Source: an uncultured virus (IMG/VR IMGVR_UViG_3300042358_000030) (lineage: Duplodnaviria; Heunggongvirae; Uroviricota; Caudoviricetes). Taken from it: a DNA stretch of 64,000 nucleotides. The notes beneath the pieces are model-generated. The model was not told the DNA's origin. It saw nothing but the letters and a program-made list of their open reading frames with translations, and ran no database searches. Where the stretch lies: the IMG/VR virus record IMGVR_UViG_3300042358_000030, positions 1-64,000 of that record. One strand, 5' to 3'. Positions 1 to 64,000 of this stretch are shown here, piece after piece. Made by a program: the position numbers and the translations under genes. Position 1 is the first letter of the stretch; each line of letters starts with the position of its first letter.

Positions 1-39
1 GTGTTTAACGCTAGTGATTTTGTAATCCTAAATATTTAA
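1..39 (+). CDS. 3' end of an upstream gene (...VFNASDFVILNI*), possibly a gp25-like baseplate protein
   Basis: Open frame from base 1 to TAA at 37-39, just before the baseplate wedge gene; identity inferred from position only. Confidence 0.3.
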   Translation: MFNASDFVILNI

Positions 40-44
40 AGAAT

Positions 45-1883
45 ATGGCTAATAAAAAAATATCGTATACTACGAGAGACTTCCAATCAATTAGAACTGA
101 ATTAATAAACTTCACTAGAACTTATTACCCAGAGTTAGTTGATAACTTTAATGATGCGAGTGTATTCTCAGTATTATTAGATTTAAATGCTGCGGTTACG
201 GATAACCTTCAATTTAATATTGATAGAAGTATTCAGGAAACTGTATTACAATATGCACAACAAAGGTCTTCAGTTTTTAATATTGCCAAGACTTATGGAT
301 TAAAAGTTCCGGGTCAAAGACCATCAGTTGCTTTGGTTGATTTTTCAATAACAGTACCCGCTTTTGGTGATAAAGAAGATTTAAGATATTGTGGTATACT
401 ACGTAGAGGTTCTCAAGTAAGCGGTGCAGGTCAAGTATTTGAAACGGTTTATGATATTGATTTTTCATCGCCTTCAAATGCTGAAGGATTCCCTAATAGA
501 TTAAAAATACCAAATTTTGATTCAAATAATAAATTATTAAATTATACAATTACTAAACGAGAAACTGTTGTTAATGGAATTACCAAAGTTTTTAAAAGAG
601 TTATTACAGCAAATGATGTAAAACCATTTTTTGAATTATTTTTACCTGAAAAAACTGTTTTAGGTGTAACTAGTGTATTATTAAAAGACGGTACTCAATA
701 TGCGAATGTCCCATCAAACCAAGAATTTTTAGGTGTTGATAACAGATGGTTAGAAGTACAAGCCTTGGCTCAAGATAGAGTTTTTATTGAAGACCCAACA
801 AAAGTTTCTGATAATCCCGGTATTAAAGTTGGTAGATATGTAACTACCGCAACTAAATTTATAACAGAATTTACTCCGGAAGGTTTTTTTAAAATGACTT
901 TTGGTGGTGGAACACAATCTGCGGATGAACAATTACGAGAATTTGCTCGAGACGGAAAACCTTTAAATTTATATAAATATTCAAATAACTTTGCGTTAGG
1001 TAGTACTTTAAAACCTAATACTACTTTATTTGTTCAGTATAGAATTGGTGGTGGTTCAGGAACTAATTTAGGTGTTGGTGTTATAACTCAAATAGGTACA
1101 GTTTCATTTTTTGTAAATGGTCCATCAGATTCTGTTAATACAACTGTGGTTAATTCATTGAGATGTAATAATGTTACTGCGGCAATTGGTGGGGCTAATT
1201 ATCCAACAACGGAAGAGGTTAGAAATTTAGTATCATATAACTTTACGGCTCAAAATAGAGCGGTTACAATAAATGATTATGAATCCATAATAAGAACAAT
1301 GCCATCTCAATTTGGGGCTCCTGCTAAAGTAGCGATAACTGAAGAAAATAATAAGATTAAAGTTCAAATGTTATCTTATGACGAAACAGGTAGATTAACT
1401 GAAATAGTTTCTAATACATTAAAAAATAATGTGGCGAATTATTTATCAAATTATAGAATGATTAATGATTACGTGTCAATTGAAAGTGCTAATGTTATTG
1501 ATTTAGCAATAAATGTTGATGTTGTGTTAGATAATTCACAAAATCAGGGTTCAATTATATCTCAAATAATTAATATAATTACTGATTATTTTGACCCAAC
1601 AAACCAAGAAATGGGTGAAAATGTTAATGTATCAGAATTAAGAAGATTAGTTCAAAGTGAAAATGGGGTTATTTCTGTTTCTGACATGACATTTTTTAAT
1701 AAAGTTGGGGGTCAATATTCTTCCTCTCAAACATCACAAAGATATATTGATTCGGAAACTAAACAAATTGAATTAGTTGATGATACAATTTTTGCCGAAC
1801 CAAGACAAGTGTATCAAGTTAGATATCCAAACAAAGATATTAATGTTAGAGTTAAAAATATTAAAACGGTTAATTTCTCTTAG
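45..1883 (+). CDS. Baseplate wedge subunit (T4 gp6 / baseplate J-like)
   Basis: N-terminal YTTRDFQSIRTEL, YRIGGG..N, and QNRAVTINDYE motifs typical of gp6/J proteins. Confidence 0.85.
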   Translation: MANKKISYTTRDFQSIRTELINFTRTYYPELVDNFNDASVFSVLLDLNAAVTDNLQFNIDRSIQETVLQYAQQRSSVFNIAKTYGLKVPGQRPSVALVDFSITVPAFGDKEDLRYCGILRRGSQVSGAGQVFETVYDIDFSSPSNAEGFPNRLKIPNFDSNNKLLNYTITKRETVVNGITKVFKRVITANDVKPFFELFLPEKTVLGVTSVLLKDGTQYANVPSNQEFLGVDNRWLEVQALAQDRVFIEDPTKVSDNPGIKVGRYVTTATKFITEFTPEGFFKMTFGGGTQSADEQLREFARDGKPLNLYKYSNNFALGSTLKPNTTLFVQYRIGGGSGTNLGVGVITQIGTVSFFVNGPSDSVNTTVVNSLRCNNVTAAIGGANYPTTEEVRNLVSYNFTAQNRAVTINDYESIIRTMPSQFGAPAKVAITEENNKIKVQMLSYDETGRLTEIVSNTLKNNVANYLSNYRMINDYVSIESANVIDLAINVDVVLDNSQNQGSIISQIINIITDYFDPTNQEMGENVNVSELRRLVQSENGVISVSDMTFFNKVGGQYSSSQTSQRYIDSETKQIELVDDTIFAEPRQVYQVRYPNKDINVRVKNIKTVNFS

Positions 1884-1937
1884 CAATTTATTTTAAAATT
1901 TATTGAATTATCCTTATTATTAATCAAACAAAATAAT

Positions 1938-2852
1938 ATGGATTATATTTTACAATTTTTAGACGCTATAAAAGGTAATAATGGTACTTGGATTCAAGCT
2001 ATCGTTATTAGTTTAATTTTACATATTAGACTTTGGATAGGAATACCATTTTTTATACATTATTTAATAATTGTTATTAAAAACAAAACAAATATTAAAA
2101 TATTCCCAACATTAATGTGTATTTTTTTTATGACCTTGATTGGGTATGAATCTACAAACATTTATAGTGATAGACAATCTGAGACTAAAAAATATAACAT
2201 AGAACATGTTAAAAAAACTACAAATAATTTAATTATAGTGATACAAGGGGTTAATAATCCATTTAAGGATTTTATCTCTAAAAACAAAACTCAAGTTGAC
2301 GTTACAAATTCTCGTGATGAAAATGGGTTGGGATATATTAAATCAAAAAATTTTACAAAAGATACTCAAGTTTTAACTTATGTGAGTTCACATAGTGAAA
2401 ACTTAACACCTGAAGATGTTTATAGTGTGATTTATTACTACAAGTTATTTAATCCAAATGGGAAAGTTATTATGGTTGGACATAGTATTGGAGGATACAA
2501 TGTTATTCAAGTTGTAAGTGAATTGAAAAAACAAAAAATTAATATTGATTTGACTATTTTAATTGACCCGGCAAATAAAAAAGAAAACAATGTTGACTAT
2601 AATATCCCTACAAATATAAATAGATTAATTAATTTAACTTCAACTGAATATAGTGATGAGTTCATATTTTTTACAAATTCAGGGGGTAAATCAACATCGT
2701 CAAATAATGTGAATTATGTTAACATTGAAATAAAAAATACTACACATACTACTATTGATAATGTTACTTATCTTAAAATTAATCAATTATTAAAAGATTT
2801 TATTGAAAAAGGGGTTAATCCGATAAGTGAGATTAAGAAATATAAGTTTTAA
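1938..2852 (+). CDS. Membrane-anchored alpha/beta hydrolase (lipase/esterase-like)
   Basis: GHSIGG nucleophile elbow (GxSxG), LIDP and a C-terminal THTTID His; hydrophobic N-terminal helices. Confidence 0.65.
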   Translation: MDYILQFLDAIKGNNGTWIQAIVISLILHIRLWIGIPFFIHYLIIVIKNKTNIKIFPTLMCIFFMTLIGYESTNIYSDRQSETKKYNIEHVKKTTNNLIIVIQGVNNPFKDFISKNKTQVDVTNSRDENGLGYIKSKNFTKDTQVLTYVSSHSENLTPEDVYSVIYYYKLFNPNGKVIMVGHSIGGYNVIQVVSELKKQKINIDLTILIDPANKKENNVDYNIPTNINRLINLTSTEYSDEFIFFTNSGGKSTSSNNVNYVNIEIKNTTHTTIDNVTYLKINQLLKDFIEKGVNPISEIKKYKF

Positions 2853-2926
2853 TCATAATTTATTTTATTAAATAATGAATTATCTTTTGAAAATAGTATA
2901 TAAACTATTTATTAAAAAAGATTATT

Positions 2927-5900
2927 ATGTCCAATTCATTTAGAATAAGAACTGAGCCTGGTGTTGATAAATCACTTAATGTCTTGATAGACCAAGAATT
3001 TGAGTATTTAGAAATATTATCTCTAAAAATATTACAAAGTCAAATTTACACTAGACAATGCTCTGATTACGGAGTACTTGTTGGTAGAGTTAGTGTTAAT
3101 AATGGTTTTGGTATCCCAAATGCTAAAGTTTCAATATTTGTACCATTAGATAGTACTGATGAATTAGACCCCGTAATTTCCGAGTTATATCCATATAAAT
3201 CACTTTCCGACCTTAATGATGACGGATATCGTTATAATTTATTACCTTATACACAATCCCATAGTGGTCATATACCAACAGGAACTTTTTTCACTAGAAA
3301 AGATGTGTTAGTTGACCCAACATTAATCCAAGTTTATGATAAGTACTATAAATTTTCCACAGTAACTAATACAAGTGGTGATTATATGATATTTGGATTA
3401 CCAACCGGTAGTCAAACAATTGTTGTTGATATTGATTTATCGGATATTGGTGAATTTTCATTATCGCCTCAAGATTTAATAAGAATGGGTATTGCAACAC
3501 CATCACAAGTTGCGGGCGTTACATTTAAATCATCGACAAATTTAAGAAGTTTACCTCAAATTGTTACAATTAATAGAACAGTTGAAGTTGAACCTTTATG
3601 GGGGCAACCTCAAATATGTAATTTAGGGATTACAAGAACTGATTTTGATTTGTCATCTGAAGCAGGGATTGACATTAATCCTACAGCTATTTTTATGGGT
3701 TCCATAGTTTCTACAACTGATGATGATGCTTTAAAACGAACCTGTCAAGTTAGGGGTAATGCGGGTTATTTATGTAGTTTAACAACGGGTCCCGGAGAAA
3801 TTTTAGGTATACGTCAAACAATATTCCAAGATGAATATGGTAGACCAATATTGGAATCTTTTGATTTAGATGAGGGTGGTAAAGTAATTGATTCAAATGG
3901 GACATGGTTAATTGATATCCCAATGAATTTGGATTATTACATTACAAATGAATTTGGTGAACAAGTTTTATCAAACGACCCTAAAAAAGGTGTTCCAACA
4001 AGAGCCAAATGTCGTTTTAAAGTAAAATGGGACCAGTCACCATCATTATCAGAACAAATTAAAAGAGGTTACTTTATTGTACCAAATGTTAGAGAACATG
4101 GGTGGACTAGTAGTGGTTCAGACCCATTGAGTGATTCTAATAGAGCATTAAATTCACCGTATGACTTGGCTATGAAATCATACGCGTTTAGTTTAGATTG
4201 GGCTGATTATGGATATACAGGTACGTCTAATAGTAGTGGTGCAAATATTGGTCGTCAAATGATTCAAGAGGCGATTGATTGTGACGATAAATTTTATGTA
4301 ATGCAATACAATAAAGTTTATACGGTATCTCAGTTAGTTGATAAATTTAGAAAAGGTATAACACCTGATAGATTTATTGGGATTAAAAATATATTAGATG
4401 ATAGTTGTAATAGTGAAAACAACAAATTTCCAACAAACGATTCCAATATGAGATTTGATATAATTTATATTTTATACTCATTTTTAATGATGGTATTTAG
4501 ACCCGTACTGTATGGATTATTAATAACTATGCACTTATTATATTTTACAATAATGTTGCTTAGAATATTAGTGATACCTGCGTTAATACTTTATTATACT
4601 GTACAAATAATTAATACGGCAATTTTAGTTGTTGGAACGGTACCATATGCGTTAGGTTTAATTGTTGGGTATCTTCTTCAAATTATTCTTTATATATTAC
4701 TTATTGCGGCTTTTGTTATTATATTAAAGGAATTATGGAAGATGGATTTAAAAGGTATTTCATTGCCTATGTTGACTTATCCGGATTGTGATTTATGCGA
4801 TTGTTCTGTTGGTCAAACACCAAGTACTGAAGGTACTGTGAGTGAAGATGCCACGGCTTCCGTTTCAGATATTTCAGGTGATTCAACTGAGGAATTTCCT
4901 TGTCCGTATATATATCTTGACCCTAAACCGGATAATGCGTTATCGTCATCTTTAGTTTTGTTAGGTGTTAGTAGTCCTTTATATAAAATTCCAGGTAATT
5001 CAGTAGAATCTTATATAAAAAATGCTGTTACATCAATATATTCAGGTAAAATACCTGCTGGTGATAGCGATAATAGTGTTGGTATTCCCAAAGTACAGGA
5101 AATAGTTTATGAACTTAATGGTAGTCAAGAAAATGATTATATATTTTCATCTAATTTAACTTTGGCGGAAAGAATAAATTTATTTAATACAAAAGCGAAA
5201 TATTTTGATAACTCACCTGGCGTAAATCCGGGAGGTGGTGTTAATAGAATAAAAGTGACATTTGACCCAGATAATAATCCACCAACTCAAACTACTAATT
5301 TTCATTATGATAACACTATAGTCATTTTATGTGATAAAAATAGTTTAAGTAGTTTAAGTGTTGGTCAAATGATTTCATTCCAAAATCCTACATTAACCAA
5401 AGATATTAATTTATTTAGTGGTGTAACAAATTCTTATGGTAATCAAGCGATTAGTGGATTTACATCAACAGGAATGACTCAGGTTTCTTTCTATTATGCT
5501 AACCCTAATCTCGCGGGGACACCTGTACAGATTAATTATAATGTTATGTTAACAGGTTCAACGGAATTTACTGGTACAACAAATGGTTATAATAATTATT
5601 ATAAATTCCCGATGGATTTGGAGTATTTCCAAGTTATAACAGGTATGACTTATTCTGAATTTAGTGGTCAATGTGGGACATCAATACCTAATTCTCTTAA
5701 TGAACGATTTTTATTTAATGAAATGTTTCTTCAAAGATGGGCAGGTGGAGGTCAAATAACTCCGGGTTGTTGGGTTGGTGATTACACTAAAGATGGTAGT
5801 CAAGATTTTCCGATATTAAAAAAACCAATAAATTATTTAAAAGACCCTGACCAACAATGTGTTTTAATCTTAAATAGAGGTGTTGACCCTAATGTACCGA

Positions 5901-8215
5901 GAGTAAAAATTAGATACGATTTAAATATTTTATTTGGTAAAAATTTAGGAAGTGACCCATCATTAATTATTGAAGGGAATTATAAAATGAATTATCCAAT
6001 TCAGGGTAAATTTAAGAATGTAAGTCACGATGAAAATAATTTACCAAATAATTTAGCGACAGATTCATATTCTGGGGAAAAATTATATTTCGATACGTTT
6101 GATTTTACAGCGGACACCCCTTCATTTTCATCATTTACATCACCATTATTTAGTTATTATTCTAAATTAGATAACAATGCGTTAACTTATAAACCAAGTT
6201 GTCCTCCACCTCCGAATGGTCTTGAAGACCCATTACCAGTTTCTTATGGTGCTCAAGCAAGTAGTGTATATGGTTTAAACGTTATTGGTCAAAATGATTT
6301 TACAAAGGAATGGAATGCTCCTGTAACGGTGAATATATATCCTTATCCTAGCTCGCCAGAATGTACATCTTATAACCCTGTAAGTAATGGTAATGGTTCA
6401 GATACTAATACAAATAGAGGTTATTATGTTGGAGAAATAGTTGAAGGTGGGTCGTTGGCGTATATGAGATTAACTGTTGGTCTACCAACAAATTATAGTT
6501 ATGATTGGACAGGTAATTATTTTGCACCAATATATGATACAACAGGAAATACTTTAACTTATATATTAACGTCAAACGATAATAATAGAATGGTTATGAG
6601 GTCGGATAGATTACCGACCTCAACTACTGTTGAACAAACTTGTTGTAATGGATTTTCGTTACAACATAATTCATCTTTTATGATGTATGATATTCCTGAT
6701 GAAGGTTTAGTGGGTATTGATACAGCTGTTAGTGCGGCATCTACAGGTGGGGGAGGAGCATCCCAAGATTTAACGGGGGATACTCAAAATTTCACAAATA
6801 GTGTTATTGATTCATTTACTTGTAGTGGGTCTGTACCATTAGAGTGTTATGGGGATGATGGTAATGGTAATATTGTAATAAATCATGGTGGGTGTGAAGA
6901 ATATAATGGAGAAACAATCTTTCAAGGAGGTTGTTATATTGTTGTAACAACAGTTTTTGTTTCATTACTTCGAGATTTTGGTTTATTAACTGAGTGGATA
7001 TCTAGAAGTAGTATTAATCTTGGTGCGTGTAGAAATGTTTGGTCACATATATTTGCAAATAATTGGATAAATGGTACTTTATACGCGTATTCCTTCCATA
7101 ATGACGTTACGTATGGTAGCCCATTTGGGAACCAACCAAATGTTCCAAATAGTGAATTTTGTACAGATACGTTAGTGTTACACCCAACTAATAATTTTTA
7201 TTATAGATGTAGTCCATATAAAGATTCTACAGGTATTTTTATTGGTAAAGATAGACCATCATCTTCTAGTTTTAGTAATGCTCAAGGAGATAATTTTAAT
7301 TATTTATTAACTCCAACAACTTTAATTGATTTAGGACCAAGAAGTGCTTATTTACAAGAATTAGTTATGTCGGACGCATACGATGGGTATGTTGCAAATA
7401 AATTATCGACAACTACGTATGGTAATGTGACAGAAATATTAAATTTATTGATTATTAGTCGATTAATAAATAAAAGTTTTATTGACCAAATGTTACAATT
7501 TTTAGTAGGGTCTAATATTACGGCATATTTTAGTCGTGTTAAATACAAAGTTGATGGTGATTATTCTCAATTGATTTCAATCAATTCAGAACTTGGGGTA
7601 TCTCCTTTTGAATCTTTAAATTATCCTGATAATCCATTTCCTCAACAAAATCCTGTTTATTGGAATGGATTTGCTTCGGATAGTGCGGTTATAGGGATTT
7701 TCTTTAGTTCGGATACTCAAACTAGAGATTTTATTACACCAAAAAGAACGATTGTTGATAATACTGTACCAGCCAATTCGCCTTGTGGGTTTAGTTATTT
7801 TGATGCGTTTAGTCAAACAGTTCCATTCTATCAATGGAGAATTGAAGAATTGTCAAGTAAACCGTCAATATTTGGAAAAGAAGATAATGGTTGGAATACA
7901 GACCCAATTAATGGTGATGGTAGTTTTCTTTCGTTAAAATATCAATCAATGGATAGAATAGAAACAACATCAAGATATTTTAGAGGTACGGCAAATAATT
8001 CATCTGAAACTAATTATTATAAAGGTTATATATTCGCGGTTAACAATCTCGGTCAAATAGATGAAAATATTTCAAATTGGGATAAAAATAATCCGGAACC
8101 AGACTCAGTAACTGTTGGGGCTCCGTTTCATTTTTACTTTGGTTTAAAGAAAGGTGCGTCTGCGTTTGATAGGTTTACAACTAAATGGATTGATACAACA
8201 ACATTTGTTAATTAA
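2927..8215 (+). CDS. Large virion/baseplate-associated protein with an internal hydrophobic segment
   Basis: 1762 aa in the baseplate cluster; N-terminal GRV..NNGFGIPNAKVSIF beta-sandwich-like start; about 95 aa hydrophobic stretch. Confidence 0.6.
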   Translation: MSNSFRIRTEPGVDKSLNVLIDQEFEYLEILSLKILQSQIYTRQCSDYGVLVGRVSVNNGFGIPNAKVSIFVPLDSTDELDPVISELYPYKSLSDLNDDGYRYNLLPYTQSHSGHIPTGTFFTRKDVLVDPTLIQVYDKYYKFSTVTNTSGDYMIFGLPTGSQTIVVDIDLSDIGEFSLSPQDLIRMGIATPSQVAGVTFKSSTNLRSLPQIVTINRTVEVEPLWGQPQICNLGITRTDFDLSSEAGIDINPTAIFMGSIVSTTDDDALKRTCQVRGNAGYLCSLTTGPGEILGIRQTIFQDEYGRPILESFDLDEGGKVIDSNGTWLIDIPMNLDYYITNEFGEQVLSNDPKKGVPTRAKCRFKVKWDQSPSLSEQIKRGYFIVPNVREHGWTSSGSDPLSDSNRALNSPYDLAMKSYAFSLDWADYGYTGTSNSSGANIGRQMIQEAIDCDDKFYVMQYNKVYTVSQLVDKFRKGITPDRFIGIKNILDDSCNSENNKFPTNDSNMRFDIIYILYSFLMMVFRPVLYGLLITMHLLYFTIMLLRILVIPALILYYTVQIINTAILVVGTVPYALGLIVGYLLQIILYILLIAAFVIILKELWKMDLKGISLPMLTYPDCDLCDCSVGQTPSTEGTVSEDATASVSDISGDSTEEFPCPYIYLDPKPDNALSSSLVLLGVSSPLYKIPGNSVESYIKNAVTSIYSGKIPAGDSDNSVGIPKVQEIVYELNGSQENDYIFSSNLTLAERINLFNTKAKYFDNSPGVNPGGGVNRIKVTFDPDNNPPTQTTNFHYDNTIVILCDKNSLSSLSVGQMISFQNPTLTKDINLFSGVTNSYGNQAISGFTSTGMTQVSFYYANPNLAGTPVQINYNVMLTGSTEFTGTTNGYNNYYKFPMDLEYFQVITGMTYSEFSGQCGTSIPNSLNERFLFNEMFLQRWAGGGQITPGCWVGDYTKDGSQDFPILKKPINYLKDPDQQCVLILNRGVDPNVPRVKIRYDLNILFGKNLGSDPSLIIEGNYKMNYPIQGKFKNVSHDENNLPNNLATDSYSGEKLYFDTFDFTADTPSFSSFTSPLFSYYSKLDNNALTYKPSCPPPPNGLEDPLPVSYGAQASSVYGLNVIGQNDFTKEWNAPVTVNIYPYPSSPECTSYNPVSNGNGSDTNTNRGYYVGEIVEGGSLAYMRLTVGLPTNYSYDWTGNYFAPIYDTTGNTLTYILTSNDNNRMVMRSDRLPTSTTVEQTCCNGFSLQHNSSFMMYDIPDEGLVGIDTAVSAASTGGGGASQDLTGDTQNFTNSVIDSFTCSGSVPLECYGDDGNGNIVINHGGCEEYNGETIFQGGCYIVVTTVFVSLLRDFGLLTEWISRSSINLGACRNVWSHIFANNWINGTLYAYSFHNDVTYGSPFGNQPNVPNSEFCTDTLVLHPTNNFYYRCSPYKDSTGIFIGKDRPSSSSFSNAQGDNFNYLLTPTTLIDLGPRSAYLQELVMSDAYDGYVANKLSTTTYGNVTEILNLLIISRLINKSFIDQMLQFLVGSNITAYFSRVKYKVDGDYSQLISINSELGVSPFESLNYPDNPFPQQNPVYWNGFASDSAVIGIFFSSDTQTRDFITPKRTIVDNTVPANSPCGFSYFDAFSQTVPFYQWRIEELSSKPSIFGKEDNGWNTDPINGDGSFLSLKYQSMDRIETTSRYFRGTANNSSETNYYKGYIFAVNNLGQIDENISNWDKNNPEPDSVTVGAPFHFYFGLKKGASAFDRFTTKWIDTTTFVN

Positions 8216-8217
8216 TT

Positions 8218-10041
8218 ATGGGTAATAGAATAGATACAAGAGTAATTTTAGGTTCATTAAGGTATAAGTCGGCTCCGGATACTAATCTGATGTTTAATGT
8301 ACCTTTAGTACAAACAGCGCAACAAAATGTTGAGTTTGATAGGAATATTGATGTGAATTTAGAACAAGTGTTTGATGATGAAAGACAAAAATCTGATATA
8401 TTTAGACCTACATGTAAATTTTCCGTGTTATTTAATAATTCGTACACCGGATTTACAAATTATGTTCCGTTAGAAAATAATTTGTATTATGTAAATGAGG
8501 TGGCAGCGGCAAAGGCAAATTGTCCCATAGACCCAAAGATTGCGTGGACAGGATTCCCCCAATATCATGAATTTGATTTTATTAGAAGTGATTACAATGT
8601 TTCGGGTTATACTGTTTTGGATGTTAGTGGTTATAGTCATGTTAATTTTGTAAGCAAAAGTGCTTCAACATATAATTGGAATCATTTTATAAGTTATCCT
8701 TTTGAAAATGATTATAACCAACAATTAGAGGCAATTGAGAAAAAAACAACTGAAACTTTAACTTGGGTGGCATCGTCCGGTATACCATTTATCATTGAAA
8801 ACGATGAAAATAATGGACAAAATATTGTGGCATTTAGATGTCCGGTTAAACATGGTTTAACTGCGGGTGAATCGGTTAAGTTAAATTTTTCATACAATAA
8901 TAATGACACTTTTACAGTATATTCATTAGGCGATGGGTTTGCGGGTAGTGATTTATATATTTTTAATATTTTTAATGTTGGATTTACAGGTACAACATTT
9001 GATGATGGTGTTGAGGGTACGTTTAAAAGAGTTATTAATTCAGATAATCCTAATGATACTACATCAATGTATTATGTTAGAAAACATAAGATTTTAACTA
9101 ATGTTGATGATGCGGTTTTAGTTAACGCGGGATTTGACCAAAATATTTTTGGTATTAAGAAAAAATATGAAAGTAGTGGTTATACACCTAACAGAATTTC
9201 GAGAGTTTCAATAAAGGAAGGTTCACAAAATTACACATTATCTTTTAGTAAAGATATTAAAATAAATCCATTATTAGACAATTTACAACGACCAATTACA
9301 GAGTTATTTTTTACAACTATTTGGAAAGGTTATTTCGGATTAACTCTTGGAAGACCAAAAGGTGCTGGATTAGGGTATTATGGTTTAAAACAAGGTTATG
9401 AGTTTAATTTACCTTTAGACCCTGTAACTAAACTACCATCTGTTTGGTGGGGTGATAATAACTCAAAATCAAACACTAATTTTCCTTTAGGTACTTATCA
9501 AACACCATTGGGGGTTTTGTTATCGCCAGCTGGTCAAAAAATTAATTTTACATATGTTTTACCATTAAAAGAAGGTGATACGTTAGACGGTGATTATTGT
9601 GAATGGAATAATTTTGAACAAACTGAAAGAGTTATTTCAAAATTGTACCATAAAATCACATATAATCCACAAGTGTTTAATATAGGAACACCAAAACCTG
9701 CGGGACTTAATATGTCATCAGGTAATCCTTATGGTTATTATTATCAACCTCATCAAGGTTTAACTATTAGGTCTTTTTCTCCGTATGTTGAAGAAGGTAA
9801 TAAGAAAAATGTTGTTGATGTTCCGAATTATTCGTATTTCTCGTCAAGTAAAGATGCCTTCTTGTGGAAAGATTTATATAGTTATGGTTATATAGATTCG
9901 GATAATGTTGGAGTTAATTATCCATTTTTAAATGGTGTTCATTATCCAAATGAGACAATTATTTTTAGAATAATACCGGAAGGAACTAATTATAGTGAAC
10001 AAAACATAACCGCAGAACCAATAATAGACGATTGTGAGTAA
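8218..10041 (+). CDS. Putative virion structural protein
   Basis: 607 aa ORF tightly coupled within the baseplate operon. Confidence 0.6.
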   Translation: MGNRIDTRVILGSLRYKSAPDTNLMFNVPLVQTAQQNVEFDRNIDVNLEQVFDDERQKSDIFRPTCKFSVLFNNSYTGFTNYVPLENNLYYVNEVAAAKANCPIDPKIAWTGFPQYHEFDFIRSDYNVSGYTVLDVSGYSHVNFVSKSASTYNWNHFISYPFENDYNQQLEAIEKKTTETLTWVASSGIPFIIENDENNGQNIVAFRCPVKHGLTAGESVKLNFSYNNNDTFTVYSLGDGFAGSDLYIFNIFNVGFTGTTFDDGVEGTFKRVINSDNPNDTTSMYYVRKHKILTNVDDAVLVNAGFDQNIFGIKKKYESSGYTPNRISRVSIKEGSQNYTLSFSKDIKINPLLDNLQRPITELFFTTIWKGYFGLTLGRPKGAGLGYYGLKQGYEFNLPLDPVTKLPSVWWGDNNSKSNTNFPLGTYQTPLGVLLSPAGQKINFTYVLPLKEGDTLDGDYCEWNNFEQTERVISKLYHKITYNPQVFNIGTPKPAGLNMSSGNPYGYYYQPHQGLTIRSFSPYVEEGNKKNVVDVPNYSYFSSSKDAFLWKDLYSYGYIDSDNVGVNYPFLNGVHYPNETIIFRIIPEGTNYSEQNITAEPIIDDCE

Positions 10042-10834
10042 TAAATTTAGATTTGTAATCCCAAATGATGAACAGTACATTCTTTTACCGATTGAACTTA
10101 AATGGGATATGTATGGTCAAGAAGATAGTATTGAACTTTATGAAGAGGATGTCATAAAGGAGATAATAGGTGTTGCTGAAGATTTTGAATTACTGAGGTT
10201 TTCACACGCACCATATGATAATGATACAAAAACTGACGTTAAATATGATTTTCATTTTTATAGTGGTAATCCTACTAATGTAACAACGGCGACTAATAAT
10301 GATTGGGTGACTAGTTATTTACCGGAAGGTTTTACTAAAACTGAAATTTACTATTTTGAAAAACCTTTTACCAAATCGTTTTTCAAATTAGATTTTTATG
10401 ATACGATGGATGGTAAATCTCAAACCAATTATTTCACAATAATTATACCGGTTCAACAGGGGTTTACGGAATTGGCTAATTTATCTCCATATATACCTGA
10501 TGTTTTAATTAAAAAGCCATCGTATAAATTAGATTTTGTTGGGGATAAAGAAGGGTTTTTCATTTATTGGTTAAAAAATGTTAAATTTTACAATTTAACA
10601 ACTTTTTACATGAGTGCAAAATTTTTTGATGGAAGATTAGGTGTTTATGTTAAAATGATGAAAGTACCGCAATCATCTCCATTGATTCCAAGTGTTTTTA
10701 ATTTTGAGTCGAAGTATTTTTATTATAAAGTAAATTTGGATTACGTTAATAAAACGTATGAGATTTTAGATGATTTAAATGTTAGAGCTGGAACGGCAAG
10801 TTCCATAAAATGGTATGAATATATTAATCCATAA
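10034..10834 (+). CDS. Putative virion structural protein
   Basis: 266 aa ORF overlapping both neighbours in the operon. Confidence 0.55.
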   Translation: MSNKFRFVIPNDEQYILLPIELKWDMYGQEDSIELYEEDVIKEIIGVAEDFELLRFSHAPYDNDTKTDVKYDFHFYSGNPTNVTTATNNDWVTSYLPEGFTKTEIYYFEKPFTKSFFKLDFYDTMDGKSQTNYFTIIIPVQQGFTELANLSPYIPDVLIKKPSYKLDFVGDKEGFFIYWLKNVKFYNLTTFYMSAKFFDGRLGVYVKMMKVPQSSPLIPSVFNFESKYFYYKVNLDYVNKTYEILDDLNVRAGTASSIKWYEYINP

Positions 10835-12057
10835 TGAGTGCAAACACATATCGTATAAGAATATCTCCTGAAGTAATTAATGGTGATGTTTTTAAAATTA
10901 GTTATATCGGAGACCCGTATCTTGAAGAACAAAAAATACCATTTTGTTGTGATATCTATACTCGTGAGGTAACCAAATATATTGATGGGAATGCTTATGT
11001 ATATTCGTCAATGACTCAAATATTAACAGGAGGAACAAACACTTCTAATATTTCAAAAGCAACACTCAAACCTGGTACATCATTATTAACAGGTTTAACG
11101 ATTCCAATATTAATTACTGAAAATACGGTAGATGTTGGATATTATTCAGTTTTTGATGGAATGGTATTACAACAAGAGGTTATGACTAACTTTTTGTTCT
11201 CAGCCAATACAATCGACCCATATACTTATAATTTTTATAATACTTCGGACGTTGAATTTAAAAAATACTTATCATTTTCAAATTATGAAATTGATTGGGG
11301 TGATGGTTCCCCAAAACAAATAATAACTTCTACTAGTCCTAGTTTTTATTCACATACTTATCCGCCAAGTCCTTCTAGTGGGTTTACTATTAGTATGTCA
11401 GGCATGAGTCCGTGGGGTTCCAATGTGGTGAAGAAAACAATATATGTACCATTTACTAATGTGACAATATTAGACCCAAAAGGAAGGACTTGTTTTACAC
11501 CTATGGGTGGTAATTGGTCGGCAACTTCAGTTTGTTATGATTTTATTTATAGTGGAGATGCTAGTTGTCAAACATATCAAAGTGGTGTTAACCCTTATTT
11601 AACTGTCCCATTAGTTGTAACAGGATATACACAATCATCGGTGTCTGATTTAAAGGTTTATGGTAATAAATCTACTTTAGATAATGGTAATTATAAAATA
11701 GGTGTCCAAGTGACAGGTACGACAGGTGTTGTCGGTACATATTGGGGCGGAAGTGCAAATGGTAATCAATTATATACCGGATATACAATTAATGGTGTTG
11801 ATTATTATGATTATAATGATGGTACGACTCTATTTGTTGTTAGTGGTGTTACACCAATAGATACGGTATGTGAACCAATTGTAAAAAATGAAGCATTATT
11901 AAATGTAATTGATGAGCCAGAAGTTCAATCTAATGTGTTCATTGAACGGGGGAAAGTTTCTGGATTAGAATCGATGGAACGATTAGGTGAAGTTGATAAT
12001 TTGGGAGACCTTGAAAAATATGGGTATAAGTTTTTTAATATAATAAAAGTAGATTAA
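10834..12057 (+). CDS. Putative virion protein with a PKD-like domain
   Basis: YEIDWGDGS...HTY PKD signature; Thr/Gly-rich. Confidence 0.6.
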   Translation: MSANTYRIRISPEVINGDVFKISYIGDPYLEEQKIPFCCDIYTREVTKYIDGNAYVYSSMTQILTGGTNTSNISKATLKPGTSLLTGLTIPILITENTVDVGYYSVFDGMVLQQEVMTNFLFSANTIDPYTYNFYNTSDVEFKKYLSFSNYEIDWGDGSPKQIITSTSPSFYSHTYPPSPSSGFTISMSGMSPWGSNVVKKTIYVPFTNVTILDPKGRTCFTPMGGNWSATSVCYDFIYSGDASCQTYQSGVNPYLTVPLVVTGYTQSSVSDLKVYGNKSTLDNGNYKIGVQVTGTTGVVGTYWGGSANGNQLYTGYTINGVDYYDYNDGTTLFVVSGVTPIDTVCEPIVKNEALLNVIDEPEVQSNVFIERGKVSGLESMERLGEVDNLGDLEKYGYKFFNIIKVD

Positions 12058-12082
12058 AAATATAAAATTGATATTTATCAAT

Positions 12083-12865
12083 ATGAAACAAATTGTTTTT
12101 ACATTAAAAGATATTGGAAAAATTAAAGAATTTTATTCTAATAGTTTAAGTTGCTCACACATTGGGAAAATTTTTGATGTTAGTAAAACACCTATTATTA
12201 AGATATTAAAGCAGGAAGGGTTATTGAAAAAAGGTTATAGTAATGGAAAAAAAATTATATTAACTAATGAACAAAAAAAAATAATTAAAAATTTATATAT
12301 AATTGAGAAAAAAAATTGTAAAGAAATTGGTGATACTCTAAATCTTACAGAATCATTTATTAATAAATATCTTGGGACAGTTAATTATAGAAGAAGTAAA
12401 AGTGAAGCCAATTCTGAATATAGAAAAGGTAAAAAATTACCTCAAAAAACTAAAAATAATATGAAAATTGCTCAACAAAAATTGAGTAAAAGTGGTAATA
12501 GAAAACAAACCGGTGGTGTTTGTAAAATTTTTAATGTTGACGGTATTAAATGTCAGGGTACTTATGAAAAATTTTACATTGAAAAATTAATCAATGAAAA
12601 TATTTTATATCCCAAAAATTGTGAACCTATTATAACACCTTATGGTGTTTATTATCCTGATTTTTCATATGGTAATAAATTAATAGAAATTAAATCTGAT
12701 TACACTTATAATATTTTAATTGGTGTTGAAAAAAGTCGTTTTACTAATCTAATAGAAACTAATCAATTAATGAAAATAAAATGGGTCAATGAAAATGTTT
12801 TACCTGTTGAAATTATTGTTGTTGATAAAAGAAAAAATAAAATTATAAAAAAAGAAATTATATGA
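12083..12865 (+). CDS. Free-standing homing-endonuclease-like protein (HTH/NUMOD3-like DNA binding plus PD-(D/E)xK nuclease)
   Basis: Lys-rich; SEANSEYRKGKKLPQKTKNNMK NUMOD3-like; YYPDF...IEIKSDYT PD-ExK motif; ATG at 12083 preferred over TTG at 12068. Confidence 0.6.
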   Translation: MKQIVFTLKDIGKIKEFYSNSLSCSHIGKIFDVSKTPIIKILKQEGLLKKGYSNGKKIILTNEQKKIIKNLYIIEKKNCKEIGDTLNLTESFINKYLGTVNYRRSKSEANSEYRKGKKLPQKTKNNMKIAQQKLSKSGNRKQTGGVCKIFNVDGIKCQGTYEKFYIEKLINENILYPKNCEPIITPYGVYYPDFSYGNKLIEIKSDYTYNILIGVEKSRFTNLIETNQLMKIKWVNENVLPVEIIVVDKRKNKIIKKEII

Positions 12866-13776
12866 GTACTGGCACCTATGGTACAATAAGACCCGCAGAT
12901 GTATCACCAGAAGATGTGGACATCATTCTTAATTATACACCATCAAGAGATGAAACAGATAATTTTGTATTAACAAAATTAGATGCTGTATCAATATTAA
13001 GACCTTATTTTAATAATCAACAAACGAGTTCAAGTCCAAACCCTAATGTAGAAATATTAGGTGGGTTATACAATTTAAGACTGCCTGCAGAACAATTTAA
13101 CCAATTGGGTATCTACACCTTATATATTAGACCAGCGGAGATTAGAACGAGTATTTTAGATTGTGGTGTGTTATCATCATTACCTAACGTAAAAGGAATT
13201 ATAATTGATTTGAACGATGTCCCAAGTCAATTTAGAAATAAATTTGTTAATCAAGGTTTAGTTGGTTTTAGAATTGAGTATTTAAACTCTGATGGAACAA
13301 AAATACCTAATTTCTTTAGAATTGTTACATCATCATTCTTTTGTGAACCAGTTGTTCAAAATTTGACAAATACATCACAAAAAGCAATAAGATATAGATA
13401 TACAGACAATAATACAAATATAATCTTTTGTACAGTTTCTCCGTCGTCATCTCCGACAAACAAACCAAATGCGACACCATATATTGGACAGCCAAATCAA
13501 AATATTATAATGTCTAATACCTTCTTTAATCCTATCACTCTTGATATCGAGATTGCAGACCAAGATTTCTCAACATTGGCTATTGCTCTTTATGGTAATC
13601 AGACTAAATCTATGGATGATGGTATTTACACGATTTATGATACAAATAACAACATTTACCAACAATATAATCTATACGAAATTAGAGACCAATTTAATAC
13701 ATTGTTATACGAAGTTAGACAAAATAGAGGAGATAATATTGATTTTAGTAAAAACTTTACAAACATAACTGAATAA
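12862..13776 (+). CDS. Putative virion structural protein
   Basis: 304 aa ORF translationally coupled within the structural operon. Confidence 0.55.
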   Translation: MSTGTYGTIRPADVSPEDVDIILNYTPSRDETDNFVLTKLDAVSILRPYFNNQQTSSSPNPNVEILGGLYNLRLPAEQFNQLGIYTLYIRPAEIRTSILDCGVLSSLPNVKGIIIDLNDVPSQFRNKFVNQGLVGFRIEYLNSDGTKIPNFFRIVTSSFFCEPVVQNLTNTSQKAIRYRYTDNNTNIIFCTVSPSSSPTNKPNATPYIGQPNQNIIMSNTFFNPITLDIEIADQDFSTLAIALYGNQTKSMDDGIYTIYDTNNNIYQQYNLYEIRDQFNTLLYEVRQNRGDNIDFSKNFTNITE

Positions 13777-16700
13777 TGGCGTTACAAAAATTTACATGTC
13801 CACCACAAGGTGCTTCCGGTGCAAGTTCATTCTCTGATGACTTAGTTGGTTTCCAACTAGTTACGGGGGGTGGTTTAACACAGGGTAATTTTGAATTTGC
13901 GACATCTTTTAATGAAAAGACTAATAGAACTTTTAATACCGGAACATTTTCGGAACCAATTAGTTTAGAAGGATTAGGTTTAGAAAGTACTTTCCAATCA
14001 AGAGCAATTTTTGAAAATAACTTTAAAGTTTACCCTAATTTTGATTTGAGTCAAATTACAAATTTTACTCAATATGGTTCATTAGTTAAAAGACTTTCAA
14101 CTTCTGTTGAAACAATTATATCCAAATTCCCTGCGGCTCTTGAGGCGACGATAATGGGGGAAAATTATGTTAAGGGTGAGACGGCAACGAATATTAGTTA
14201 TAATCAAATTGATAATATAACTAGTTTTGATTTAGATGTTTCTAGATTAAGAAACCCATTTGCGATTGATTTTACAATTAATTCAACTAGAAATCTTGCA
14301 TTAAAAGAGATTCAAGTATCGGCGCTTAGAGATATGACAGTTCAGTATGCTTATTATAGTTTATACTATAAAGGTATTGGTTATGATGTAACGGCAATTA
14401 TTCCAACAACGTCTATTACATCAGGAACTTTAAATGTTACTGTTAGTGGTGACCCTTTTCCAAATCAAACATTTACGTTTGATGATTTAGTTATTCGACC
14501 AAATGATTATCAAGTTAATAGAGTTTTTAATGAAGATTTAGATGAAGTTGAGAATTTCTTATTAAATAGGAATGTTACACCAAAGTATACGGCAAGTTTT
14601 AATGTCCCGAGAGAGGCTGATGACGGGACCTATTTTTCTTCACAAGAGTTTATTACATTTCCATTAAATGGGTCTTGGAATTTAGATATTGTAACAAAGG
14701 CTTTCACTAATTATCTAATTCAATTAAATGATATTGGTGTATCACTAGATGGTTATAAAACAAATATTATTTCAAGATTTTTAGTTACGGGGGCATTCCA
14801 AGAATTTGATACGTTAGGTCAAAAAATGGAAAAAGTTCTACAAATTTATGGTAGAAGTTTTGACGAAACTAATAAATTTATAAGTGCGTTGGCGTTTATG
14901 AATTCGGTTCATTATAATCCGGGTGATGATATACCATCTCAGTTACTTAAAAATTTATCTCAAACATTAGGTTGGCAAACAAATATGTCTCCGGTATCTA
15001 CCGATGATTTTTTAAGTTCAGTTTTTGGTCAAACAAATACTGATAAATCTCAATACCCTGGTGTTTCAGACGCTACTACTCCTGATGAATTAAATTATCA
15101 ATACTATAGAAATTTAATATTAAACTCGGCTTATTTGTTTAAATCAAAGGGGACTAGAAAATCAATAGAGACTTTAATGGCTTTAATTGGTGCTCCCGAT
15201 GCTTTAGTTGAATTTAACGAGTATATTTATTTGGCTGACCAAAGAATTAATGTTAATCAATTTAATAGTCAATTTGCTCAAATATCAGGTGGTACTTATG
15301 TTCAAGAATTACCGACATTAGAGGCTGGTAACACATATAAGTTTAGACAAGATACGTATACAGGATTTACTACGACAACAGTAATTCAAGATGTGAACAT
15401 AACTAAAGATGAATATCCGATGGATGATTTAGGGTTCCCTAAAGCCCCTGTTAATACTGATGATTATTTTTTTGAAAAAGGTAGTGGATGGTTTGAACAG
15501 ACACCAAAACATCGAGCACCGGAAGAAGTCAGTTATACTAATAGTGTGTTTACAGGTGCAAATCCTAATTACCAAACAGTTTTGACACCATATACTTATG
15601 GTCAAGAATATTTTGATAGGTTTGCTCAGTTCCCTTTTATGAATTTAGGGTATAACTTAACACAAACTATTGATAATAATAAAAGTTGGGTTGATACCGA
15701 AGTTGGGTTACGTTCAAATTTAGATGGGGGGTACAATGCGAGATATTACACAACAAACGATGCGTTAGTACTTAATGCCAAAAACACCGATTTATTTTTA
15801 AACCCGGCTCAAGGTTTATCCTATGATGTGTGGGTTATGTCAAGAGAATATAATTTCCCAATCCCTAATGAGGGTTTAAATTATGTTCAACCAACTTATT
15901 GTGACCCAAATCCAATATCAAATTATCCGATGAGAGGTGGTGTGGATTGGACTGAAATAAATCCACAACCAAAACGTAAAACATTTTTTGAGTTTGCTCA
16001 AACATTTTGGAAAAACATGATTAATGTTAGAAATAGACAATTTTCAACTGATGGTAAGACTATGGGATATCCAACTCTTCAGTCGATTTATTGGAAATAT
16101 TTAGATGCTCAGAAATTAGCGGGGGTACCTGACGGTAGTTTCAATTATAGTAAAATGATTGAATATGTTGACGGAATGGGTGATTATTGGGTAAGACTTG
16201 TGGAACAAATGATTCCAGCAAGTACTATTTGGAATACAGGTGTTAAATATGAGAATTCAATATTTCACAGACAAAAATTTGTTTGGAGAAGACAAGAAGG
16301 TTGTCAATTAATTCCGGTACCATGTAACCCATGTTCAATGACTAGTAATCTTTTCACTTATGATTGTTATGTTCAATCAGTTCAATGTTCTATTTATCCA
16401 TGGCAAAGTAACCCACAATTACAATCATTTGAATCAGTGTTAGGTTATTTGTTAGGGAATTATTTAACATCACAAGGTTATGAATTAAATGATTGTTTAC
16501 AAAATACTTTAATTAGTACTTGGTATGTAGTGTTAAGTCTTGATGATGTTAACATTGTTCAATATGAATTTTTTAGTGGTATTGGTTATCTTAATACAGG
16601 TTTGAGTTCACCAACAACAGAACAATGGAACGAGGCGTTGATACCCGCTTTAAATGGTTTAGATTTGTATGGTTTTGAGTATATTTTAAATGATACTAAT

Positions 16701-16793
16701 GTTATGGTTTATAGTTCAATTTGTTCTGTAAATGATTCGGGAATCAATTTTAAATTGAATGTTGGAATAAATTTTGAAATTTTATGTAATTAA
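13776..16793 (+). CDS. Baseplate wedge protein (P2 gpI / T4 gp7-like domain)
   Basis: YRNLILNSAYLFKSKGTRKSIETLMALIG matches the gpI-type 'KGT' motif. Confidence 0.7.
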   Translation: MALQKFTCPPQGASGASSFSDDLVGFQLVTGGGLTQGNFEFATSFNEKTNRTFNTGTFSEPISLEGLGLESTFQSRAIFENNFKVYPNFDLSQITNFTQYGSLVKRLSTSVETIISKFPAALEATIMGENYVKGETATNISYNQIDNITSFDLDVSRLRNPFAIDFTINSTRNLALKEIQVSALRDMTVQYAYYSLYYKGIGYDVTAIIPTTSITSGTLNVTVSGDPFPNQTFTFDDLVIRPNDYQVNRVFNEDLDEVENFLLNRNVTPKYTASFNVPREADDGTYFSSQEFITFPLNGSWNLDIVTKAFTNYLIQLNDIGVSLDGYKTNIISRFLVTGAFQEFDTLGQKMEKVLQIYGRSFDETNKFISALAFMNSVHYNPGDDIPSQLLKNLSQTLGWQTNMSPVSTDDFLSSVFGQTNTDKSQYPGVSDATTPDELNYQYYRNLILNSAYLFKSKGTRKSIETLMALIGAPDALVEFNEYIYLADQRINVNQFNSQFAQISGGTYVQELPTLEAGNTYKFRQDTYTGFTTTTVIQDVNITKDEYPMDDLGFPKAPVNTDDYFFEKGSGWFEQTPKHRAPEEVSYTNSVFTGANPNYQTVLTPYTYGQEYFDRFAQFPFMNLGYNLTQTIDNNKSWVDTEVGLRSNLDGGYNARYYTTNDALVLNAKNTDLFLNPAQGLSYDVWVMSREYNFPIPNEGLNYVQPTYCDPNPISNYPMRGGVDWTEINPQPKRKTFFEFAQTFWKNMINVRNRQFSTDGKTMGYPTLQSIYWKYLDAQKLAGVPDGSFNYSKMIEYVDGMGDYWVRLVEQMIPASTIWNTGVKYENSIFHRQKFVWRRQEGCQLIPVPCNPCSMTSNLFTYDCYVQSVQCSIYPWQSNPQLQSFESVLGYLLGNYLTSQGYELNDCLQNTLISTWYVVLSLDDVNIVQYEFFSGIGYLNTGLSSPTTEQWNEALIPALNGLDLYGFEYILNDTNVMVYSSICSVNDSGINFKLNVGINFEILCN

Positions 16794-19700
16794 TGGCTTG
16801 TAGTTTAAGTGTAAATTTAAGTATAACGGGAGATTGTTCAAATACAAACTCAGGGGTTTTTAGTGTAGATATCTACGGTACTGCTCCGGATTATACTATA
16901 CAATGGATAAGTCCCGCTTTAGGGACAATAGCGTTAGGTTCTGGTGTGACAGGATATACCGCAACAACATTATCTGCGGGTACATATACCTTTAATGTTA
17001 TCGATTCTTGTTCATCACCATCTCAAAATGTCTTACCGGTAAATGTTAATATTTCTAGTGGTACATGTGTAAGTATTATAGGTCAACAAAATACTACCTG
17101 TAGTTTTAATAATGGGGCGTTGACGGCTCAAACAAGTAGTTTCTATGGTTCTGCTGATTTTTATTTATATAATACATTAACAGGGTTTGTAACATCTGCT
17201 ACAACGGGTTATAATACATTCACAACCCCACCGGCGTTATCGCCAGGTATTTATTATGTTGTTGCCGATGATGGTGGAGGTTGTACAGGAATGTCAGAAA
17301 CTATTATTATAAAATCGTCATCATCTCTTACTTGGGGTTTTTATGTTGTTGAAGATTCGGGGTGTAATAGCGTTGAATCTGGTAAAATATATGTGACGGG
17401 TTTAACAGGTAACCCACCGTTTACTTATTTATGGTCAAATAACGAAACAACTGACTTTATTACAGGGTTAACAAATGGTACGTATAGTGTAACTATAACC
17501 GATAGTACTAATTGTACGTTATCTCAAAGTGCGACAGTAGGGTTGGTACCGGCATTAGGTGTTGCGGCAATTTTAACGAGCGTACCACCGTCTTGTTTTT
17601 CATCTGATGGTGAAGTTACGGTAACTATATCAGGAGGGACAGGACCATATTATTATTCTGCGTCTACAGGTCAAATTAATGTTTCATTTAGTTCTTCACA
17701 AACTTTTCAAAATATTGGTTCAGGATTATTTTCTATAAAAGTGACTGATGCTGCTTTATGTTCTGTTGTTGGGTCAATATCGGTCTTAACGCCAAATGGG
17801 TTTTCAATTATTACTATTGACACAATTAATGCGGATTGTGGAAATAATGGAAAAATAAAAATGACTCTATTAGGTGGTCAATCTCCTTACACATATACAC
17901 TAGTAAATTCAAATGGAGACACTCAAACACAAGTAACTAATTCTTCTGTTTGGCAATTTACTAATTTGGCGGCTGATACTTACGATTTAACAATATCTGA
18001 TAATGGTGCTTGTGTATATACTAATTCATATACAATAGTATCTACGTCACCTTTTACTTTAAGTGCGAGTACAACAGGTACAACTTGTGATTTACAAAAT
18101 GGTTCAGTGGAGATTAGTATTTCAGGTGGTACACCACCTTATACCGTTAATATTGGTAGTGAATTACAAATAATTCAAACTAGTGCAACGACATTTAATA
18201 ATTTATTTTCAGGTGTGTACGCAGCAGAAATTGATGATGCGGTTCCGGGTTGTGCACAAATTATTAATTTTGTAATTGATACCTCTGAAAATGTTGATTT
18301 TTTATTATCTAGTACTGATGCCAATAATGGTAATGATGGTACGGTATCTGCATATATTACAAATGGTGCACCACCTTTTACTTTATTATGGAGTAATAAT
18401 GTAAATGGGCAGACAGGGTATTATTTAAATAGCTTAAGTGCTGGAACTTATAGTTTACAAGTGACAGATAGTGATGGATGTGTTAAAATTAGACAAGTGA
18501 TAATTGATGGATTTGATTCAATATCATCATTTCAAACGTTTAATATTTGTAATAGTGATTTTGAAAATATTAACGAATTAGTTAAAAAAGGTCCAAAAGA
18601 AATGTTAAATGAGGGTTATTATGATTTAACTTCCGGTTATACTAATTGTTTACTTAATCAAGCAATCTTTAATATTGTTGCAACTATTGGTAGTGTAACA
18701 GAAACTTCAGAATTTTATACAAGTTATGCTTTAAACCATTATCCAACTGATGAAGAATATTTTAACGCTTTAGTTGCTTTATTAGAAAGTTTTGACCAAG
18801 TTGCTCAAGTTAATATTGACCCATTAAATAATGGGATTCAAATAATTGCAAAATGTGAAGAACAATATTTGGTAGCAACAGATGTTAATGTTAATGTGTT
18901 TATTGAGTATAATATCTCATGTCAATATTGTGGTTTAGCTCCTACACCAACACCAACAATAACTATAACACCAACTTTAACTATAACTCCAACATTAACT
19001 GTGACACCAACATTAACTGTTACACCAACATTAACCCCGACGTGGACACCTGGATTACCTCCAACACCAACAATAACTGTAACGCCAACTATAACTCCAA
19101 CATTAACATTAACACCAACCCCTACATCAACCCCAACTGTTACACCAACAATAACTGTTACGCCAACAATAACTGTTACACCAACGGTTACACCAACACC
19201 ATTACCATTGTGGTATTTATACGCATCGTGTATTCTTGGAGAGGATGGTGAGCCATATTATATATTACAACCTATATTAGTATTACCTAATTTATTAATT
19301 GGTGATGGATTTAGTTCTACTGACGTTAGAGGTGATGTATCGTGTTGGAAATTAAAAAATATTTATAATGGAGAACCAACATTACCACCTCAATTAAATG
19401 TTCAGATTTATAATACTAATTATTTCACAACAATTAGTAATACAATTTATTCATCTGAAGATTGTTGTCTAGAATGTGAGAGTGATATTAATATTGAAAA
19501 ACCAAGAAATTTCCTTGTTAGTATTCAAAAAGAAGAATCTCAAGTTACAAATATCCAACCACAGACGTTTTATCTATATGATAGTTCATATAGTTTCCCA
19601 GTAACTGTGTCAAATCCTTTATTGGGTGCTCAATTAGGGTTAGTTAATCAAAATTTAACTGTGACACTCTTATCTAGTGTGGCAAACTCACAATGTGTTT

Positions 19701-19843
19701 TATTATATGTGGATGCTTCACTTTATGCGAGTGAAATCGCCCCAATTACAACTCCCGGTTATTATCAAGTTCAATTTTATAATGTTACTGTTGCAGCAAC
19801 ATCAACATTAGAAATTCATGTAAATTCAGGAGTATGTCAATAA
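16793..19843 (+). CDS. SprB-repeat, Thr/Pro-linker virion surface protein
   Basis: Repeated G.I.V.ISGGT(P/G)PY.Y.W...L.AGTY...VTD..C units; about 90 aa TP tract. Confidence 0.7.
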   Translation: MACSLSVNLSITGDCSNTNSGVFSVDIYGTAPDYTIQWISPALGTIALGSGVTGYTATTLSAGTYTFNVIDSCSSPSQNVLPVNVNISSGTCVSIIGQQNTTCSFNNGALTAQTSSFYGSADFYLYNTLTGFVTSATTGYNTFTTPPALSPGIYYVVADDGGGCTGMSETIIIKSSSSLTWGFYVVEDSGCNSVESGKIYVTGLTGNPPFTYLWSNNETTDFITGLTNGTYSVTITDSTNCTLSQSATVGLVPALGVAAILTSVPPSCFSSDGEVTVTISGGTGPYYYSASTGQINVSFSSSQTFQNIGSGLFSIKVTDAALCSVVGSISVLTPNGFSIITIDTINADCGNNGKIKMTLLGGQSPYTYTLVNSNGDTQTQVTNSSVWQFTNLAADTYDLTISDNGACVYTNSYTIVSTSPFTLSASTTGTTCDLQNGSVEISISGGTPPYTVNIGSELQIIQTSATTFNNLFSGVYAAEIDDAVPGCAQIINFVIDTSENVDFLLSSTDANNGNDGTVSAYITNGAPPFTLLWSNNVNGQTGYYLNSLSAGTYSLQVTDSDGCVKIRQVIIDGFDSISSFQTFNICNSDFENINELVKKGPKEMLNEGYYDLTSGYTNCLLNQAIFNIVATIGSVTETSEFYTSYALNHYPTDEEYFNALVALLESFDQVAQVNIDPLNNGIQIIAKCEEQYLVATDVNVNVFIEYNISCQYCGLAPTPTPTITITPTLTITPTLTVTPTLTVTPTLTPTWTPGLPPTPTITVTPTITPTLTLTPTPTSTPTVTPTITVTPTITVTPTVTPTPLPLWYLYASCILGEDGEPYYILQPILVLPNLLIGDGFSSTDVRGDVSCWKLKNIYNGEPTLPPQLNVQIYNTNYFTTISNTIYSSEDCCLECESDINIEKPRNFLVSIQKEESQVTNIQPQTFYLYDSSYSFPVTVSNPLLGAQLGLVNQNLTVTLLSSVANSQCVLLYVDASLYASEIAPITTPGYYQVQFYNVTVAATSTLEIHVNSGVCQ
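18938..19205 (+). repeat. Coding tandem repeat, about 18-nt / T(L/I/V)TxTP hexapeptide units
   Basis: Recurrent acaccaacattaactgt-type units encoding TPTLTVTPTITV... Confidence 0.9.
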
Positions 19844-19876
19844 TAAAAAACCCCTCCGTTAAGAGGGGTTTTTTAT
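19843..19876. terminator. Bidirectional rho-independent terminator
   Basis: ataaaaaacccctc-cgttaa-gaggggttttttat hairpin between convergent gene blocks. Confidence 0.9.
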
Positions 19877-19877
19877 T

Positions 19878-20477
19878 TTACCATATTTTTTCTTGTTTCA
19901 TATGACCTATAACACAACAATAAGCATCTGTTTGGTCAAAGTTTTCTTTTTTAAGGGTATTGTTTCTTGTGTATAACCAAGTGATTTGAGGTTCTCTTTT
20001 TGCAATTAGGTCCCATATAATCATTTTCTTATCAATGTCTTTAGGAAGACCTCCAAATAGTACGTATTTACCTTTATCATTTAATTGAGTTAATTCCGGA
20101 AAGGCGAACTTACGAGAATTGTATGTTGATATGAAATCAGGTACTACACCTAAAACGTCATATATTTCTTTTGTAATTAAAGTGTTGAATCTTAATAACG
20201 TTTGAACTGTATAAACATTGTTTGAGTTTAATAAAGGTTCCTCGATAATTACTTTAGTGATACCCATATCTTTGTATTCTAAAAGTTTACTTCTGAAAAT
20301 TTCTCCTTTTAGAAGTAACTCTTTTATTTTGTTTTCTTCTTTTGGTTTTGGTACGGGAGATATATGTGTTAATTCGAGTAATTCTCTACTTTGTATATCA
20401 AATAATGCCCAACCAATAGTTTTAGTTGAAACATCAAGTCCTAATACTTTAGGACTTTCTTTAAGTGTTTTTTTCAT
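19878..20477 (-). CDS. ruvC: RuvC-like Holliday junction resolvase
   Basis: VLGLDVSTKTIGWA, VIIEEP, and DQTDAYC acidic RNase H-fold motifs. Confidence 0.75.
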   Translation of the reverse strand: MKKTLKESPKVLGLDVSTKTIGWALFDIQSRELLELTHISPVPKPKEENKIKELLLKGEIFRSKLLEYKDMGITKVIIEEPLLNSNNVYTVQTLLRFNTLITKEIYDVLGVVPDFISTYNSRKFAFPELTQLNDKGKYVLFGGLPKDIDKKMIIWDLIAKREPQITWLYTRNNTLKKENFDQTDAYCCVIGHMKQEKIW

Positions 20478-20483
20478 ATTTTA

Positions 20484-22949
20484 TTAGAAATCAAATTTAA
20501 CTAAAAACTGTTGAATACCTTGTCTTAATACAGGGGATTGTAGCTTTGATACAATCATAAGGTTCATATCAGAATCGTAAAGACCAATTTCTGTAATATA
20601 TGAATTTGTCCCCTTAGTCCATGTAGGGTTTGAGGTTGATTGAAACTCGGCTTGTCCAAGATTTATTTTATATTTCATTTCATAAATGGTTGCTTGGATA
20701 TCGGTTTCTAATGAACCATAGAAATAATATTCATCTCCAAAATTTAATGAAGGTGTTGTTGTTCCGTTAGGTACTAATGGAATAAAATCGTTTAAATCAT
20801 AATCGTCAGCGGCTGCGTAGTTTTCTTCAGTGATTGTAAATGTGGTTCCTGTTAAACTATCTACGGTTAGATATCCATTAATTGTTGTTGCGCTTATCTG
20901 TGAGGTAAAATCAATAATTTTCCATTCAGCTGGGTCAGGTCTACTTGTACCAATAACTTTTTGACAAATAATTTGTAATGTGTCTGCGTAGAACCCTGTT
21001 ATTATATCACATGATGGACATAATGTTGTGGTTGTTGTAGTTGTTGTTGTAGTTGTTGGGATAACAACAGGTTGATTTAAACAAGGGAATTCCGCACCAA
21101 ATCTAATGGAAACGTTTTGTGACGCAACTGAACCACAATCAATGTTAGGTCCTTGAATTTTAGTATAATAATTACAGTGTAATGAATTTGTAAAAATATC
21201 GGTATTACTAAATCTGTAAGTAACGTACATATATTCAGTGTTAGCACTTAAAATACCTTTTACAACAGGTTGATTATTTTCAACCACACAAGTATTTGGT
21301 GTTGTTAATGAAACCTTAGGTGCCGGTAATGTCCAATTACGATTTGACTTGTAAGACATAGCGGCAATAATTTCTTCATCATCAATTACAATAATTTGTG
21401 AATCAGGGAATACTTTACCGATTCTACTTGGTAATCCATTATCATTCGCATTAGTGTCCCATAGTTGGTAATATCTAATACCGGGAGTATTCATATCACT
21501 ATTTTTAGTTGACTCAATGTAATATGGTTGGAATAATAGATATTCATCAAATCCTGGTGGGTCAACCCAAAATGTTTGACCTTTACAACAATTTGGATTT
21601 TTATGCCACATTAACCACGGCAAGTGTAATCTAAAATTGCGGGCTTCTCCTGTTGTATCAGAAGGGTTTGCCGGGTCGTAAGGTTCAAAGGCGAATTTTT
21701 CACCATAAAAGAAATCAATCGCTTGATTAGTATAATGAATAATTGCTATAGATTTTTGTTCACTAGGTTGAACAACTACTGTCTCGTCAAATGAGTTATA
21801 GTAATAAACAACTCCAGTATCTGTTTGACCACTATCGGACATATATCCAAAGTATTCTTTACTACCCATATAAGACGCCGAACCAAAGTAAGGATAACCT
21901 TTATATGTTGAATTATATAAACCGGCAGGGTCTTCAGACCAGGGAATGTTCATATTCCAAATTTTAACATCTGATTCATCTGTACTACATAAAGATTCAA
22001 AATTAATAACATTTTGATTCCAATGTGAGTTAGGTGTGATACTGTCATATAATGTTGTCATGTTTGGCGGATATACTAATACTCTGGCAAAACATCCACT
22101 TGAAAAGTTTGAAAAATCAGGTGTAGGTCTATCTAATGTATAGTTACCGTTACAAATATCTACAATTTTATAAGTTAAGATTGAATAACAACTACTCATT
22201 GACATCTCACAATTTGGTGGTGTTGGGGTAGGTACAGGTGTTGTAGAACAACTTATTGTTGGGGTTGGTGTTGGAGTTGGTGTTTCACATCCTGTATATG
22301 TTGGTGTTGGAGTTGGTGTTGGTGTATTAGTGACTTGGTAAGTTGATGTTGGGGTATAGGTTGGGGTAGGTGTTAATCCTGGTTCACAATAACAATTGTA
22401 TTCTCCTTGACCATCATAATATATTGTAACAAAGTCACCAATAGATGGTAATCTTACAATATTTGAATTACACCCTGAATATACTAATTGAATAACACTA
22501 CCACCCGTTAATGTAGACATATCTACGAGATAGTTAGAATTAATTGTATATTGGCTATTTGTTAATGCGCTCCATGTGAAAGTTGTTGCGGTTGTGTCTC
22601 CGGTGAAAAATCCTCTCATTGCGGCTCTATTATATACCGATTGAGGGATAGACGCCATGTATGGGATTCCATAAGTGTTACCTGTTATTCCATCAATATA
22701 GTATGGGTATTTAACGTTTTGTTTGTTATATTCAGGTGCTCCTGTCGAATTTTGAGCGTTAAAGGCTGGTTCAAGAATTTTTGTGGTAAATTGGTTGTAT
22801 GACGTTCCTGTTAATGTATTGTAAGAAACCTCACTATCTCCTACTTGAAAATAAGAGATATTAAAACTACCCTGTGATAATTTTTGTCTTCCGGTATCAG
22901 TTAGTCTTGTACTAAGTAAACCTTGTGTATTTTTTAATATGTATCCCAT
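20484..22949 (-). CDS. Tail-collar/fibre-attachment-like virion protein with Thr/Pro tracts
   Basis: N-terminal LTDTGRQKL and C-terminal ITEIGLYD..NLMIVSKL..P resemble the tail-collar fibre domain, split by a long insert. Confidence 0.6.
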   Translation of the reverse strand: MGYILKNTQGLLSTRLTDTGRQKLSQGSFNISYFQVGDSEVSYNTLTGTSYNQFTTKILEPAFNAQNSTGAPEYNKQNVKYPYYIDGITGNTYGIPYMASIPQSVYNRAAMRGFFTGDTTATTFTWSALTNSQYTINSNYLVDMSTLTGGSVIQLVYSGCNSNIVRLPSIGDFVTIYYDGQGEYNCYCEPGLTPTPTYTPTSTYQVTNTPTPTPTPTYTGCETPTPTPTPTISCSTTPVPTPTPPNCEMSMSSCYSILTYKIVDICNGNYTLDRPTPDFSNFSSGCFARVLVYPPNMTTLYDSITPNSHWNQNVINFESLCSTDESDVKIWNMNIPWSEDPAGLYNSTYKGYPYFGSASYMGSKEYFGYMSDSGQTDTGVVYYYNSFDETVVVQPSEQKSIAIIHYTNQAIDFFYGEKFAFEPYDPANPSDTTGEARNFRLHLPWLMWHKNPNCCKGQTFWVDPPGFDEYLLFQPYYIESTKNSDMNTPGIRYYQLWDTNANDNGLPSRIGKVFPDSQIIVIDDEEIIAAMSYKSNRNWTLPAPKVSLTTPNTCVVENNQPVVKGILSANTEYMYVTYRFSNTDIFTNSLHCNYYTKIQGPNIDCGSVASQNVSIRFGAEFPCLNQPVVIPTTTTTTTTTTTLCPSCDIITGFYADTLQIICQKVIGTSRPDPAEWKIIDFTSQISATTINGYLTVDSLTGTTFTITEENYAAADDYDLNDFIPLVPNGTTTPSLNFGDEYYFYGSLETDIQATIYEMKYKINLGQAEFQSTSNPTWTKGTNSYITEIGLYDSDMNLMIVSKLQSPVLRQGIQQFLVKFDF
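22213..22383 (-). repeat. Coding Thr/Pro repeat tract
   Basis: Encodes PGLTPTPTYTPTST...TPTPTPTPT...PTPTPP. Confidence 0.85.
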
Positions 22950-22974
22950 GTGATATAAATATTCTTATTTTTTT

Positions 22975-24000
22975 TTATTTTTGATTAACGTTAATAATTT
23001 CTACTACACAACATCCACAACCACTTATAGTTGCGTTGTATATATTATATAAGTCCTCACTTAATGTATACGTACAAGGTGTTAATGGTCCATTGTTAGT
23101 TATTGTTGTAACCGTGTTAATAACAATTGAATCTGAATTTGTAAAGGTTAATGAGTTCCAAGTTTCGGTATAGAAATCTAAATACTTTATTAAGTTTTGA
23201 CATCCTTGAATTGTATTAAAATTTGCATCTGATGTTACAGTACCGTTTGATGTGGTTAGTATTAAATTATCATTTTTATATAAGGCACTACTAGTAACCA
23301 AACTTGCAGTTATACCACTTGGAGAATAGTAAAATTTGTTATTGTGTGATATGTTAAAATTGATTACAGTACCACTTGGTAATTCAGGTGATACACTAAC
23401 CGTTGTTGTATATTGATTAGTCAACGTTGTATTATTATTAACCGGATTTGTTGATGTTGTTGTTAATTTTACACTATAAACTGTTGGTGGTGTAGGTTCA
23501 TTTAATGTTACATTATCACTATTAGTGTTTCCACTTACATCAATAACTTTAACGCTATAAATTCCTGAACATAATTGACTAAACATTGGTGAATTATAAT
23601 ACGTAACACCATTATCAATTGAATATTGATATGGTGGGTAACCACCTGAAACAGTTACCATTAAATTACCATCACATGAACATATTGGTTGATTAACACT
23701 ATAGGTTAATGAATTAATACCTAATGGATTACAAACACCTTCGTTAGCATAAACAGTTCCGTTAGCACCTAATACATACCAAGAGTTAAGAGGGGGTACA
23801 GAAGATGGTAAAGAAGAAAACACCAAATAAGTTAGATTACCACCATTCAATTTCCATCTACTTAATGAGGTGTCCCAATTAATTGAATATGTGTAATCAT
23901 CAGATACCCATTGATTATATCCATTAACATCTAATCCATTTGGGTTAAAATGAATTTGTAAGTTATTAATACTAATATTTAGACAAAAATTATATTCCAT
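22975..24000 (-). CDS. SprB-repeat-containing virion protein
   Basis: DGNLMVTVSGGYPPYQYSIDNG...LCSGIYSVKVID. Confidence 0.6.
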   Translation of the reverse strand: MEYNFCLNISINNLQIHFNPNGLDVNGYNQWVSDDYTYSINWDTSLSRWKLNGGNLTYLVFSSLPSSVPPLNSWYVLGANGTVYANEGVCNPLGINSLTYSVNQPICSCDGNLMVTVSGGYPPYQYSIDNGVTYYNSPMFSQLCSGIYSVKVIDVSGNTNSDNVTLNEPTPPTVYSVKLTTTSTNPVNNNTTLTNQYTTTVSVSPELPSGTVINFNISHNNKFYYSPSGITASLVTSSALYKNDNLILTTSNGTVTSDANFNTIQGCQNLIKYLDFYTETWNSLTFTNSDSIVINTVTTITNNGPLTPCTYTLSEDLYNIYNATISGCGCCVVEIINVNQK

Positions 24001-24001
24001 T

Positions 24002-26245
24002 TTATGATATTGTTATTCCCACTCCTTTTGTTGTTTGAAGTGTGTTGTATGATGAAGTGTTTGTGTATTTAGGTGATGATGTGCCTTTTATTTTTAATAA
24101 TTTACTACTAACCCAAGTTGAATTAGCATAACTTGTTAATAATTTATCAACATTAGTACTATTAAAGCCGCTTCCCACTATTTCAATTATTCTTAAATCT
24201 GTAAAAATTCTTGTACTATTTGAGAATACTGATATTGTGTTGTTACCGTATATATATAAATATTGGATATTTAAATGAACTAATGATAAATCACCTGAAA
24301 TGACGTTATTACCTTGTATTCTAACATTTTTTGAATTAGAAGGTAAATCTTGAATATTACCATAAATTGTGTTGTTACCGTATATAGCTAGTTGGTTATA
24401 GTTATAAGTACTACCTATACTACCAATATTACCAGTTAATGTATTGTTACCCTTTAACTCAAAAATCGCTCCTAGTTTTAAATTTAATGAACTAATATTA
24501 CCAGTAATATTATTATTTCCATAAATTTGTAAAGTTGATAATATTGAATAGTTTAATGTGTTAATATTACCATAAAGAGTATTAGTACCTTCAACATAAA
24601 TGTGTGATAAACTTGTTGGTAATGTTGATATATCACCAGTAACAGTATTTCCACCAGCCAATCTTATATCCATAACACTATTTGATAATCCGCCTAAATC
24701 ACCAAATATTGTGTTATTACCATATATATTTATGGTATCTAAATTAGGTGTCGACATTAATGATATATCACCGGTAATAGTGTTTGAACCAGCAATCATA
24801 ATTTTTTCAAGTGATGGGCAAGGAATATTATTTATATTACCTGTTATGGTATTTATACCACCTAAAATAATAGTTTTTAATGTTGTTGGTAAATTAGAAA
24901 CATTTCCTGAAATAGTATTTAATTGGTTTGGATAATTATTAAAGAACAAATTAATATGAAAATATTGTATATTAGGTGGTAAATTTGCAATATTACCTGA
25001 ACAATTAGACCACCGTGAAATTAATGATAATAATGTTGTCGGTAATAAACTTATATCACCTGATAAAAAATAATTTAGTCCATTACCGTCACCCATTCCA
25101 ACTAACCCATCTAAAAGATTTAATTGAGAAGTTTCAATTTCTAAATATCTAACACTATTCTCATTTATTTGAGGGTTAACATTTTTAGGTATAATTTGGG
25201 TTATAGATGTTAAATTTGATGTTTGAATTAATATATTTCCAGTATAAGGTGTTGAATATATGTGTGATATATAATTAATACCTGAAGGGTAATTATCTGT
25301 ATTACCATCACCCCAAACAATTCTAAATGGCAGTGATGCGTCAATTCTAAATTCAAAACCACTAACAGGGGCAAAACTATTCAAACTTCTTGCAATCATT
25401 GTGAATGTTTCGTTGTATGATGGTACTTCTGGTGTTATTGTTATTGTTGGTGTTGGGGTAGGTGTTGGTGTTTTGGTTAATGTAGGTGTTATAGTCAATG
25501 TAGGTGTTATAGTTTGGGTAATTGTTGGTGTTGGTGGTATTCCTGATGTTAATGTAGGTGTTAATGTAGGTGTAACCGTAGGTGTTGTAGTTAATGTAGG
25601 TGTTAGTGTTGGAGTTCTAGTTAATGTTGGTGTAACCGTTAGTGTTGGTGTTGGTGTTAGTGTTGGGGTTTTGGTTAATGTAGGTGTTGGTGTTGCGGTT
25701 GGTCCTGTTAATACGCATATTGTATTGGCGGTAAAATCACCATAATAATCAACAATAGTTGCTGGATATGAACCCGATTGTAAATCCATGATAGCAGGTG
25801 AAATACTACCATCACCCCAAGTAACTGTATATGGAGGTGTTCCTCCTGTTATAGATATAGATGCTCTACCATCACGACTACCTGCAGTTGAAGGATTAAT
25901 AACATCACATTCAACAGTCATTGGAAATAATGTAATTACATCACATTCATTGGATTGAATATAACTAATTGCTGGCTGTGGAGGAGGAGGAGGAAAACAA
26001 CCATAAGCGTTATCCAAACAATCTTGACAATCGTTATATAATGTTGAGATAGTTTTATTCCCTGCGTAAATTAACGACCCTGATGGGATTGGTCCTGATA
26101 TTAAATAAGCGCACCCACTAAATGAAAGGGTTTCAATAGAATAAACTTCCCCTAAAATAGGTAATATTAATGTAATGTCATTTACTCCGAAATAATTGTC
26201 GGATTCGTTAAATTTGACACAACATGTTTGAAAATAATATATCAT
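24002..26245 (-). CDS. Virion/receptor-binding protein: SprB-like unit, TP linker, PKD-like domain and LRR-like solenoid
   Basis: SITGGTPPYTVTWGDG; about 90 aa TP tract; IVWGDG...HIY; many IxGxNTIxGxIxxL repeats. Confidence 0.65.
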   Translation of the reverse strand: MIYYFQTCCVKFNESDNYFGVNDITLILPILGEVYSIETLSFSGCAYLISGPIPSGSLIYAGNKTISTLYNDCQDCLDNAYGCFPPPPPQPAISYIQSNECDVITLFPMTVECDVINPSTAGSRDGRASISITGGTPPYTVTWGDGSISPAIMDLQSGSYPATIVDYYGDFTANTICVLTGPTATPTPTLTKTPTLTPTPTLTVTPTLTRTPTLTPTLTTTPTVTPTLTPTLTSGIPPTPTITQTITPTLTITPTLTKTPTPTPTPTITITPEVPSYNETFTMIARSLNSFAPVSGFEFRIDASLPFRIVWGDGNTDNYPSGINYISHIYSTPYTGNILIQTSNLTSITQIIPKNVNPQINENSVRYLEIETSQLNLLDGLVGMGDGNGLNYFLSGDISLLPTTLLSLISRWSNCSGNIANLPPNIQYFHINLFFNNYPNQLNTISGNVSNLPTTLKTIILGGINTITGNINNIPCPSLEKIMIAGSNTITGDISLMSTPNLDTINIYGNNTIFGDLGGLSNSVMDIRLAGGNTVTGDISTLPTSLSHIYVEGTNTLYGNINTLNYSILSTLQIYGNNNITGNISSLNLKLGAIFELKGNNTLTGNIGSIGSTYNYNQLAIYGNNTIYGNIQDLPSNSKNVRIQGNNVISGDLSLVHLNIQYLYIYGNNTISVFSNSTRIFTDLRIIEIVGSGFNSTNVDKLLTSYANSTWVSSKLLKIKGTSSPKYTNTSSYNTLQTTKGVGITIS
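25425..25705 (-). repeat. Coding tandem Thr/Pro repeat (TPTLTxTP)
   Basis: Recurrent gttaatgtaggtgt units on the + strand. Confidence 0.9.
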
Positions 26246-26265
26246 TATAATTTGTTTCTGTTATA

Positions 26266-27246
26266 CTATAAATAATCCTTTATTTGTTTTTTCACCAAAG
26301 ATTTCATAACTTCTACATATTTTTTTGTTGAACTCTGAGAACTGACATAATCGAAAAAATTAATATTCTCTTTTAATTTGTCTAATGGGTTAAGATTAAT
26401 AAAATCTCCTTTATAAAATTTATCTTGTTTTTGATTATCTGTTACTCCTGCCATGTGAAGAATAGGTTTATCTTCATATATTTTTATTGAATCTGTTGCC
26501 CATGAAAAATCAAATTCAGGGGTTATTTTTGTCTCAATTCCATGTAACCACAAATTCCATAATAGTGACCACATCTCGGCGGTCCAAAATTGAATTTCGC
26601 CTGGACTAATTGGAAATCTTTTTTGATAGTCTAACATTTGGTCATACAGTGGAACGCAATCTGCGTATATTTTTTCCCATAATAACCAATCGGTGTTTTT
26701 AATTAAGTATTGACCACCTCCCGAATTTTCTTGATTACATTCAATACACTCAACTGAAACGCCAACAACATCGGTCATTTCTTCTAATAATTGACCTTTA
26801 CCTGATGTTGGGTGAGCATTTTCATAACGTTCACAACAATCCATAATATATCTATAACCAATATATCCTATTGTGTCGGATAAATATGTAATATCATCAT
26901 TTAATAAACTATCAAAATTTGGTAATTTTCTGAATATAATGTCAGAGTCATGTAAGAAGAAACATTTACCATGTTCAGGAAAATCTTTTAACCATTTTGA
27001 AATTAAAAAGGGTTTAACTGTTGGGATGTAATGTTTTTGAGGTCTATTATCGATATAATAATGTACGTTAACTCCGGAATCTTTTAATTTTAAAGATTCT
27101 TCAGTTGGTTTACCATCTTCATTTATTATTCCAAGTAATACGTGGATTTGATTTGGAGGAACACCATGTTCAATAAAGTTGTGTATATACACCATTATTT
27201 GCCAATGGAAATAAGGTACATCAGGTTGTGCTGTAACAAAAATCAT
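26266..27246 (-). CDS. GT-A fold glycosyltransferase resembling SGT1/HPAT protein O-glycosyltransferases
   Basis: YFHWQ, KP..I..WL, FLHDSDIIF (DxD), WTAEMW, and ILHMAG motifs. Confidence 0.7.
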   Translation of the reverse strand: MIFVTAQPDVPYFHWQIMVYIHNFIEHGVPPNQIHVLLGIINEDGKPTEESLKLKDSGVNVHYYIDNRPQKHYIPTVKPFLISKWLKDFPEHGKCFFLHDSDIIFRKLPNFDSLLNDDITYLSDTIGYIGYRYIMDCCERYENAHPTSGKGQLLEEMTDVVGVSVECIECNQENSGGGQYLIKNTDWLLWEKIYADCVPLYDQMLDYQKRFPISPGEIQFWTAEMWSLLWNLWLHGIETKITPEFDFSWATDSIKIYEDKPILHMAGVTDNQKQDKFYKGDFINLNPLDKLKENINFFDYVSSQSSTKKYVEVMKSLVKKQIKDYL

Positions 27247-27324
27247 ATTATATAAAACGTTTTTAATTAAATATAAATGACAATCAAATGTAATAAATGG
27301 TAAAGATGATGATATTTATATAAT

Positions 27325-27495
27325 ATGAAACTGATTAGAACAATATCGAATTTGGTAACTGAATCTAAAAAAATTTACGAGGACGCATGTGAAAAAGGTG
27401 TCAACGAAAAAGAATTAGATAGATTAGAAAAAAACTACAATGAATCTTTAAAACTTTTAAGGATATATGAGGGTTTAGGTAAAAAAACGGAATAA
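27325..27495 (+). CDS. Small hypothetical protein, 56 aa (MKLIRTISNLVTESKK...), not in the ORF track
   Basis: Translated by hand; preceded by TATTTATA at 27313-27320. Confidence 0.6.
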   Translation: MKLIRTISNLVTESKKIYEDACEKGVNEKELDRLEKNYNESLKLLRIYEGLGKKTE

Positions 27496-27497
27496 TT

Positions 27498-30400
27498 TTA
27501 TATTCCGTAAACTATTTCTACACCTTCAATATGGACAGTCCATCTTAAAGTTTCACCAACAGCTCCTGTGACTTGTATATCTAAAGCATCGTTAGTATTG
27601 TCAGCACTAATTGCAACGTCATAAGATGCGTTATCTTCCACATCAGTTCCAATAACTGATACCGGACTCGCACCAATTAAAGAAGTTGCACCACCTACAT
27701 TTTTAATTGCGACTTTTCTTATATAGTGAGCTCCTGCAGAACCATCTGATTTAATACCACCAATATTTATTGTAACAAACATTGCAGTTCCTGCAATTAC
27801 GGATATACGTTGACTTGCCCCATCTAAAAATATGTTGACAGCACTTCCACTTGTTGTTTTATTTCTACCTACTAAATCAATTTGTTGTGACGCACCTCTT
27901 GAACCAGCGCCAGCCCAAGTACCTGAAGCAAATGACCTTTGTCCAAAACGAGGTGCACATCCATAGGCTCCACCAAGAATTGATGAATAACAACCTGTGA
28001 CAGTGTTTGCACACCCACCTCCAATAAAAGAATGTTCAGCACATGAAATATTACTGGCTCCACCAACTATTGCCGAAGAACCGCTAAATACGACATTTCC
28101 ATCACCACCACCAATAAAAGAAGCTGTATCACATACACCATTTGTATTTCCACCAACAATTACAGATAAGAATGATGAACCTGATAACGCAGGTGTTCCA
28201 ATGCAGTTGAATTGACCACCACCAATAAAGTTAGATTCACCGTGAGTTCTATTTGTCCATCCACCTACAATTGTTGAGTATCCATACGCTGTTTGACAAA
28301 TTATACAGTTTTTATAACCACCTCCTATAAATGAAAACCTTACACAAGTTGTATTTTGACAACCACCACCAATTGTTGACATGTTGCTGCAAATTATATT
28401 TCCATTTCCTCCGCCAATTGTTGAACAGTTCCCCGAAATTATATTAAGTGAACCACCAACTATTGATGAACCACACCCTGCGACACTGTGTTGACTACCT
28501 CCCCCAACAAATGAACAAGCACCAATTGAGCAGTTATTATAACCACCTCCAATTGTTGAACAACCACCTGACGCAGTGTTTTTAAAACCTCCACCAATTG
28601 TTGCAACCCAATTACATGTTTTGTTCTGAAAACCTCCGCTAATTGTTGAGTTACCACTATATGCAATGTTACAACCACCACCACCGATAAAGGAATCACT
28701 AGCGGCAGCACAAATAATATTTGAAAGACCACCGGTAATTGTTGAATTAGGCGACCAAATTGTGTTAGTAATACCACCACCTATAGTTGAACCGGATGTA
28801 AAGATTATATTATTACATCCTCCACCAATTGTTGATTTAATTCCTTGTACGCTATTAAATTGACCCCCACCAATAAATGACACACCACCGGAAACGGTAT
28901 TTCCAGAACCACCACCAATAAATGAATAATTACCTGATGATATATTGCACTTACCACCGGTAAGTGTTGAATGATAATTACATGTGGTGTTGAATGAACC
29001 AGCTCCAATAAAGGAACAATGTCCAATAGAGCAATTACGACCACCACCAACGATTGATGATTGACACCCAATAGATTTGTTATCATATCCTCCGGTTATC
29101 GATGATTGATTACCACTTGATATATTACAACGACCACCACCAATAACTCCTCCATTTCCTGAGACTTTATTATAACCTCCTCCACCTATAAACCCTGTAA
29201 TTCCGGATACGGTATTTGCGTAACCACCACCAATAAAACTATTTTGGAATCCTGGTAAACTATCTGTTAAATTTCTAATTATTGGAGCGGACGATGTGAA
29301 TGGATTTACAAATATTGTTGACCCACTAACATCCAAATAAGTATATCCGCCCGAATACGTAGATGCAGTTATAACAACATTTCTTGAACAACTAAAATCC
29401 CATGTTAGTAAAAGGTCGTTAACATTAAATGACGATGTCTGATTACCATATAAAGTTATTGAACAATTATTTGCGTAATATGAGTTTGTTACTGATGAAT
29501 TACCAATAAAGTTTAACGCACCACCACCAATAATTGAGTGGTCACCACATATTACATTAACTTGTCCTCCACCAATTATACCAAATGGTACAGAAATTCT
29601 ATTATTATTACCACTTACAAGACCACTACCATAAGTGTTTGAACCTAAACAGTTAAGTGCTCCCCCTAAGATTGCTGCTCTAACACCATATGTTTTATTA
29701 TAGAATCCACCGACAATAACAGAATCTTCACCAATACCAGTTGTACCTGATATTTGATTGCCTCTACCACCTCCAATAAACCCGTATGATTGACATAATT
29801 TATTATTCACACCACCGGCAATTACTGACCTAAATGGATTCAATACATTACTATTGATGCTATTACCGGAACCACCAACTATTGAAGAATCTGTTCCGCA
29901 TACACAATTATTTCTACCACCAGCAATTGTTGAATATGTACAAGTTATTTTATTATTAAATCCTCCACCAATAACAGAATGGCTGAGAACATTACAATTA
30001 TTTTGACCTCCTGATATTGTGGAATAACTACCTAAAGATTTATTACATCTACCTCCACCAACAAATGATTGAAAACATGATATATTATTTGTACCACCAC
30101 CAATTGTTGAGAAACTATTTATTGCTTGGTTTCCACAACCACCCGCAATAGTTGATGTATTTCCTGTTGCAACATTTAAAATTCCCCCACCAATTGTTGA
30201 ACAACCAAAGGAAGTTATATTTTCCTGTCCACCGGCAATTGTTGAACTATTACCGTAAGATTTATTTTTTTGACCACCACCAATCGTGTTAAAGTTAAGG
30301 TATGGTGTTATAATATTTGTGTAACCACCACCAATTGTGTTACCACCGGTGCAAGTATAACCAACATAAGTATTTGTATTTATGGTGTTACAATTTCCTC

Positions 30401-31388
30401 CCCCAATAACATCGCCTAAACAAAAATAATTATTATTATAATTTTGAGATTGACATATTTTGTTAAAATGACCACCACTAACTGTTGAACAATTACCGTT
30501 TGATAAATTACTATTTCCACCACCAATTGTTGAGTAACATCCTGAACTTGTATTAAAACCACCCCCTCCAATTGTGGAACCACAATTTGTAGAACAGTTG
30601 TTACTCCCTCCTCCAATTGTAGATGTACCGGAAAGACTAAAATTACTAGCACCTCCGGCAATTGTACTATAATTACCTAATGACTGATTACTCATCCCAC
30701 CTGCGACTGTAGAACCAATACCGTACGCTTTATTACTAATTAATGAATATGAACCTCCCCCTCCTCCAATTGTAGAAAATTGACCACAAGCAATATTATA
30801 TTGCCCCCCACCAACTGTTGATGATATACTACTCGCTGTGTTAACACTACCACCACCAATTGTTGAATAAAAACCGGAAGAAGTGTTAGATTGACCACCA
30901 CTAACTACTGATGCTTTACCGGAAGCGGTGTTATATGAGCCTCCCCCAACTGTTGAACGACAATAAGAAGAAAAATTACCACTACCACCCCCAATTGTTG
31001 ATGTATTACCAGAGGCAATGTTACATTTACCACCACCAATTGTTGAAATATAATCAGAAGAGGTATTGTATTTACCGCCACCAATAAATGAGTTGTAACC
31101 TGATGATATATTACAAAATCCCCCAACTACGGTTGAAAAGTATGTTGTCCCTGAATTATTTTGTCCACCTAAAACAGCTGAATAATTGCCTGATGCAATA
31201 TTCCCTACTGATTTTCTAACTGACGAATTAATTCCGGTTCCTGTTATGATTACGGCATTATCTAATGAACCAATCGTAGCTTTAAAGGATGAACCTTGAG
31301 GGCTATCTGTCGTATCACCTGTTAATACAATGTGAACTAATGCGTCTGGTGATATGTAAGGTGGAAAATTTCTATCTGTTAATCTCAT
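27498..31388 (-). CDS. Long Gly-rich repeat tail fibre / beta-roll adhesin-like protein
   Basis: Dozens of about 14-aa S(T/F)IGGGxxNxxxG repeats with non-repetitive N- and C-terminal domains. Confidence 0.7.
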   Translation of the reverse strand: MRLTDRNFPPYISPDALVHIVLTGDTTDSPQGSSFKATIGSLDNAVIITGTGINSSVRKSVGNIASGNYSAVLGGQNNSGTTYFSTVVGGFCNISSGYNSFIGGGKYNTSSDYISTIGGGKCNIASGNTSTIGGGSGNFSSYCRSTVGGGSYNTASGKASVVSGGQSNTSSGFYSTIGGGSVNTASSISSTVGGGQYNIACGQFSTIGGGGGSYSLISNKAYGIGSTVAGGMSNQSLGNYSTIAGGASNFSLSGTSTIGGGSNNCSTNCGSTIGGGGFNTSSGCYSTIGGGNSNLSNGNCSTVSGGHFNKICQSQNYNNNYFCLGDVIGGGNCNTINTNTYVGYTCTGGNTIGGGYTNIITPYLNFNTIGGGQKNKSYGNSSTIAGGQENITSFGCSTIGGGILNVATGNTSTIAGGCGNQAINSFSTIGGGTNNISCFQSFVGGGRCNKSLGSYSTISGGQNNCNVLSHSVIGGGFNNKITCTYSTIAGGRNNCVCGTDSSIVGGSGNSINSNVLNPFRSVIAGGVNNKLCQSYGFIGGGRGNQISGTTGIGEDSVIVGGFYNKTYGVRAAILGGALNCLGSNTYGSGLVSGNNNRISVPFGIIGGGQVNVICGDHSIIGGGALNFIGNSSVTNSYYANNCSITLYGNQTSSFNVNDLLLTWDFSCSRNVVITASTYSGGYTYLDVSGSTIFVNPFTSSAPIIRNLTDSLPGFQNSFIGGGYANTVSGITGFIGGGGYNKVSGNGGVIGGGRCNISSGNQSSITGGYDNKSIGCQSSIVGGGRNCSIGHCSFIGAGSFNTTCNYHSTLTGGKCNISSGNYSFIGGGSGNTVSGGVSFIGGGQFNSVQGIKSTIGGGCNNIIFTSGSTIGGGITNTIWSPNSTITGGLSNIICAAASDSFIGGGGCNIAYSGNSTISGGFQNKTCNWVATIGGGFKNTASGGCSTIGGGYNNCSIGACSFVGGGSQHSVAGCGSSIVGGSLNIISGNCSTIGGGNGNIICSNMSTIGGGCQNTTCVRFSFIGGGYKNCIICQTAYGYSTIVGGWTNRTHGESNFIGGGQFNCIGTPALSGSSFLSVIVGGNTNGVCDTASFIGGGDGNVVFSGSSAIVGGASNISCAEHSFIGGGCANTVTGCYSSILGGAYGCAPRFGQRSFASGTWAGAGSRGASQQIDLVGRNKTTSGSAVNIFLDGASQRISVIAGTAMFVTINIGGIKSDGSAGAHYIRKVAIKNVGGATSLIGASPVSVIGTDVEDNASYDVAISADNTNDALDIQVTGAVGETLRWTVHIEGVEIVYGI

Positions 31389-31419
31389 TGGTTTTTTGTT
31401 TTATAATATAAATAGTTTG

Positions 31420-31725
31420 TTATTGGAAATCGTATATATCAAAATCCATAAATTCAAAATATTGATAATCTTGGAATTGTTTTGGTACCGGAGGTAATAA
31501 GTTACAAAGTACAACTTCAAATCTTTCACAACCATCTCCATAAATAACTTTAATACCGACAGCGGCTACACTATTAAATTGAGATGGTAATACAATAATA
31601 TTGTCAGGGGGTACAGATGTTACGATTGTGGCGATTAACGCACATTGATTTCCATAGACATCACAAGCGTAAATTGTATATGGAAAATTTGAACCTGTGA
31701 TTGACTGTATGTTAATAGCTGTCAT
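31420..31725 (-). CDS. Small virion-associated protein (paralog of 34854..35069)
   Basis: I.I.SITG..PY.IY.CD...IKVI...C pattern shared with 34854..35069. Confidence 0.6.
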   Translation of the reverse strand: MTAINIQSITGSNFPYTIYACDVYGNQCALIATIVTSVPPDNIIVLPSQFNSVAAVGIKVIYGDGCERFEVVLCNLLPPVPKQFQDYQYFEFMDFDIYDFQ

Positions 31726-31728
31726 ATC

Positions 31729-33939
31729 TTAAAAAGTATATGATGGGTTTGCGTACGTTAATGAACCATTAACCACCGTTGCGACGATATCACTGAATAT
31801 ACCACTAGGTGCTCCGTTAACTATAGGTGTTGCTAAAATTCTAAAAGACTTAAAATTATTTTGGTCGGTCAATTCAACTTTATAATTATATATGTATACA
31901 AATTGTACTTGGGTATATGATACCCCAATAGATGTGAAATTATTACAAGTTACTGCGGATAACGAAGGTATTCGAGTATAGGGAGAACTACTACCTGAAA
32001 AAGGTACTGTTGCATTAAGATAATTGTTAAGATAATATACTCCTTGAATAGTACTAGCACTGTTAGTGACAGGAGGAAACTCAACAAAATATTTTGTTAC
32101 TCCAAAAGGTACAACGTATTTAGAACCGGTGTTAGAAGTAAAATCCTCAACATTTGTTGCACCTGTTGAAGAATTATTAACTGTTGTTACAACACTATTA
32201 ATATTTAATTGACAATTTATGTCACAAGGGTCAAACGGTGCGATATCGTCAGATATTGTTGGCATTGTTATGTTTAAAGTATAATTTCCTCCGGTAGTTC
32301 CTGTTGTTACTATACTAGAATAATGTAAATAATACGTTAAAAGAGACGTTCCATCACCACAATTAGTATTTGGAGTTAAGTTTTTTGGTATAAATAATTG
32401 AAAATATCTATAATAATTTGGGTCGGCAGAATTAAATGGTGTTCCTGAATAAGGTAATGTCAAATCATAAGACGATTTATAATCAACTAAATCACTTAAA
32501 CTACTAAATTCCATTTTAATTACACCTTGTCCTGATGGTCCGGTATTTTCTTTTTTAAAAGATATTATGTTTGTGTTAGGTATAGGTGAACAAATTGGAG
32601 GAACATTTATACCAAAAAGCATACTGCAGGATGTTGCGTCCCAATCCAAACTACCTGTTGTTCTATTTCTTAATCCCGTGATATCATCTGTATATGTATT
32701 AGTATTAAAACTTGTTGTTGAGAGTGGATTTGCGTCTGTTTTTTGATATTTGTAAATATCGCTATTTATTATTGAACTTTCGGTACATCCGGATACATCA
32801 AATTTGACCTCAATTGAAGAACACGAACCCGTAATACCTGTAATAGATGATGATTTTATTTTATATGGTGTATTTAAATAATCATATAAACATAAATCAC
32901 AATCAAAACTATTCATACAAGTAAAATAAAAATCCCAATTTGTTTGTGAGTTAAATTGGTTTGGAATTACTTCTAAAATTAGATAATCGCCAACATTTCT
33001 TGATAATGAGGTTAATGAGGTTACTTTTGAAAAATAATCTGTGGTGCTAGCGGATTTTGGAAATGTCAAATACTCCGCATTGGAAATTGAAATGTTTCCC
33101 CCAATTTCCCAATATTCTAAAATAATTGGGTCGGAATAATCTGAACCATAGAATGTTATTTTAAGAAAATCCGGAATTGCATCCCCTTTAAATTTCCACG
33201 AAAAATAATTAGTTGTAATGTCTAAATCAAAAGTTGATTGTAATGTTAATGGAGTGGTACCTGCGGCTGCTGCAGAAAAATTAACCCTATGAGTATAATC
33301 GTTCGGTAACGGTACTGTTCCATTATCACAAGTAAAAGGTTGGACATTAACTGTTGTCGCGTTAAAACATTCTAATTCTGCTTGAATATAACCTGTTCCA
33401 CCTGTTTGAGAATAATTAAGACCATTTAGTTTTACCTTATCAATAACTGGAATATATGTTCCGGCTTCAACCATTGGTGAGTTAATTCCTACTAATGGAT
33501 GTGTTAAATTGTATGGTACAAAGGAGCTTCCATAACCTGATGTAAATGCAAGATTAGTTGACGAATTTGGACCATACCAAAATATTCTATAATCGGTGAT
33601 GTCATTTTCACAACTACCTGTTAATTCTCCGGCAACAATTATCCCAACATTATTAGTTTGATATGAATCAAATGATAAATCGCAAGTTGTACATAAATCA
33701 TTAGATAGTAATTCAATAGTTGCACAACATGTGGTTGTGATATCAATAATTCTAATTGTATTAGTCCCATTAGGTACATTACCCATAACATATGGGCATA
33801 ACGGACCAAATAAACTAGTATAACTTACGTTAGTTTGGAAAGGAGTGGTATATCCATCAACATTTGAATATATGTTAAATGTCCCTCCTAAAGCGACAGT
33901 TCCTGAATTTGTTAAACAAGTTGATGCTGAAAATGGCAT
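31729..33939 (-). CDS. Putative virion structural protein (Thr/Ser/Cys-rich)
   Basis: 736 aa ORF in the minus-strand structural block. Confidence 0.55.
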   Translation of the reverse strand: MPFSASTCLTNSGTVALGGTFNIYSNVDGYTTPFQTNVSYTSLFGPLCPYVMGNVPNGTNTIRIIDITTTCCATIELLSNDLCTTCDLSFDSYQTNNVGIIVAGELTGSCENDITDYRIFWYGPNSSTNLAFTSGYGSSFVPYNLTHPLVGINSPMVEAGTYIPVIDKVKLNGLNYSQTGGTGYIQAELECFNATTVNVQPFTCDNGTVPLPNDYTHRVNFSAAAAGTTPLTLQSTFDLDITTNYFSWKFKGDAIPDFLKITFYGSDYSDPIILEYWEIGGNISISNAEYLTFPKSASTTDYFSKVTSLTSLSRNVGDYLILEVIPNQFNSQTNWDFYFTCMNSFDCDLCLYDYLNTPYKIKSSSITGITGSCSSIEVKFDVSGCTESSIINSDIYKYQKTDANPLSTTSFNTNTYTDDITGLRNRTTGSLDWDATSCSMLFGINVPPICSPIPNTNIISFKKENTGPSGQGVIKMEFSSLSDLVDYKSSYDLTLPYSGTPFNSADPNYYRYFQLFIPKNLTPNTNCGDGTSLLTYYLHYSSIVTTGTTGGNYTLNITMPTISDDIAPFDPCDINCQLNINSVVTTVNNSSTGATNVEDFTSNTGSKYVVPFGVTKYFVEFPPVTNSASTIQGVYYLNNYLNATVPFSGSSSPYTRIPSLSAVTCNNFTSIGVSYTQVQFVYIYNYKVELTDQNNFKSFRILATPIVNGAPSGIFSDIVATVVNGSLTYANPSYTF

Positions 33940-33949
33940 ATTTTAATTT

Positions 33950-34852
33950 TTAAGTTTTATTATATAAGTAACCTTCCATTCCACAGTCAGTACATTCTGA
34001 TGGGAGTATGGTTTCTGTTGGTGTCGGTGTTGGTGTTGGTGTAGGGACTATTGATTGAGAACATAATATACAATCACCATCATCTAAAAATCCGTATGGT
34101 CCTAATAATAGTGTAATATCGTCTTTACCAATAGTGTTATTATTAACTCCAATATATCCAACACACATAACAATTCCATTAACATTGGCTTGATAAACGT
34201 GAAACTTTTCAATTGGAATATTACCTGGAGTTACAATTTGATTTGTTGTGTAATACATCATACCATTATAACAACTTTGGAATTGATAACTATACGGACA
34301 TACAATACTATCATCTATTGTGTTGAAAGTTACCGCTCCCTCAAAAGTACAAGTACGAGCAACAGGTGGAGTAGGTGTAGGTGTTAATGTTGGTGTTGGT
34401 GTGGGAGTATTTGGGATATTTTGAATTGTTGCACTTATAACAACATTACATGGGTTGGTAGGGGTTGGAGTTGGCGTTGAGGTTGGAGTGGATGTGGGTG
34501 TAGGTGTGGGAGTTGGTGTGTCAACATCACAATCAAAAATTGCTGAAAAATTTAAACTAGAACAATATGCTGTTGGGGTTGGGGTCGGAGTGGGACATGT
34601 TCCGCTAGAGAAATAAACATCGTCTAAATCCGGACATGGGTTAAAACAAGGTGATTGACCTGATAATAAACAAACTCCATCTAAAACGGTTGATAAACAC
34701 CATTGGGTTGACCCGGTATTATAATAGATAAATAAACTATTAGTTTGACCGGTCCAATATAGTTGAGAATTATGTGTTCCGGCACTAAAGTATACATCGT
34801 CGAATGTTGGGTAACCAGTGTTTGAAAGGCAATATGTAGAACTACAAGGCAT
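33950..34852 (-). CDS. Cys-rich virion protein with four PT tracts
   Basis: Four separate (PT)n runs separating Cys-rich segments. Confidence 0.6.
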   Translation of the reverse strand: MPCSSTYCLSNTGYPTFDDVYFSAGTHNSQLYWTGQTNSLFIYYNTGSTQWCLSTVLDGVCLLSGQSPCFNPCPDLDDVYFSSGTCPTPTPTPTAYCSSLNFSAIFDCDVDTPTPTPTPTSTPTSTPTPTPTNPCNVVISATIQNIPNTPTPTPTLTPTPTPPVARTCTFEGAVTFNTIDDSIVCPYSYQFQSCYNGMMYYTTNQIVTPGNIPIEKFHVYQANVNGIVMCVGYIGVNNNTIGKDDITLLLGPYGFLDDGDCILCSQSIVPTPTPTPTPTETILPSECTDCGMEGYLYNKT

Positions 34853-34853
34853 A

Positions 34854-35069
34854 TTATAATGTTAAATTTAAAATTGATTCACAATTATTATTATCTATAA
34901 CTTTTATATTAAATGATGTCAACGTACTCCAAATAGGAGGTATAACCACATTATATGGAAACGTTGAAATTGTGTCTATATATATTGATAAAGTAATAGG
35001 GTTATCACATAGATACACTTTAAAAGGAGATACTCCGGTAATATTACTTATAGTTATTTGTGTGCTCAT
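34854..35069 (-). CDS. Small virion-associated protein, first gene of the minus-strand block
   Basis: 71 aa; TATTTAT motif upstream on the minus strand (35087-35093). Confidence 0.6.
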   Translation of the reverse strand: MSTQITISNITGVSPFKVYLCDNPITLSIYIDTISTFPYNVVIPPIWSTLTSFNIKVIDNNNCESILNLTL

Positions 35070-35118
35070 TTCTCTAGGTTATCTCAATAAATATAATAGG
35101 AATGAAAAACTTGTGAAG

Positions 35119-35150
35119 ATTGACTGTTATATTATTTTTTCTTATCTTTG
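35119..35150 (+). promoter_or_regulatory. Bacteroidota-type housekeeping promoter (-33 TTG, -7 TATCTTTG)
   Basis: TATCTTTG at 35143-35150 matches TAnnTTTG, just upstream of the ATG at 35155. Confidence 0.65.
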
Positions 35151-35154
35151 CTAT

Positions 35155-36054
35155 ATGTCAGATGATGCCGAAATTTTACTAGAAATACTACACGATATAT
35201 TGGGAGATGAAAAACTTCACTATGAATCAAAAGGTCAAATATCTTTTGATTGTCCAATATGCGATGAAGAACAACACAAAGGAAACCTTGAGGTAAACTA
35301 CTTTGAACACGTTTACAAGTGTTGGAGTTGTGGTGATGAGAATAACACCAAAGGACCTTTGGGAAAACTTATAGATAATTTTGGTAATAAGAAACAGAAA
35401 AAAATATATAACCTACTTCAACCTGAACAACATAAACCAAAAGAGAAACGAAAAGATATATTAAAACTGCCAGATGGGTTTACCCTATTCAAGGACAGCA
35501 GTTTAGTTTACCCTGTTCGTCGTCAAGCTTATAATTATTTAACTCAACGTGGGATTACTGATAATATTATTGAAAAATATGGTATTGGGTTCTGTGATAA
35601 AGGAGCGTTTTCGGGAAGGATAATAATCCCATCTTACGATAGTAAAAATAAATTAAATTATTTCATAGCCCGAAGTTGGGACCCAAATAGTCGTGCCAAA
35701 TATAAAAACCCCGAAGCTTCAAAGGATGAAATAATATTCTTTGAAAGTACAATCAATTGGAATGAGGACATTCATCTTTGTGAGGGAGCGTTTGATGCAA
35801 TCTTCCTACCTAATAGTATTTCTATGTTGGGAAAACATATGTCAGAGTTATTACTTAATACATTATACGAGAAAGCAAATGGGAATATAATTATTTGTTT
35901 GGATAGTGATGCTTGGAACGATGGTGTAAAACTATTCCACAACTTAAATGGTGGGAGATTATATGGTAAGGTTAAAATAATAAAATTAACGGGTGATGCC
36001 GATGTTGCCGATTTAAGGGGTGATATCAGTGATTACTTTTATACAATGAAATAA
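35155..36054 (+). CDS. DNA primase (Zn finger plus TOPRIM)
   Basis: CPIC...CWSC zinc finger; CEGAFDA and CLDSDA TOPRIM motifs; start moved from 34972 to the ATG at 35155. Confidence 0.85.
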   Translation: MSDDAEILLEILHDILGDEKLHYESKGQISFDCPICDEEQHKGNLEVNYFEHVYKCWSCGDENNTKGPLGKLIDNFGNKKQKKIYNLLQPEQHKPKEKRKDILKLPDGFTLFKDSSLVYPVRRQAYNYLTQRGITDNIIEKYGIGFCDKGAFSGRIIIPSYDSKNKLNYFIARSWDPNSRAKYKNPEASKDEIIFFESTINWNEDIHLCEGAFDAIFLPNSISMLGKHMSELLLNTLYEKANGNIIICLDSDAWNDGVKLFHNLNGGRLYGKVKIIKLTGDADVADLRGDISDYFYTMK

Positions 36055-36918
36055 ATGAATAAATTAAAAAATGTTGCAACTGAAATATTAGATATTTTAG
36101 AAAAAAGACGACAAGAACTTGAACTTACATTTGTGGAGGACACACATACCTACACGATGAAAAACGCCAAAGGTGAATTAAAAAGTGATTGGCCTTCGGT
36201 GAGTAAAGTGATGAAATTATTTTACACAGAATTTGATTCTGAAGGGATATCATTAAAAAAGGCAAATGGTGACCCCGATGTTCAACAACAATTATTAGAT
36301 GAATGGAAAGCCGCGGCAGACTATTCAATAAATGTGGGAAGTAGAACTCACTTTTTATTGGAGAAAAAATCTTTAGAGATGTTTGAGTTGGATAAGGAGG
36401 TTAGACAACCTGAATTTGAGTGTAATTTTGAGCAGATATTACGTAGTGATTCTATGGTATCTGCCGGAACTAACTTTTTAGAAACTATGAAAGAGCGTGG
36501 TGCGTTGTTATTAGATACCGAGTTAATTCTTGGTGATGATGAGTATGGTTATACCGGAGCTCCGGATAAAATGTGGTTAATTGAGAATAAAGATAAAACT
36601 GAGATTGGCATAATATGTACTGATTATAAAACTAATAAACCAAAAAACTTTGAGGCGAGTTATTTTACCAAAAAAATGAAATATCCTTTTGAAAAGTTAG
36701 ACGATACCGCTCTTGGACATTATTCAACACAATTACCATTTTATTGTAAGCTATTATTAAAGATGTTGAAAGGGTCTAAATACGAAAACATTAAAGTATA
36801 TGGATGTATTATTGTTCTTGTTAAAGATAATGGAACATTTGAAGAATTTAGAATACCAAAGACAGTTCAAGACACTATCTTGGAAATGGATATGTCAAAG
36901 TATTTGACAAAGAAATAA
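36055..36918 (+). CDS. PD-(D/E)xK exonuclease
   Basis: PSVS, GSRTH, TE, GAPDK, DYKT, and YSTQLPFY motifs. Confidence 0.75.
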   Translation: MNKLKNVATEILDILEKRRQELELTFVEDTHTYTMKNAKGELKSDWPSVSKVMKLFYTEFDSEGISLKKANGDPDVQQQLLDEWKAAADYSINVGSRTHFLLEKKSLEMFELDKEVRQPEFECNFEQILRSDSMVSAGTNFLETMKERGALLLDTELILGDDEYGYTGAPDKMWLIENKDKTEIGIICTDYKTNKPKNFEASYFTKKMKYPFEKLDDTALGHYSTQLPFYCKLLLKMLKGSKYENIKVYGCIIVLVKDNGTFEEFRIPKTVQDTILEMDMSKYLTKK

Positions 36919-36946
36919 AAATAAACTAAATTTATAAAAAAAGAAT

Positions 36947-37162
36947 ATGGACGATTTATTACAACCAAAGATTGATTTAAAGAAACAACCTACATTAGTA
37001 TGTGAGCAGTGCGATAGTATCTATTTCAAAGAAGTTACGATGATAAAAAAAGTTAACAAGTTGTTAACGGGAAGTCAAGAAGACACTATTGTACCTTTTC
37101 CGACTTACAGATGTGATGATTGTAGTCACGTAAATGAGGAATTTAAATTATTTGATAAGTAA
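36947..37162 (+). CDS. Zinc-ribbon protein
   Basis: CEQC...CDDC. Confidence 0.6.
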   Translation: MDDLLQPKIDLKKQPTLVCEQCDSIYFKEVTMIKKVNKLLTGSQEDTIVPFPTYRCDDCSHVNEEFKLFDK

Positions 37163-37383
37163 TGATTACTGAAAGAACTTTTGATACAAATGATTTAAAT
37201 TGGATTGCCAACTCATTAAAAGAAAATGTTGGGAGAATGAACTATACCGGTGACTTGAGTGACTGTGGTAATGAGATTGGAATTATAGTTGGATATAAAT
37301 ATAAGAATATGACTGAAGATGAAACTCAAGATTTTATTTCAGGTATTAAACACGGAATTTCATTAACAAATGGGACTCACTAA
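37162..37383 (+). CDS. Hypothetical protein
   Basis: 73 aa ORF coupled to its neighbours. Confidence 0.5.
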   Translation: MITERTFDTNDLNWIANSLKENVGRMNYTGDLSDCGNEIGIIVGYKYKNMTEDETQDFISGIKHGISLTNGTH

Positions 37384-37393
37384 TAAAAAAAAT

Positions 37394-38182
37394 ATGATTA
37401 AAAAAATAGTCCACTTCAGTGACTTACATATAAGATTATTCAAAGACCACGACCTTTATAGGTTAATTTTGAATGATATGTTGGAACAATTTAGAGATAT
37501 TAAACCTTGTAGAATCGTGTTTTCGGGAGACCTAGTTCATTCCAAGAACCAAATGACACCTGAACTTATTGAGTTCGTTGCTTGGATTCTTACGGAGTGT
37601 TCTCAGATTGCCAAAACTATTGTTATAATTGGAAACCATGATTTTTTGGAGAGTAATTCATCAAGATTGGACGCTCTTACACCGGTAATTGATTCGTTAA
37701 AGGACGACAACATCGTTTATTTGAAGAATAGAGGTGAATACGAGGATGATAATGTTGATTGGGTGGTGTATTCATTACTTGACCATAACATTCCGCCTGA
37801 GATTGAAAAAACGGGTAGATTAAAGATTGGATTGTTCCACGGACCAGTTCAGGGATTAACAACCGATATCGGATATAAGTTTGAAACCGGATTTGAAACT
37901 GATAAGTTTGATGGTTGTGACTTGGTATTATGTGGTGATATTCACAAAAGACAAATCTTTAACATTCCGGGAGGAAAGAAAGCATATATGGTGGGTTCAA
38001 CAATCCAACAGAACTATGGGGAGACAATAACCAAACACGGATTTGGAATTTACAATTTAGAATCTGATGAATATTCATTTGTTGATTTAGATAATCCAAA
38101 ACCTTTCTTATCATTTAAGATGAAATCATTTGATGATATAATTAATGGAACTGAAAAATTAATTAATTATGGGAAATCTTAG
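37394..38182 (+). CDS. Mre11/SbcD-like metallophosphoesterase nuclease (T4 gp47-like)
   Basis: SDLH, GDLVH, GNHD, FHG, and GDIHK motifs; ATG at 37394 likely start (alternative 37370). Confidence 0.85.
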   Translation: MIKKIVHFSDLHIRLFKDHDLYRLILNDMLEQFRDIKPCRIVFSGDLVHSKNQMTPELIEFVAWILTECSQIAKTIVIIGNHDFLESNSSRLDALTPVIDSLKDDNIVYLKNRGEYEDDNVDWVVYSLLDHNIPPEIEKTGRLKIGLFHGPVQGLTTDIGYKFETGFETDKFDGCDLVLCGDIHKRQIFNIPGGKKAYMVGSTIQQNYGETITKHGFGIYNLESDEYSFVDLDNPKPFLSFKMKSFDDIINGTEKLINYGKS

Positions 38183-38426
38183 TGACAAATACACCAACGA
38201 AGAGTGGGATGAAATGGAGAATCAGATTAAAAGAGATAGATTATTGGGAAAACCGCAACACGGACATATTACGGTTTGGGTGGATAAATTGACTATTAAA
38301 CAATTAAAAAAACTTAAAAAGAAGTTAAAGAAATGTGGTATTGATAGTCACGATTGTTCCAAAGTTGACCAATGGATAACGTATAATGAAAACAAAGAAC
38401 GTGTCACAAATAAAACTAACGGCTAG
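38169..38426 (+). CDS. Hypothetical protein
   Basis: 85 aa ORF overlapping its neighbours. Confidence 0.45.
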   Translation: MGNLSDKYTNEEWDEMENQIKRDRLLGKPQHGHITVWVDKLTIKQLKKLKKKLKKCGIDSHDCSKVDQWITYNENKERVTNKTNG

Positions 38427-38994
38427 TCAATTAAGTAGCGTCAACGAGTATTGTAAATTAAATAATATTGAGGATGTGGACAAGTTCATAACCAAATGTT
38501 ATACCGAAGGGTTTAACATTACGAAATATGGGTTACTTGGTGATGATTTGGGAAAAACGGGTATTGTTGGTGAAAAACAGGTAGAAATTGAAGTAATCCG
38601 TGAAATACGGGTTGAAGTTCCGGTTGAAGTTATCAAAGAGATTGAGGTAATTAAAGAAATAATCCGAGAAGTTGAGGTTATTAAATATGTTGATAAAGAA
38701 GTTATCAAAGAAGTGAGGGTGGAAATCCCTGTCACAAATTTAGACAACATTTGTGACAAACCTGAACCAATAATTATTGAGAGAATAATTGAAGTCGAGA
38801 AGATTGTTGAGATAGAAAAATCAAATGATAAGACATTACTTCTTCAAGAAACTTTACAGAAACTTAGAAAAGAACTATCTTTAAAGAACACAAGGATTGA
38901 AGACCTTGAAAAAATAAATAAACAATTGGAATCTGTTAAAGTTAGTCAAGGGGCTATTTTTATGAAAGGTTCTAACTTAAACGAAATGATGTAA
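38386..38994 (+). CDS. Hypothetical protein with EVI(K/R)E repeats and a coiled coil
   Basis: EVIREIRVEVPVEVIKEIEVIKE repeats. Confidence 0.55.
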   Translation: MKTKNVSQIKLTASQLSSVNEYCKLNNIEDVDKFITKCYTEGFNITKYGLLGDDLGKTGIVGEKQVEIEVIREIRVEVPVEVIKEIEVIKEIIREVEVIKYVDKEVIKEVRVEIPVTNLDNICDKPEPIIIERIIEVEKIVEIEKSNDKTLLLQETLQKLRKELSLKNTRIEDLEKINKQLESVKVSQGAIFMKGSNLNEMM

Positions 38995-38995
38995 T

Positions 38996-39346
38996 ATGAT
39001 TAACATTTTAACTTGGTTCATCTTAAGCTACGGGCTTATGAATATTATGGTTTACGGGTCAATCTTTCAGGGATTCAGAGATTTCTTCCAAAAATGGGGA
39101 AATAATAAATTATTACCATTTAATGGTATTGCTAACTTTATCTCGGGTATAATAACTTGTCCGATGTGTTTTAGTTTTCACGGAGGTTGGTTTTTATCAT
39201 TAACCGTATTTTCACCAACATTTGTATTGTTTGGTACACCAATATGGATTAGTTGGTTCTTTGATGGAATTCTATCATCTGGAGCGGTATGGGCAATCAA
39301 TGCAATAATTGAATGGTTTGAAGAAAATAAACCATCAAAAAATTAA
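38996..39346 (+). CDS. Membrane protein, DUF1360-like
   Basis: Hydrophobic helices around ITCPMCFSF. Confidence 0.55.
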   Translation: MINILTWFILSYGLMNIMVYGSIFQGFRDFFQKWGNNKLLPFNGIANFISGIITCPMCFSFHGGWFLSLTVFSPTFVLFGTPIWISWFFDGILSSGAVWAINAIIEWFEENKPSKN

Positions 39347-39349
39347 AAT

Positions 39350-39982
39350 ATGGAAACTAAATTAGGTGATTTTGTTATTAAGTTTTTACAAAATAAAACA
39401 GAGACAAGAAAGATTATTAAGTGTGATGACTTTTTTCAGTTAATAAATGATATGGGTATTACTGATGATAGTGATGAAATTATAAGTATTATAAATTATT
39501 TGGAAGATAATGATACAGATATAAATTTTCATAAAGCTAACACTCAAGATTATTATAATAGGTTTAGAAATATTGAACGAAAAGTTCAGATGTCTAAAAT
39601 GTTAATAGGTTCTAAAACTGAAGTTCAAAAAATGATTGAGAAGGTTGAAAGTATTAAAATTGAAGAGAGACCGGATTGGTTGGATTATTATAAAAATGAG
39701 GATGATGAAGATGAAACAAATGTTAATGGTAAGCCAACATCGGATAGAGATAAAAATTTGGGTCAAGACATTATTGACAGATTGACTAATGAGATTAAAG
39801 AAAAAATTGAGAATGAACCGGGAATGACTTTAGATGAAATCCGAATAGAAATTAATGATGAAATGAATGTTATGAATACTATTCGTCAGGGTTTTGGTAT
39901 GACTAATGAAATGTTAGAACAATTAAGAAATGCTCCGGATATTACTGAAGAACAAATAAATGAAATTAGAAATAACAATTAA
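39350..39982 (+). CDS. Hypothetical protein
   Basis: 210 aa ORF. Confidence 0.55.
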   Translation: METKLGDFVIKFLQNKTETRKIIKCDDFFQLINDMGITDDSDEIISIINYLEDNDTDINFHKANTQDYYNRFRNIERKVQMSKMLIGSKTEVQKMIEKVESIKIEERPDWLDYYKNEDDEDETNVNGKPTSDRDKNLGQDIIDRLTNEIKEKIENEPGMTLDEIRIEINDEMNVMNTIRQGFGMTNEMLEQLRNAPDITEEQINEIRNNN

Positions 39983-39994
39983 ATAAAAACAATT

Positions 39995-40252
39995 ATGCCA
40001 AAGTCAAAATTACGTGGTGGAGCAAAAGCTCACAAAAAAAGAGTTACATTAAGAAATCAAAACCTTAATGGATTAAGAAAGAAAGCTCAAGCAGAGTATA
40101 CTGAAATGTTTGAGAAACAAATGGAAGAGTTGAAAGCTCAATACCAAAATGAAAATGGTGAAACAACTGAATTAAATACTGAGGTTCTTGGTGACGTTAA
40201 TGAGGTTAATGTAACAGATGCTGAAGTAATAACTCCTGATGTTGAGAACTAA
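39995..40252 (+). CDS. Hypothetical protein (basic N-terminus, acidic C-terminus)
   Basis: 85 aa ORF with an A-rich leader. Confidence 0.55.
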   Translation: MPKSKLRGGAKAHKKRVTLRNQNLNGLRKKAQAEYTEMFEKQMEELKAQYQNENGETTELNTEVLGDVNEVNVTDAEVITPDVEN

Positions 40253-40751
40253 GATAGTATCTGCGTTTCCTGGTGTTGGAAAAACAACGTATCATAAAAA
40301 CAACACAGGGACTACATTGGATTCGGATTCAAGTAATTTCAGTTGGGTTGTTAATGAGAATGGAGAAAAGGTAAGAAATCCTGAGTTTCCACAGAACTAC
40401 ATTACCCATATTAAAAATTGTATAGGTAAATATAAATACATTTTTGTGTCATCACATAAAGAAGTTAGAGACGCATTATTAGATAATTGTCTTTTCTTTT
40501 ATTTAGTTTATCCGGATGACAATAGAAAAGAGGAATTTATCCAACGATACCGAGATAGAGGTAATGACGAGAACTTTATTAAGTTGGTTGATTCCAAATG
40601 GGAAGAGTGGATGTCTGAGTTCTATTGGATGGGTAGAGGTTGTGAGAAACTTACTGCGTATGATGGTTGGAATTTAGATACTGTATTGGAGGCTCAAGAA
40701 AGAAGAGACGGTGGTGAAGTCATTCAAGAAGACGTAGAAGAACTGAACTAA
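40239..40751 (+). CDS. P-loop NTPase/kinase-like protein
   Basis: SAFPGVGKTT Walker A. Confidence 0.65.
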   Translation: MLRTKIVSAFPGVGKTTYHKNNTGTTLDSDSSNFSWVVNENGEKVRNPEFPQNYITHIKNCIGKYKYIFVSSHKEVRDALLDNCLFFYLVYPDDNRKEEFIQRYRDRGNDENFIKLVDSKWEEWMSEFYWMGRGCEKLTAYDGWNLDTVLEAQERRDGGEVIQEDVEELN

Positions 40752-40756
40752 AACAA

Positions 40757-40933
40757 ATGGAGAAGTTAAATGAAGAATATATTGAGGTGATTAATCAAAT
40801 GAGGGTCTTAAACAAGAAACGAAAAGAAATCTTTGATAAATATAAAGACATTGAGCCCAATGCTGAACCGGTAATTATGAGAACACCAACATTTTATCAC
40901 GATTTATTCGGGAATGATTTAGACAAAAAATAA
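40757..40933 (+). CDS. Small hypothetical protein, 58 aa (MEKLNEEYIEV...), not in the ORF track
   Basis: Translated by hand; fills the gap between two co-oriented genes. Confidence 0.5.
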   Translation: MEKLNEEYIEVINQMRVLNKKRKEIFDKYKDIEPNAEPVIMRTPTFYHDLFGNDLDKK

Positions 40934-40934
40934 A

Positions 40935-43301
40935 ATGGATTTATTTAATCCCCCACCACAATTTAATTACACAATAATGGAAGATTTAGATATTGTAAAC
41001 TTGGATAATCCTTACCTACAGGTTGTATGGGAGGATTATGCTGAGAATTTTACACAAGAAAAAATAAAGAGTGTTCGTCATTACTTTCAAAAGAAGTATA
41101 ACACAACCAACGTCAACGTAATCACGAAGACAAAGGTTGCTGACGACACCACACATACCGTAGACATATCATTTAACATTTTGGATGAGAACTATCAATT
41201 AGAGTTAGTTCGTTCATTCTTGGAGTCAAAAGGGAATATGGAACACTACGATGATATCTACCAACTTAATAGTATTGTGGATAACAAATTGTTACAGGAC
41301 CAAACCGATGCCACTCCGTTTAAGAGATGGTACATTAAGAACATCGAGTTCTCAAACTTCCTATCGTATGGTGAGAATCAGAAGATAGATTTTGAGAAGT
41401 GTGATGGGATTACGGTTGTGGAGTCAAACCCGCCTAACTTTGGGGGTAAGACAGTTCTTACTGTAGATTTACTTATGTTCTTATTCTTTAATGAAACAAC
41501 CAAGACATCAAAAGCGGAGGAGATATTCAACAGGTTTACAGAGAGAAACAAAGTTGCCGTGAAAGGTGAGATTACAATTGATGGTGAGGAGTATATCATA
41601 TTGAGAAATATTGAAAGAAAGTTATCAAAAAAAGGCGAATGGACGGTTAAGACCGAGTTGGACTTCTATAAAAGATTGTCTGATGGTAGTTTACAAAACT
41701 TCACCGGAGAACAACGAAGAGAGACCGAGGCGTTTATCAAAACGTCTATCGGGACCAAAGAGGACTTCTTAATGACCATCCTAACAACTGCCACCAACTT
41801 GGAAGAACTAATTGATGCCAAACCTACGGCGAGGGGTCAAGTTCTTTCAAGATTTATGGGGTTGGATTTCCTTAAACGTAAGGAAGAAGCTGCCAAAGAA
41901 ATTTATAGTGACTTCTCCAAAGGAATGTTGTCAAACATCTATAACTCTGAAGAACTTAAAACGGATAATCAAACTAGTCAAGAAACAATTGATACCCTAA
42001 CAGAAACTAATCTTACATTAGATATTCAGTTGGAAGATGCTAAAACAAGAATCCTTAAGGGTCAGGAATATCGTGATGGGTTATTAAACTCCAAACATAA
42101 TATTGATAGAGATTTAACACTAGTATCACCGGACAAAGTCCAAGAGGAAATTAATGGGTTGGACTTACAGAAAGCTAAAGCTATTTCAGATAGAGATGGT
42201 GTTAAGGTTGTTGAACCATCTGAATTTTACCACGAGGATAAACACGATGAGGTAAAACAAGAGATTAAAGATTTGATTACCAAACAAGCGGAGAACAATG
42301 CGAAGATTAAAAGTATTGAAGAACTGAAGAGTTCGGTTGATGGTGGAATCAAATGTGAGCACTGTGGTATTGAACTGATGAATGCTGCAATTACTAACGC
42401 TAAAATTGGAGAACTTGCCGGACTTATCACGCACAAAGAGGAATTATTGGGGTTAATGCGTGAGTTAACCGGCAGAGAAGAAGGTTTTGTTAATCTTAAA
42501 AAGGAATTTGATGAGTATGAGAAAAACAAACTTATCAAAGAGAAATATGAATTAAGTGTTGAACGATTTCAATTGATGATTGATGCGTTGAAAACCAAAT
42601 TGGAAAGATACTCTGAAGTTCAGGACAAAATTATTGAAAACAATAAGACAGATGGATTGTTGATTAAAGCGGGAATTAGAATTGATGAACTTGAGGGTGA
42701 GAAGAAAACTATTGAAACTAGTATCTCAAATAATAAGTTTACAATGACTAATTTAACCACCAAGATAACTTCTAACTTGGAAACAATTAGAAAAATTGCT
42801 GAGGAAGCTGAGAGAGAAAGAATCTATAAAATCTATTTGGAAATCTTTGGTAAGAACGGTGTGACCAAACTTATTATGAAAACGATGATGCCACTTATTA
42901 ATAGTGAACTTCAAAGATTGTTAGAGGATAGTTGCCACTTTAGATTAGAAGTTAAGATTAATGATAAGAATGAAGTTGACTTCCTTATGATTGATAACAA
43001 CACTCAGGTTGAGAAACCGATGGCATCCGGGTCCGGATATGAACGAAGTATCGCTTCACTAGCATTGAGAGCCGTGTTAAGTAAGATATGTTCATTGCCA
43101 AGAGCGAATGTGGTTGTATTCGATGAGGTCTTCGGAAAAATATCCAATGACAACTTGGAGATGGTATCGGAGTTTTTCTCTAAAATTAAAGAATACTTTG
43201 AGAAGATATTCGTTATTACCCACAACCCATTAGTAACAAATTGGGCGGATAATGTAGTGAGAATTAGAAAAGAAGAAAATATTAGTTATGTTTCCCAATA
43301 A
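40935..43301 (+). CDS. Rad50/SbcC-like SMC ATPase (T4 gp46-like) with an N-terminal extension
   Basis: FSNFLSYG, NFGGKT Walker A, CEHC zinc hook, SGYE signature, VVFDE Walker B, and ITH. Confidence 0.9.
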   Translation: MDLFNPPPQFNYTIMEDLDIVNLDNPYLQVVWEDYAENFTQEKIKSVRHYFQKKYNTTNVNVITKTKVADDTTHTVDISFNILDENYQLELVRSFLESKGNMEHYDDIYQLNSIVDNKLLQDQTDATPFKRWYIKNIEFSNFLSYGENQKIDFEKCDGITVVESNPPNFGGKTVLTVDLLMFLFFNETTKTSKAEEIFNRFTERNKVAVKGEITIDGEEYIILRNIERKLSKKGEWTVKTELDFYKRLSDGSLQNFTGEQRRETEAFIKTSIGTKEDFLMTILTTATNLEELIDAKPTARGQVLSRFMGLDFLKRKEEAAKEIYSDFSKGMLSNIYNSEELKTDNQTSQETIDTLTETNLTLDIQLEDAKTRILKGQEYRDGLLNSKHNIDRDLTLVSPDKVQEEINGLDLQKAKAISDRDGVKVVEPSEFYHEDKHDEVKQEIKDLITKQAENNAKIKSIEELKSSVDGGIKCEHCGIELMNAAITNAKIGELAGLITHKEELLGLMRELTGREEGFVNLKKEFDEYEKNKLIKEKYELSVERFQLMIDALKTKLERYSEVQDKIIENNKTDGLLIKAGIRIDELEGEKKTIETSISNNKFTMTNLTTKITSNLETIRKIAEEAERERIYKIYLEIFGKNGVTKLIMKTMMPLINSELQRLLEDSCHFRLEVKINDKNEVDFLMIDNNTQVEKPMASGSGYERSIASLALRAVLSKICSLPRANVVVFDEVFGKISNDNLEMVSEFFSKIKEYFEKIFVITHNPLVTNWADNVVRIRKEENISYVSQ

Positions 43302-43304
43302 AAG

Positions 43305-43335
43305 TTTGGGAAACATAATTTTTATCGTATCTTTG
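43305..43335 (+). promoter_or_regulatory. Bacteroidota-type promoter TTTG-N19-TATCTTTG
   Basis: TTTG at 43305-43308 and TATCTTTG at 43328-43335. Confidence 0.75.
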
Positions 43336-43366
43336 TAACATAATATATAACTTAAACGTATAACGT

Positions 43367-43942
43367 ATGGATGGTTTAACCAAATACATTTTATTTGTCT
43401 TCGCTAAGAATGACAACCCAAAAGAATTTACAGAACAAATCGCAGAAGAATTATGTGTTATTTCAGACACACCAAATCTTAATTTTTATTTTGGACCAGA
43501 ATCATCTGTGTTCACAATCTCAACATTGGATTCCTATCAGGACGTGAAAGACTATGTTGATATGATTTTAGGTGTTGGTGATATTATGTACGTATTATTA
43601 CCTTACACATCTGACAATTTGTCATATGGTCTACCTAAAAAAATATCAGAACACCTTTTTAACGATGGTATTAGTGACTTTATGTCAGATAATTCAAAAC
43701 TTTCAGATAAAAGTGAATTTGAGGTACGAAAAATGATACAAGACCAAATCAAAGAAAGTTTTATGTTAAACATTGAAGACTTTGACTTTGACTATGATGA
43801 AGATGAGTGGTCTGACATTGACGAAATTAAAAATAAACAACGTAGTCCATCTTTAGATTATTTATTAGAAAAGATTAAAGAAAAAGGTTTAAATTCGCTA
43901 ACAGAAAAAGAATTAATACAATTAAACAAATACGCAAATTAA
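43367..43942 (+). CDS. Hypothetical protein with a C-terminal DUF6576-like motif
   Basis: LDYLLEKIKEKGLNSLTEKE. Confidence 0.5.
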   Translation: MDGLTKYILFVFAKNDNPKEFTEQIAEELCVISDTPNLNFYFGPESSVFTISTLDSYQDVKDYVDMILGVGDIMYVLLPYTSDNLSYGLPKKISEHLFNDGISDFMSDNSKLSDKSEFEVRKMIQDQIKESFMLNIEDFDFDYDEDEWSDIDEIKNKQRSPSLDYLLEKIKEKGLNSLTEKELIQLNKYAN

Positions 43943-43943
43943 T

Positions 43944-44744
43944 ATGAAAGAGAAAAACTCGGGTATTCCGATTAATCAAGAAGAGATTCAATTATATCTA
44001 AAAGATATACGTAAGATTAAAGTAATGACCCCTGAGAGGGAACGTGAATTATCTAAAATGATATCTTCAGGGACACTTACAGAAAATGAAACCAAAGCGA
44101 TTAATAAAGAATTACTTGAAGGTAATTTAAGATTTGTTATTACTGTGGCAAAACAGTATCAAAATCAAGGGTTAGATTTTCCTGATTTAATCGCTGAAGG
44201 AAATTTAGGTTTGATGAAAGCAATTAATAATTTTGATTGGTCAAAGAATCTTAGATTTATATCTTATGCGGTGTGGTGGGTTAAACAATCAATTCTTCAA
44301 TCATTAAATGACAATGCTCGTACAATCAGACTACCTGTTAATGTAGTTCAAGATTTACATAGAGCAAAAAAAGAAATTGAGTCTAATGGTGGTAAATTAG
44401 AAGATAAGTTTCAAAATCTCCCATCAATGATTGATTTAGATATGAACATCAATGAAGATGGTGATACCCTTATTGATATAATTAAAAATGAGGGTGCTGA
44501 TATGCCTGATGAGGCTTTCAACAGTAAGGACCAATTAAAGGCTAAACTAATTACATTATTAAATGTTTTAGATGACCGTGAAAAAGTAATTGTTGAGGAT
44601 TATTTTGGTTTAACAGGAACACCAAGAACTCTTGAAGATATTGGAGGTGATTTTAATCTAACTAAGGAACGAGTTAGACAAATTAAAGAGAAAGCCTTAC
44701 GAAAATTAAGGAATGATAGTTCAGTGTTATATGAATATATGTAA
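43944..44744 (+). CDS. RNA polymerase sigma-70 factor, RpoD-like (Bacteroidota type, lacking region 1.1)
   Basis: NLRFVITVAKQYQ, DLIAEGNLGL, FISYAVWWVKQSILQ, and TLEDIG...LTKERVRQIKEKAL. Confidence 0.92.
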   Translation: MKEKNSGIPINQEEIQLYLKDIRKIKVMTPERERELSKMISSGTLTENETKAINKELLEGNLRFVITVAKQYQNQGLDFPDLIAEGNLGLMKAINNFDWSKNLRFISYAVWWVKQSILQSLNDNARTIRLPVNVVQDLHRAKKEIESNGGKLEDKFQNLPSMIDLDMNINEDGDTLIDIIKNEGADMPDEAFNSKDQLKAKLITLLNVLDDREKVIVEDYFGLTGTPRTLEDIGGDFNLTKERVRQIKEKALRKLRNDSSVLYEYM

Positions 44745-44753
44745 AAATTTCAG

Positions 44754-44785
44754 AACCTTCTATTTATTATAATAGAAGGTTTTTT
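44754..44785 (+). terminator. Rho-independent terminator after the sigma gene
   Basis: aaccttctatt-tattat-aatagaaggtt followed by a T run. Confidence 0.7.
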
Positions 44786-44814
44786 ACCTTTATGATAAAA
44801 CTAAAACAAAAATT

Positions 44815-45087
44815 ATGAAACCAATTTTAAATTTTATTGATACTTGGGGTATTAGAATAATGTTTTTCCTAGTGGTAATAACATTCTTCAAAACTTGTAG
44901 TACAAATTCTAAAGTCCAAGACGTTAACGATAGTGTTGATTCATTATCTGTAAAACTTCGTAGAGAAATAAAGATTGAAGGTCTTAAATCTGAGAAAAGA
45001 GCTATTCAAGCATCTGATAGAAAAATATTAGATGTAACAAGACAAACTCAAATTGACCAAGAAATAAGTAAAATATCAAATGATTAA
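44815..45087 (+). CDS. Small membrane/lipoprotein-like protein
   Basis: Hydrophobic N-terminal helix followed by KTCS. Confidence 0.5.
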   Translation: MKPILNFIDTWGIRIMFFLVVITFFKTCSTNSKVQDVNDSVDSLSVKLRREIKIEGLKSEKRAIQASDRKILDVTRQTQIDQEISKISND

Positions 45088-45907
45088 GACATTATGGGCA
45101 TCCATTAAGGAACATCCAAATAGAGCAATGTTTTTAGTACCAATTATATTGGTTGCTGGAATATCGATATCCCACGTTGTATCTTGGTATAACTTGGCTA
45201 ATCCGATTAGTTGGGCTATCTATTTATCTATAGCCATTGAGATAGGCGCTATGACGGCATTAGTTGCTGCAACCAACAAAATCAAAGGTGGGGTTTGGTT
45301 TATGTTTGGGATAATTACCTTCATCCAAATGATTGGTAATATTTTCTATTCATATAAACAAATTGATGCTAATGGGGAATTATTCAAATCGTGGATGGAA
45401 CTAACCGGACCAGTGTGGGAAATGTTAGGTTCAAAACCAAATGACGTTATATCAATGAAAAGGTGGTTAGCATTCTTAGAGGGTGGATTACTTCCGGTTA
45501 TCTCACTAACATCTCTACACTTTTTTACTAAGTATGATGATGGAAAATCAAGTACTGGTGAGGTTAAAGAGGTTGTTAAAGAAATAATTGTGGAAAAAGA
45601 AGTTATCAAAGAAATAATTGTTGAGGTTCCGGTAATTGAAGAAGTAATTGTTGAAGTTGAAAAAATTGTTGAAAAAATAGTTGAAGTTGAAAAAATTGTT
45701 GAAAAAATAATTGAAGTACCGGTTGAAGTTGAAAAAATTGTTGAAAAAATAATTGAAGTGCCGGTATATCAATCCCAATCTGTTGAGTCTACAAAAATTT
45801 CTGATTTACCTGAAATGATTGAACCGGAAAAGAATGACTATTTTGTTAGTCCGGGAATGGATATACACGAACCACCACGTCCAAATAGATTAAGTTATAT
45901 AAAATAA
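45080..45907 (+). CDS. Multi-pass membrane protein with VEKIVEVP repeats
   Basis: About 4 hydrophobic helices followed by E(K/V)I(V/I)EVPV repeats. Confidence 0.6.
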   Translation: MIKTLWASIKEHPNRAMFLVPIILVAGISISHVVSWYNLANPISWAIYLSIAIEIGAMTALVAATNKIKGGVWFMFGIITFIQMIGNIFYSYKQIDANGELFKSWMELTGPVWEMLGSKPNDVISMKRWLAFLEGGLLPVISLTSLHFFTKYDDGKSSTGEVKEVVKEIIVEKEVIKEIIVEVPVIEEVIVEVEKIVEKIVEVEKIVEKIIEVPVEVEKIVEKIIEVPVYQSQSVESTKISDLPEMIEPEKNDYFVSPGMDIHEPPRPNRLSYIK

Positions 45908-45925
45908 AACTTAAAGTGTTAGGTT

Positions 45926-46525
45926 ATGATAGACATAATTAATGGTTTTAAACCAAGTGGAAAACAAAAGAAAAAAAATCAAATAATCCTCACACATTCC
46001 TCAAGAAATGTTGGGGATTATTTACAATCATTAAAACTTAGATTTAATGGAAAATTTAAAAGAATACCTAATTATATCATTACTCGAGATGGTAGAATAC
46101 TCCAATTATTAGGTAATAATGAACATTCAAATTATTTTATATCGCCAAACATAAATAGAAATTCTATAATTGTTTGCTTGGAAAATTTAGGGTGGTTAGA
46201 AAAAGAACCACTAACTAATCATTACGTTAACTGGATTGGTGATATTTATAAAGGTGATGTGTATGAAAAAAAATGGAGAGACTATTATTTTTGGCAACCA
46301 TATACTACAGTTCAAGTTGAAAAAACTTCAATATTATGTAGTAAATTATTAAAAGAAATGAATATTAAATCCCAAATAATTGGACACAACACAAAAATAA
46401 ATGGTATTGAAAAATATGACGGAATAGTTAGTAAAAGTAATTTTGATACTGATTATACTGATGTTAGTCCGGCATTTAATTTTGAAGAATTTTTAAAAAA
46501 AATAGAATATGAGCAATTCACATGA
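45926..46525 (+). CDS. N-acetylmuramoyl-L-alanine amidase-like protein (Amidase_2), putative endolysin
   Basis: IILTHS, NYIITRDGRI, NSIIVCLEN.G, YT..Q, IIGH, and DVSPAF motifs. Confidence 0.65.
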   Translation: MIDIINGFKPSGKQKKKNQIILTHSSRNVGDYLQSLKLRFNGKFKRIPNYIITRDGRILQLLGNNEHSNYFISPNINRNSIIVCLENLGWLEKEPLTNHYVNWIGDIYKGDVYEKKWRDYYFWQPYTTVQVEKTSILCSKLLKEMNIKSQIIGHNTKINGIEKYDGIVSKSNFDTDYTDVSPAFNFEEFLKKIEYEQFT

Positions 46526-47111
46526 TGAAATAAAAAGATTAATGGAGGCGTCTAGAAAGATGTTGTCAAATAGTACGATTAATGAAGATATCAATCGTAT
46601 TAGAGAAAAACATGGTATTATCAATGAACAAGTTGATTTAACAGACGATAATATTATTAAAAAAACAAACATTGCTAAAGACGTTGAAGATAAAATCGAA
46701 GACGATACTAACACACCTGAGGATAAATCTCAAGGATATAGAGTTGTTGGTGGTATTATTGTTTTACATGGTAAAGAGAACAGTGATTTAGATTTGACCA
46801 CTGATGAGAAAATTGCTTTCCAAGAAACAATGAATGAGTTTGTGGAAGAAGTTTCGGATTTAGTAGATTTTAATAAATTAAATTTATATCCAAACAATGT
46901 TGAATGGTCTGGTAGAATAATTGATTTTGATTTAGATTTCTTTTTTACTATTGGAGAGGAAAATGGTGTATACATTAATGGAGAAATGTTGAAAACTGAT
47001 GATGAGTTTTTAGAAATGATTAATAAATTAAAAGTTTTTTATGAAAAATTTAAATCAAAATGGTCTAAAGTTTTAGCATCAAGAAAACAAACAAGTAATA
47101 CCCCTGAATAA
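46509..47111 (+). CDS. Hypothetical protein, possibly head-associated
   Basis: 200 aa; INEDINRIR..GIINEQ motif shared with the 48608 gene. Confidence 0.5.
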   Translation: MSNSHDEIKRLMEASRKMLSNSTINEDINRIREKHGIINEQVDLTDDNIIKKTNIAKDVEDKIEDDTNTPEDKSQGYRVVGGIIVLHGKENSDLDLTTDEKIAFQETMNEFVEEVSDLVDFNKLNLYPNNVEWSGRIIDFDLDFFFTIGEENGVYINGEMLKTDDEFLEMINKLKVFYEKFKSKWSKVLASRKQTSNTPE

Positions 47112-47470
47112 TGAAAGATGTTGTAGGTAATAATACTCAAAATATATTATTAATAATAGTGATTGTATTAGCGGGATGGAATATCTTTACCACCAATAAT
47201 GTTAAAACTGATGTTAAATCTTATAAAGAAAAAATAGAATCTCTTCAAACAGAAATTGATTCGTCAAAAAAAGTTAATAAAACTATTGATATTAAAATTG
47301 ATTCTATTAAACAAAATGTTATTAGTATAACTAAAGATATTAATCACATAGATAATAATATAACCATAATTAAAAAACAAACAAATGAAAAAGTTAATAG
47401 TGTTGACACTCTTACTGCTAACGAGCTTGAGCAGTTTTTCACAGACAGATACAACAAAAGTACGAATTAG
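47111..47470 (+). CDS. N-terminally anchored coiled-coil protein (i-spanin-like)
   Basis: Single N-terminal TM helix plus coiled coil; overlaps the next gene. Confidence 0.5.
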   Translation: MKDVVGNNTQNILLIIVIVLAGWNIFTTNNVKTDVKSYKEKIESLQTEIDSSKKVNKTIDIKIDSIKQNVISITKDINHIDNNITIIKKQTNEKVNSVDTLTANELEQFFTDRYNKSTN

Positions 47471-47789
47471 TACACCAATTGCAAAATTGGCTATAAAAGA
47501 TATTATTAAAGGTGATGGTTGTATACTTGAGTTAAAATTAACTCAGGAAAAATTAATTAAAACTGAAGAAAGAGAAAAAGAAAAAGATGGTCATATCTTA
47601 TCGCTTGAAGATAAAGATAAAAATAATAATTTTATGATGGGTAAAAAAGATGAACAATTAAAAACCTCAGATGAGTTATCTAACAATTTACGTAAGGAAC
47701 TTAAAGAACAAAGAACAAAAAATTTTTTTTGGAAAGTTGGTACTTACGTTGGAATCATAACTTCAACCTATCTTTTATTATTAAAATAA
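47385..47789 (+). CDS. Signal-peptide coiled-coil protein with a C-terminal hydrophobic helix (spanin-partner-like)
   Basis: MKKLIVLTLLLLTSLSSFS-Q signal peptide; C-terminal FFWKVGTYVGIITSTYLLLLK. Confidence 0.5.
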   Translation: MKKLIVLTLLLLTSLSSFSQTDTTKVRISTPIAKLAIKDIIKGDGCILELKLTQEKLIKTEEREKEKDGHILSLEDKDKNNNFMMGKKDEQLKTSDELSNNLRKELKEQRTKNFFWKVGTYVGIITSTYLLLLK

Positions 47790-47796
47790 TTTAATT

Positions 47797-48570
47797 ATGA
47801 AAATTAAAGAAAATATGTCTTCAGATTTAGAAAACAAAATAGAGGATGAAATGAGTAATGTAGGTGTTTTTAGTCAGGGTGTTGAAGGTATGATGGCAGT
47901 TAATGATTTTAAAAAATCATTGGGTGAAGAAAAACATAAAAAAACTGATATAGTAAAAAAATCAATTAAAAAAGGTATGAAGGATAAAATAGTTAGTAAT
48001 GTTAAACTTAAAAAACCTATTGGTAAATTGACATCGTCACTACCTATAATGGGTGAGAAAGAAGAAACTAAAGAACAGGGGGCTAGTTCTGCTGGAGGGT
48101 TTGTTGGTCCATTATTTTCAACAACCAAAAAAGAAATGGAAGAAGATTGTTGGAACAATTATGAGCAAAAGGGTATGAAAAAGAAAAATGGTAAAATGGT
48201 TCCTAATTGTGTAAAAGAAAATGTTGAAGAGTCAGGTGATGAGATTAAAAAAGTTGAGGCTACAGAGGCGACAGGGTCAGGTTCATCGGGACAATATTCG
48301 ACAACAGCGGCTTGGGCAAAATCAACAAGTAAAAAAGATTGGAGAGGTAAATCTAAACCACAAATACCCGGTGGTAAATTTGTTCAGGTTAAGAAAAAAT
48401 GTAAAAAATTTCCATATTGTAATCAAGGTGATATTAAGGCTCTTAAAATATATGAGAATGAAACAGTTAAGAAAGCAATCAAAAATATTAGTGAAAGACA
48501 TAATATTAGTGAAAATGTTATCAAGTCAATAATTTCATATGAGTATGAAAAATTAAAATCAAACAAATAA
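47797..48570 (+). CDS. Hypothetical protein, possibly head-associated
   Basis: CWNNYEQKGMKKKNGKMVPNCV module; EQGASSAG and EATGSGSSG repeats. Confidence 0.55.
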   Translation: MKIKENMSSDLENKIEDEMSNVGVFSQGVEGMMAVNDFKKSLGEEKHKKTDIVKKSIKKGMKDKIVSNVKLKKPIGKLTSSLPIMGEKEETKEQGASSAGGFVGPLFSTTKKEMEEDCWNNYEQKGMKKKNGKMVPNCVKENVEESGDEIKKVEATEATGSGSSGQYSTTAAWAKSTSKKDWRGKSKPQIPGGKFVQVKKKCKKFPYCNQGDIKALKIYENETVKKAIKNISERHNISENVIKSIISYEYEKLKSNK

Positions 48571-48585
48571 AGTAAAAAACTAATA

Positions 48586-48593
48586 TATTTATA
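48586..48593 (+). promoter_or_regulatory. TATTTATA putative late-promoter motif (representative copy)
   Basis: Recurs in sense orientation shortly before many gene starts on both strands (listed in findings). Confidence 0.55.
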
Positions 48594-48607
48594 ATAAAAA
48601 AACAACA

Positions 48608-49972
48608 ATGAAAAAATTAAATATAACTTATTTAGAGAAAATGATTTCTAAAGTTTTAAAAGAAAATTTAGGGGAGAAAGCCGAAACTTTAGTTTCTAAA
48701 ATTAAAACATCAATCAAAGAAGATTCTGAAGTTTGTGAATGTGGTGGTAACATGTATGAGGGGGAATGTACCGAATGTGGTAGTAAAATGATGGATGAAG
48801 GGATTTATGATGTTGAAGACATTAATAATAAAGATGAATTTGATTATGTTCAAGAAGAAGAAGATATTGAAACAGAAACAAATGTGGAGAATGAAGAGTC
48901 TTGTAAATACCATATGGATAAATTTGGTCCGGATGATGATAGAACAAAACAATTTTGTGGTGATTCGATGAATGAATCTTTAAAAGGTCGTCAAAGAAGA
49001 CAAAGTAAAAAATCTGAAACAGATGAAGGAAATGCTTTTACCGGTGCATTATCTCAAGCTAGAAAAACAGGTGATAAAGATTTTGAGGTTGATGGTAAAA
49101 AATTTGAAACTAAGGAAGGTAAAAAATTCCCTGATTTAACCGGTGATGGTAAAGTTACTCGTAAAGATGTTTTAGTTGGTAGAGGTGTTAAACTTAAAAA
49201 TTCAAAATCTGACAAATCTATTAAAAAAGTAAATAAAATTTCTACAAAACATGGGATGGAAGAAAGTAATTCTGTTAGAATGAGTGAAAGTGAAATGGTT
49301 AATTTAATTGAAAAAATTATAATAGAACAAAAATCTAAAAACGTTAAAGACCCAGCGGAAAAAACCAACTCAAAAATAATAGGTAATACTCCGGGATATA
49401 ACAAATATGAACAAATCCATAAAAAAGATGGGAAAGAAAATGAAGATAGTCTTAAGGCGGTTGCTCAAAAAATGAAAGATTATTTAAAGGATGGTTCTAA
49501 AGGAGAATATAATACAAATCCAAAATTTTTCCCAAAAGGAAATGGTGAATTAGCTAAAATGGATAAAAAGGCGTATGTCCCATCAGAGGCTGTTGAAGAT
49601 TATATTGATAATTTTACTGCGGCGGCTTTAGAAAATTTAGACTATGATGAAATCCATCCAAATGAGGAATGGGTGACAAATAATATTGAAGGTTCTTCCA
49701 AAACAGGTAATAACCCTGATTGGGCGAATACAGGAGAATCAGATGTTAACAAAAAACGTAATAAGATTAGAAAAGATAATATGTTAGCAAAACTTAAAAG
49801 AATGGCGTATAATAAATCGCCACAACCTGTGGTTAATGATAAGGATGGTGGTAGTAAAGCTAGCGATATTATGACTAAATTAGAATCTACTGAACCTAAA
49901 AAAGCGAAACAAATTAATGAAGAGTTTGAAAGAATGAAATCATTAATTGGTTACAATCAAAAAACTCAATAA
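48608..49972 (+). CDS. Hypothetical charged protein, possibly a prohead core/internal protein
   Basis: CECGG..ECTECG; DLTGDGKVTRKD EF-hand-like loop; SESEMVNLIEKIIIEQ; TATTTATA upstream. Confidence 0.55.
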   Translation: MKKLNITYLEKMISKVLKENLGEKAETLVSKIKTSIKEDSEVCECGGNMYEGECTECGSKMMDEGIYDVEDINNKDEFDYVQEEEDIETETNVENEESCKYHMDKFGPDDDRTKQFCGDSMNESLKGRQRRQSKKSETDEGNAFTGALSQARKTGDKDFEVDGKKFETKEGKKFPDLTGDGKVTRKDVLVGRGVKLKNSKSDKSIKKVNKISTKHGMEESNSVRMSESEMVNLIEKIIIEQKSKNVKDPAEKTNSKIIGNTPGYNKYEQIHKKDGKENEDSLKAVAQKMKDYLKDGSKGEYNTNPKFFPKGNGELAKMDKKAYVPSEAVEDYIDNFTAAALENLDYDEIHPNEEWVTNNIEGSSKTGNNPDWANTGESDVNKKRNKIRKDNMLAKLKRMAYNKSPQPVVNDKDGGSKASDIMTKLESTEPKKAKQINEEFERMKSLIGYNQKTQ

Positions 49973-50019
49973 TTTACAAATACATAAATTCAATTATAAT
50001 TTCTCCATAGACAACATCT

Positions 50020-50487
50020 ATGGAGAATTTTTTTAACTACATAACAAAACCTTTAAAACCGGAAGATATAGATATTTGGTTTAAAATGAATAATATAACT
50101 TCTGAAAAATTGGAGTTGTATTCTGATTTTTGCCATACATTATATATTTTAATACATGAGACCTACTTAGGTCAAGATAATGTATCTACGGAAACTAAAA
50201 TCAGGCTAACAGATGATGATAATGAAAAACACTTTGAATGGTGTTGGATAAAAATTATTAACAACTTCCAAAAAGAAAATATTGTTTTTCACAAAAAAGG
50301 GGAACATTTTGATTACTTCCAATCATTTTTTGATGAAATATTTTATAATCAAATAGAAAATAAAATAAAAAATTCAATAAGTAGTTTTTTTACAGATTTA
50401 TTTAATATGAAGAAATCTTTTACAAAATCAGATTTAGATATGATTTTAACCATTTATAAAACATTAGATAAAAATCTTAAAAAATAA
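50020..50487 (+). CDS. Hypothetical protein
   Basis: 155 aa ORF. Confidence 0.55.
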   Translation: MENFFNYITKPLKPEDIDIWFKMNNITSEKLELYSDFCHTLYILIHETYLGQDNVSTETKIRLTDDDNEKHFEWCWIKIINNFQKENIVFHKKGEHFDYFQSFFDEIFYNQIENKIKNSISSFFTDLFNMKKSFTKSDLDMILTIYKTLDKNLKK

Positions 50488-50569
50488 AAAAATCCTTTAT
50501 AGTGTTTACTATACGATTAAAAAAATTACTTTATAAGTATTAAAAATAAATTAATTAACACAATTTGAA

Positions 50570-50746
50570 ATGGAAACATTAGAACAAATTAAATCTTTAA
50601 CCGAAGAGTTATCAGTCGATACTTCAAAATTTTTTGGAGGTAATAAAAGTGCAGGAACAAGAGCACGAAAATCTGCACAAGATTTGAAAAAATTATTAGA
50701 TGTCTTGAGAAAAGAGATTTTATCTGAAAGAAAAAAAGACGAGTAA
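50570..50746 (+). CDS. Histone H1-like nucleoid protein (Hc1 family), 58 aa, not in the ORF track
   Basis: METLEQIKSLTEELSVDTSKFFGGNKSAGTRARKSAQDLKKLLDVLRKEI; GNKxAGTRARK signature. Confidence 0.8.
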   Translation: METLEQIKSLTEELSVDTSKFFGGNKSAGTRARKSAQDLKKLLDVLRKEILSERKKDE

Positions 50747-50934
50747 TGGATAGTATTGATACAATTTTTTTATTTGTATTTATCTTTTCAGTTTTAACTG
50801 TTTTTAGAACAGTTGCTAGATTGGTAAGTTCCCTGTTCTCAAACCCACCAAAGAGATTCTTATGGAATAAAGGGGAACTTATTTATCTTGGATTGGCAAT
50901 ATCGTATTGTTTAACCTATATTATTAAAAATTAA
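50746..50934 (+). CDS. Small two-TM membrane protein
   Basis: Two hydrophobic helices; TAATG coupling with the Hc1 gene. Confidence 0.55.
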   Translation: MDSIDTIFLFVFIFSVLTVFRTVARLVSSLFSNPPKRFLWNKGELIYLGLAISYCLTYIIKN

Positions 50935-50936
50935 TT

Positions 50937-51374
50937 ATGAGTTTGTATAAAGAATTTTCGGAGTTATTACCCTATATTCAATCAGTAAGAAAGATTGAAA
51001 AATATTTATCGTTTGATATTAGTTTTCCGATATCGTGGAAACTACCTAAAAAATATGTCCAAGAAGACAAAGTAATGGAACAGGAGAATAAGGTTCCTGG
51101 TAATCGTACTTTTTCATTTGTTGCTGAAATAAATGAAAACGATATTGAACAAGTGACAGAAAATTTACAAAATATTATTAAGTATAATCTTGAGAGAGAA
51201 GAAAAAGATAAATTGTTTCAAAACAAAGTTGATGAATTAAAAAGTATTTTTGAAAAACAAAATTTAGAAAGTTTACAAAATTTAAAATTTGATTTAAAGA
51301 CTAAACAATTAACTAAATTAAAACTTGAAGATAATGAAGAAGAGCTTACAACAACTCGAGTGGTTACAGAATGA
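50937..51374 (+). CDS. Hypothetical protein
   Basis: 145 aa ORF. Confidence 0.55.
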   Translation: MSLYKEFSELLPYIQSVRKIEKYLSFDISFPISWKLPKKYVQEDKVMEQENKVPGNRTFSFVAEINENDIEQVTENLQNIIKYNLEREEKDKLFQNKVDELKSIFEKQNLESLQNLKFDLKTKQLTKLKLEDNEEELTTTRVVTE

Positions 51375-51519
51375 GTTAACAAAGGATAAAATTGTCCTTG
51401 ACCAAGAAAAATCAAAATTAATTGAAAATATTAAAAAATTAAAAAGGGAAGATATTCTTCCAAAACCACCTAAGAAATTAACGTTATGGCAGAGAATCAA
51501 AAAAGTATTGATGGGATAA
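51334..51519 (+). CDS. Hypothetical protein
   Basis: ATG at 51334; C-terminal LTLWQRIKKVLMG amphipathic tail. Confidence 0.45.
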   Translation: MKKSLQQLEWLQNELTKDKIVLDQEKSKLIENIKKLKREDILPKPPKKLTLWQRIKKVLMG

Positions 51520-51737
51520 TTGAAAAATTAGCAATGATTGCAGATGCTGCTGATGAATTATTCCCTAATGGGAAAATGGCAATAGCTTTTGAATTAAAAG
51601 AAGTTGAGTTTAAAAAAGTTCAAGAAAATTTTAGAGAAATTGACCGTTTACACAAACAATTTAAAATAGAGATATCGGGTAATGAATTTATGTTTTTATT
51701 GGATGAGTCGTCGAATGTCGAATCAAATAATTCTTAG
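51486..51737 (+). CDS. Hypothetical protein
   Basis: 83 aa ORF. Confidence 0.5.
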   Translation: MAENQKSIDGIIEKLAMIADAADELFPNGKMAIAFELKEVEFKKVQENFREIDRLHKQFKIEISGNEFMFLLDESSNVESNNS

Positions 51738-52329
51738 AAAACCCATTTTCAACTAATAAATCATACAGGTATTTTCTTTGTGATGTTGTATAATCTTTAA
51801 CAAACATACAGTCGTATCTTTTTTCGTTTATAAAATGACTGGATAAATTATCTATAAACCTTATACCATCGTCATTATTTTTAAAGGTGAATAATTTAAA
51901 TTTATCATCATTTTGAATAATTATTTTATTGTTCAATTTGGATATTAATTTAAGACCATCTTGTTTTAGATAAGTTTTTAATAATTCATTTAAAGTAATT
52001 TTTTTATTTTTTGAATAATCTAAAAATGATTCCTCAATTCGATATTTCATTATTTTTAAAATAGTAAAATCATCATCATCCAAACTCACTTTAATTTTTC
52101 TACCAAATTCATCTTTTAAAAAAATTGGAAGAAAAGTTCCCGAAGTTTTTTCAATTAATGCTATTTCATAACTACATTCAATACCATTTTCGTACTTCCT
52201 ATCAAAAATTACTGAATCGCTAACATTTATTAGAGATTCAAAATAATTATTTGCCCTTTTATGAGTCTTAAATTTATTGATTATTTTCTTTTTTGTTTTA
52301 TTTTTGAATAATACTATCTGATAGTTCAT
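51688..52329 (-). CDS. Hypothetical protein
   Basis: 213 aa ORF. Confidence 0.55.
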   Translation of the reverse strand: MNYQIVLFKNKTKKKIINKFKTHKRANNYFESLINVSDSVIFDRKYENGIECSYEIALIEKTSGTFLPIFLKDEFGRKIKVSLDDDDFTILKIMKYRIEESFLDYSKNKKITLNELLKTYLKQDGLKLISKLNNKIIIQNDDKFKLFTFKNNDDGIRFIDNLSSHFINEKRYDCMFVKDYTTSQRKYLYDLLVENGFSKNYLIRHSTTHPIKT

Positions 52330-52384
52330 GTTGGATATATAATAATAAATAAGTTAGTTTTATATTAAATATAAGTAAATAAGT

Positions 52385-53302
52385 ATGGAGAATTTTTATC
52401 AAACACTAGGTGTAAATGAAAACGCAACTCAAGATGAGATTAAAAAGGCATATCGTAAATTAGCGATTGAACACCATCCTGATAAAGGGGGTAATGAAGA
52501 GACATTTAAAAAAATATCGGAAGCTTATGATACGATAGGTGATGATAATAAACGAAGACAATATGATAGTCAAAAAAATAATCCATTTTCTAATATGGGT
52601 GGTGGAGGATTTAATCCTTTTGAGGATATGTTTCAGAATCATTTTCACCAACAAAGAAGAAGGTCGGCACCTGATAAGGTTATTGAAGTTAAAATAGGTG
52701 TTATAGAATCGTATAACGGTTCGGAAAAAACTTTTACATATAATAGAAAACATAAGTGTGAACCATGTAATGGTAATGGTGGTGAAAGAATAAATTGTAC
52801 TTCGTGTGGTGGAGAAGGGTTTATAACTCAAAGAGTGGGTTCCGGATTATTTGTCCAACTTATAAGACAAACGTGTAATTCATGTGGTGGAAAAGGATTC
52901 TCATATAAAACTGTGTGTGGTTCATGTAATGGTGAAACAACATCAACTAAAACTGAAACAGTTACAATTAAACTCCCACATGGAATTGATGAGGGTCAAT
53001 TTTTAAAATTACAGGGTAAAGGTGATTATGTTAATGGTGTGTATGGTAATTTGGTAATTAGAGTTAAAGTTGCTCCTGAAGATAATTTTGAAAAATCGGG
53101 GGATGATTTAATTTATAATGCTTATTTTGATTTGAATACATTAAAAAATGAAAAATTAGACTTGAAACATCCTAAAGGTGTTATGTCAATAAAATTACCT
53201 GAAGAGTTTGATACAGAAAAACCCCTTAGAGTAAAATCTAAAGGGTTTCATAATACGGGTGACTTATTTGTTAAGTTACACGTTAAATTTAAACGTAATT
53301 AA
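52385..53302 (+). CDS. dnaJ: DnaJ (Hsp40) co-chaperone
   Basis: J-domain with HPD, G/F region, four CxxCxG motifs and a C-terminal domain. Confidence 0.92.
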
Positions 53303-53502
53303 AAAAGACTTATTATTTTCTCAACTAATTTAATAGTCCCGTATATTGATGCGAATAATAAATAAACTGATGATATTACCATCGTCCAATGTGTTTTTGA
53401 TAATGTTTTACGTTTGCAAGATTTACATTCTTTTTTAGGTTGTTCAGGAGTGGCGTAAATAATATCCTTTTCCTCAATAATTTGTCCTTCGATTGTTTCC
53501 AT
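53299..53502 (-). CDS. Small membrane protein with CxxC
   Basis: ECKSCK followed by a hydrophobic helix. Confidence 0.5.
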
Positions 53503-53594
53503 AATAATATATTTTAAATAAGTATAGTGAAAAAAAATGAAAGAGAAACTTGCTTTTTCACTTTTTATTTCTTATACTTTAAAAAAAGAAAATT

Positions 53595-54443
53595 ATGGCA
53601 TTATCATACATCGGGGGAAAATCAAAAATAGGTAAGTGGATTGTTCCATTCATACCTCAAGACATTGAAACATACGTGGAACCATTTTCAGGTATGTTTT
53701 GGGTGTTCTTTAATATGGACCTAACCAAATACCCAAACTTAAAAGAAGTTGTATATAACGACTTCAATCCACTTAATTATAATTTATTTCAATGTCTTCA
53801 GAATCCTGAGAGATTGTTAGAGGTTGTTAACTCAATTCCGTGTCAACAAAGAGATGAGTTCCCAACACCGGACATCTATAAAGAACAATTTATCAGCTTC
53901 CAAGCTGAAATATTTAAAACAGATTTCAGGGTAGAGGCTTACGATTATCAGGTTGCAGCTAAATACGCTTATGTACTAGCTCAGGTATTCTCAGGGTCTA
54001 AACCGGAAACAAGTTCATTTATAGACTTGAAAGGGAAATATAAATCAAAGTATCTTACCTTCAGAGATAAGTTATCTAAACCGGATTGGGTGGAACATTT
54101 CTTAAAGATTACTAAAGTTGAAAATTTAGACTTTCAAGATGTTATTCAAAAGTATGATGGACCATCTACTTATGTTTACGCTGACCCCCCATATTGGAAG
54201 ACAGAGAACTATTATAACAACCACGACTTTGATAGTAAAGACCACGAGAGATTAGCTGATTGTCTAAAAGGTATTCAGGGGAAGTTCTCATTATCGTATT
54301 ATGATTTCCCACAATTACATACTTGGTTCCCTCCTCTTCAATATGTTTGGGAGAAGAAAGAATTTGCTAAAGCTGCTGCGGCTAAGAAAGGTAAAGTTCA
54401 GAACATGGGGGAAGAATTACTAATTATGAATTATAGAAAATAA
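53595..54443 (+). CDS. DNA adenine methyltransferase (Dam/D12 class)
   Basis: YIGGKS, YVEPFSG, YNDFN, DPPY, and EELLIMNY. Confidence 0.88.
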   Translation: MALSYIGGKSKIGKWIVPFIPQDIETYVEPFSGMFWVFFNMDLTKYPNLKEVVYNDFNPLNYNLFQCLQNPERLLEVVNSIPCQQRDEFPTPDIYKEQFISFQAEIFKTDFRVEAYDYQVAAKYAYVLAQVFSGSKPETSSFIDLKGKYKSKYLTFRDKLSKPDWVEHFLKITKVENLDFQDVIQKYDGPSTYVYADPPYWKTENYYNNHDFDSKDHERLADCLKGIQGKFSLSYYDFPQLHTWFPPLQYVWEKKEFAKAAAAKKGKVQNMGEELLIMNYRK

Positions 54444-54444
54444 A

Positions 54445-54474
54445 TTGGATATCAAAAAATAAGCGTTATCTTTG
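54445..54474 (+). promoter_or_regulatory. Bacteroidota-type promoter TTG-N19-TATCTTTG
   Basis: TTG at 54445-54447 and TATCTTTG at 54467-54474. Confidence 0.6.
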
Positions 54475-54549
54475 TCCCGCTGAACAAAAGTAAATGGGTT
54501 TTGGCGAATTATTTAGAAAAAACAAATATTTATAATAAAAACAATTAAA

Positions 54550-55908
54550 ATGAGACTAACTAATACACTATCAACTTTAATTACAGAACAATCACGTTTC
54601 CAAGTCTTATATGACAAATTGGTGAAACCTTCTGACAAACCAAGAAAACCTGGTGAAAAACCTAAAGGCGCTATGGATTTTGAAACATTAAAGAATATTA
54701 TCTTTGGGGACCCTTCAACAACTGTCCCTCAAGGGTTTGATAAAGAAAGTGCGACTTTTGAAGACATGGGTAAAATACATGTTGGTAAATATGTTCAATG
54801 GATGTTGAAGAACTTTATTCAACCTAAATTAGAAGATGAAGTAGGTACTCCGGAATATAAGCAAAACGCTAAAGAATATCGACGTTTATTCATAGAAGAT
54901 ATGGATAAGTTAAATGTTGATTTACTAAAATTTGAAAGATTTAAAAGTAGATTACCTGTAGGTGAAAGAGACATTAATAAGTATACTCCTCAAACTTTAT
55001 CATTAGCGGTTGATGAATTCAAATTAACTAAAGATTCTAAATCGGCAAAAGAAGAAAGAATTACTAAAGAAAACCCTTATAAATTTGAAGGGTCTACTAT
55101 TGATTTCGTTGGTCCTAATTGGACTATTGTTAAAATAGAGGATAAAACAAAAATTGGTGACGCTGCGGCTGATTACTTTGGTGGTTACTACGATACGAGA
55201 GATGAGTTTGATGAAACTAATTGGTGTACGTCAAACGTTGGTGGTAGTTATTTCTACACTTATATTAAAGACGGTCCATTATATGTTATTTTACCTAATA
55301 ATGCTACGGAATTTGGTAAGAAGACTGGATTACCTAAAGAAAGATATCAATTTCACTTCCCTTCAAACCAATATATGGATAGGAGAGACAGACAAATTAA
55401 TTTGGTTGAATTTTTAAATGGTAAAGGTGAAGAACTTAAAGAATATTTTAAACCACAGTTTGCGAAAGGATTGGTTAAAGGTGGTTCAGGTAATGTTGTG
55501 GATATTGCATACCCTGATAATGCTGCCGGTAAATTCATTGCGTTATATGGTTTTGATGAATTATTTGATAGTTTACCGGACACGATTGAAAGATTATTAA
55601 TTAGTAATAAATCAAACGAGGATATTGCGTTGGTGGTTCCGGAATCTATTGGAAGATTTAAAAATTTAGAAGCGTTAAAATTAGAGAAGATTTGTAAAAG
55701 TATTCCTGATTCAATCTGTAATTTAAAATTATTAAATTTCTTGGCGTTACCAAATAACAAACAATTAGAATCGTTGCCCGAATGTTTAATGACTTTACCT
55801 GAATTGGCATTTATTAATTTAAAGGATAGTAATCCGAATGTTAAAATTCCTGAGAAATTAAAAGAACGATTGACAGATGAAGGAATGGGGTTCTATTATT
55901 TTAACTAA
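54550..55908 (+). CDS. Protein with C-terminal leucine-rich repeats
   Basis: VPESIGRFKNLEALKL, IPDSICNLKLLNFLAL, and LPECLMTLPELAFINL; central WCT...GPLYVI...YQFHF domain. Confidence 0.7.
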   Translation: MRLTNTLSTLITEQSRFQVLYDKLVKPSDKPRKPGEKPKGAMDFETLKNIIFGDPSTTVPQGFDKESATFEDMGKIHVGKYVQWMLKNFIQPKLEDEVGTPEYKQNAKEYRRLFIEDMDKLNVDLLKFERFKSRLPVGERDINKYTPQTLSLAVDEFKLTKDSKSAKEERITKENPYKFEGSTIDFVGPNWTIVKIEDKTKIGDAAADYFGGYYDTRDEFDETNWCTSNVGGSYFYTYIKDGPLYVILPNNATEFGKKTGLPKERYQFHFPSNQYMDRRDRQINLVEFLNGKGEELKEYFKPQFAKGLVKGGSGNVVDIAYPDNAAGKFIALYGFDELFDSLPDTIERLLISNKSNEDIALVVPESIGRFKNLEALKLEKICKSIPDSICNLKLLNFLALPNNKQLESLPECLMTLPELAFINLKDSNPNVKIPEKLKERLTDEGMGFYYFN

Positions 55909-55931
55909 TACTAATACTTAAAAATAAACAA

Positions 55932-56222
55932 ATGAAAAATGTTGACGTTGAAATCTACATTAATCAATTTATAACTTTCTTTAACAACAACCCCAATGAC
56001 TTACTTGAGTTAATTGGGGATGTTTTGAAGGATGACTTCTACGACAGAGTAAAACAACAATCTTTAAATAATATTGATAATGGTGAGGATGTTTCCTTAA
56101 CTCAAAAACAAATCATATCTATAGTTGTGGCTCTTAAACAATCTCAGAACGATGAGGTTGATATGGATAAGATTAAGTCCATAATTTATCACACAAAATT
56201 CGCTCACTTTTCCCTTAATTAA
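55932..56222 (+). CDS. Hypothetical protein
   Basis: 96 aa ORF. Confidence 0.55.
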   Translation: MKNVDVEIYINQFITFFNNNPNDLLELIGDVLKDDFYDRVKQQSLNNIDNGEDVSLTQKQIISIVVALKQSQNDEVDMDKIKSIIYHTKFAHFSLN

Positions 56223-56254
56223 TTTGTATATCTAAATTTAATGTCTTACTTTTG
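56223..56254 (+). promoter_or_regulatory. Bacteroidota-type promoter TTTG-N20-TACTTTTG
   Basis: TTTG at 56223-56226 and TACTTTTG at 56247-56254. Confidence 0.7.
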
Positions 56255-56272
56255 TGGTTCAAAATAAACCTG

Positions 56273-58027
56273 ATGAAAGAAGAATTATTTAACTATACCG
56301 TAAAGAAGTATCAAGTATCTGAATACTTGGATACCAATCCTATTCGACCTCTTAAAAAAGAAGTTGAGGATGATTTTTGGGGGACAATAGAAACTAGTTT
56401 AAGTTCTGGTAGACATACAAGTTATACGCCTTGGGGTGACTATACTTTTAATGCGGATTATGATACAGAAGAAAAATTCGTAGAACATTACGGAAACCCA
56501 CTGACTCAATTATATTTGAACAGGGTAATTATTTGTGTGACTAAAGAGAATGATAAAGTTTCTTTTAAGATATTTGATTATAGTAAAACAAGACGTGTTG
56601 CGGGTAAGTGGTTTAAATTAAGAACTAAATGTCAGTTCATTACATTCAACTATAAAACAAATGCGTTATATACCGGTTCATTACAGAATTATCATTTGAA
56701 AACAAAATGTCGTAAAAAAATTAGAAGAGTTTTATTTAATAGTGACCCTATTAATAATATGAGACGACATTTACGAGATTCGTTGAACTCAATAGTTGAT
56801 AAAAAAGTGGTGGATGTCCCAACAATTATTAATCAGGTAATCTCAACCTTTGTGAATGCCATTCCCGGAACTGAATTATATGCCGACTTACTTCCTGAAC
56901 AAAGAATCTACAAAAGATATTTGGATGCTCAAGGAACCAAAGTTCCAAACAATTGGTTTGAACTTATGAATGTCTATCCCCAACCAAAGAAGAAAGATTT
57001 GGTGAAGTGTGACTATAAGTATATTGATGCTCTAATGAGGGTTAACGGATTAAAGGGGGATAAGGTTAAAAGGGTATTACATAACGTTAAATCATTTGAG
57101 GGTGTTCTTAATTTTAATAACGCTTGTTCAATATTTGGTGAGAAGTTTATTTTAAATCAACCGGATGAGTTTGTCCAATTATTATTGGAACATAATAAAC
57201 AAAGTACATTTCATAATAATATTGGAAAAGGATTATTAACTAAAAAAGAGTTCTCCAATTTTTTTGAGATATTTAAATTATTTCAAAAAGGATTGATTAA
57301 CTACAATGTGATTGAAGACCACTTTAGATTTTATCGTTTGTTAGACCAAATGGAGACAGTTAAATGGACATCAAGAACTCACGATGAGTTTGTTCAAGAA
57401 CACTACGATTGGTCGGAGAAATACAACCATTATACCAATGGTGACTTTACTAGAATTTACAACCAAGAGTTTGTGGATAAGGTGAATGAGGTTATCTTAA
57501 CCAAAGATGGTCCGTACTTCCCGGAGGTATTGACAACATCCAAACGATACAACAATGAGTCATCATTCCAGTCCAATTGTGTTAAGACATATGTTAGACG
57601 AGTGGATTCTTTATTAATCTCTATGAGACGAGGTGAGGGTGAAACGGAAGAGAGAGCGTCAATTGAATATCGTATAACTTTACCTTCACTACATAATACT
57701 TTTGATTTAGAGAGAGTTCAAACTTTGGGTAAACACAATCGTAGTTTAGATGAGAGTTGGAATGAAGTGTTAGTCAAATTGGATAATAAAATTTACCAAT
57801 ATGAGGATTTGTTTGATACCTTACAAATTAAGGGTGAGTTTAAAAATAAAGAATTGTTCTCTGATTGGGGTACTATGAGTGTGAAAACATATTCGGTGAC
57901 TAAGACAGGAAAAGATGTAACTAAATTGGGGTTATGTTGGGAAAACGATTCAATTATGAAATTAAATTCGTATAATAATTATAACCTTGTTCCTGTCTAT
58001 AATGATGAGAACGATTTAGGATTTTAA
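56273..58027 (+). CDS. PcfJ-like domain protein
   Basis: ES..QSNCVKTY...RASIEY...QTLGKHN C-terminal motif; ATG at 56273 downstream of the promoter. Confidence 0.65.
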   Translation: MKEELFNYTVKKYQVSEYLDTNPIRPLKKEVEDDFWGTIETSLSSGRHTSYTPWGDYTFNADYDTEEKFVEHYGNPLTQLYLNRVIICVTKENDKVSFKIFDYSKTRRVAGKWFKLRTKCQFITFNYKTNALYTGSLQNYHLKTKCRKKIRRVLFNSDPINNMRRHLRDSLNSIVDKKVVDVPTIINQVISTFVNAIPGTELYADLLPEQRIYKRYLDAQGTKVPNNWFELMNVYPQPKKKDLVKCDYKYIDALMRVNGLKGDKVKRVLHNVKSFEGVLNFNNACSIFGEKFILNQPDEFVQLLLEHNKQSTFHNNIGKGLLTKKEFSNFFEIFKLFQKGLINYNVIEDHFRFYRLLDQMETVKWTSRTHDEFVQEHYDWSEKYNHYTNGDFTRIYNQEFVDKVNEVILTKDGPYFPEVLTTSKRYNNESSFQSNCVKTYVRRVDSLLISMRRGEGETEERASIEYRITLPSLHNTFDLERVQTLGKHNRSLDESWNEVLVKLDNKIYQYEDLFDTLQIKGEFKNKELFSDWGTMSVKTYSVTKTGKDVTKLGLCWENDSIMKLNSYNNYNLVPVYNDENDLGF

Positions 58028-58028
58028 A

Positions 58029-58349
58029 ATGATAGAAATACCACAAAATTGTATAGATACCTTTAAAGAAAGGTTTAAGAGTTACCCTAATATTGTAGAG
58101 GTGTATCCAAATATGTCTAATGAAGATACAGATAAATTATTAAATAAATCACTTTTACTATGGTTTGACTATTTTGTAAATAATGAACATGAGATAGTTT
58201 ATAAAGATAGATTATATGAATATGATGCGACTGGTATTTTAATTTTACGGAAGTCAAAAACCAAGATATTTATTTTAACAAAGGTGGATAAACAAAACGT
58301 AGTAGAGTATTTATTACTACAAATAAAACGATTAACAAAAAAAGATTAA
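58029..58349 (+). CDS. Hypothetical protein
   Basis: 106 aa ORF. Confidence 0.5.
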   Translation: MIEIPQNCIDTFKERFKSYPNIVEVYPNMSNEDTDKLLNKSLLLWFDYFVNNEHEIVYKDRLYEYDATGILILRKSKTKIFILTKVDKQNVVEYLLLQIKRLTKKD

Positions 58350-58351
58350 GA

Positions 58352-58675
58352 ATGGAAATTACACAAGAATTATTACAGGAAAAAATTAACAATGGTGAAA
58401 AATTAGTAGTGGACTTTTGGGCGCCATGGTGTGGACCTTGTAAAGTTATGAAACCAGCGTTTGAAAAAGTTTCCGAACAATACAGAAATGAAAATTCAGA
58501 AGTTCAATTATTCACATTGAATGTTGAGGAAAATAAAGAATTTGCCGCTCAATTAGGTATTAGAGCAATTCCAACAGTTAAATCATTTTCCGCAGGTAAA
58601 GAAGTTTATTCTCAACCGGGAATGCAAATGGAATCACAAATTAAACAATTAGTGACTAATTTAATCAATGGATAA
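58352..58675 (+). CDS. trxA: Thioredoxin
   Basis: VDFWAPWCGPCK and GIRAIPT. Confidence 0.92.
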   Translation: MEITQELLQEKINNGEKLVVDFWAPWCGPCKVMKPAFEKVSEQYRNENSEVQLFTLNVEENKEFAAQLGIRAIPTVKSFSAGKEVYSQPGMQMESQIKQLVTNLING

Positions 58676-58952
58676 GTTACTGATTCTTTTCACGATGAAA
58701 GGTTGTCCATATTGTGATATGATGAAGGAACAACTTATTAAAAATGACATTGGGTTTGTTATAAGAGATATAAACGAACACAAAGATGAATACGATATGT
58801 TTGTTGAAATTACTGAAAACGAATTTGTACCGGCATTTATGATTGTAGAATCTCCGGATGAATCACCAAAGAGTTATTTATTCGCACCTGAAAGAGATTT
58901 TAATGAAATTGATGAAGGTATTGACATAATTAAAGAACATTTTGGAAAATAA
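58668..58952 (+). CDS. Glutaredoxin/NrdH-like redoxin
   Basis: GCPYC and FVPAF. Confidence 0.8.
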   Translation: MDKLLILFTMKGCPYCDMMKEQLIKNDIGFVIRDINEHKDEYDMFVEITENEFVPAFMIVESPDESPKSYLFAPERDFNEIDEGIDIIKEHFGK

Positions 58953-58983
58953 AAAAATCCCCTTGATTGGGGATTTTCTTTTT
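58951..58983. terminator. Bidirectional terminator
   Basis: aaaatcccc-ttgatt-ggggatttt between convergent genes. Confidence 0.8.
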
Positions 58984-59803
58984 AAAATAATATAAGGTCT
59001 TTAATTTTATCTCTTGTTAGCCAAGGTTTTTTATCAAATGGTAAAGTGGTGTCTTCAATTATATCGTAATCTTCAATTTTATTATTAAACACCAACATAT
59101 CAAAATCAAAAACATCTAACACCATTGATATGATATCTTTTTTCGGATGTATTGAATTACTAACAATGTCAATTTGATTATCATCGTCCACTTTAACGGA
59201 AGAATATTTAAAAGTTAACTTGTCTGTTAGTAGTACATCAAATAATTGATTACAGATGTATTCTGAATAGTATAACTCTTGTCTACCCATACTTAAACTA
59301 TATCCGTGAGGAAACTCCGATGAAATATTTAATGGTGAGTATGTGTAATAATTTAAATTAGAGGTGTCATCTTCAGAATAATCTAATTCGTATTCTAATC
59401 TATTGTTATTATACGATATTGAATTAAATTTAGGTTGGGGATTATCAATTAAATCTTTGATTATACCTGAATGATATATTGGTCGTGAAGAATTATGGAA
59501 ATCAAAAATATATTCAAGTTTTTTGGATAATTCAGTATTATATATAATAACATCAATAATATTTAAATTTTTATATCCAAACTCTTCCATTAAGGATTGA
59601 TATTCTTTATAGAATCCCTCTTTAATGATTACCATATCCAATATTTTATCTGAATTGGTTAATCCATTTACTATGAAAAATTTACCACAATCGGTAACTT
59701 CAATAACAACATCATATTGATTGGTTTTGTTTATCTCTTTTACTAAAAAGTCTGCGAATAGGTTTACAATCCCTTTATTTGAATTTTCATTTACGTATTT
59801 CAT
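58982..59803 (-). CDS. Degenerate S-adenosylmethionine synthetase (MetK)-like protein
   Basis: Hydrophobic pattern aligns by eye with the MetK N- and C-terminal domains (HG...R..YY.EYI...L.D; MVLDVFDF; KPW), but GHPDK, GAGDQG and GGGAFSGKD are absent. Confidence 0.55.
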   Translation of the reverse strand: MKYVNENSNKGIVNLFADFLVKEINKTNQYDVVIEVTDCGKFFIVNGLTNSDKILDMVIIKEGFYKEYQSLMEEFGYKNLNIIDVIIYNTELSKKLEYIFDFHNSSRPIYHSGIIKDLIDNPQPKFNSISYNNNRLEYELDYSEDDTSNLNYYTYSPLNISSEFPHGYSLSMGRQELYYSEYICNQLFDVLLTDKLTFKYSSVKVDDDNQIDIVSNSIHPKKDIISMVLDVFDFDMLVFNNKIEDYDIIEDTTLPFDKKPWLTRDKIKDLILF

Positions 59804-59851
59804 ATTTTTAAATTATATGAAAGGATATACAAATTAAATTTAATTATAAAT

Positions 59852-59880
59852 GAAAAAAGGGACAAAAAATCCCTTTATTT
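59852..59880 (-). terminator. Terminator downstream of the small minus-strand ORF
   Basis: aaaggga-caaaaaa-tcccttt hairpin with flanking A/T runs. Confidence 0.55.
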
Positions 59881-59896
59881 TTTTAAACACATAATA

Positions 59897-60055
59897 TTAT
59901 TTTTTAGTATAATATCTCTCAACAACTTTACGAATAGATTCTTGTATTGGCTGAGTTTTTGGTGTTTGAGCCTGAACCTGCTGTAGAGTTTGAGATTGAC
60001 TTGATTGTTGTGTCGTTTGTGTTTGTTGTGCTTTGTTTTTACATCCGCAACCCAT
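59897..60055 (-). CDS. Small Gln/Thr-rich protein, 52 aa (MGCGCKNKAQQTQ...RYYTKK), not in the ORF track
   Basis: Translated by hand; TATTTAT upstream on the minus strand (60084-60090) and a terminator downstream. Confidence 0.6.
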   Translation of the reverse strand: MGCGCKNKAQQTQTTQQSSQSQTLQQVQAQTPKTQPIQESIRKVVERYYTKK

Positions 60056-60145
60056 GATAATTTTTATTTAAACGTTTATAACAATAAATATCTACCTTTT
60101 ACGTTAATTGTAAAGATTTATTTTTAATTACTGGTATTTATTAAT

Positions 60146-61516
60146 ATGAATAAGAAAATGATTTTAACAAATAAAGAATTATTACAAGTTGTAAAACAAA
60201 TTGTTGAACAAGTTGAGGAAGAATATTATAAAATATCTCCTGAAGAATATTTGCAATTAATGTCGTTAGGTAGTTATCACGGTAAAGCAATAACTAAAAT
60301 GAAAAGATTTGAAGGTAAACCATTATGGATAACCGGAGATTTAAGTCTTGAAGGAACCCCAACAGATAACTTGGGAAATGTTGCTTATGTTGATGGTTCA
60401 TTAAATATTAGTAATACTAAGGTATCTAATCTTGGTGATATGAGAGTTAAATCATATATTAGTGATAGGGACACTCCTCGTGAGAAAATTAGAGAGAGAC
60501 AAGAACTTTTGGGTAAACAAGCTGAGATGGATTCTAAAAGAGAAGATGATGAATGGAATTTTCAAAACCATGATGAAGAGGGATTAAAGGCTATGGCGTT
60601 ATTAGAATGGCTTGAAGGTGAAGGTAGAGTTACAGTATTGAATGATGAACAAAAAGAAGAATTAAGTTTGTTAACTCAACAATTAGAAGAACTTAATGCG
60701 GATTATGATGATGAACATAGAGATGGTGACCCAGATGAGAATGTGGAAATATTAAATAAAATTGAAGATGTTGAGGAGAGAATTAGTGAATTAACAGAGG
60801 ATGTTGCTGACATATATGATATGTATCCAGTATCAAAATATAGTCATTATGGTTTAACCTCATTCGAAGTTTTAGTTGATGGGTTTAGAGATGAGGAATA
60901 TTCGGTGGGAACCCACGATGAAATGGATAAAGCTGCATTAGAGTATGCTGAAAGTTATGTTGATGATATTGGTGTTGATGGGTTTAGTAAAGGTTTTATT
61001 GATGATTATTTAGATGAAGATGCTATTGTTGAATTTGCTAGAGAAGATTATGAATATCAAGTGAGGGAGAATCCTGAAAGTTATTTTAATGATGATGATT
61101 ATGAATTGACTTCGGAGCAAGAAGAAAGAATAGAACAACTTGAATCTCAAATTGAGGATTTGGAACAACAAAAACTTGAATTAGATTCGGATGATGAAAA
61201 TTATTATGACTACGAAGAAGATTTAGATAATCAAATTGAAGCACTCCAAGAGGAATTAGATAATATTGAAGTTGATACTGAACCAACCGAAGATATGATT
61301 GATAATATGGTTGAGAGTTTAGTTAGAGACGTAAGAAGAGACCCTATTGGGTATCTTAATGATTATGGGTTACCTGTTAAAGAATATGTTGATGAATCAG
61401 CTTTAGCTCAGGGATTAGTTGATTCCGAAGGTTGGGGTTTTATGAATAGTTATGATGGTAATTATGATAGTGTTGATATTGCCGGTGAGACTTATTACGT
61501 AATGAGAATTAATTAA
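60146..61516 (+). CDS. Highly acidic coiled-coil protein with a short GDL/GSL solenoid-like segment
   Basis: Very D/E-rich; ITGDLSLEGT...VDGSLNISNT; TATTTAT upstream. Confidence 0.6.
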   Translation: MNKKMILTNKELLQVVKQIVEQVEEEYYKISPEEYLQLMSLGSYHGKAITKMKRFEGKPLWITGDLSLEGTPTDNLGNVAYVDGSLNISNTKVSNLGDMRVKSYISDRDTPREKIRERQELLGKQAEMDSKREDDEWNFQNHDEEGLKAMALLEWLEGEGRVTVLNDEQKEELSLLTQQLEELNADYDDEHRDGDPDENVEILNKIEDVEERISELTEDVADIYDMYPVSKYSHYGLTSFEVLVDGFRDEEYSVGTHDEMDKAALEYAESYVDDIGVDGFSKGFIDDYLDEDAIVEFAREDYEYQVRENPESYFNDDDYELTSEQEERIEQLESQIEDLEQQKLELDSDDENYYDYEEDLDNQIEALQEELDNIEVDTEPTEDMIDNMVESLVRDVRRDPIGYLNDYGLPVKEYVDESALAQGLVDSEGWGFMNSYDGNYDSVDIAGETYYVMRIN

Positions 61517-61564
61517 AACTATTCCTTTTTCCAATCTTTTCCCGTATATTTTAAATAATATAAT

Positions 61565-62332
61565 ATGGAAATGAAACAGAAAAATAAGAATAAATTTATA
61601 ATGGACACCGATTGGTTATTTGACGGCATTTTAGACGCTGAACAAAAACAATATGTATTATTAGATTACTTCCAAAAGATGAACAAACATCTTGAAAGGA
61701 TGGAGGTCTACCCAATGTTTATTGAGCTTTCATTACACTTGGGTAATATACAAACCTTACTAACGCAAAACAAAATTTTATATGTTGATAAAAAATTAAC
61801 ATCAAATGATGATGAACTAGTATTGTCTGATTTAAAGGTTAAAGATATTCCTGTTCTTGACGATGAGGAAATTATTGAATATCAAAAAATATTAAAAAAT
61901 AGTCAACCACAACTACATGACTATTTTAATTTTGCAAAATCAATATGGAGTATTGTTTATGATTCTATTGATGTTGTTGTAAAGAAAAACAAAAATAATT
62001 TACAAAATAAATCAGGTTTTTTTTACTTTAAATTACCTGAAGAAATGTTTATATGGCAATATACCACAAGAAAGGTGTATAAGACCAAAAATCAAACAAA
62101 AACATCTTTAAAATTAATTTTCAAAGGACAACAGGGTAGTTTGACTATTCCGGAAATTATCTCTACATTTTCAAAAACATACGAAAAAAATAACGAAATG
62201 GATTATCCAATATTTGAAGTTTTTTGTAGTGACATCTTTCCGTTAAAGGAAACATTAGTTCCAATTTTTAAAAGAAAAATATTATCATATATTAATCAAA
62301 ATGTCAAAATAACAAGAAAACTATTATCATAA
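61565..62332 (+). CDS. Hypothetical protein
   Basis: 255 aa ORF. Confidence 0.55.
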   Translation: MEMKQKNKNKFIMDTDWLFDGILDAEQKQYVLLDYFQKMNKHLERMEVYPMFIELSLHLGNIQTLLTQNKILYVDKKLTSNDDELVLSDLKVKDIPVLDDEEIIEYQKILKNSQPQLHDYFNFAKSIWSIVYDSIDVVVKKNKNNLQNKSGFFYFKLPEEMFIWQYTTRKVYKTKNQTKTSLKLIFKGQQGSLTIPEIISTFSKTYEKNNEMDYPIFEVFCSDIFPLKETLVPIFKRKILSYINQNVKITRKLLS

Positions 62333-62514
62333 TGGACAAAAAACAAATTAAAGTATTAATGGATAAGTTGAGACGACCAATTCATATTAGTTACGTTTCA
62401 AAATATATTCTTAGACAGAATCTTGAAGAAACAAAAAAACAATTGGATATTTTAATATCTGAAGGATATGTTAAAGAAAGTGGTATTAGTGAAGGGTATT
62501 ATGTGGCTATCTAA
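62332..62514 (+). CDS. Small winged-helix-like protein
   Basis: Helical pattern ending in L..LISEGYVKES...GYYV. Confidence 0.4.
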   Translation: MDKKQIKVLMDKLRRPIHISYVSKYILRQNLEETKKQLDILISEGYVKESGISEGYYVAI

Positions 62515-62722
62515 AAAAACATATTACATCGGTAGTGGTTGTAGTCAGACAATAATTAAAATTTTTAATTACTCCGTATTGTTTAGTATTTCACCTGTTG
62601 GGTGGTCAATTAGATTTAATGGTGGGTTCGGAATTAATGTAACCACAAAACCACTATTCTCTGTTAGAAATGGTTATAAAAAATCCCTTAAATTGGGTAA
62701 ATATTATATAGTAAAATTATGA
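62501..62722 (+). CDS. Hypothetical protein
   Basis: ORF between coupled genes; ATG at 62501 or an upstream start at 62468. Confidence 0.35.
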   Translation: MWLSKKTYYIGSGCSQTIIKIFNYSVLFSISPVGWSIRFNGGFGINVTTKPLFSVRNGYKKSLKLGKYYIVKL

Positions 62723-62958
62723 GTGAAAATAAAGAAATGGTGAACCATCCATTACATTATGGTGGTGAAGATAACCCATACGAGGTTGTTAAAGTATGTG
62801 AGGCTTGGGGTCTTGACCACGATGCTTATATCTTCAATGTCGTAAAGTATGTTGCAAGAGCGGGATTAAAAGATTCGGATAAAGAAATACAAGATTTGAA
62901 GAAAGCTTTATGGTATTTAAATCGTAAAATTGAAAATTTAGAAAAAAACAAAATATAA
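62719..62958 (+). CDS. DUF3310 family protein
   Basis: MVNHPLHY...NVVKYVARAG.K...DLKKALWYL. Confidence 0.8.
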   Translation: MSENKEMVNHPLHYGGEDNPYEVVKVCEAWGLDHDAYIFNVVKYVARAGLKDSDKEIQDLKKALWYLNRKIENLEKNKI

Positions 62959-62963
62959 AAATT

Positions 62964-63146
62964 ATGGCGAAATTAGAAAAAATTGAGACAACAACTTATG
63001 TTTATGAATATGAGTTATCAGATGACGAGTATCAACAATATTTAGAAGACGAAGATGCGTTTTGGAGTACGTTTGAAGAAAATTGGGAATTAGTTGATGA
63101 GGATGTGGATTCAATACCAACTGAAATTAATTTACTTGATGAGTAA
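62964..63146 (+). CDS. Small acidic hypothetical protein
   Basis: 60 aa, D/E-rich. Confidence 0.5.
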   Translation: MAKLEKIETTTYVYEYELSDDEYQQYLEDEDAFWSTFEENWELVDEDVDSIPTEINLLDE

Positions 63147-63444
63147 AGTGACTGTCGATATTGACCAATATGCGGAAGGTGCGATTCTATTGGATGGGTT
63201 AGAAAGTGCTATTATAGGTATTGTTGAGGACTTTGGTTCTCCGGGAAGAAAAATCTTATATTCAAAACAAAGAATATTAGATATTCTACAAGAAAGGGAT
63301 TTAATGCTTTATGGAGAAGCGGAAGAGTTTTATGATTATAATATATTAGGGTTATACGCGGGTGAACAGAATGCGGTTTTCTTGGACCAAAGTTTAGAAC
63401 CAATTAAAAATAAAGAAAACGAGTGGGAATACCACGCAAAATAA
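63139..63444 (+). CDS. Phage hypothetical protein
   Basis: LLDGLESAIIG...EAEEFYDYNILG.Y.GE pattern; ATG at 63139 likely. Confidence 0.55.
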   Translation: MSKVTVDIDQYAEGAILLDGLESAIIGIVEDFGSPGRKILYSKQRILDILQERDLMLYGEAEEFYDYNILGLYAGEQNAVFLDQSLEPIKNKENEWEYHAK

Positions 63445-63448
63445 TAAA

Positions 63449-64000
63449 ATGATAGAAACAGGAAAGATAATTAATGGAGATTGTATTGAGGTAATGAAAA
63501 CTTTCCCGGAAGGTTCAATTGATTTATTGGTGACATCACCACCCTACGGAGTTAACATCAAATATGATGTTTATAATGATAGTATTCCTATGGATGAATA
63601 TTGGGATTTTACAACGCAGTGGTTAACAGAATCTTATAGAGTATTAAAAGATGATGGTCGGATAGCAATCAACGTTCCTATAGAAATTAACGTACAGGAA
63701 AGAGGTGGTAGAATATTATTCAACGCAGAGTTTTGGATGAAAATGAAAGAGGTTGGGTTTAAATTTTATGGAATGGTTGACCTTACAGAAGATAGCCCAC
63801 ATAGAGTTAGACAAACAGCTTGGGGTTCTTGGATGAGCGCAAGTTGTCCTTACATCTATAATCCTAAGGAATGTATTATTCTAGCTTACAAGAAAACTAA
63901 TAAGAAATTAACCAAAGGGGAGTCTCAGTGGTTAGGTACACCAACTGAAGTAACTACAGAAGATGGTAAAACTAAAAATAAAATGGTTTATCAGGACGAA
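63449..64000 (+). CDS. DNA methyltransferase (beta-class N4C/N6A), truncated by the window end
   Basis: Hand translation MIETGKIINGDCIEVMK...IDLLVTSPPY...RVLKDDG. Confidence 0.85.
   Translation, partial: MIETGKIINGDCIEVMKTFPEGSIDLLVTSPPYGVNIKYDVYNDSIPMDEYWDFTTQWLTESYRVLKDDGRIAINVPIEINVQERGGRILFNAEFWMKMKEVGFKFYGMVDLTEDSPHRVRQTAWGSWMSASCPYIYNPKECIILAYKKTNKKLTKGESQWLGTPTEVTTEDGKTKNKMVYQDE

Follow-up and report, generated by a model that had tools for sequence, protein, structure and literature searches.

The predicted glycosyltransferase gene and its neighbourhood

The window is a stretch of 64,000 nucleotides from an uncultured virus of the Caudoviricetes (IMG/VR record IMGVR_UViG_3300042358_000030). 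It carries a predicted glycosyltransferase (GT) gene and four genes with Thr/Pro tracts, with the following features.

26266..27246, minus strand: predicted soluble GT-A glycosyltransferase, PHROG 4417, 326 aa (from motifs, profile and fold model)
26941-26952, minus strand: DxD motif of the GT, D100/D102 (from sequence)
26446-26457, minus strand: HxxG motif of the GT, H264/G267 (from sequence)
24002..26245, minus strand: 747-aa SprB/LRR-like protein adjoining the GT gene downstream; possible secondary acceptor
25427-25705, minus strand: 93-aa Thr/Pro tract (44 T, 22 P), residues 181-273 of gene 24002
16793..19843, plus strand: 1016-aa SprB-repeat protein; possible secondary acceptor
18941-19204, plus strand: 88-aa Thr/Pro tract (41 T, 22 P) of gene 16793
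20484..22949, minus strand: 821-aa protein conserved in the lineage, with a (TP) tract and a poly-Thr run
22215..22373, minus strand: (TP)-type tract of 53 aa, residues 193-245 of gene 20484
21024..21056, minus strand: Thr11 run with mixed codons, residues 632-642 of gene 20484; candidate acceptor
33950..34852, minus strand: Cys-rich protein of 300 aa; its four short (TP)n tracts lie within nt 34010-34597

A preliminary description of this DNA had reported GT motifs in the ORF at 26266-27246, in a structural block and directly upstream of a co-oriented gene with a Thr/Pro tract, as well as long (T/P)n linkers in four genes. These observations hold. The motifs are all found in the ORF (YFHWQ at residue 12, KP..I..WL as KPFLISKWL at 78, HDSD at 99 and WTAEMW at 221), and HMAG follows at residue 264. 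The co-oriented gene 24002 lies 20 bp downstream and its tract spans 93 aa, and the structural setting finds support in the baseplate wedge gene at 45-1883. Among the 49 ORFs scanned, 16793, 20484, 24002 and 33950 carry Thr/Pro tracts and the other 45 have none. The four tract genes match only SprB repeats, a weak LRR and phrog_15511, a family of unknown function that aligns over the tracts; we infer that they encode virion proteins and that the product of gene 20484 is probably associated with the baseplate or a fibre. A supposed likeness between the ends of gene 20484 and tail-collar fibre domains was not confirmed, the best match being to the PHROG 1162 tail fibre at E 0.032, and its core fold, predicted without an alignment, has a pLDDT of 32. 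The Thr11 run of this gene was overlooked in the preliminary description; it is the only run of at least five Thr in the 72.5-kb source contig.

The virus record of that contig is rated 25% complete. Since its GT protein is identical to one in a record of 318 kb that is rated complete (G005), the window phage is a jumbo phage; G005 also encodes a tail sheath homologue. The SprB repeats in the window presumably hint at a Bacteroidota host. No cultured relatives of the jumbo lineage were found for genes 20484 and 12862 in the phage collection searched.

A predicted GT-A enzyme with probable remote kinship to HPAT

The PHROG 4417 profile matches the window protein with E 5.2e-69 (residues 1-317 over profile positions 1-291 of 293), and the annotation of this PHROG is confined to unknown function or hypothetical protein. 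Its members include lactococcal 'prophage pi2 protein 34', bIL285 Orf45 and phiFL1A gp51. Relatives of the window GT, at 25-37% identity, were present in 77 phage records, and the window subgroup of PHROG 4417 has an insert in common with giant-virus homologues such as that of Yasminevirus. The DxD and HxxG motifs do not vary in the family: D100, D102 and H264, the C-terminal metal-binding His, are invariant in 66 of 66 aligned sequences. The fold model (pLDDT 97.8) is a single Rossmann-like GT-A domain whose closest structural neighbours are glycogenin and GT8-like enzymes. The similarity is distant, with identities of about 5-14% and TM scores of about 0.4-0.46, and the top neighbours include the glycan-extending enzymes LgtC, GlyE, Skp1 galactosyltransferase and XXYLT1. 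No DNA-modifying GT is among the 50 fold matches listed, and a PDB sequence search with the window protein and a 66-row profile matched no chain. The protein shows no membrane anchor: its highest 19-residue hydropathy is 0.68 and the domain begins at residue 2. The 326-aa product is predicted to be a metal-dependent GT-A glycosyltransferase.

The preliminary description had likened this enzyme to the plant enzymes SGT1 and HPAT, a comparison that survives as remote kinship only. The Pfam HPAT profile PF23452 matched neither the window protein nor anything in its own genome, and among 66 family members it gave two matches, at E 0.09 or worse. The PF23452 cut-off of 23.9 bits is reached by a single member, encoded on a Halolactibacillus prophage fragment (24.5 bits, E 2.1e-5; one of 44 genomes). 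In the Atlas, 19 of the 30 named neighbours are clusters with about 10% PF23452-carrying members. No plant GT95 or GT96 enzyme appears by name among the PDB fold matches listed. A search for SGT1-like proteins among those of 794-2265 aa returned a single Sphingobacterium protein, which is weak evidence. Kinship of PHROG 4417 to plant HPAT is likely, if borderline, and membership of GT95 or GT96 is not supported for the window GT.

As far as the accessible text of the sources goes, GT95 is predicted to be GT-A-like (PMC8476585), and the plant arabinosyltransferases are type II proteins of the Golgi, with HPAT as an initiating family (PMC8012813). The window GT would resemble plant HPAT (GT95) and SGT1 (GT96) in initiating protein O-glycosylation, but it has no type II anchor such as the plant arabinosyltransferases have, and its proposed acceptors, suggested by co-occurrence, are Thr runs rather than hydroxyproline or Ser-Hyp4. 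The GT8-like glycogenin, LgtC, Skp1 galactosyltransferase and WbbM, and the GT24 enzyme UGGT, share 6-12% identity with it. The Glyco_transf_8 profile does not match the window protein and is not among the families listed for A1 or A5. DUF7164 (PF23741), an Atlas look-alike, was rejected as a close relative: it has no match in the window phage's own genome, and hhalign of A1 against one DUF7164 protein gave a probability of 1.4%.

GT genes and Thr tracts in unrelated phages

In phages phiFL1A, 1706, phiCTP1 and iLp84, the GT homologue sits after a tail- or head-region gene with a terminal Thr run. In bIL285 its place is after the capsid gene, with the Thr run on the tail tube, and in Chryseobacterium phage MA9V-3 the gene upstream of the homologue has an internal Thr run. 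For loci from GTDB genomes, 47 of 51 were analysed; in the four that were dropped the gene was truncated or lay at the end of a contig. A Thr tract is present in the gene immediately upstream of the GT in 44 of the 47, and in some gene within 8 kb in 46; L194 is an exception, with only a short Thr motif. The pairing was seen in phages of Lactococcus, Lacticaseibacillus, Enterococcus, Bacillaceae, Clostridium, Staphylococcus and Chryseobacterium, and the Gram-positive acceptor candidates are mostly Pro-poor poly-Thr.

Other arrangements were also found. In Herelleviridae the GT gene adjoins genes for small Thr-tailed proteins. LP65 and SAC12B have the most divergent GT (25-29% identity), and their tails are different repeats that lack five-Thr runs; LP65 gp051 bears the annotation of a structural protein detected by mass spectrometry. 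VPE25 and Staphylococcus phage SA2 have a long poly-Thr frame lying across the stop of the capsid or tail-tube gene, an arrangement that points to a frameshift extension. A Bacteroidota plasmid encodes a homologue joined to a galactosyltransferase-like domain; its 16-kb locus is free of Thr runs, which speaks against a universal rule.

Loci chosen by structural gene

Siphophage loci were also fetched by a capsid or tail gene and then scored for the GT and a Thr tail. With the bIL285-type tail tube (best 80 of 133), 14 loci had both and 66 neither. The iLp84-type capsid gave 74 loci, with both in 36, neither in 37 and a tail only in one; the tail-only contig stops at the capsid gene, which is itself cut in two of the 37 with neither. 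Among iLp84-type capsid proteins that are 97-99% identical, the Thr tail is present or absent in step with the GT. The Bacillaceae-type tail tube was scored in the best 80 of 128, including a few whose flanks are short: 18 loci had both and 62 neither. The tree of this tail tube requires 11 changes for each trait. Independent pairs numbered three on well-supported branches (sign test p 0.25) and 11 on all branches.

Pooled over 234 loci, a run of at least five Thr occurred in 68 of 68 GT-plus against 5 of 166 GT-minus loci (Fisher p 1e-53, relatedness ignored). Thr codons in 132 distinct runs were mixed as if random, and DNA slippage was rejected as the source of the runs.

Poly-Thr and (TP)n tracts in the jumbo lineage

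Jumbo loci were collected by gene 20484. Removal of nine duplicates left 107, and the 94 whose flank on the GT side measured 6 kb or more were analysed. The GT and a Thr run occur together in 83 of these, the GT alone in three, neither in eight and a run without the GT in none; runs are thus found in 83 of the 86 loci that have the GT and in none of the 8 that lack it. Two of the three GT-plus loci without a run end just downstream. GT-plus L614 is an exception, with no run of five Thr within 10 kb. The GT-minus state amounts to about two changes on the tree.

(TP)3+ tracts, on the other hand, are kept in all 94 loci, including the eight without GT, and homologues of gene 33950 likewise retain their (TP)n tracts without it. 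Two GT-minus genomes rated complete, G002 and G450, lack the GT gene throughout and still have (T/P)n linkers. A tie between GT homologues and TP-linker genes, proposed as a check in the preliminary description, was not borne out. G002 has no run of five Thr codons; G450 is an exception, with a Thr7 run ending a 187-aa protein. Genome-wide ACNx5 counts are frame-blind, with a reversed control often equally high, and served for genome comparison and gene finding only.

The tail sheath, about 50 kb from the GT gene, follows the same pattern. Near residues 285-320, the GT-plus genomes G005, G006, G007 and G455 have a Thr/Ser insert. At this position the GT-minus G002 has a (PT)n insert, and neither G450 nor GT-minus G003 (half complete) has such an insert. 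The sheath swap and the persistence of (TP)n indicate that the GT tracks poly-Thr/Ser and that (TP)n linkers are independent of it; in this lineage, (PT)n linkers seem to serve as a sugar-independent alternative. Since GT-minus relatives lack such runs, the Thr11 run at 21024-21056 is the best candidate for a prime acceptor in the window. The Thr-dense Thr/Pro tracts may also be modified, yet they do not depend on the GT.

Proposed function and alternative explanations

The GT gene and the poly-Thr runs on capsid, tail-tube, adaptor and sheath proteins are jointly gained and lost. Because the family co-occurs so tightly with Thr-rich virion tracts, the data are best read as a phage O-glycosylating its own proteins, and we consider it probable that a soluble phage GT O-glycosylates poly-Thr(Ser) tags on virion proteins. 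This is the part of the preliminary description that stands, on the strength of the GT-A fold and the co-occurrence; its choice of (T/P)n acceptors does not, given their persistence without the GT. The enzyme would act in the host cytoplasm, before or during assembly, with a host nucleotide-sugar (NDP-sugar) as donor for catalysis. Its acceptors would be Thr and Ser hydroxyls in unstructured runs on capsid, tail, sheath and fibre-like proteins, and in G005 the Thr/Ser insert of the tail sheath would be a further prime acceptor. Single sugars would be transferred, and the chemistry, by analogy with the GT8-like neighbours, would be retaining. The likely products would be short, glycosylated bottle-brush segments, which would make exposed termini and linkers stiffer and better protected and would mask the surface of the particle. 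The (PT)n replacement in the GT-minus sheath suggests a stiffening and protecting role of glycosylation on exposed linkers, and for C-terminal tags surface masking would also be plausible.

Several alternatives were weighed against this reading. A host enzyme might prime the Thr runs, with the phage GT merely extending or capping the glycan. Some Bacillota have cytoplasmic O-GlcNAc systems that act on Ser/Thr-rich proteins, and several of the top structural neighbours extend glycans (LgtC, GlyE, Skp1 galactosyltransferase, XXYLT1). Pairing across seven host groups, from Lactococcus to Chryseobacterium, would however require a shared priming enzyme, and HPAT, the sole named family that any member reaches, is described as initiating in the accessible text of PMC8012813; we regard host priming as unlikely. 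Another alternative is the preliminary proposal of an extensin-type GT with the (T/P)n mucin-like linkers as main acceptors. The 93-aa tract in the adjacent downstream gene, the long Thr-rich tracts in many GT-plus loci and the remote HPAT signal all fit it. Retention of (TP)3+ tracts in every jumbo locus (94/94, eight of them GT-minus), the sheath of GT-minus G002 with (PT)n where GT-plus genomes show Thr/Ser runs, and the mostly Pro-poor candidates of Gram-positive phages nevertheless make it quite unlikely.

That the GT attaches a sugar-phosphate, polyol-phosphate or nucleotidyl group to the Thr runs instead of a plain sugar seems improbable. More improbable still is modification of phage DNA or the host surface, with the Thr tails travelling along as a linked cassette. 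Many phage glycosyltransferases do act on DNA or serotype, according to the accessible text of PMC12619734, and in small phages the tail often adjoins the GT gene. However, the GT covaries with tails that separate genes encode at distances of up to about 3 kb (those for capsid, adaptor and tail tube) and with the sheath insert about 50 kb away, the listed fold matches include no DNA-modifying GT, and the protein lacks a membrane anchor.

O-glycosylation of poly-Thr tags by the phage enzyme also admits a broader formulation, towards which we lean somewhat: a soluble initiating O-GT and its poly-Thr tags would form a portable module that puts a sugar coat on the virions of Bacillota and Bacteroidota phages, from 35-kb dairy siphophages to 300-kb jumbo phages. 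The GT family would be a bacterial and viral sister of GT95/GT96 reaching into giant viruses, and on loss of the enzyme the tags would be dropped or replaced by (PT)n linkers that are stiff by themselves.

Relation to known virion glycosylation

Virions of Che8, Corndog and Myrna are reported to be glycosylated at capsid and tail-tube C-termini (Freeman et al. 2023, as given in the accessible text of PMC12363180 and PMC12619734). The mycobacteriophage enzymes (Che8 gp110, Corndog gp38 and that of Myrna) and the window system are alike in a phage-encoded GT, in capsid and tail-tube C-termini as its proposed targets and in a proposed shielding role. Unlike the mycobacteriophage systems, the one proposed here would use as its acceptor a dedicated poly-Thr tag that comes and goes with a single gene, and it belongs to phages of Bacillota, one Chryseobacterium phage and uncultured jumbo phages. 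At the level of sequence, the 77 matching phage records include none from a mycobacteriophage, even at E 10.

For tailed bacteriophages, the literature searched reports virion glycosylation in mycobacteriophages only. It contained no description of the PHROG 4417 GT or of poly-Thr phage tails, with most subscription journals and bioRxiv supplements outside its coverage, and the accessible text of PMC6821194, PMC8012813 and PMC8476585 describes neither this GT nor poly-Thr virion tags. The comparisons argue for the GT and its poly-Thr tag as a real and well-supported candidate virion-glycosylation system with an unannotated enzyme family.

If this is true, virion glycosylation would extend to phages of dairy bacteria, Enterococcus, Staphylococcus and Bacillaceae and to aquatic jumbo phages, with poly-Thr tails as a signature that can be read from the sequence. 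The proposal is directly testable on near-identical natural pairs of which one has the module and the other lacks it. For glyco-engineering, a soluble GT acting on a short Thr tag in the cytoplasm of bacteria would be a useful tool; it would also offer a tractable model of the plant GT95/GT96 enzymes, to which it is remotely related, and glycans on such particles could influence stability, adsorption and antibody recognition.

Fixed and variable genes around the predicted glycosyltransferase

Of two genes on either side of the predicted glycosyltransferase (GT) gene in the window, one is fixed and one variable among related loci.

19878-20477 (-), RuvC-like resolvase gene
27498-31388 (-), gene for a 1296-aa protein built from 14-residue Gly-rich units

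The resolvase gene, present in 69 of 80 related loci, has a fixed place in the structural block, directly after gene 20484, which encodes a protein with a (TP) tract. The repeat protein, probably a beta-roll fibre, has homologues in only 11 of these 80 loci, and its gene is therefore a variable module. Elsewhere the window encodes two further genes of note.

43944-44744 (+), sigma-70-like factor
52385-53302 (+), DnaJ-like gene, recognized by eye

The latter recalls the aquatic 'moraphages', which carry DnaJ together with four core glycosyltransferases (PMC12619734).

Additional candidate glycosylation genes were found in G005, the complete 318-kb sibling genome with an identical GT protein.

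L564:308-1183 and 1218-5999, GT9-like gene (Pfam E 3.4e-5) and adjoining gene for a very long GTS-repeat protein
L563:2151-5001, 281-aa protein with three Thr runs, beside two genes that are GT-like by eye

The first two genes may give G005 a second pair for glycosylation. The two GT-like genes, which gave no significant Pfam or PHROG match, could extend the glycan.

Thr tracts in other phages and prophages

Poly-Thr reading frames also overlap structural genes in two other phages.

VPE25, L582:6720-6890, over the capsid-gene stop codon
Staphylococcus phage SA2, L585:6680-6930, over the tail-tube-gene stop codon, at CCC-TAA

Because the poly-Thr frame overlaps the stop codon in both, the arrangement suggests programmed frameshift extensions composed almost wholly of Thr/Ser. 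Three prophages without the GT gene (L343, L345 and L422) keep a Thr tail on one structural protein and are probably mosaics after recombination.

Cell-encoded genes and reach of the family

Chromosomal genes for DUF7164 (PF23741, rejected as a close relative of the GT family) occur in Bacillales genomes, for instance at L572:368-2520 (G021) and L578 (G407). At two of five such loci a neighbour-gene product has a long Thr/Ser tract, and at one further locus a collagen-like repeat. These gene arrangements may constitute a parallel cell-encoded system, whose targets, we would guess, are perhaps spore-surface proteins.

The GT family itself reaches giant viruses, since a Yasminevirus protein is among the close homologues sharing the window protein's insert (P0130, P0125-P0134). 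Another homologue is encoded on a plasmid of Rhizosphaericola mali.

L586:12001-14841, GT homologue fused to a galactosyltransferase-like domain

By eye, the gene after it resembles a lanthionine synthetase. Together with a radical SAM/SPASM fusion in a further family member, P0213, the plasmid arrangement hints at peptide-modifying clusters.
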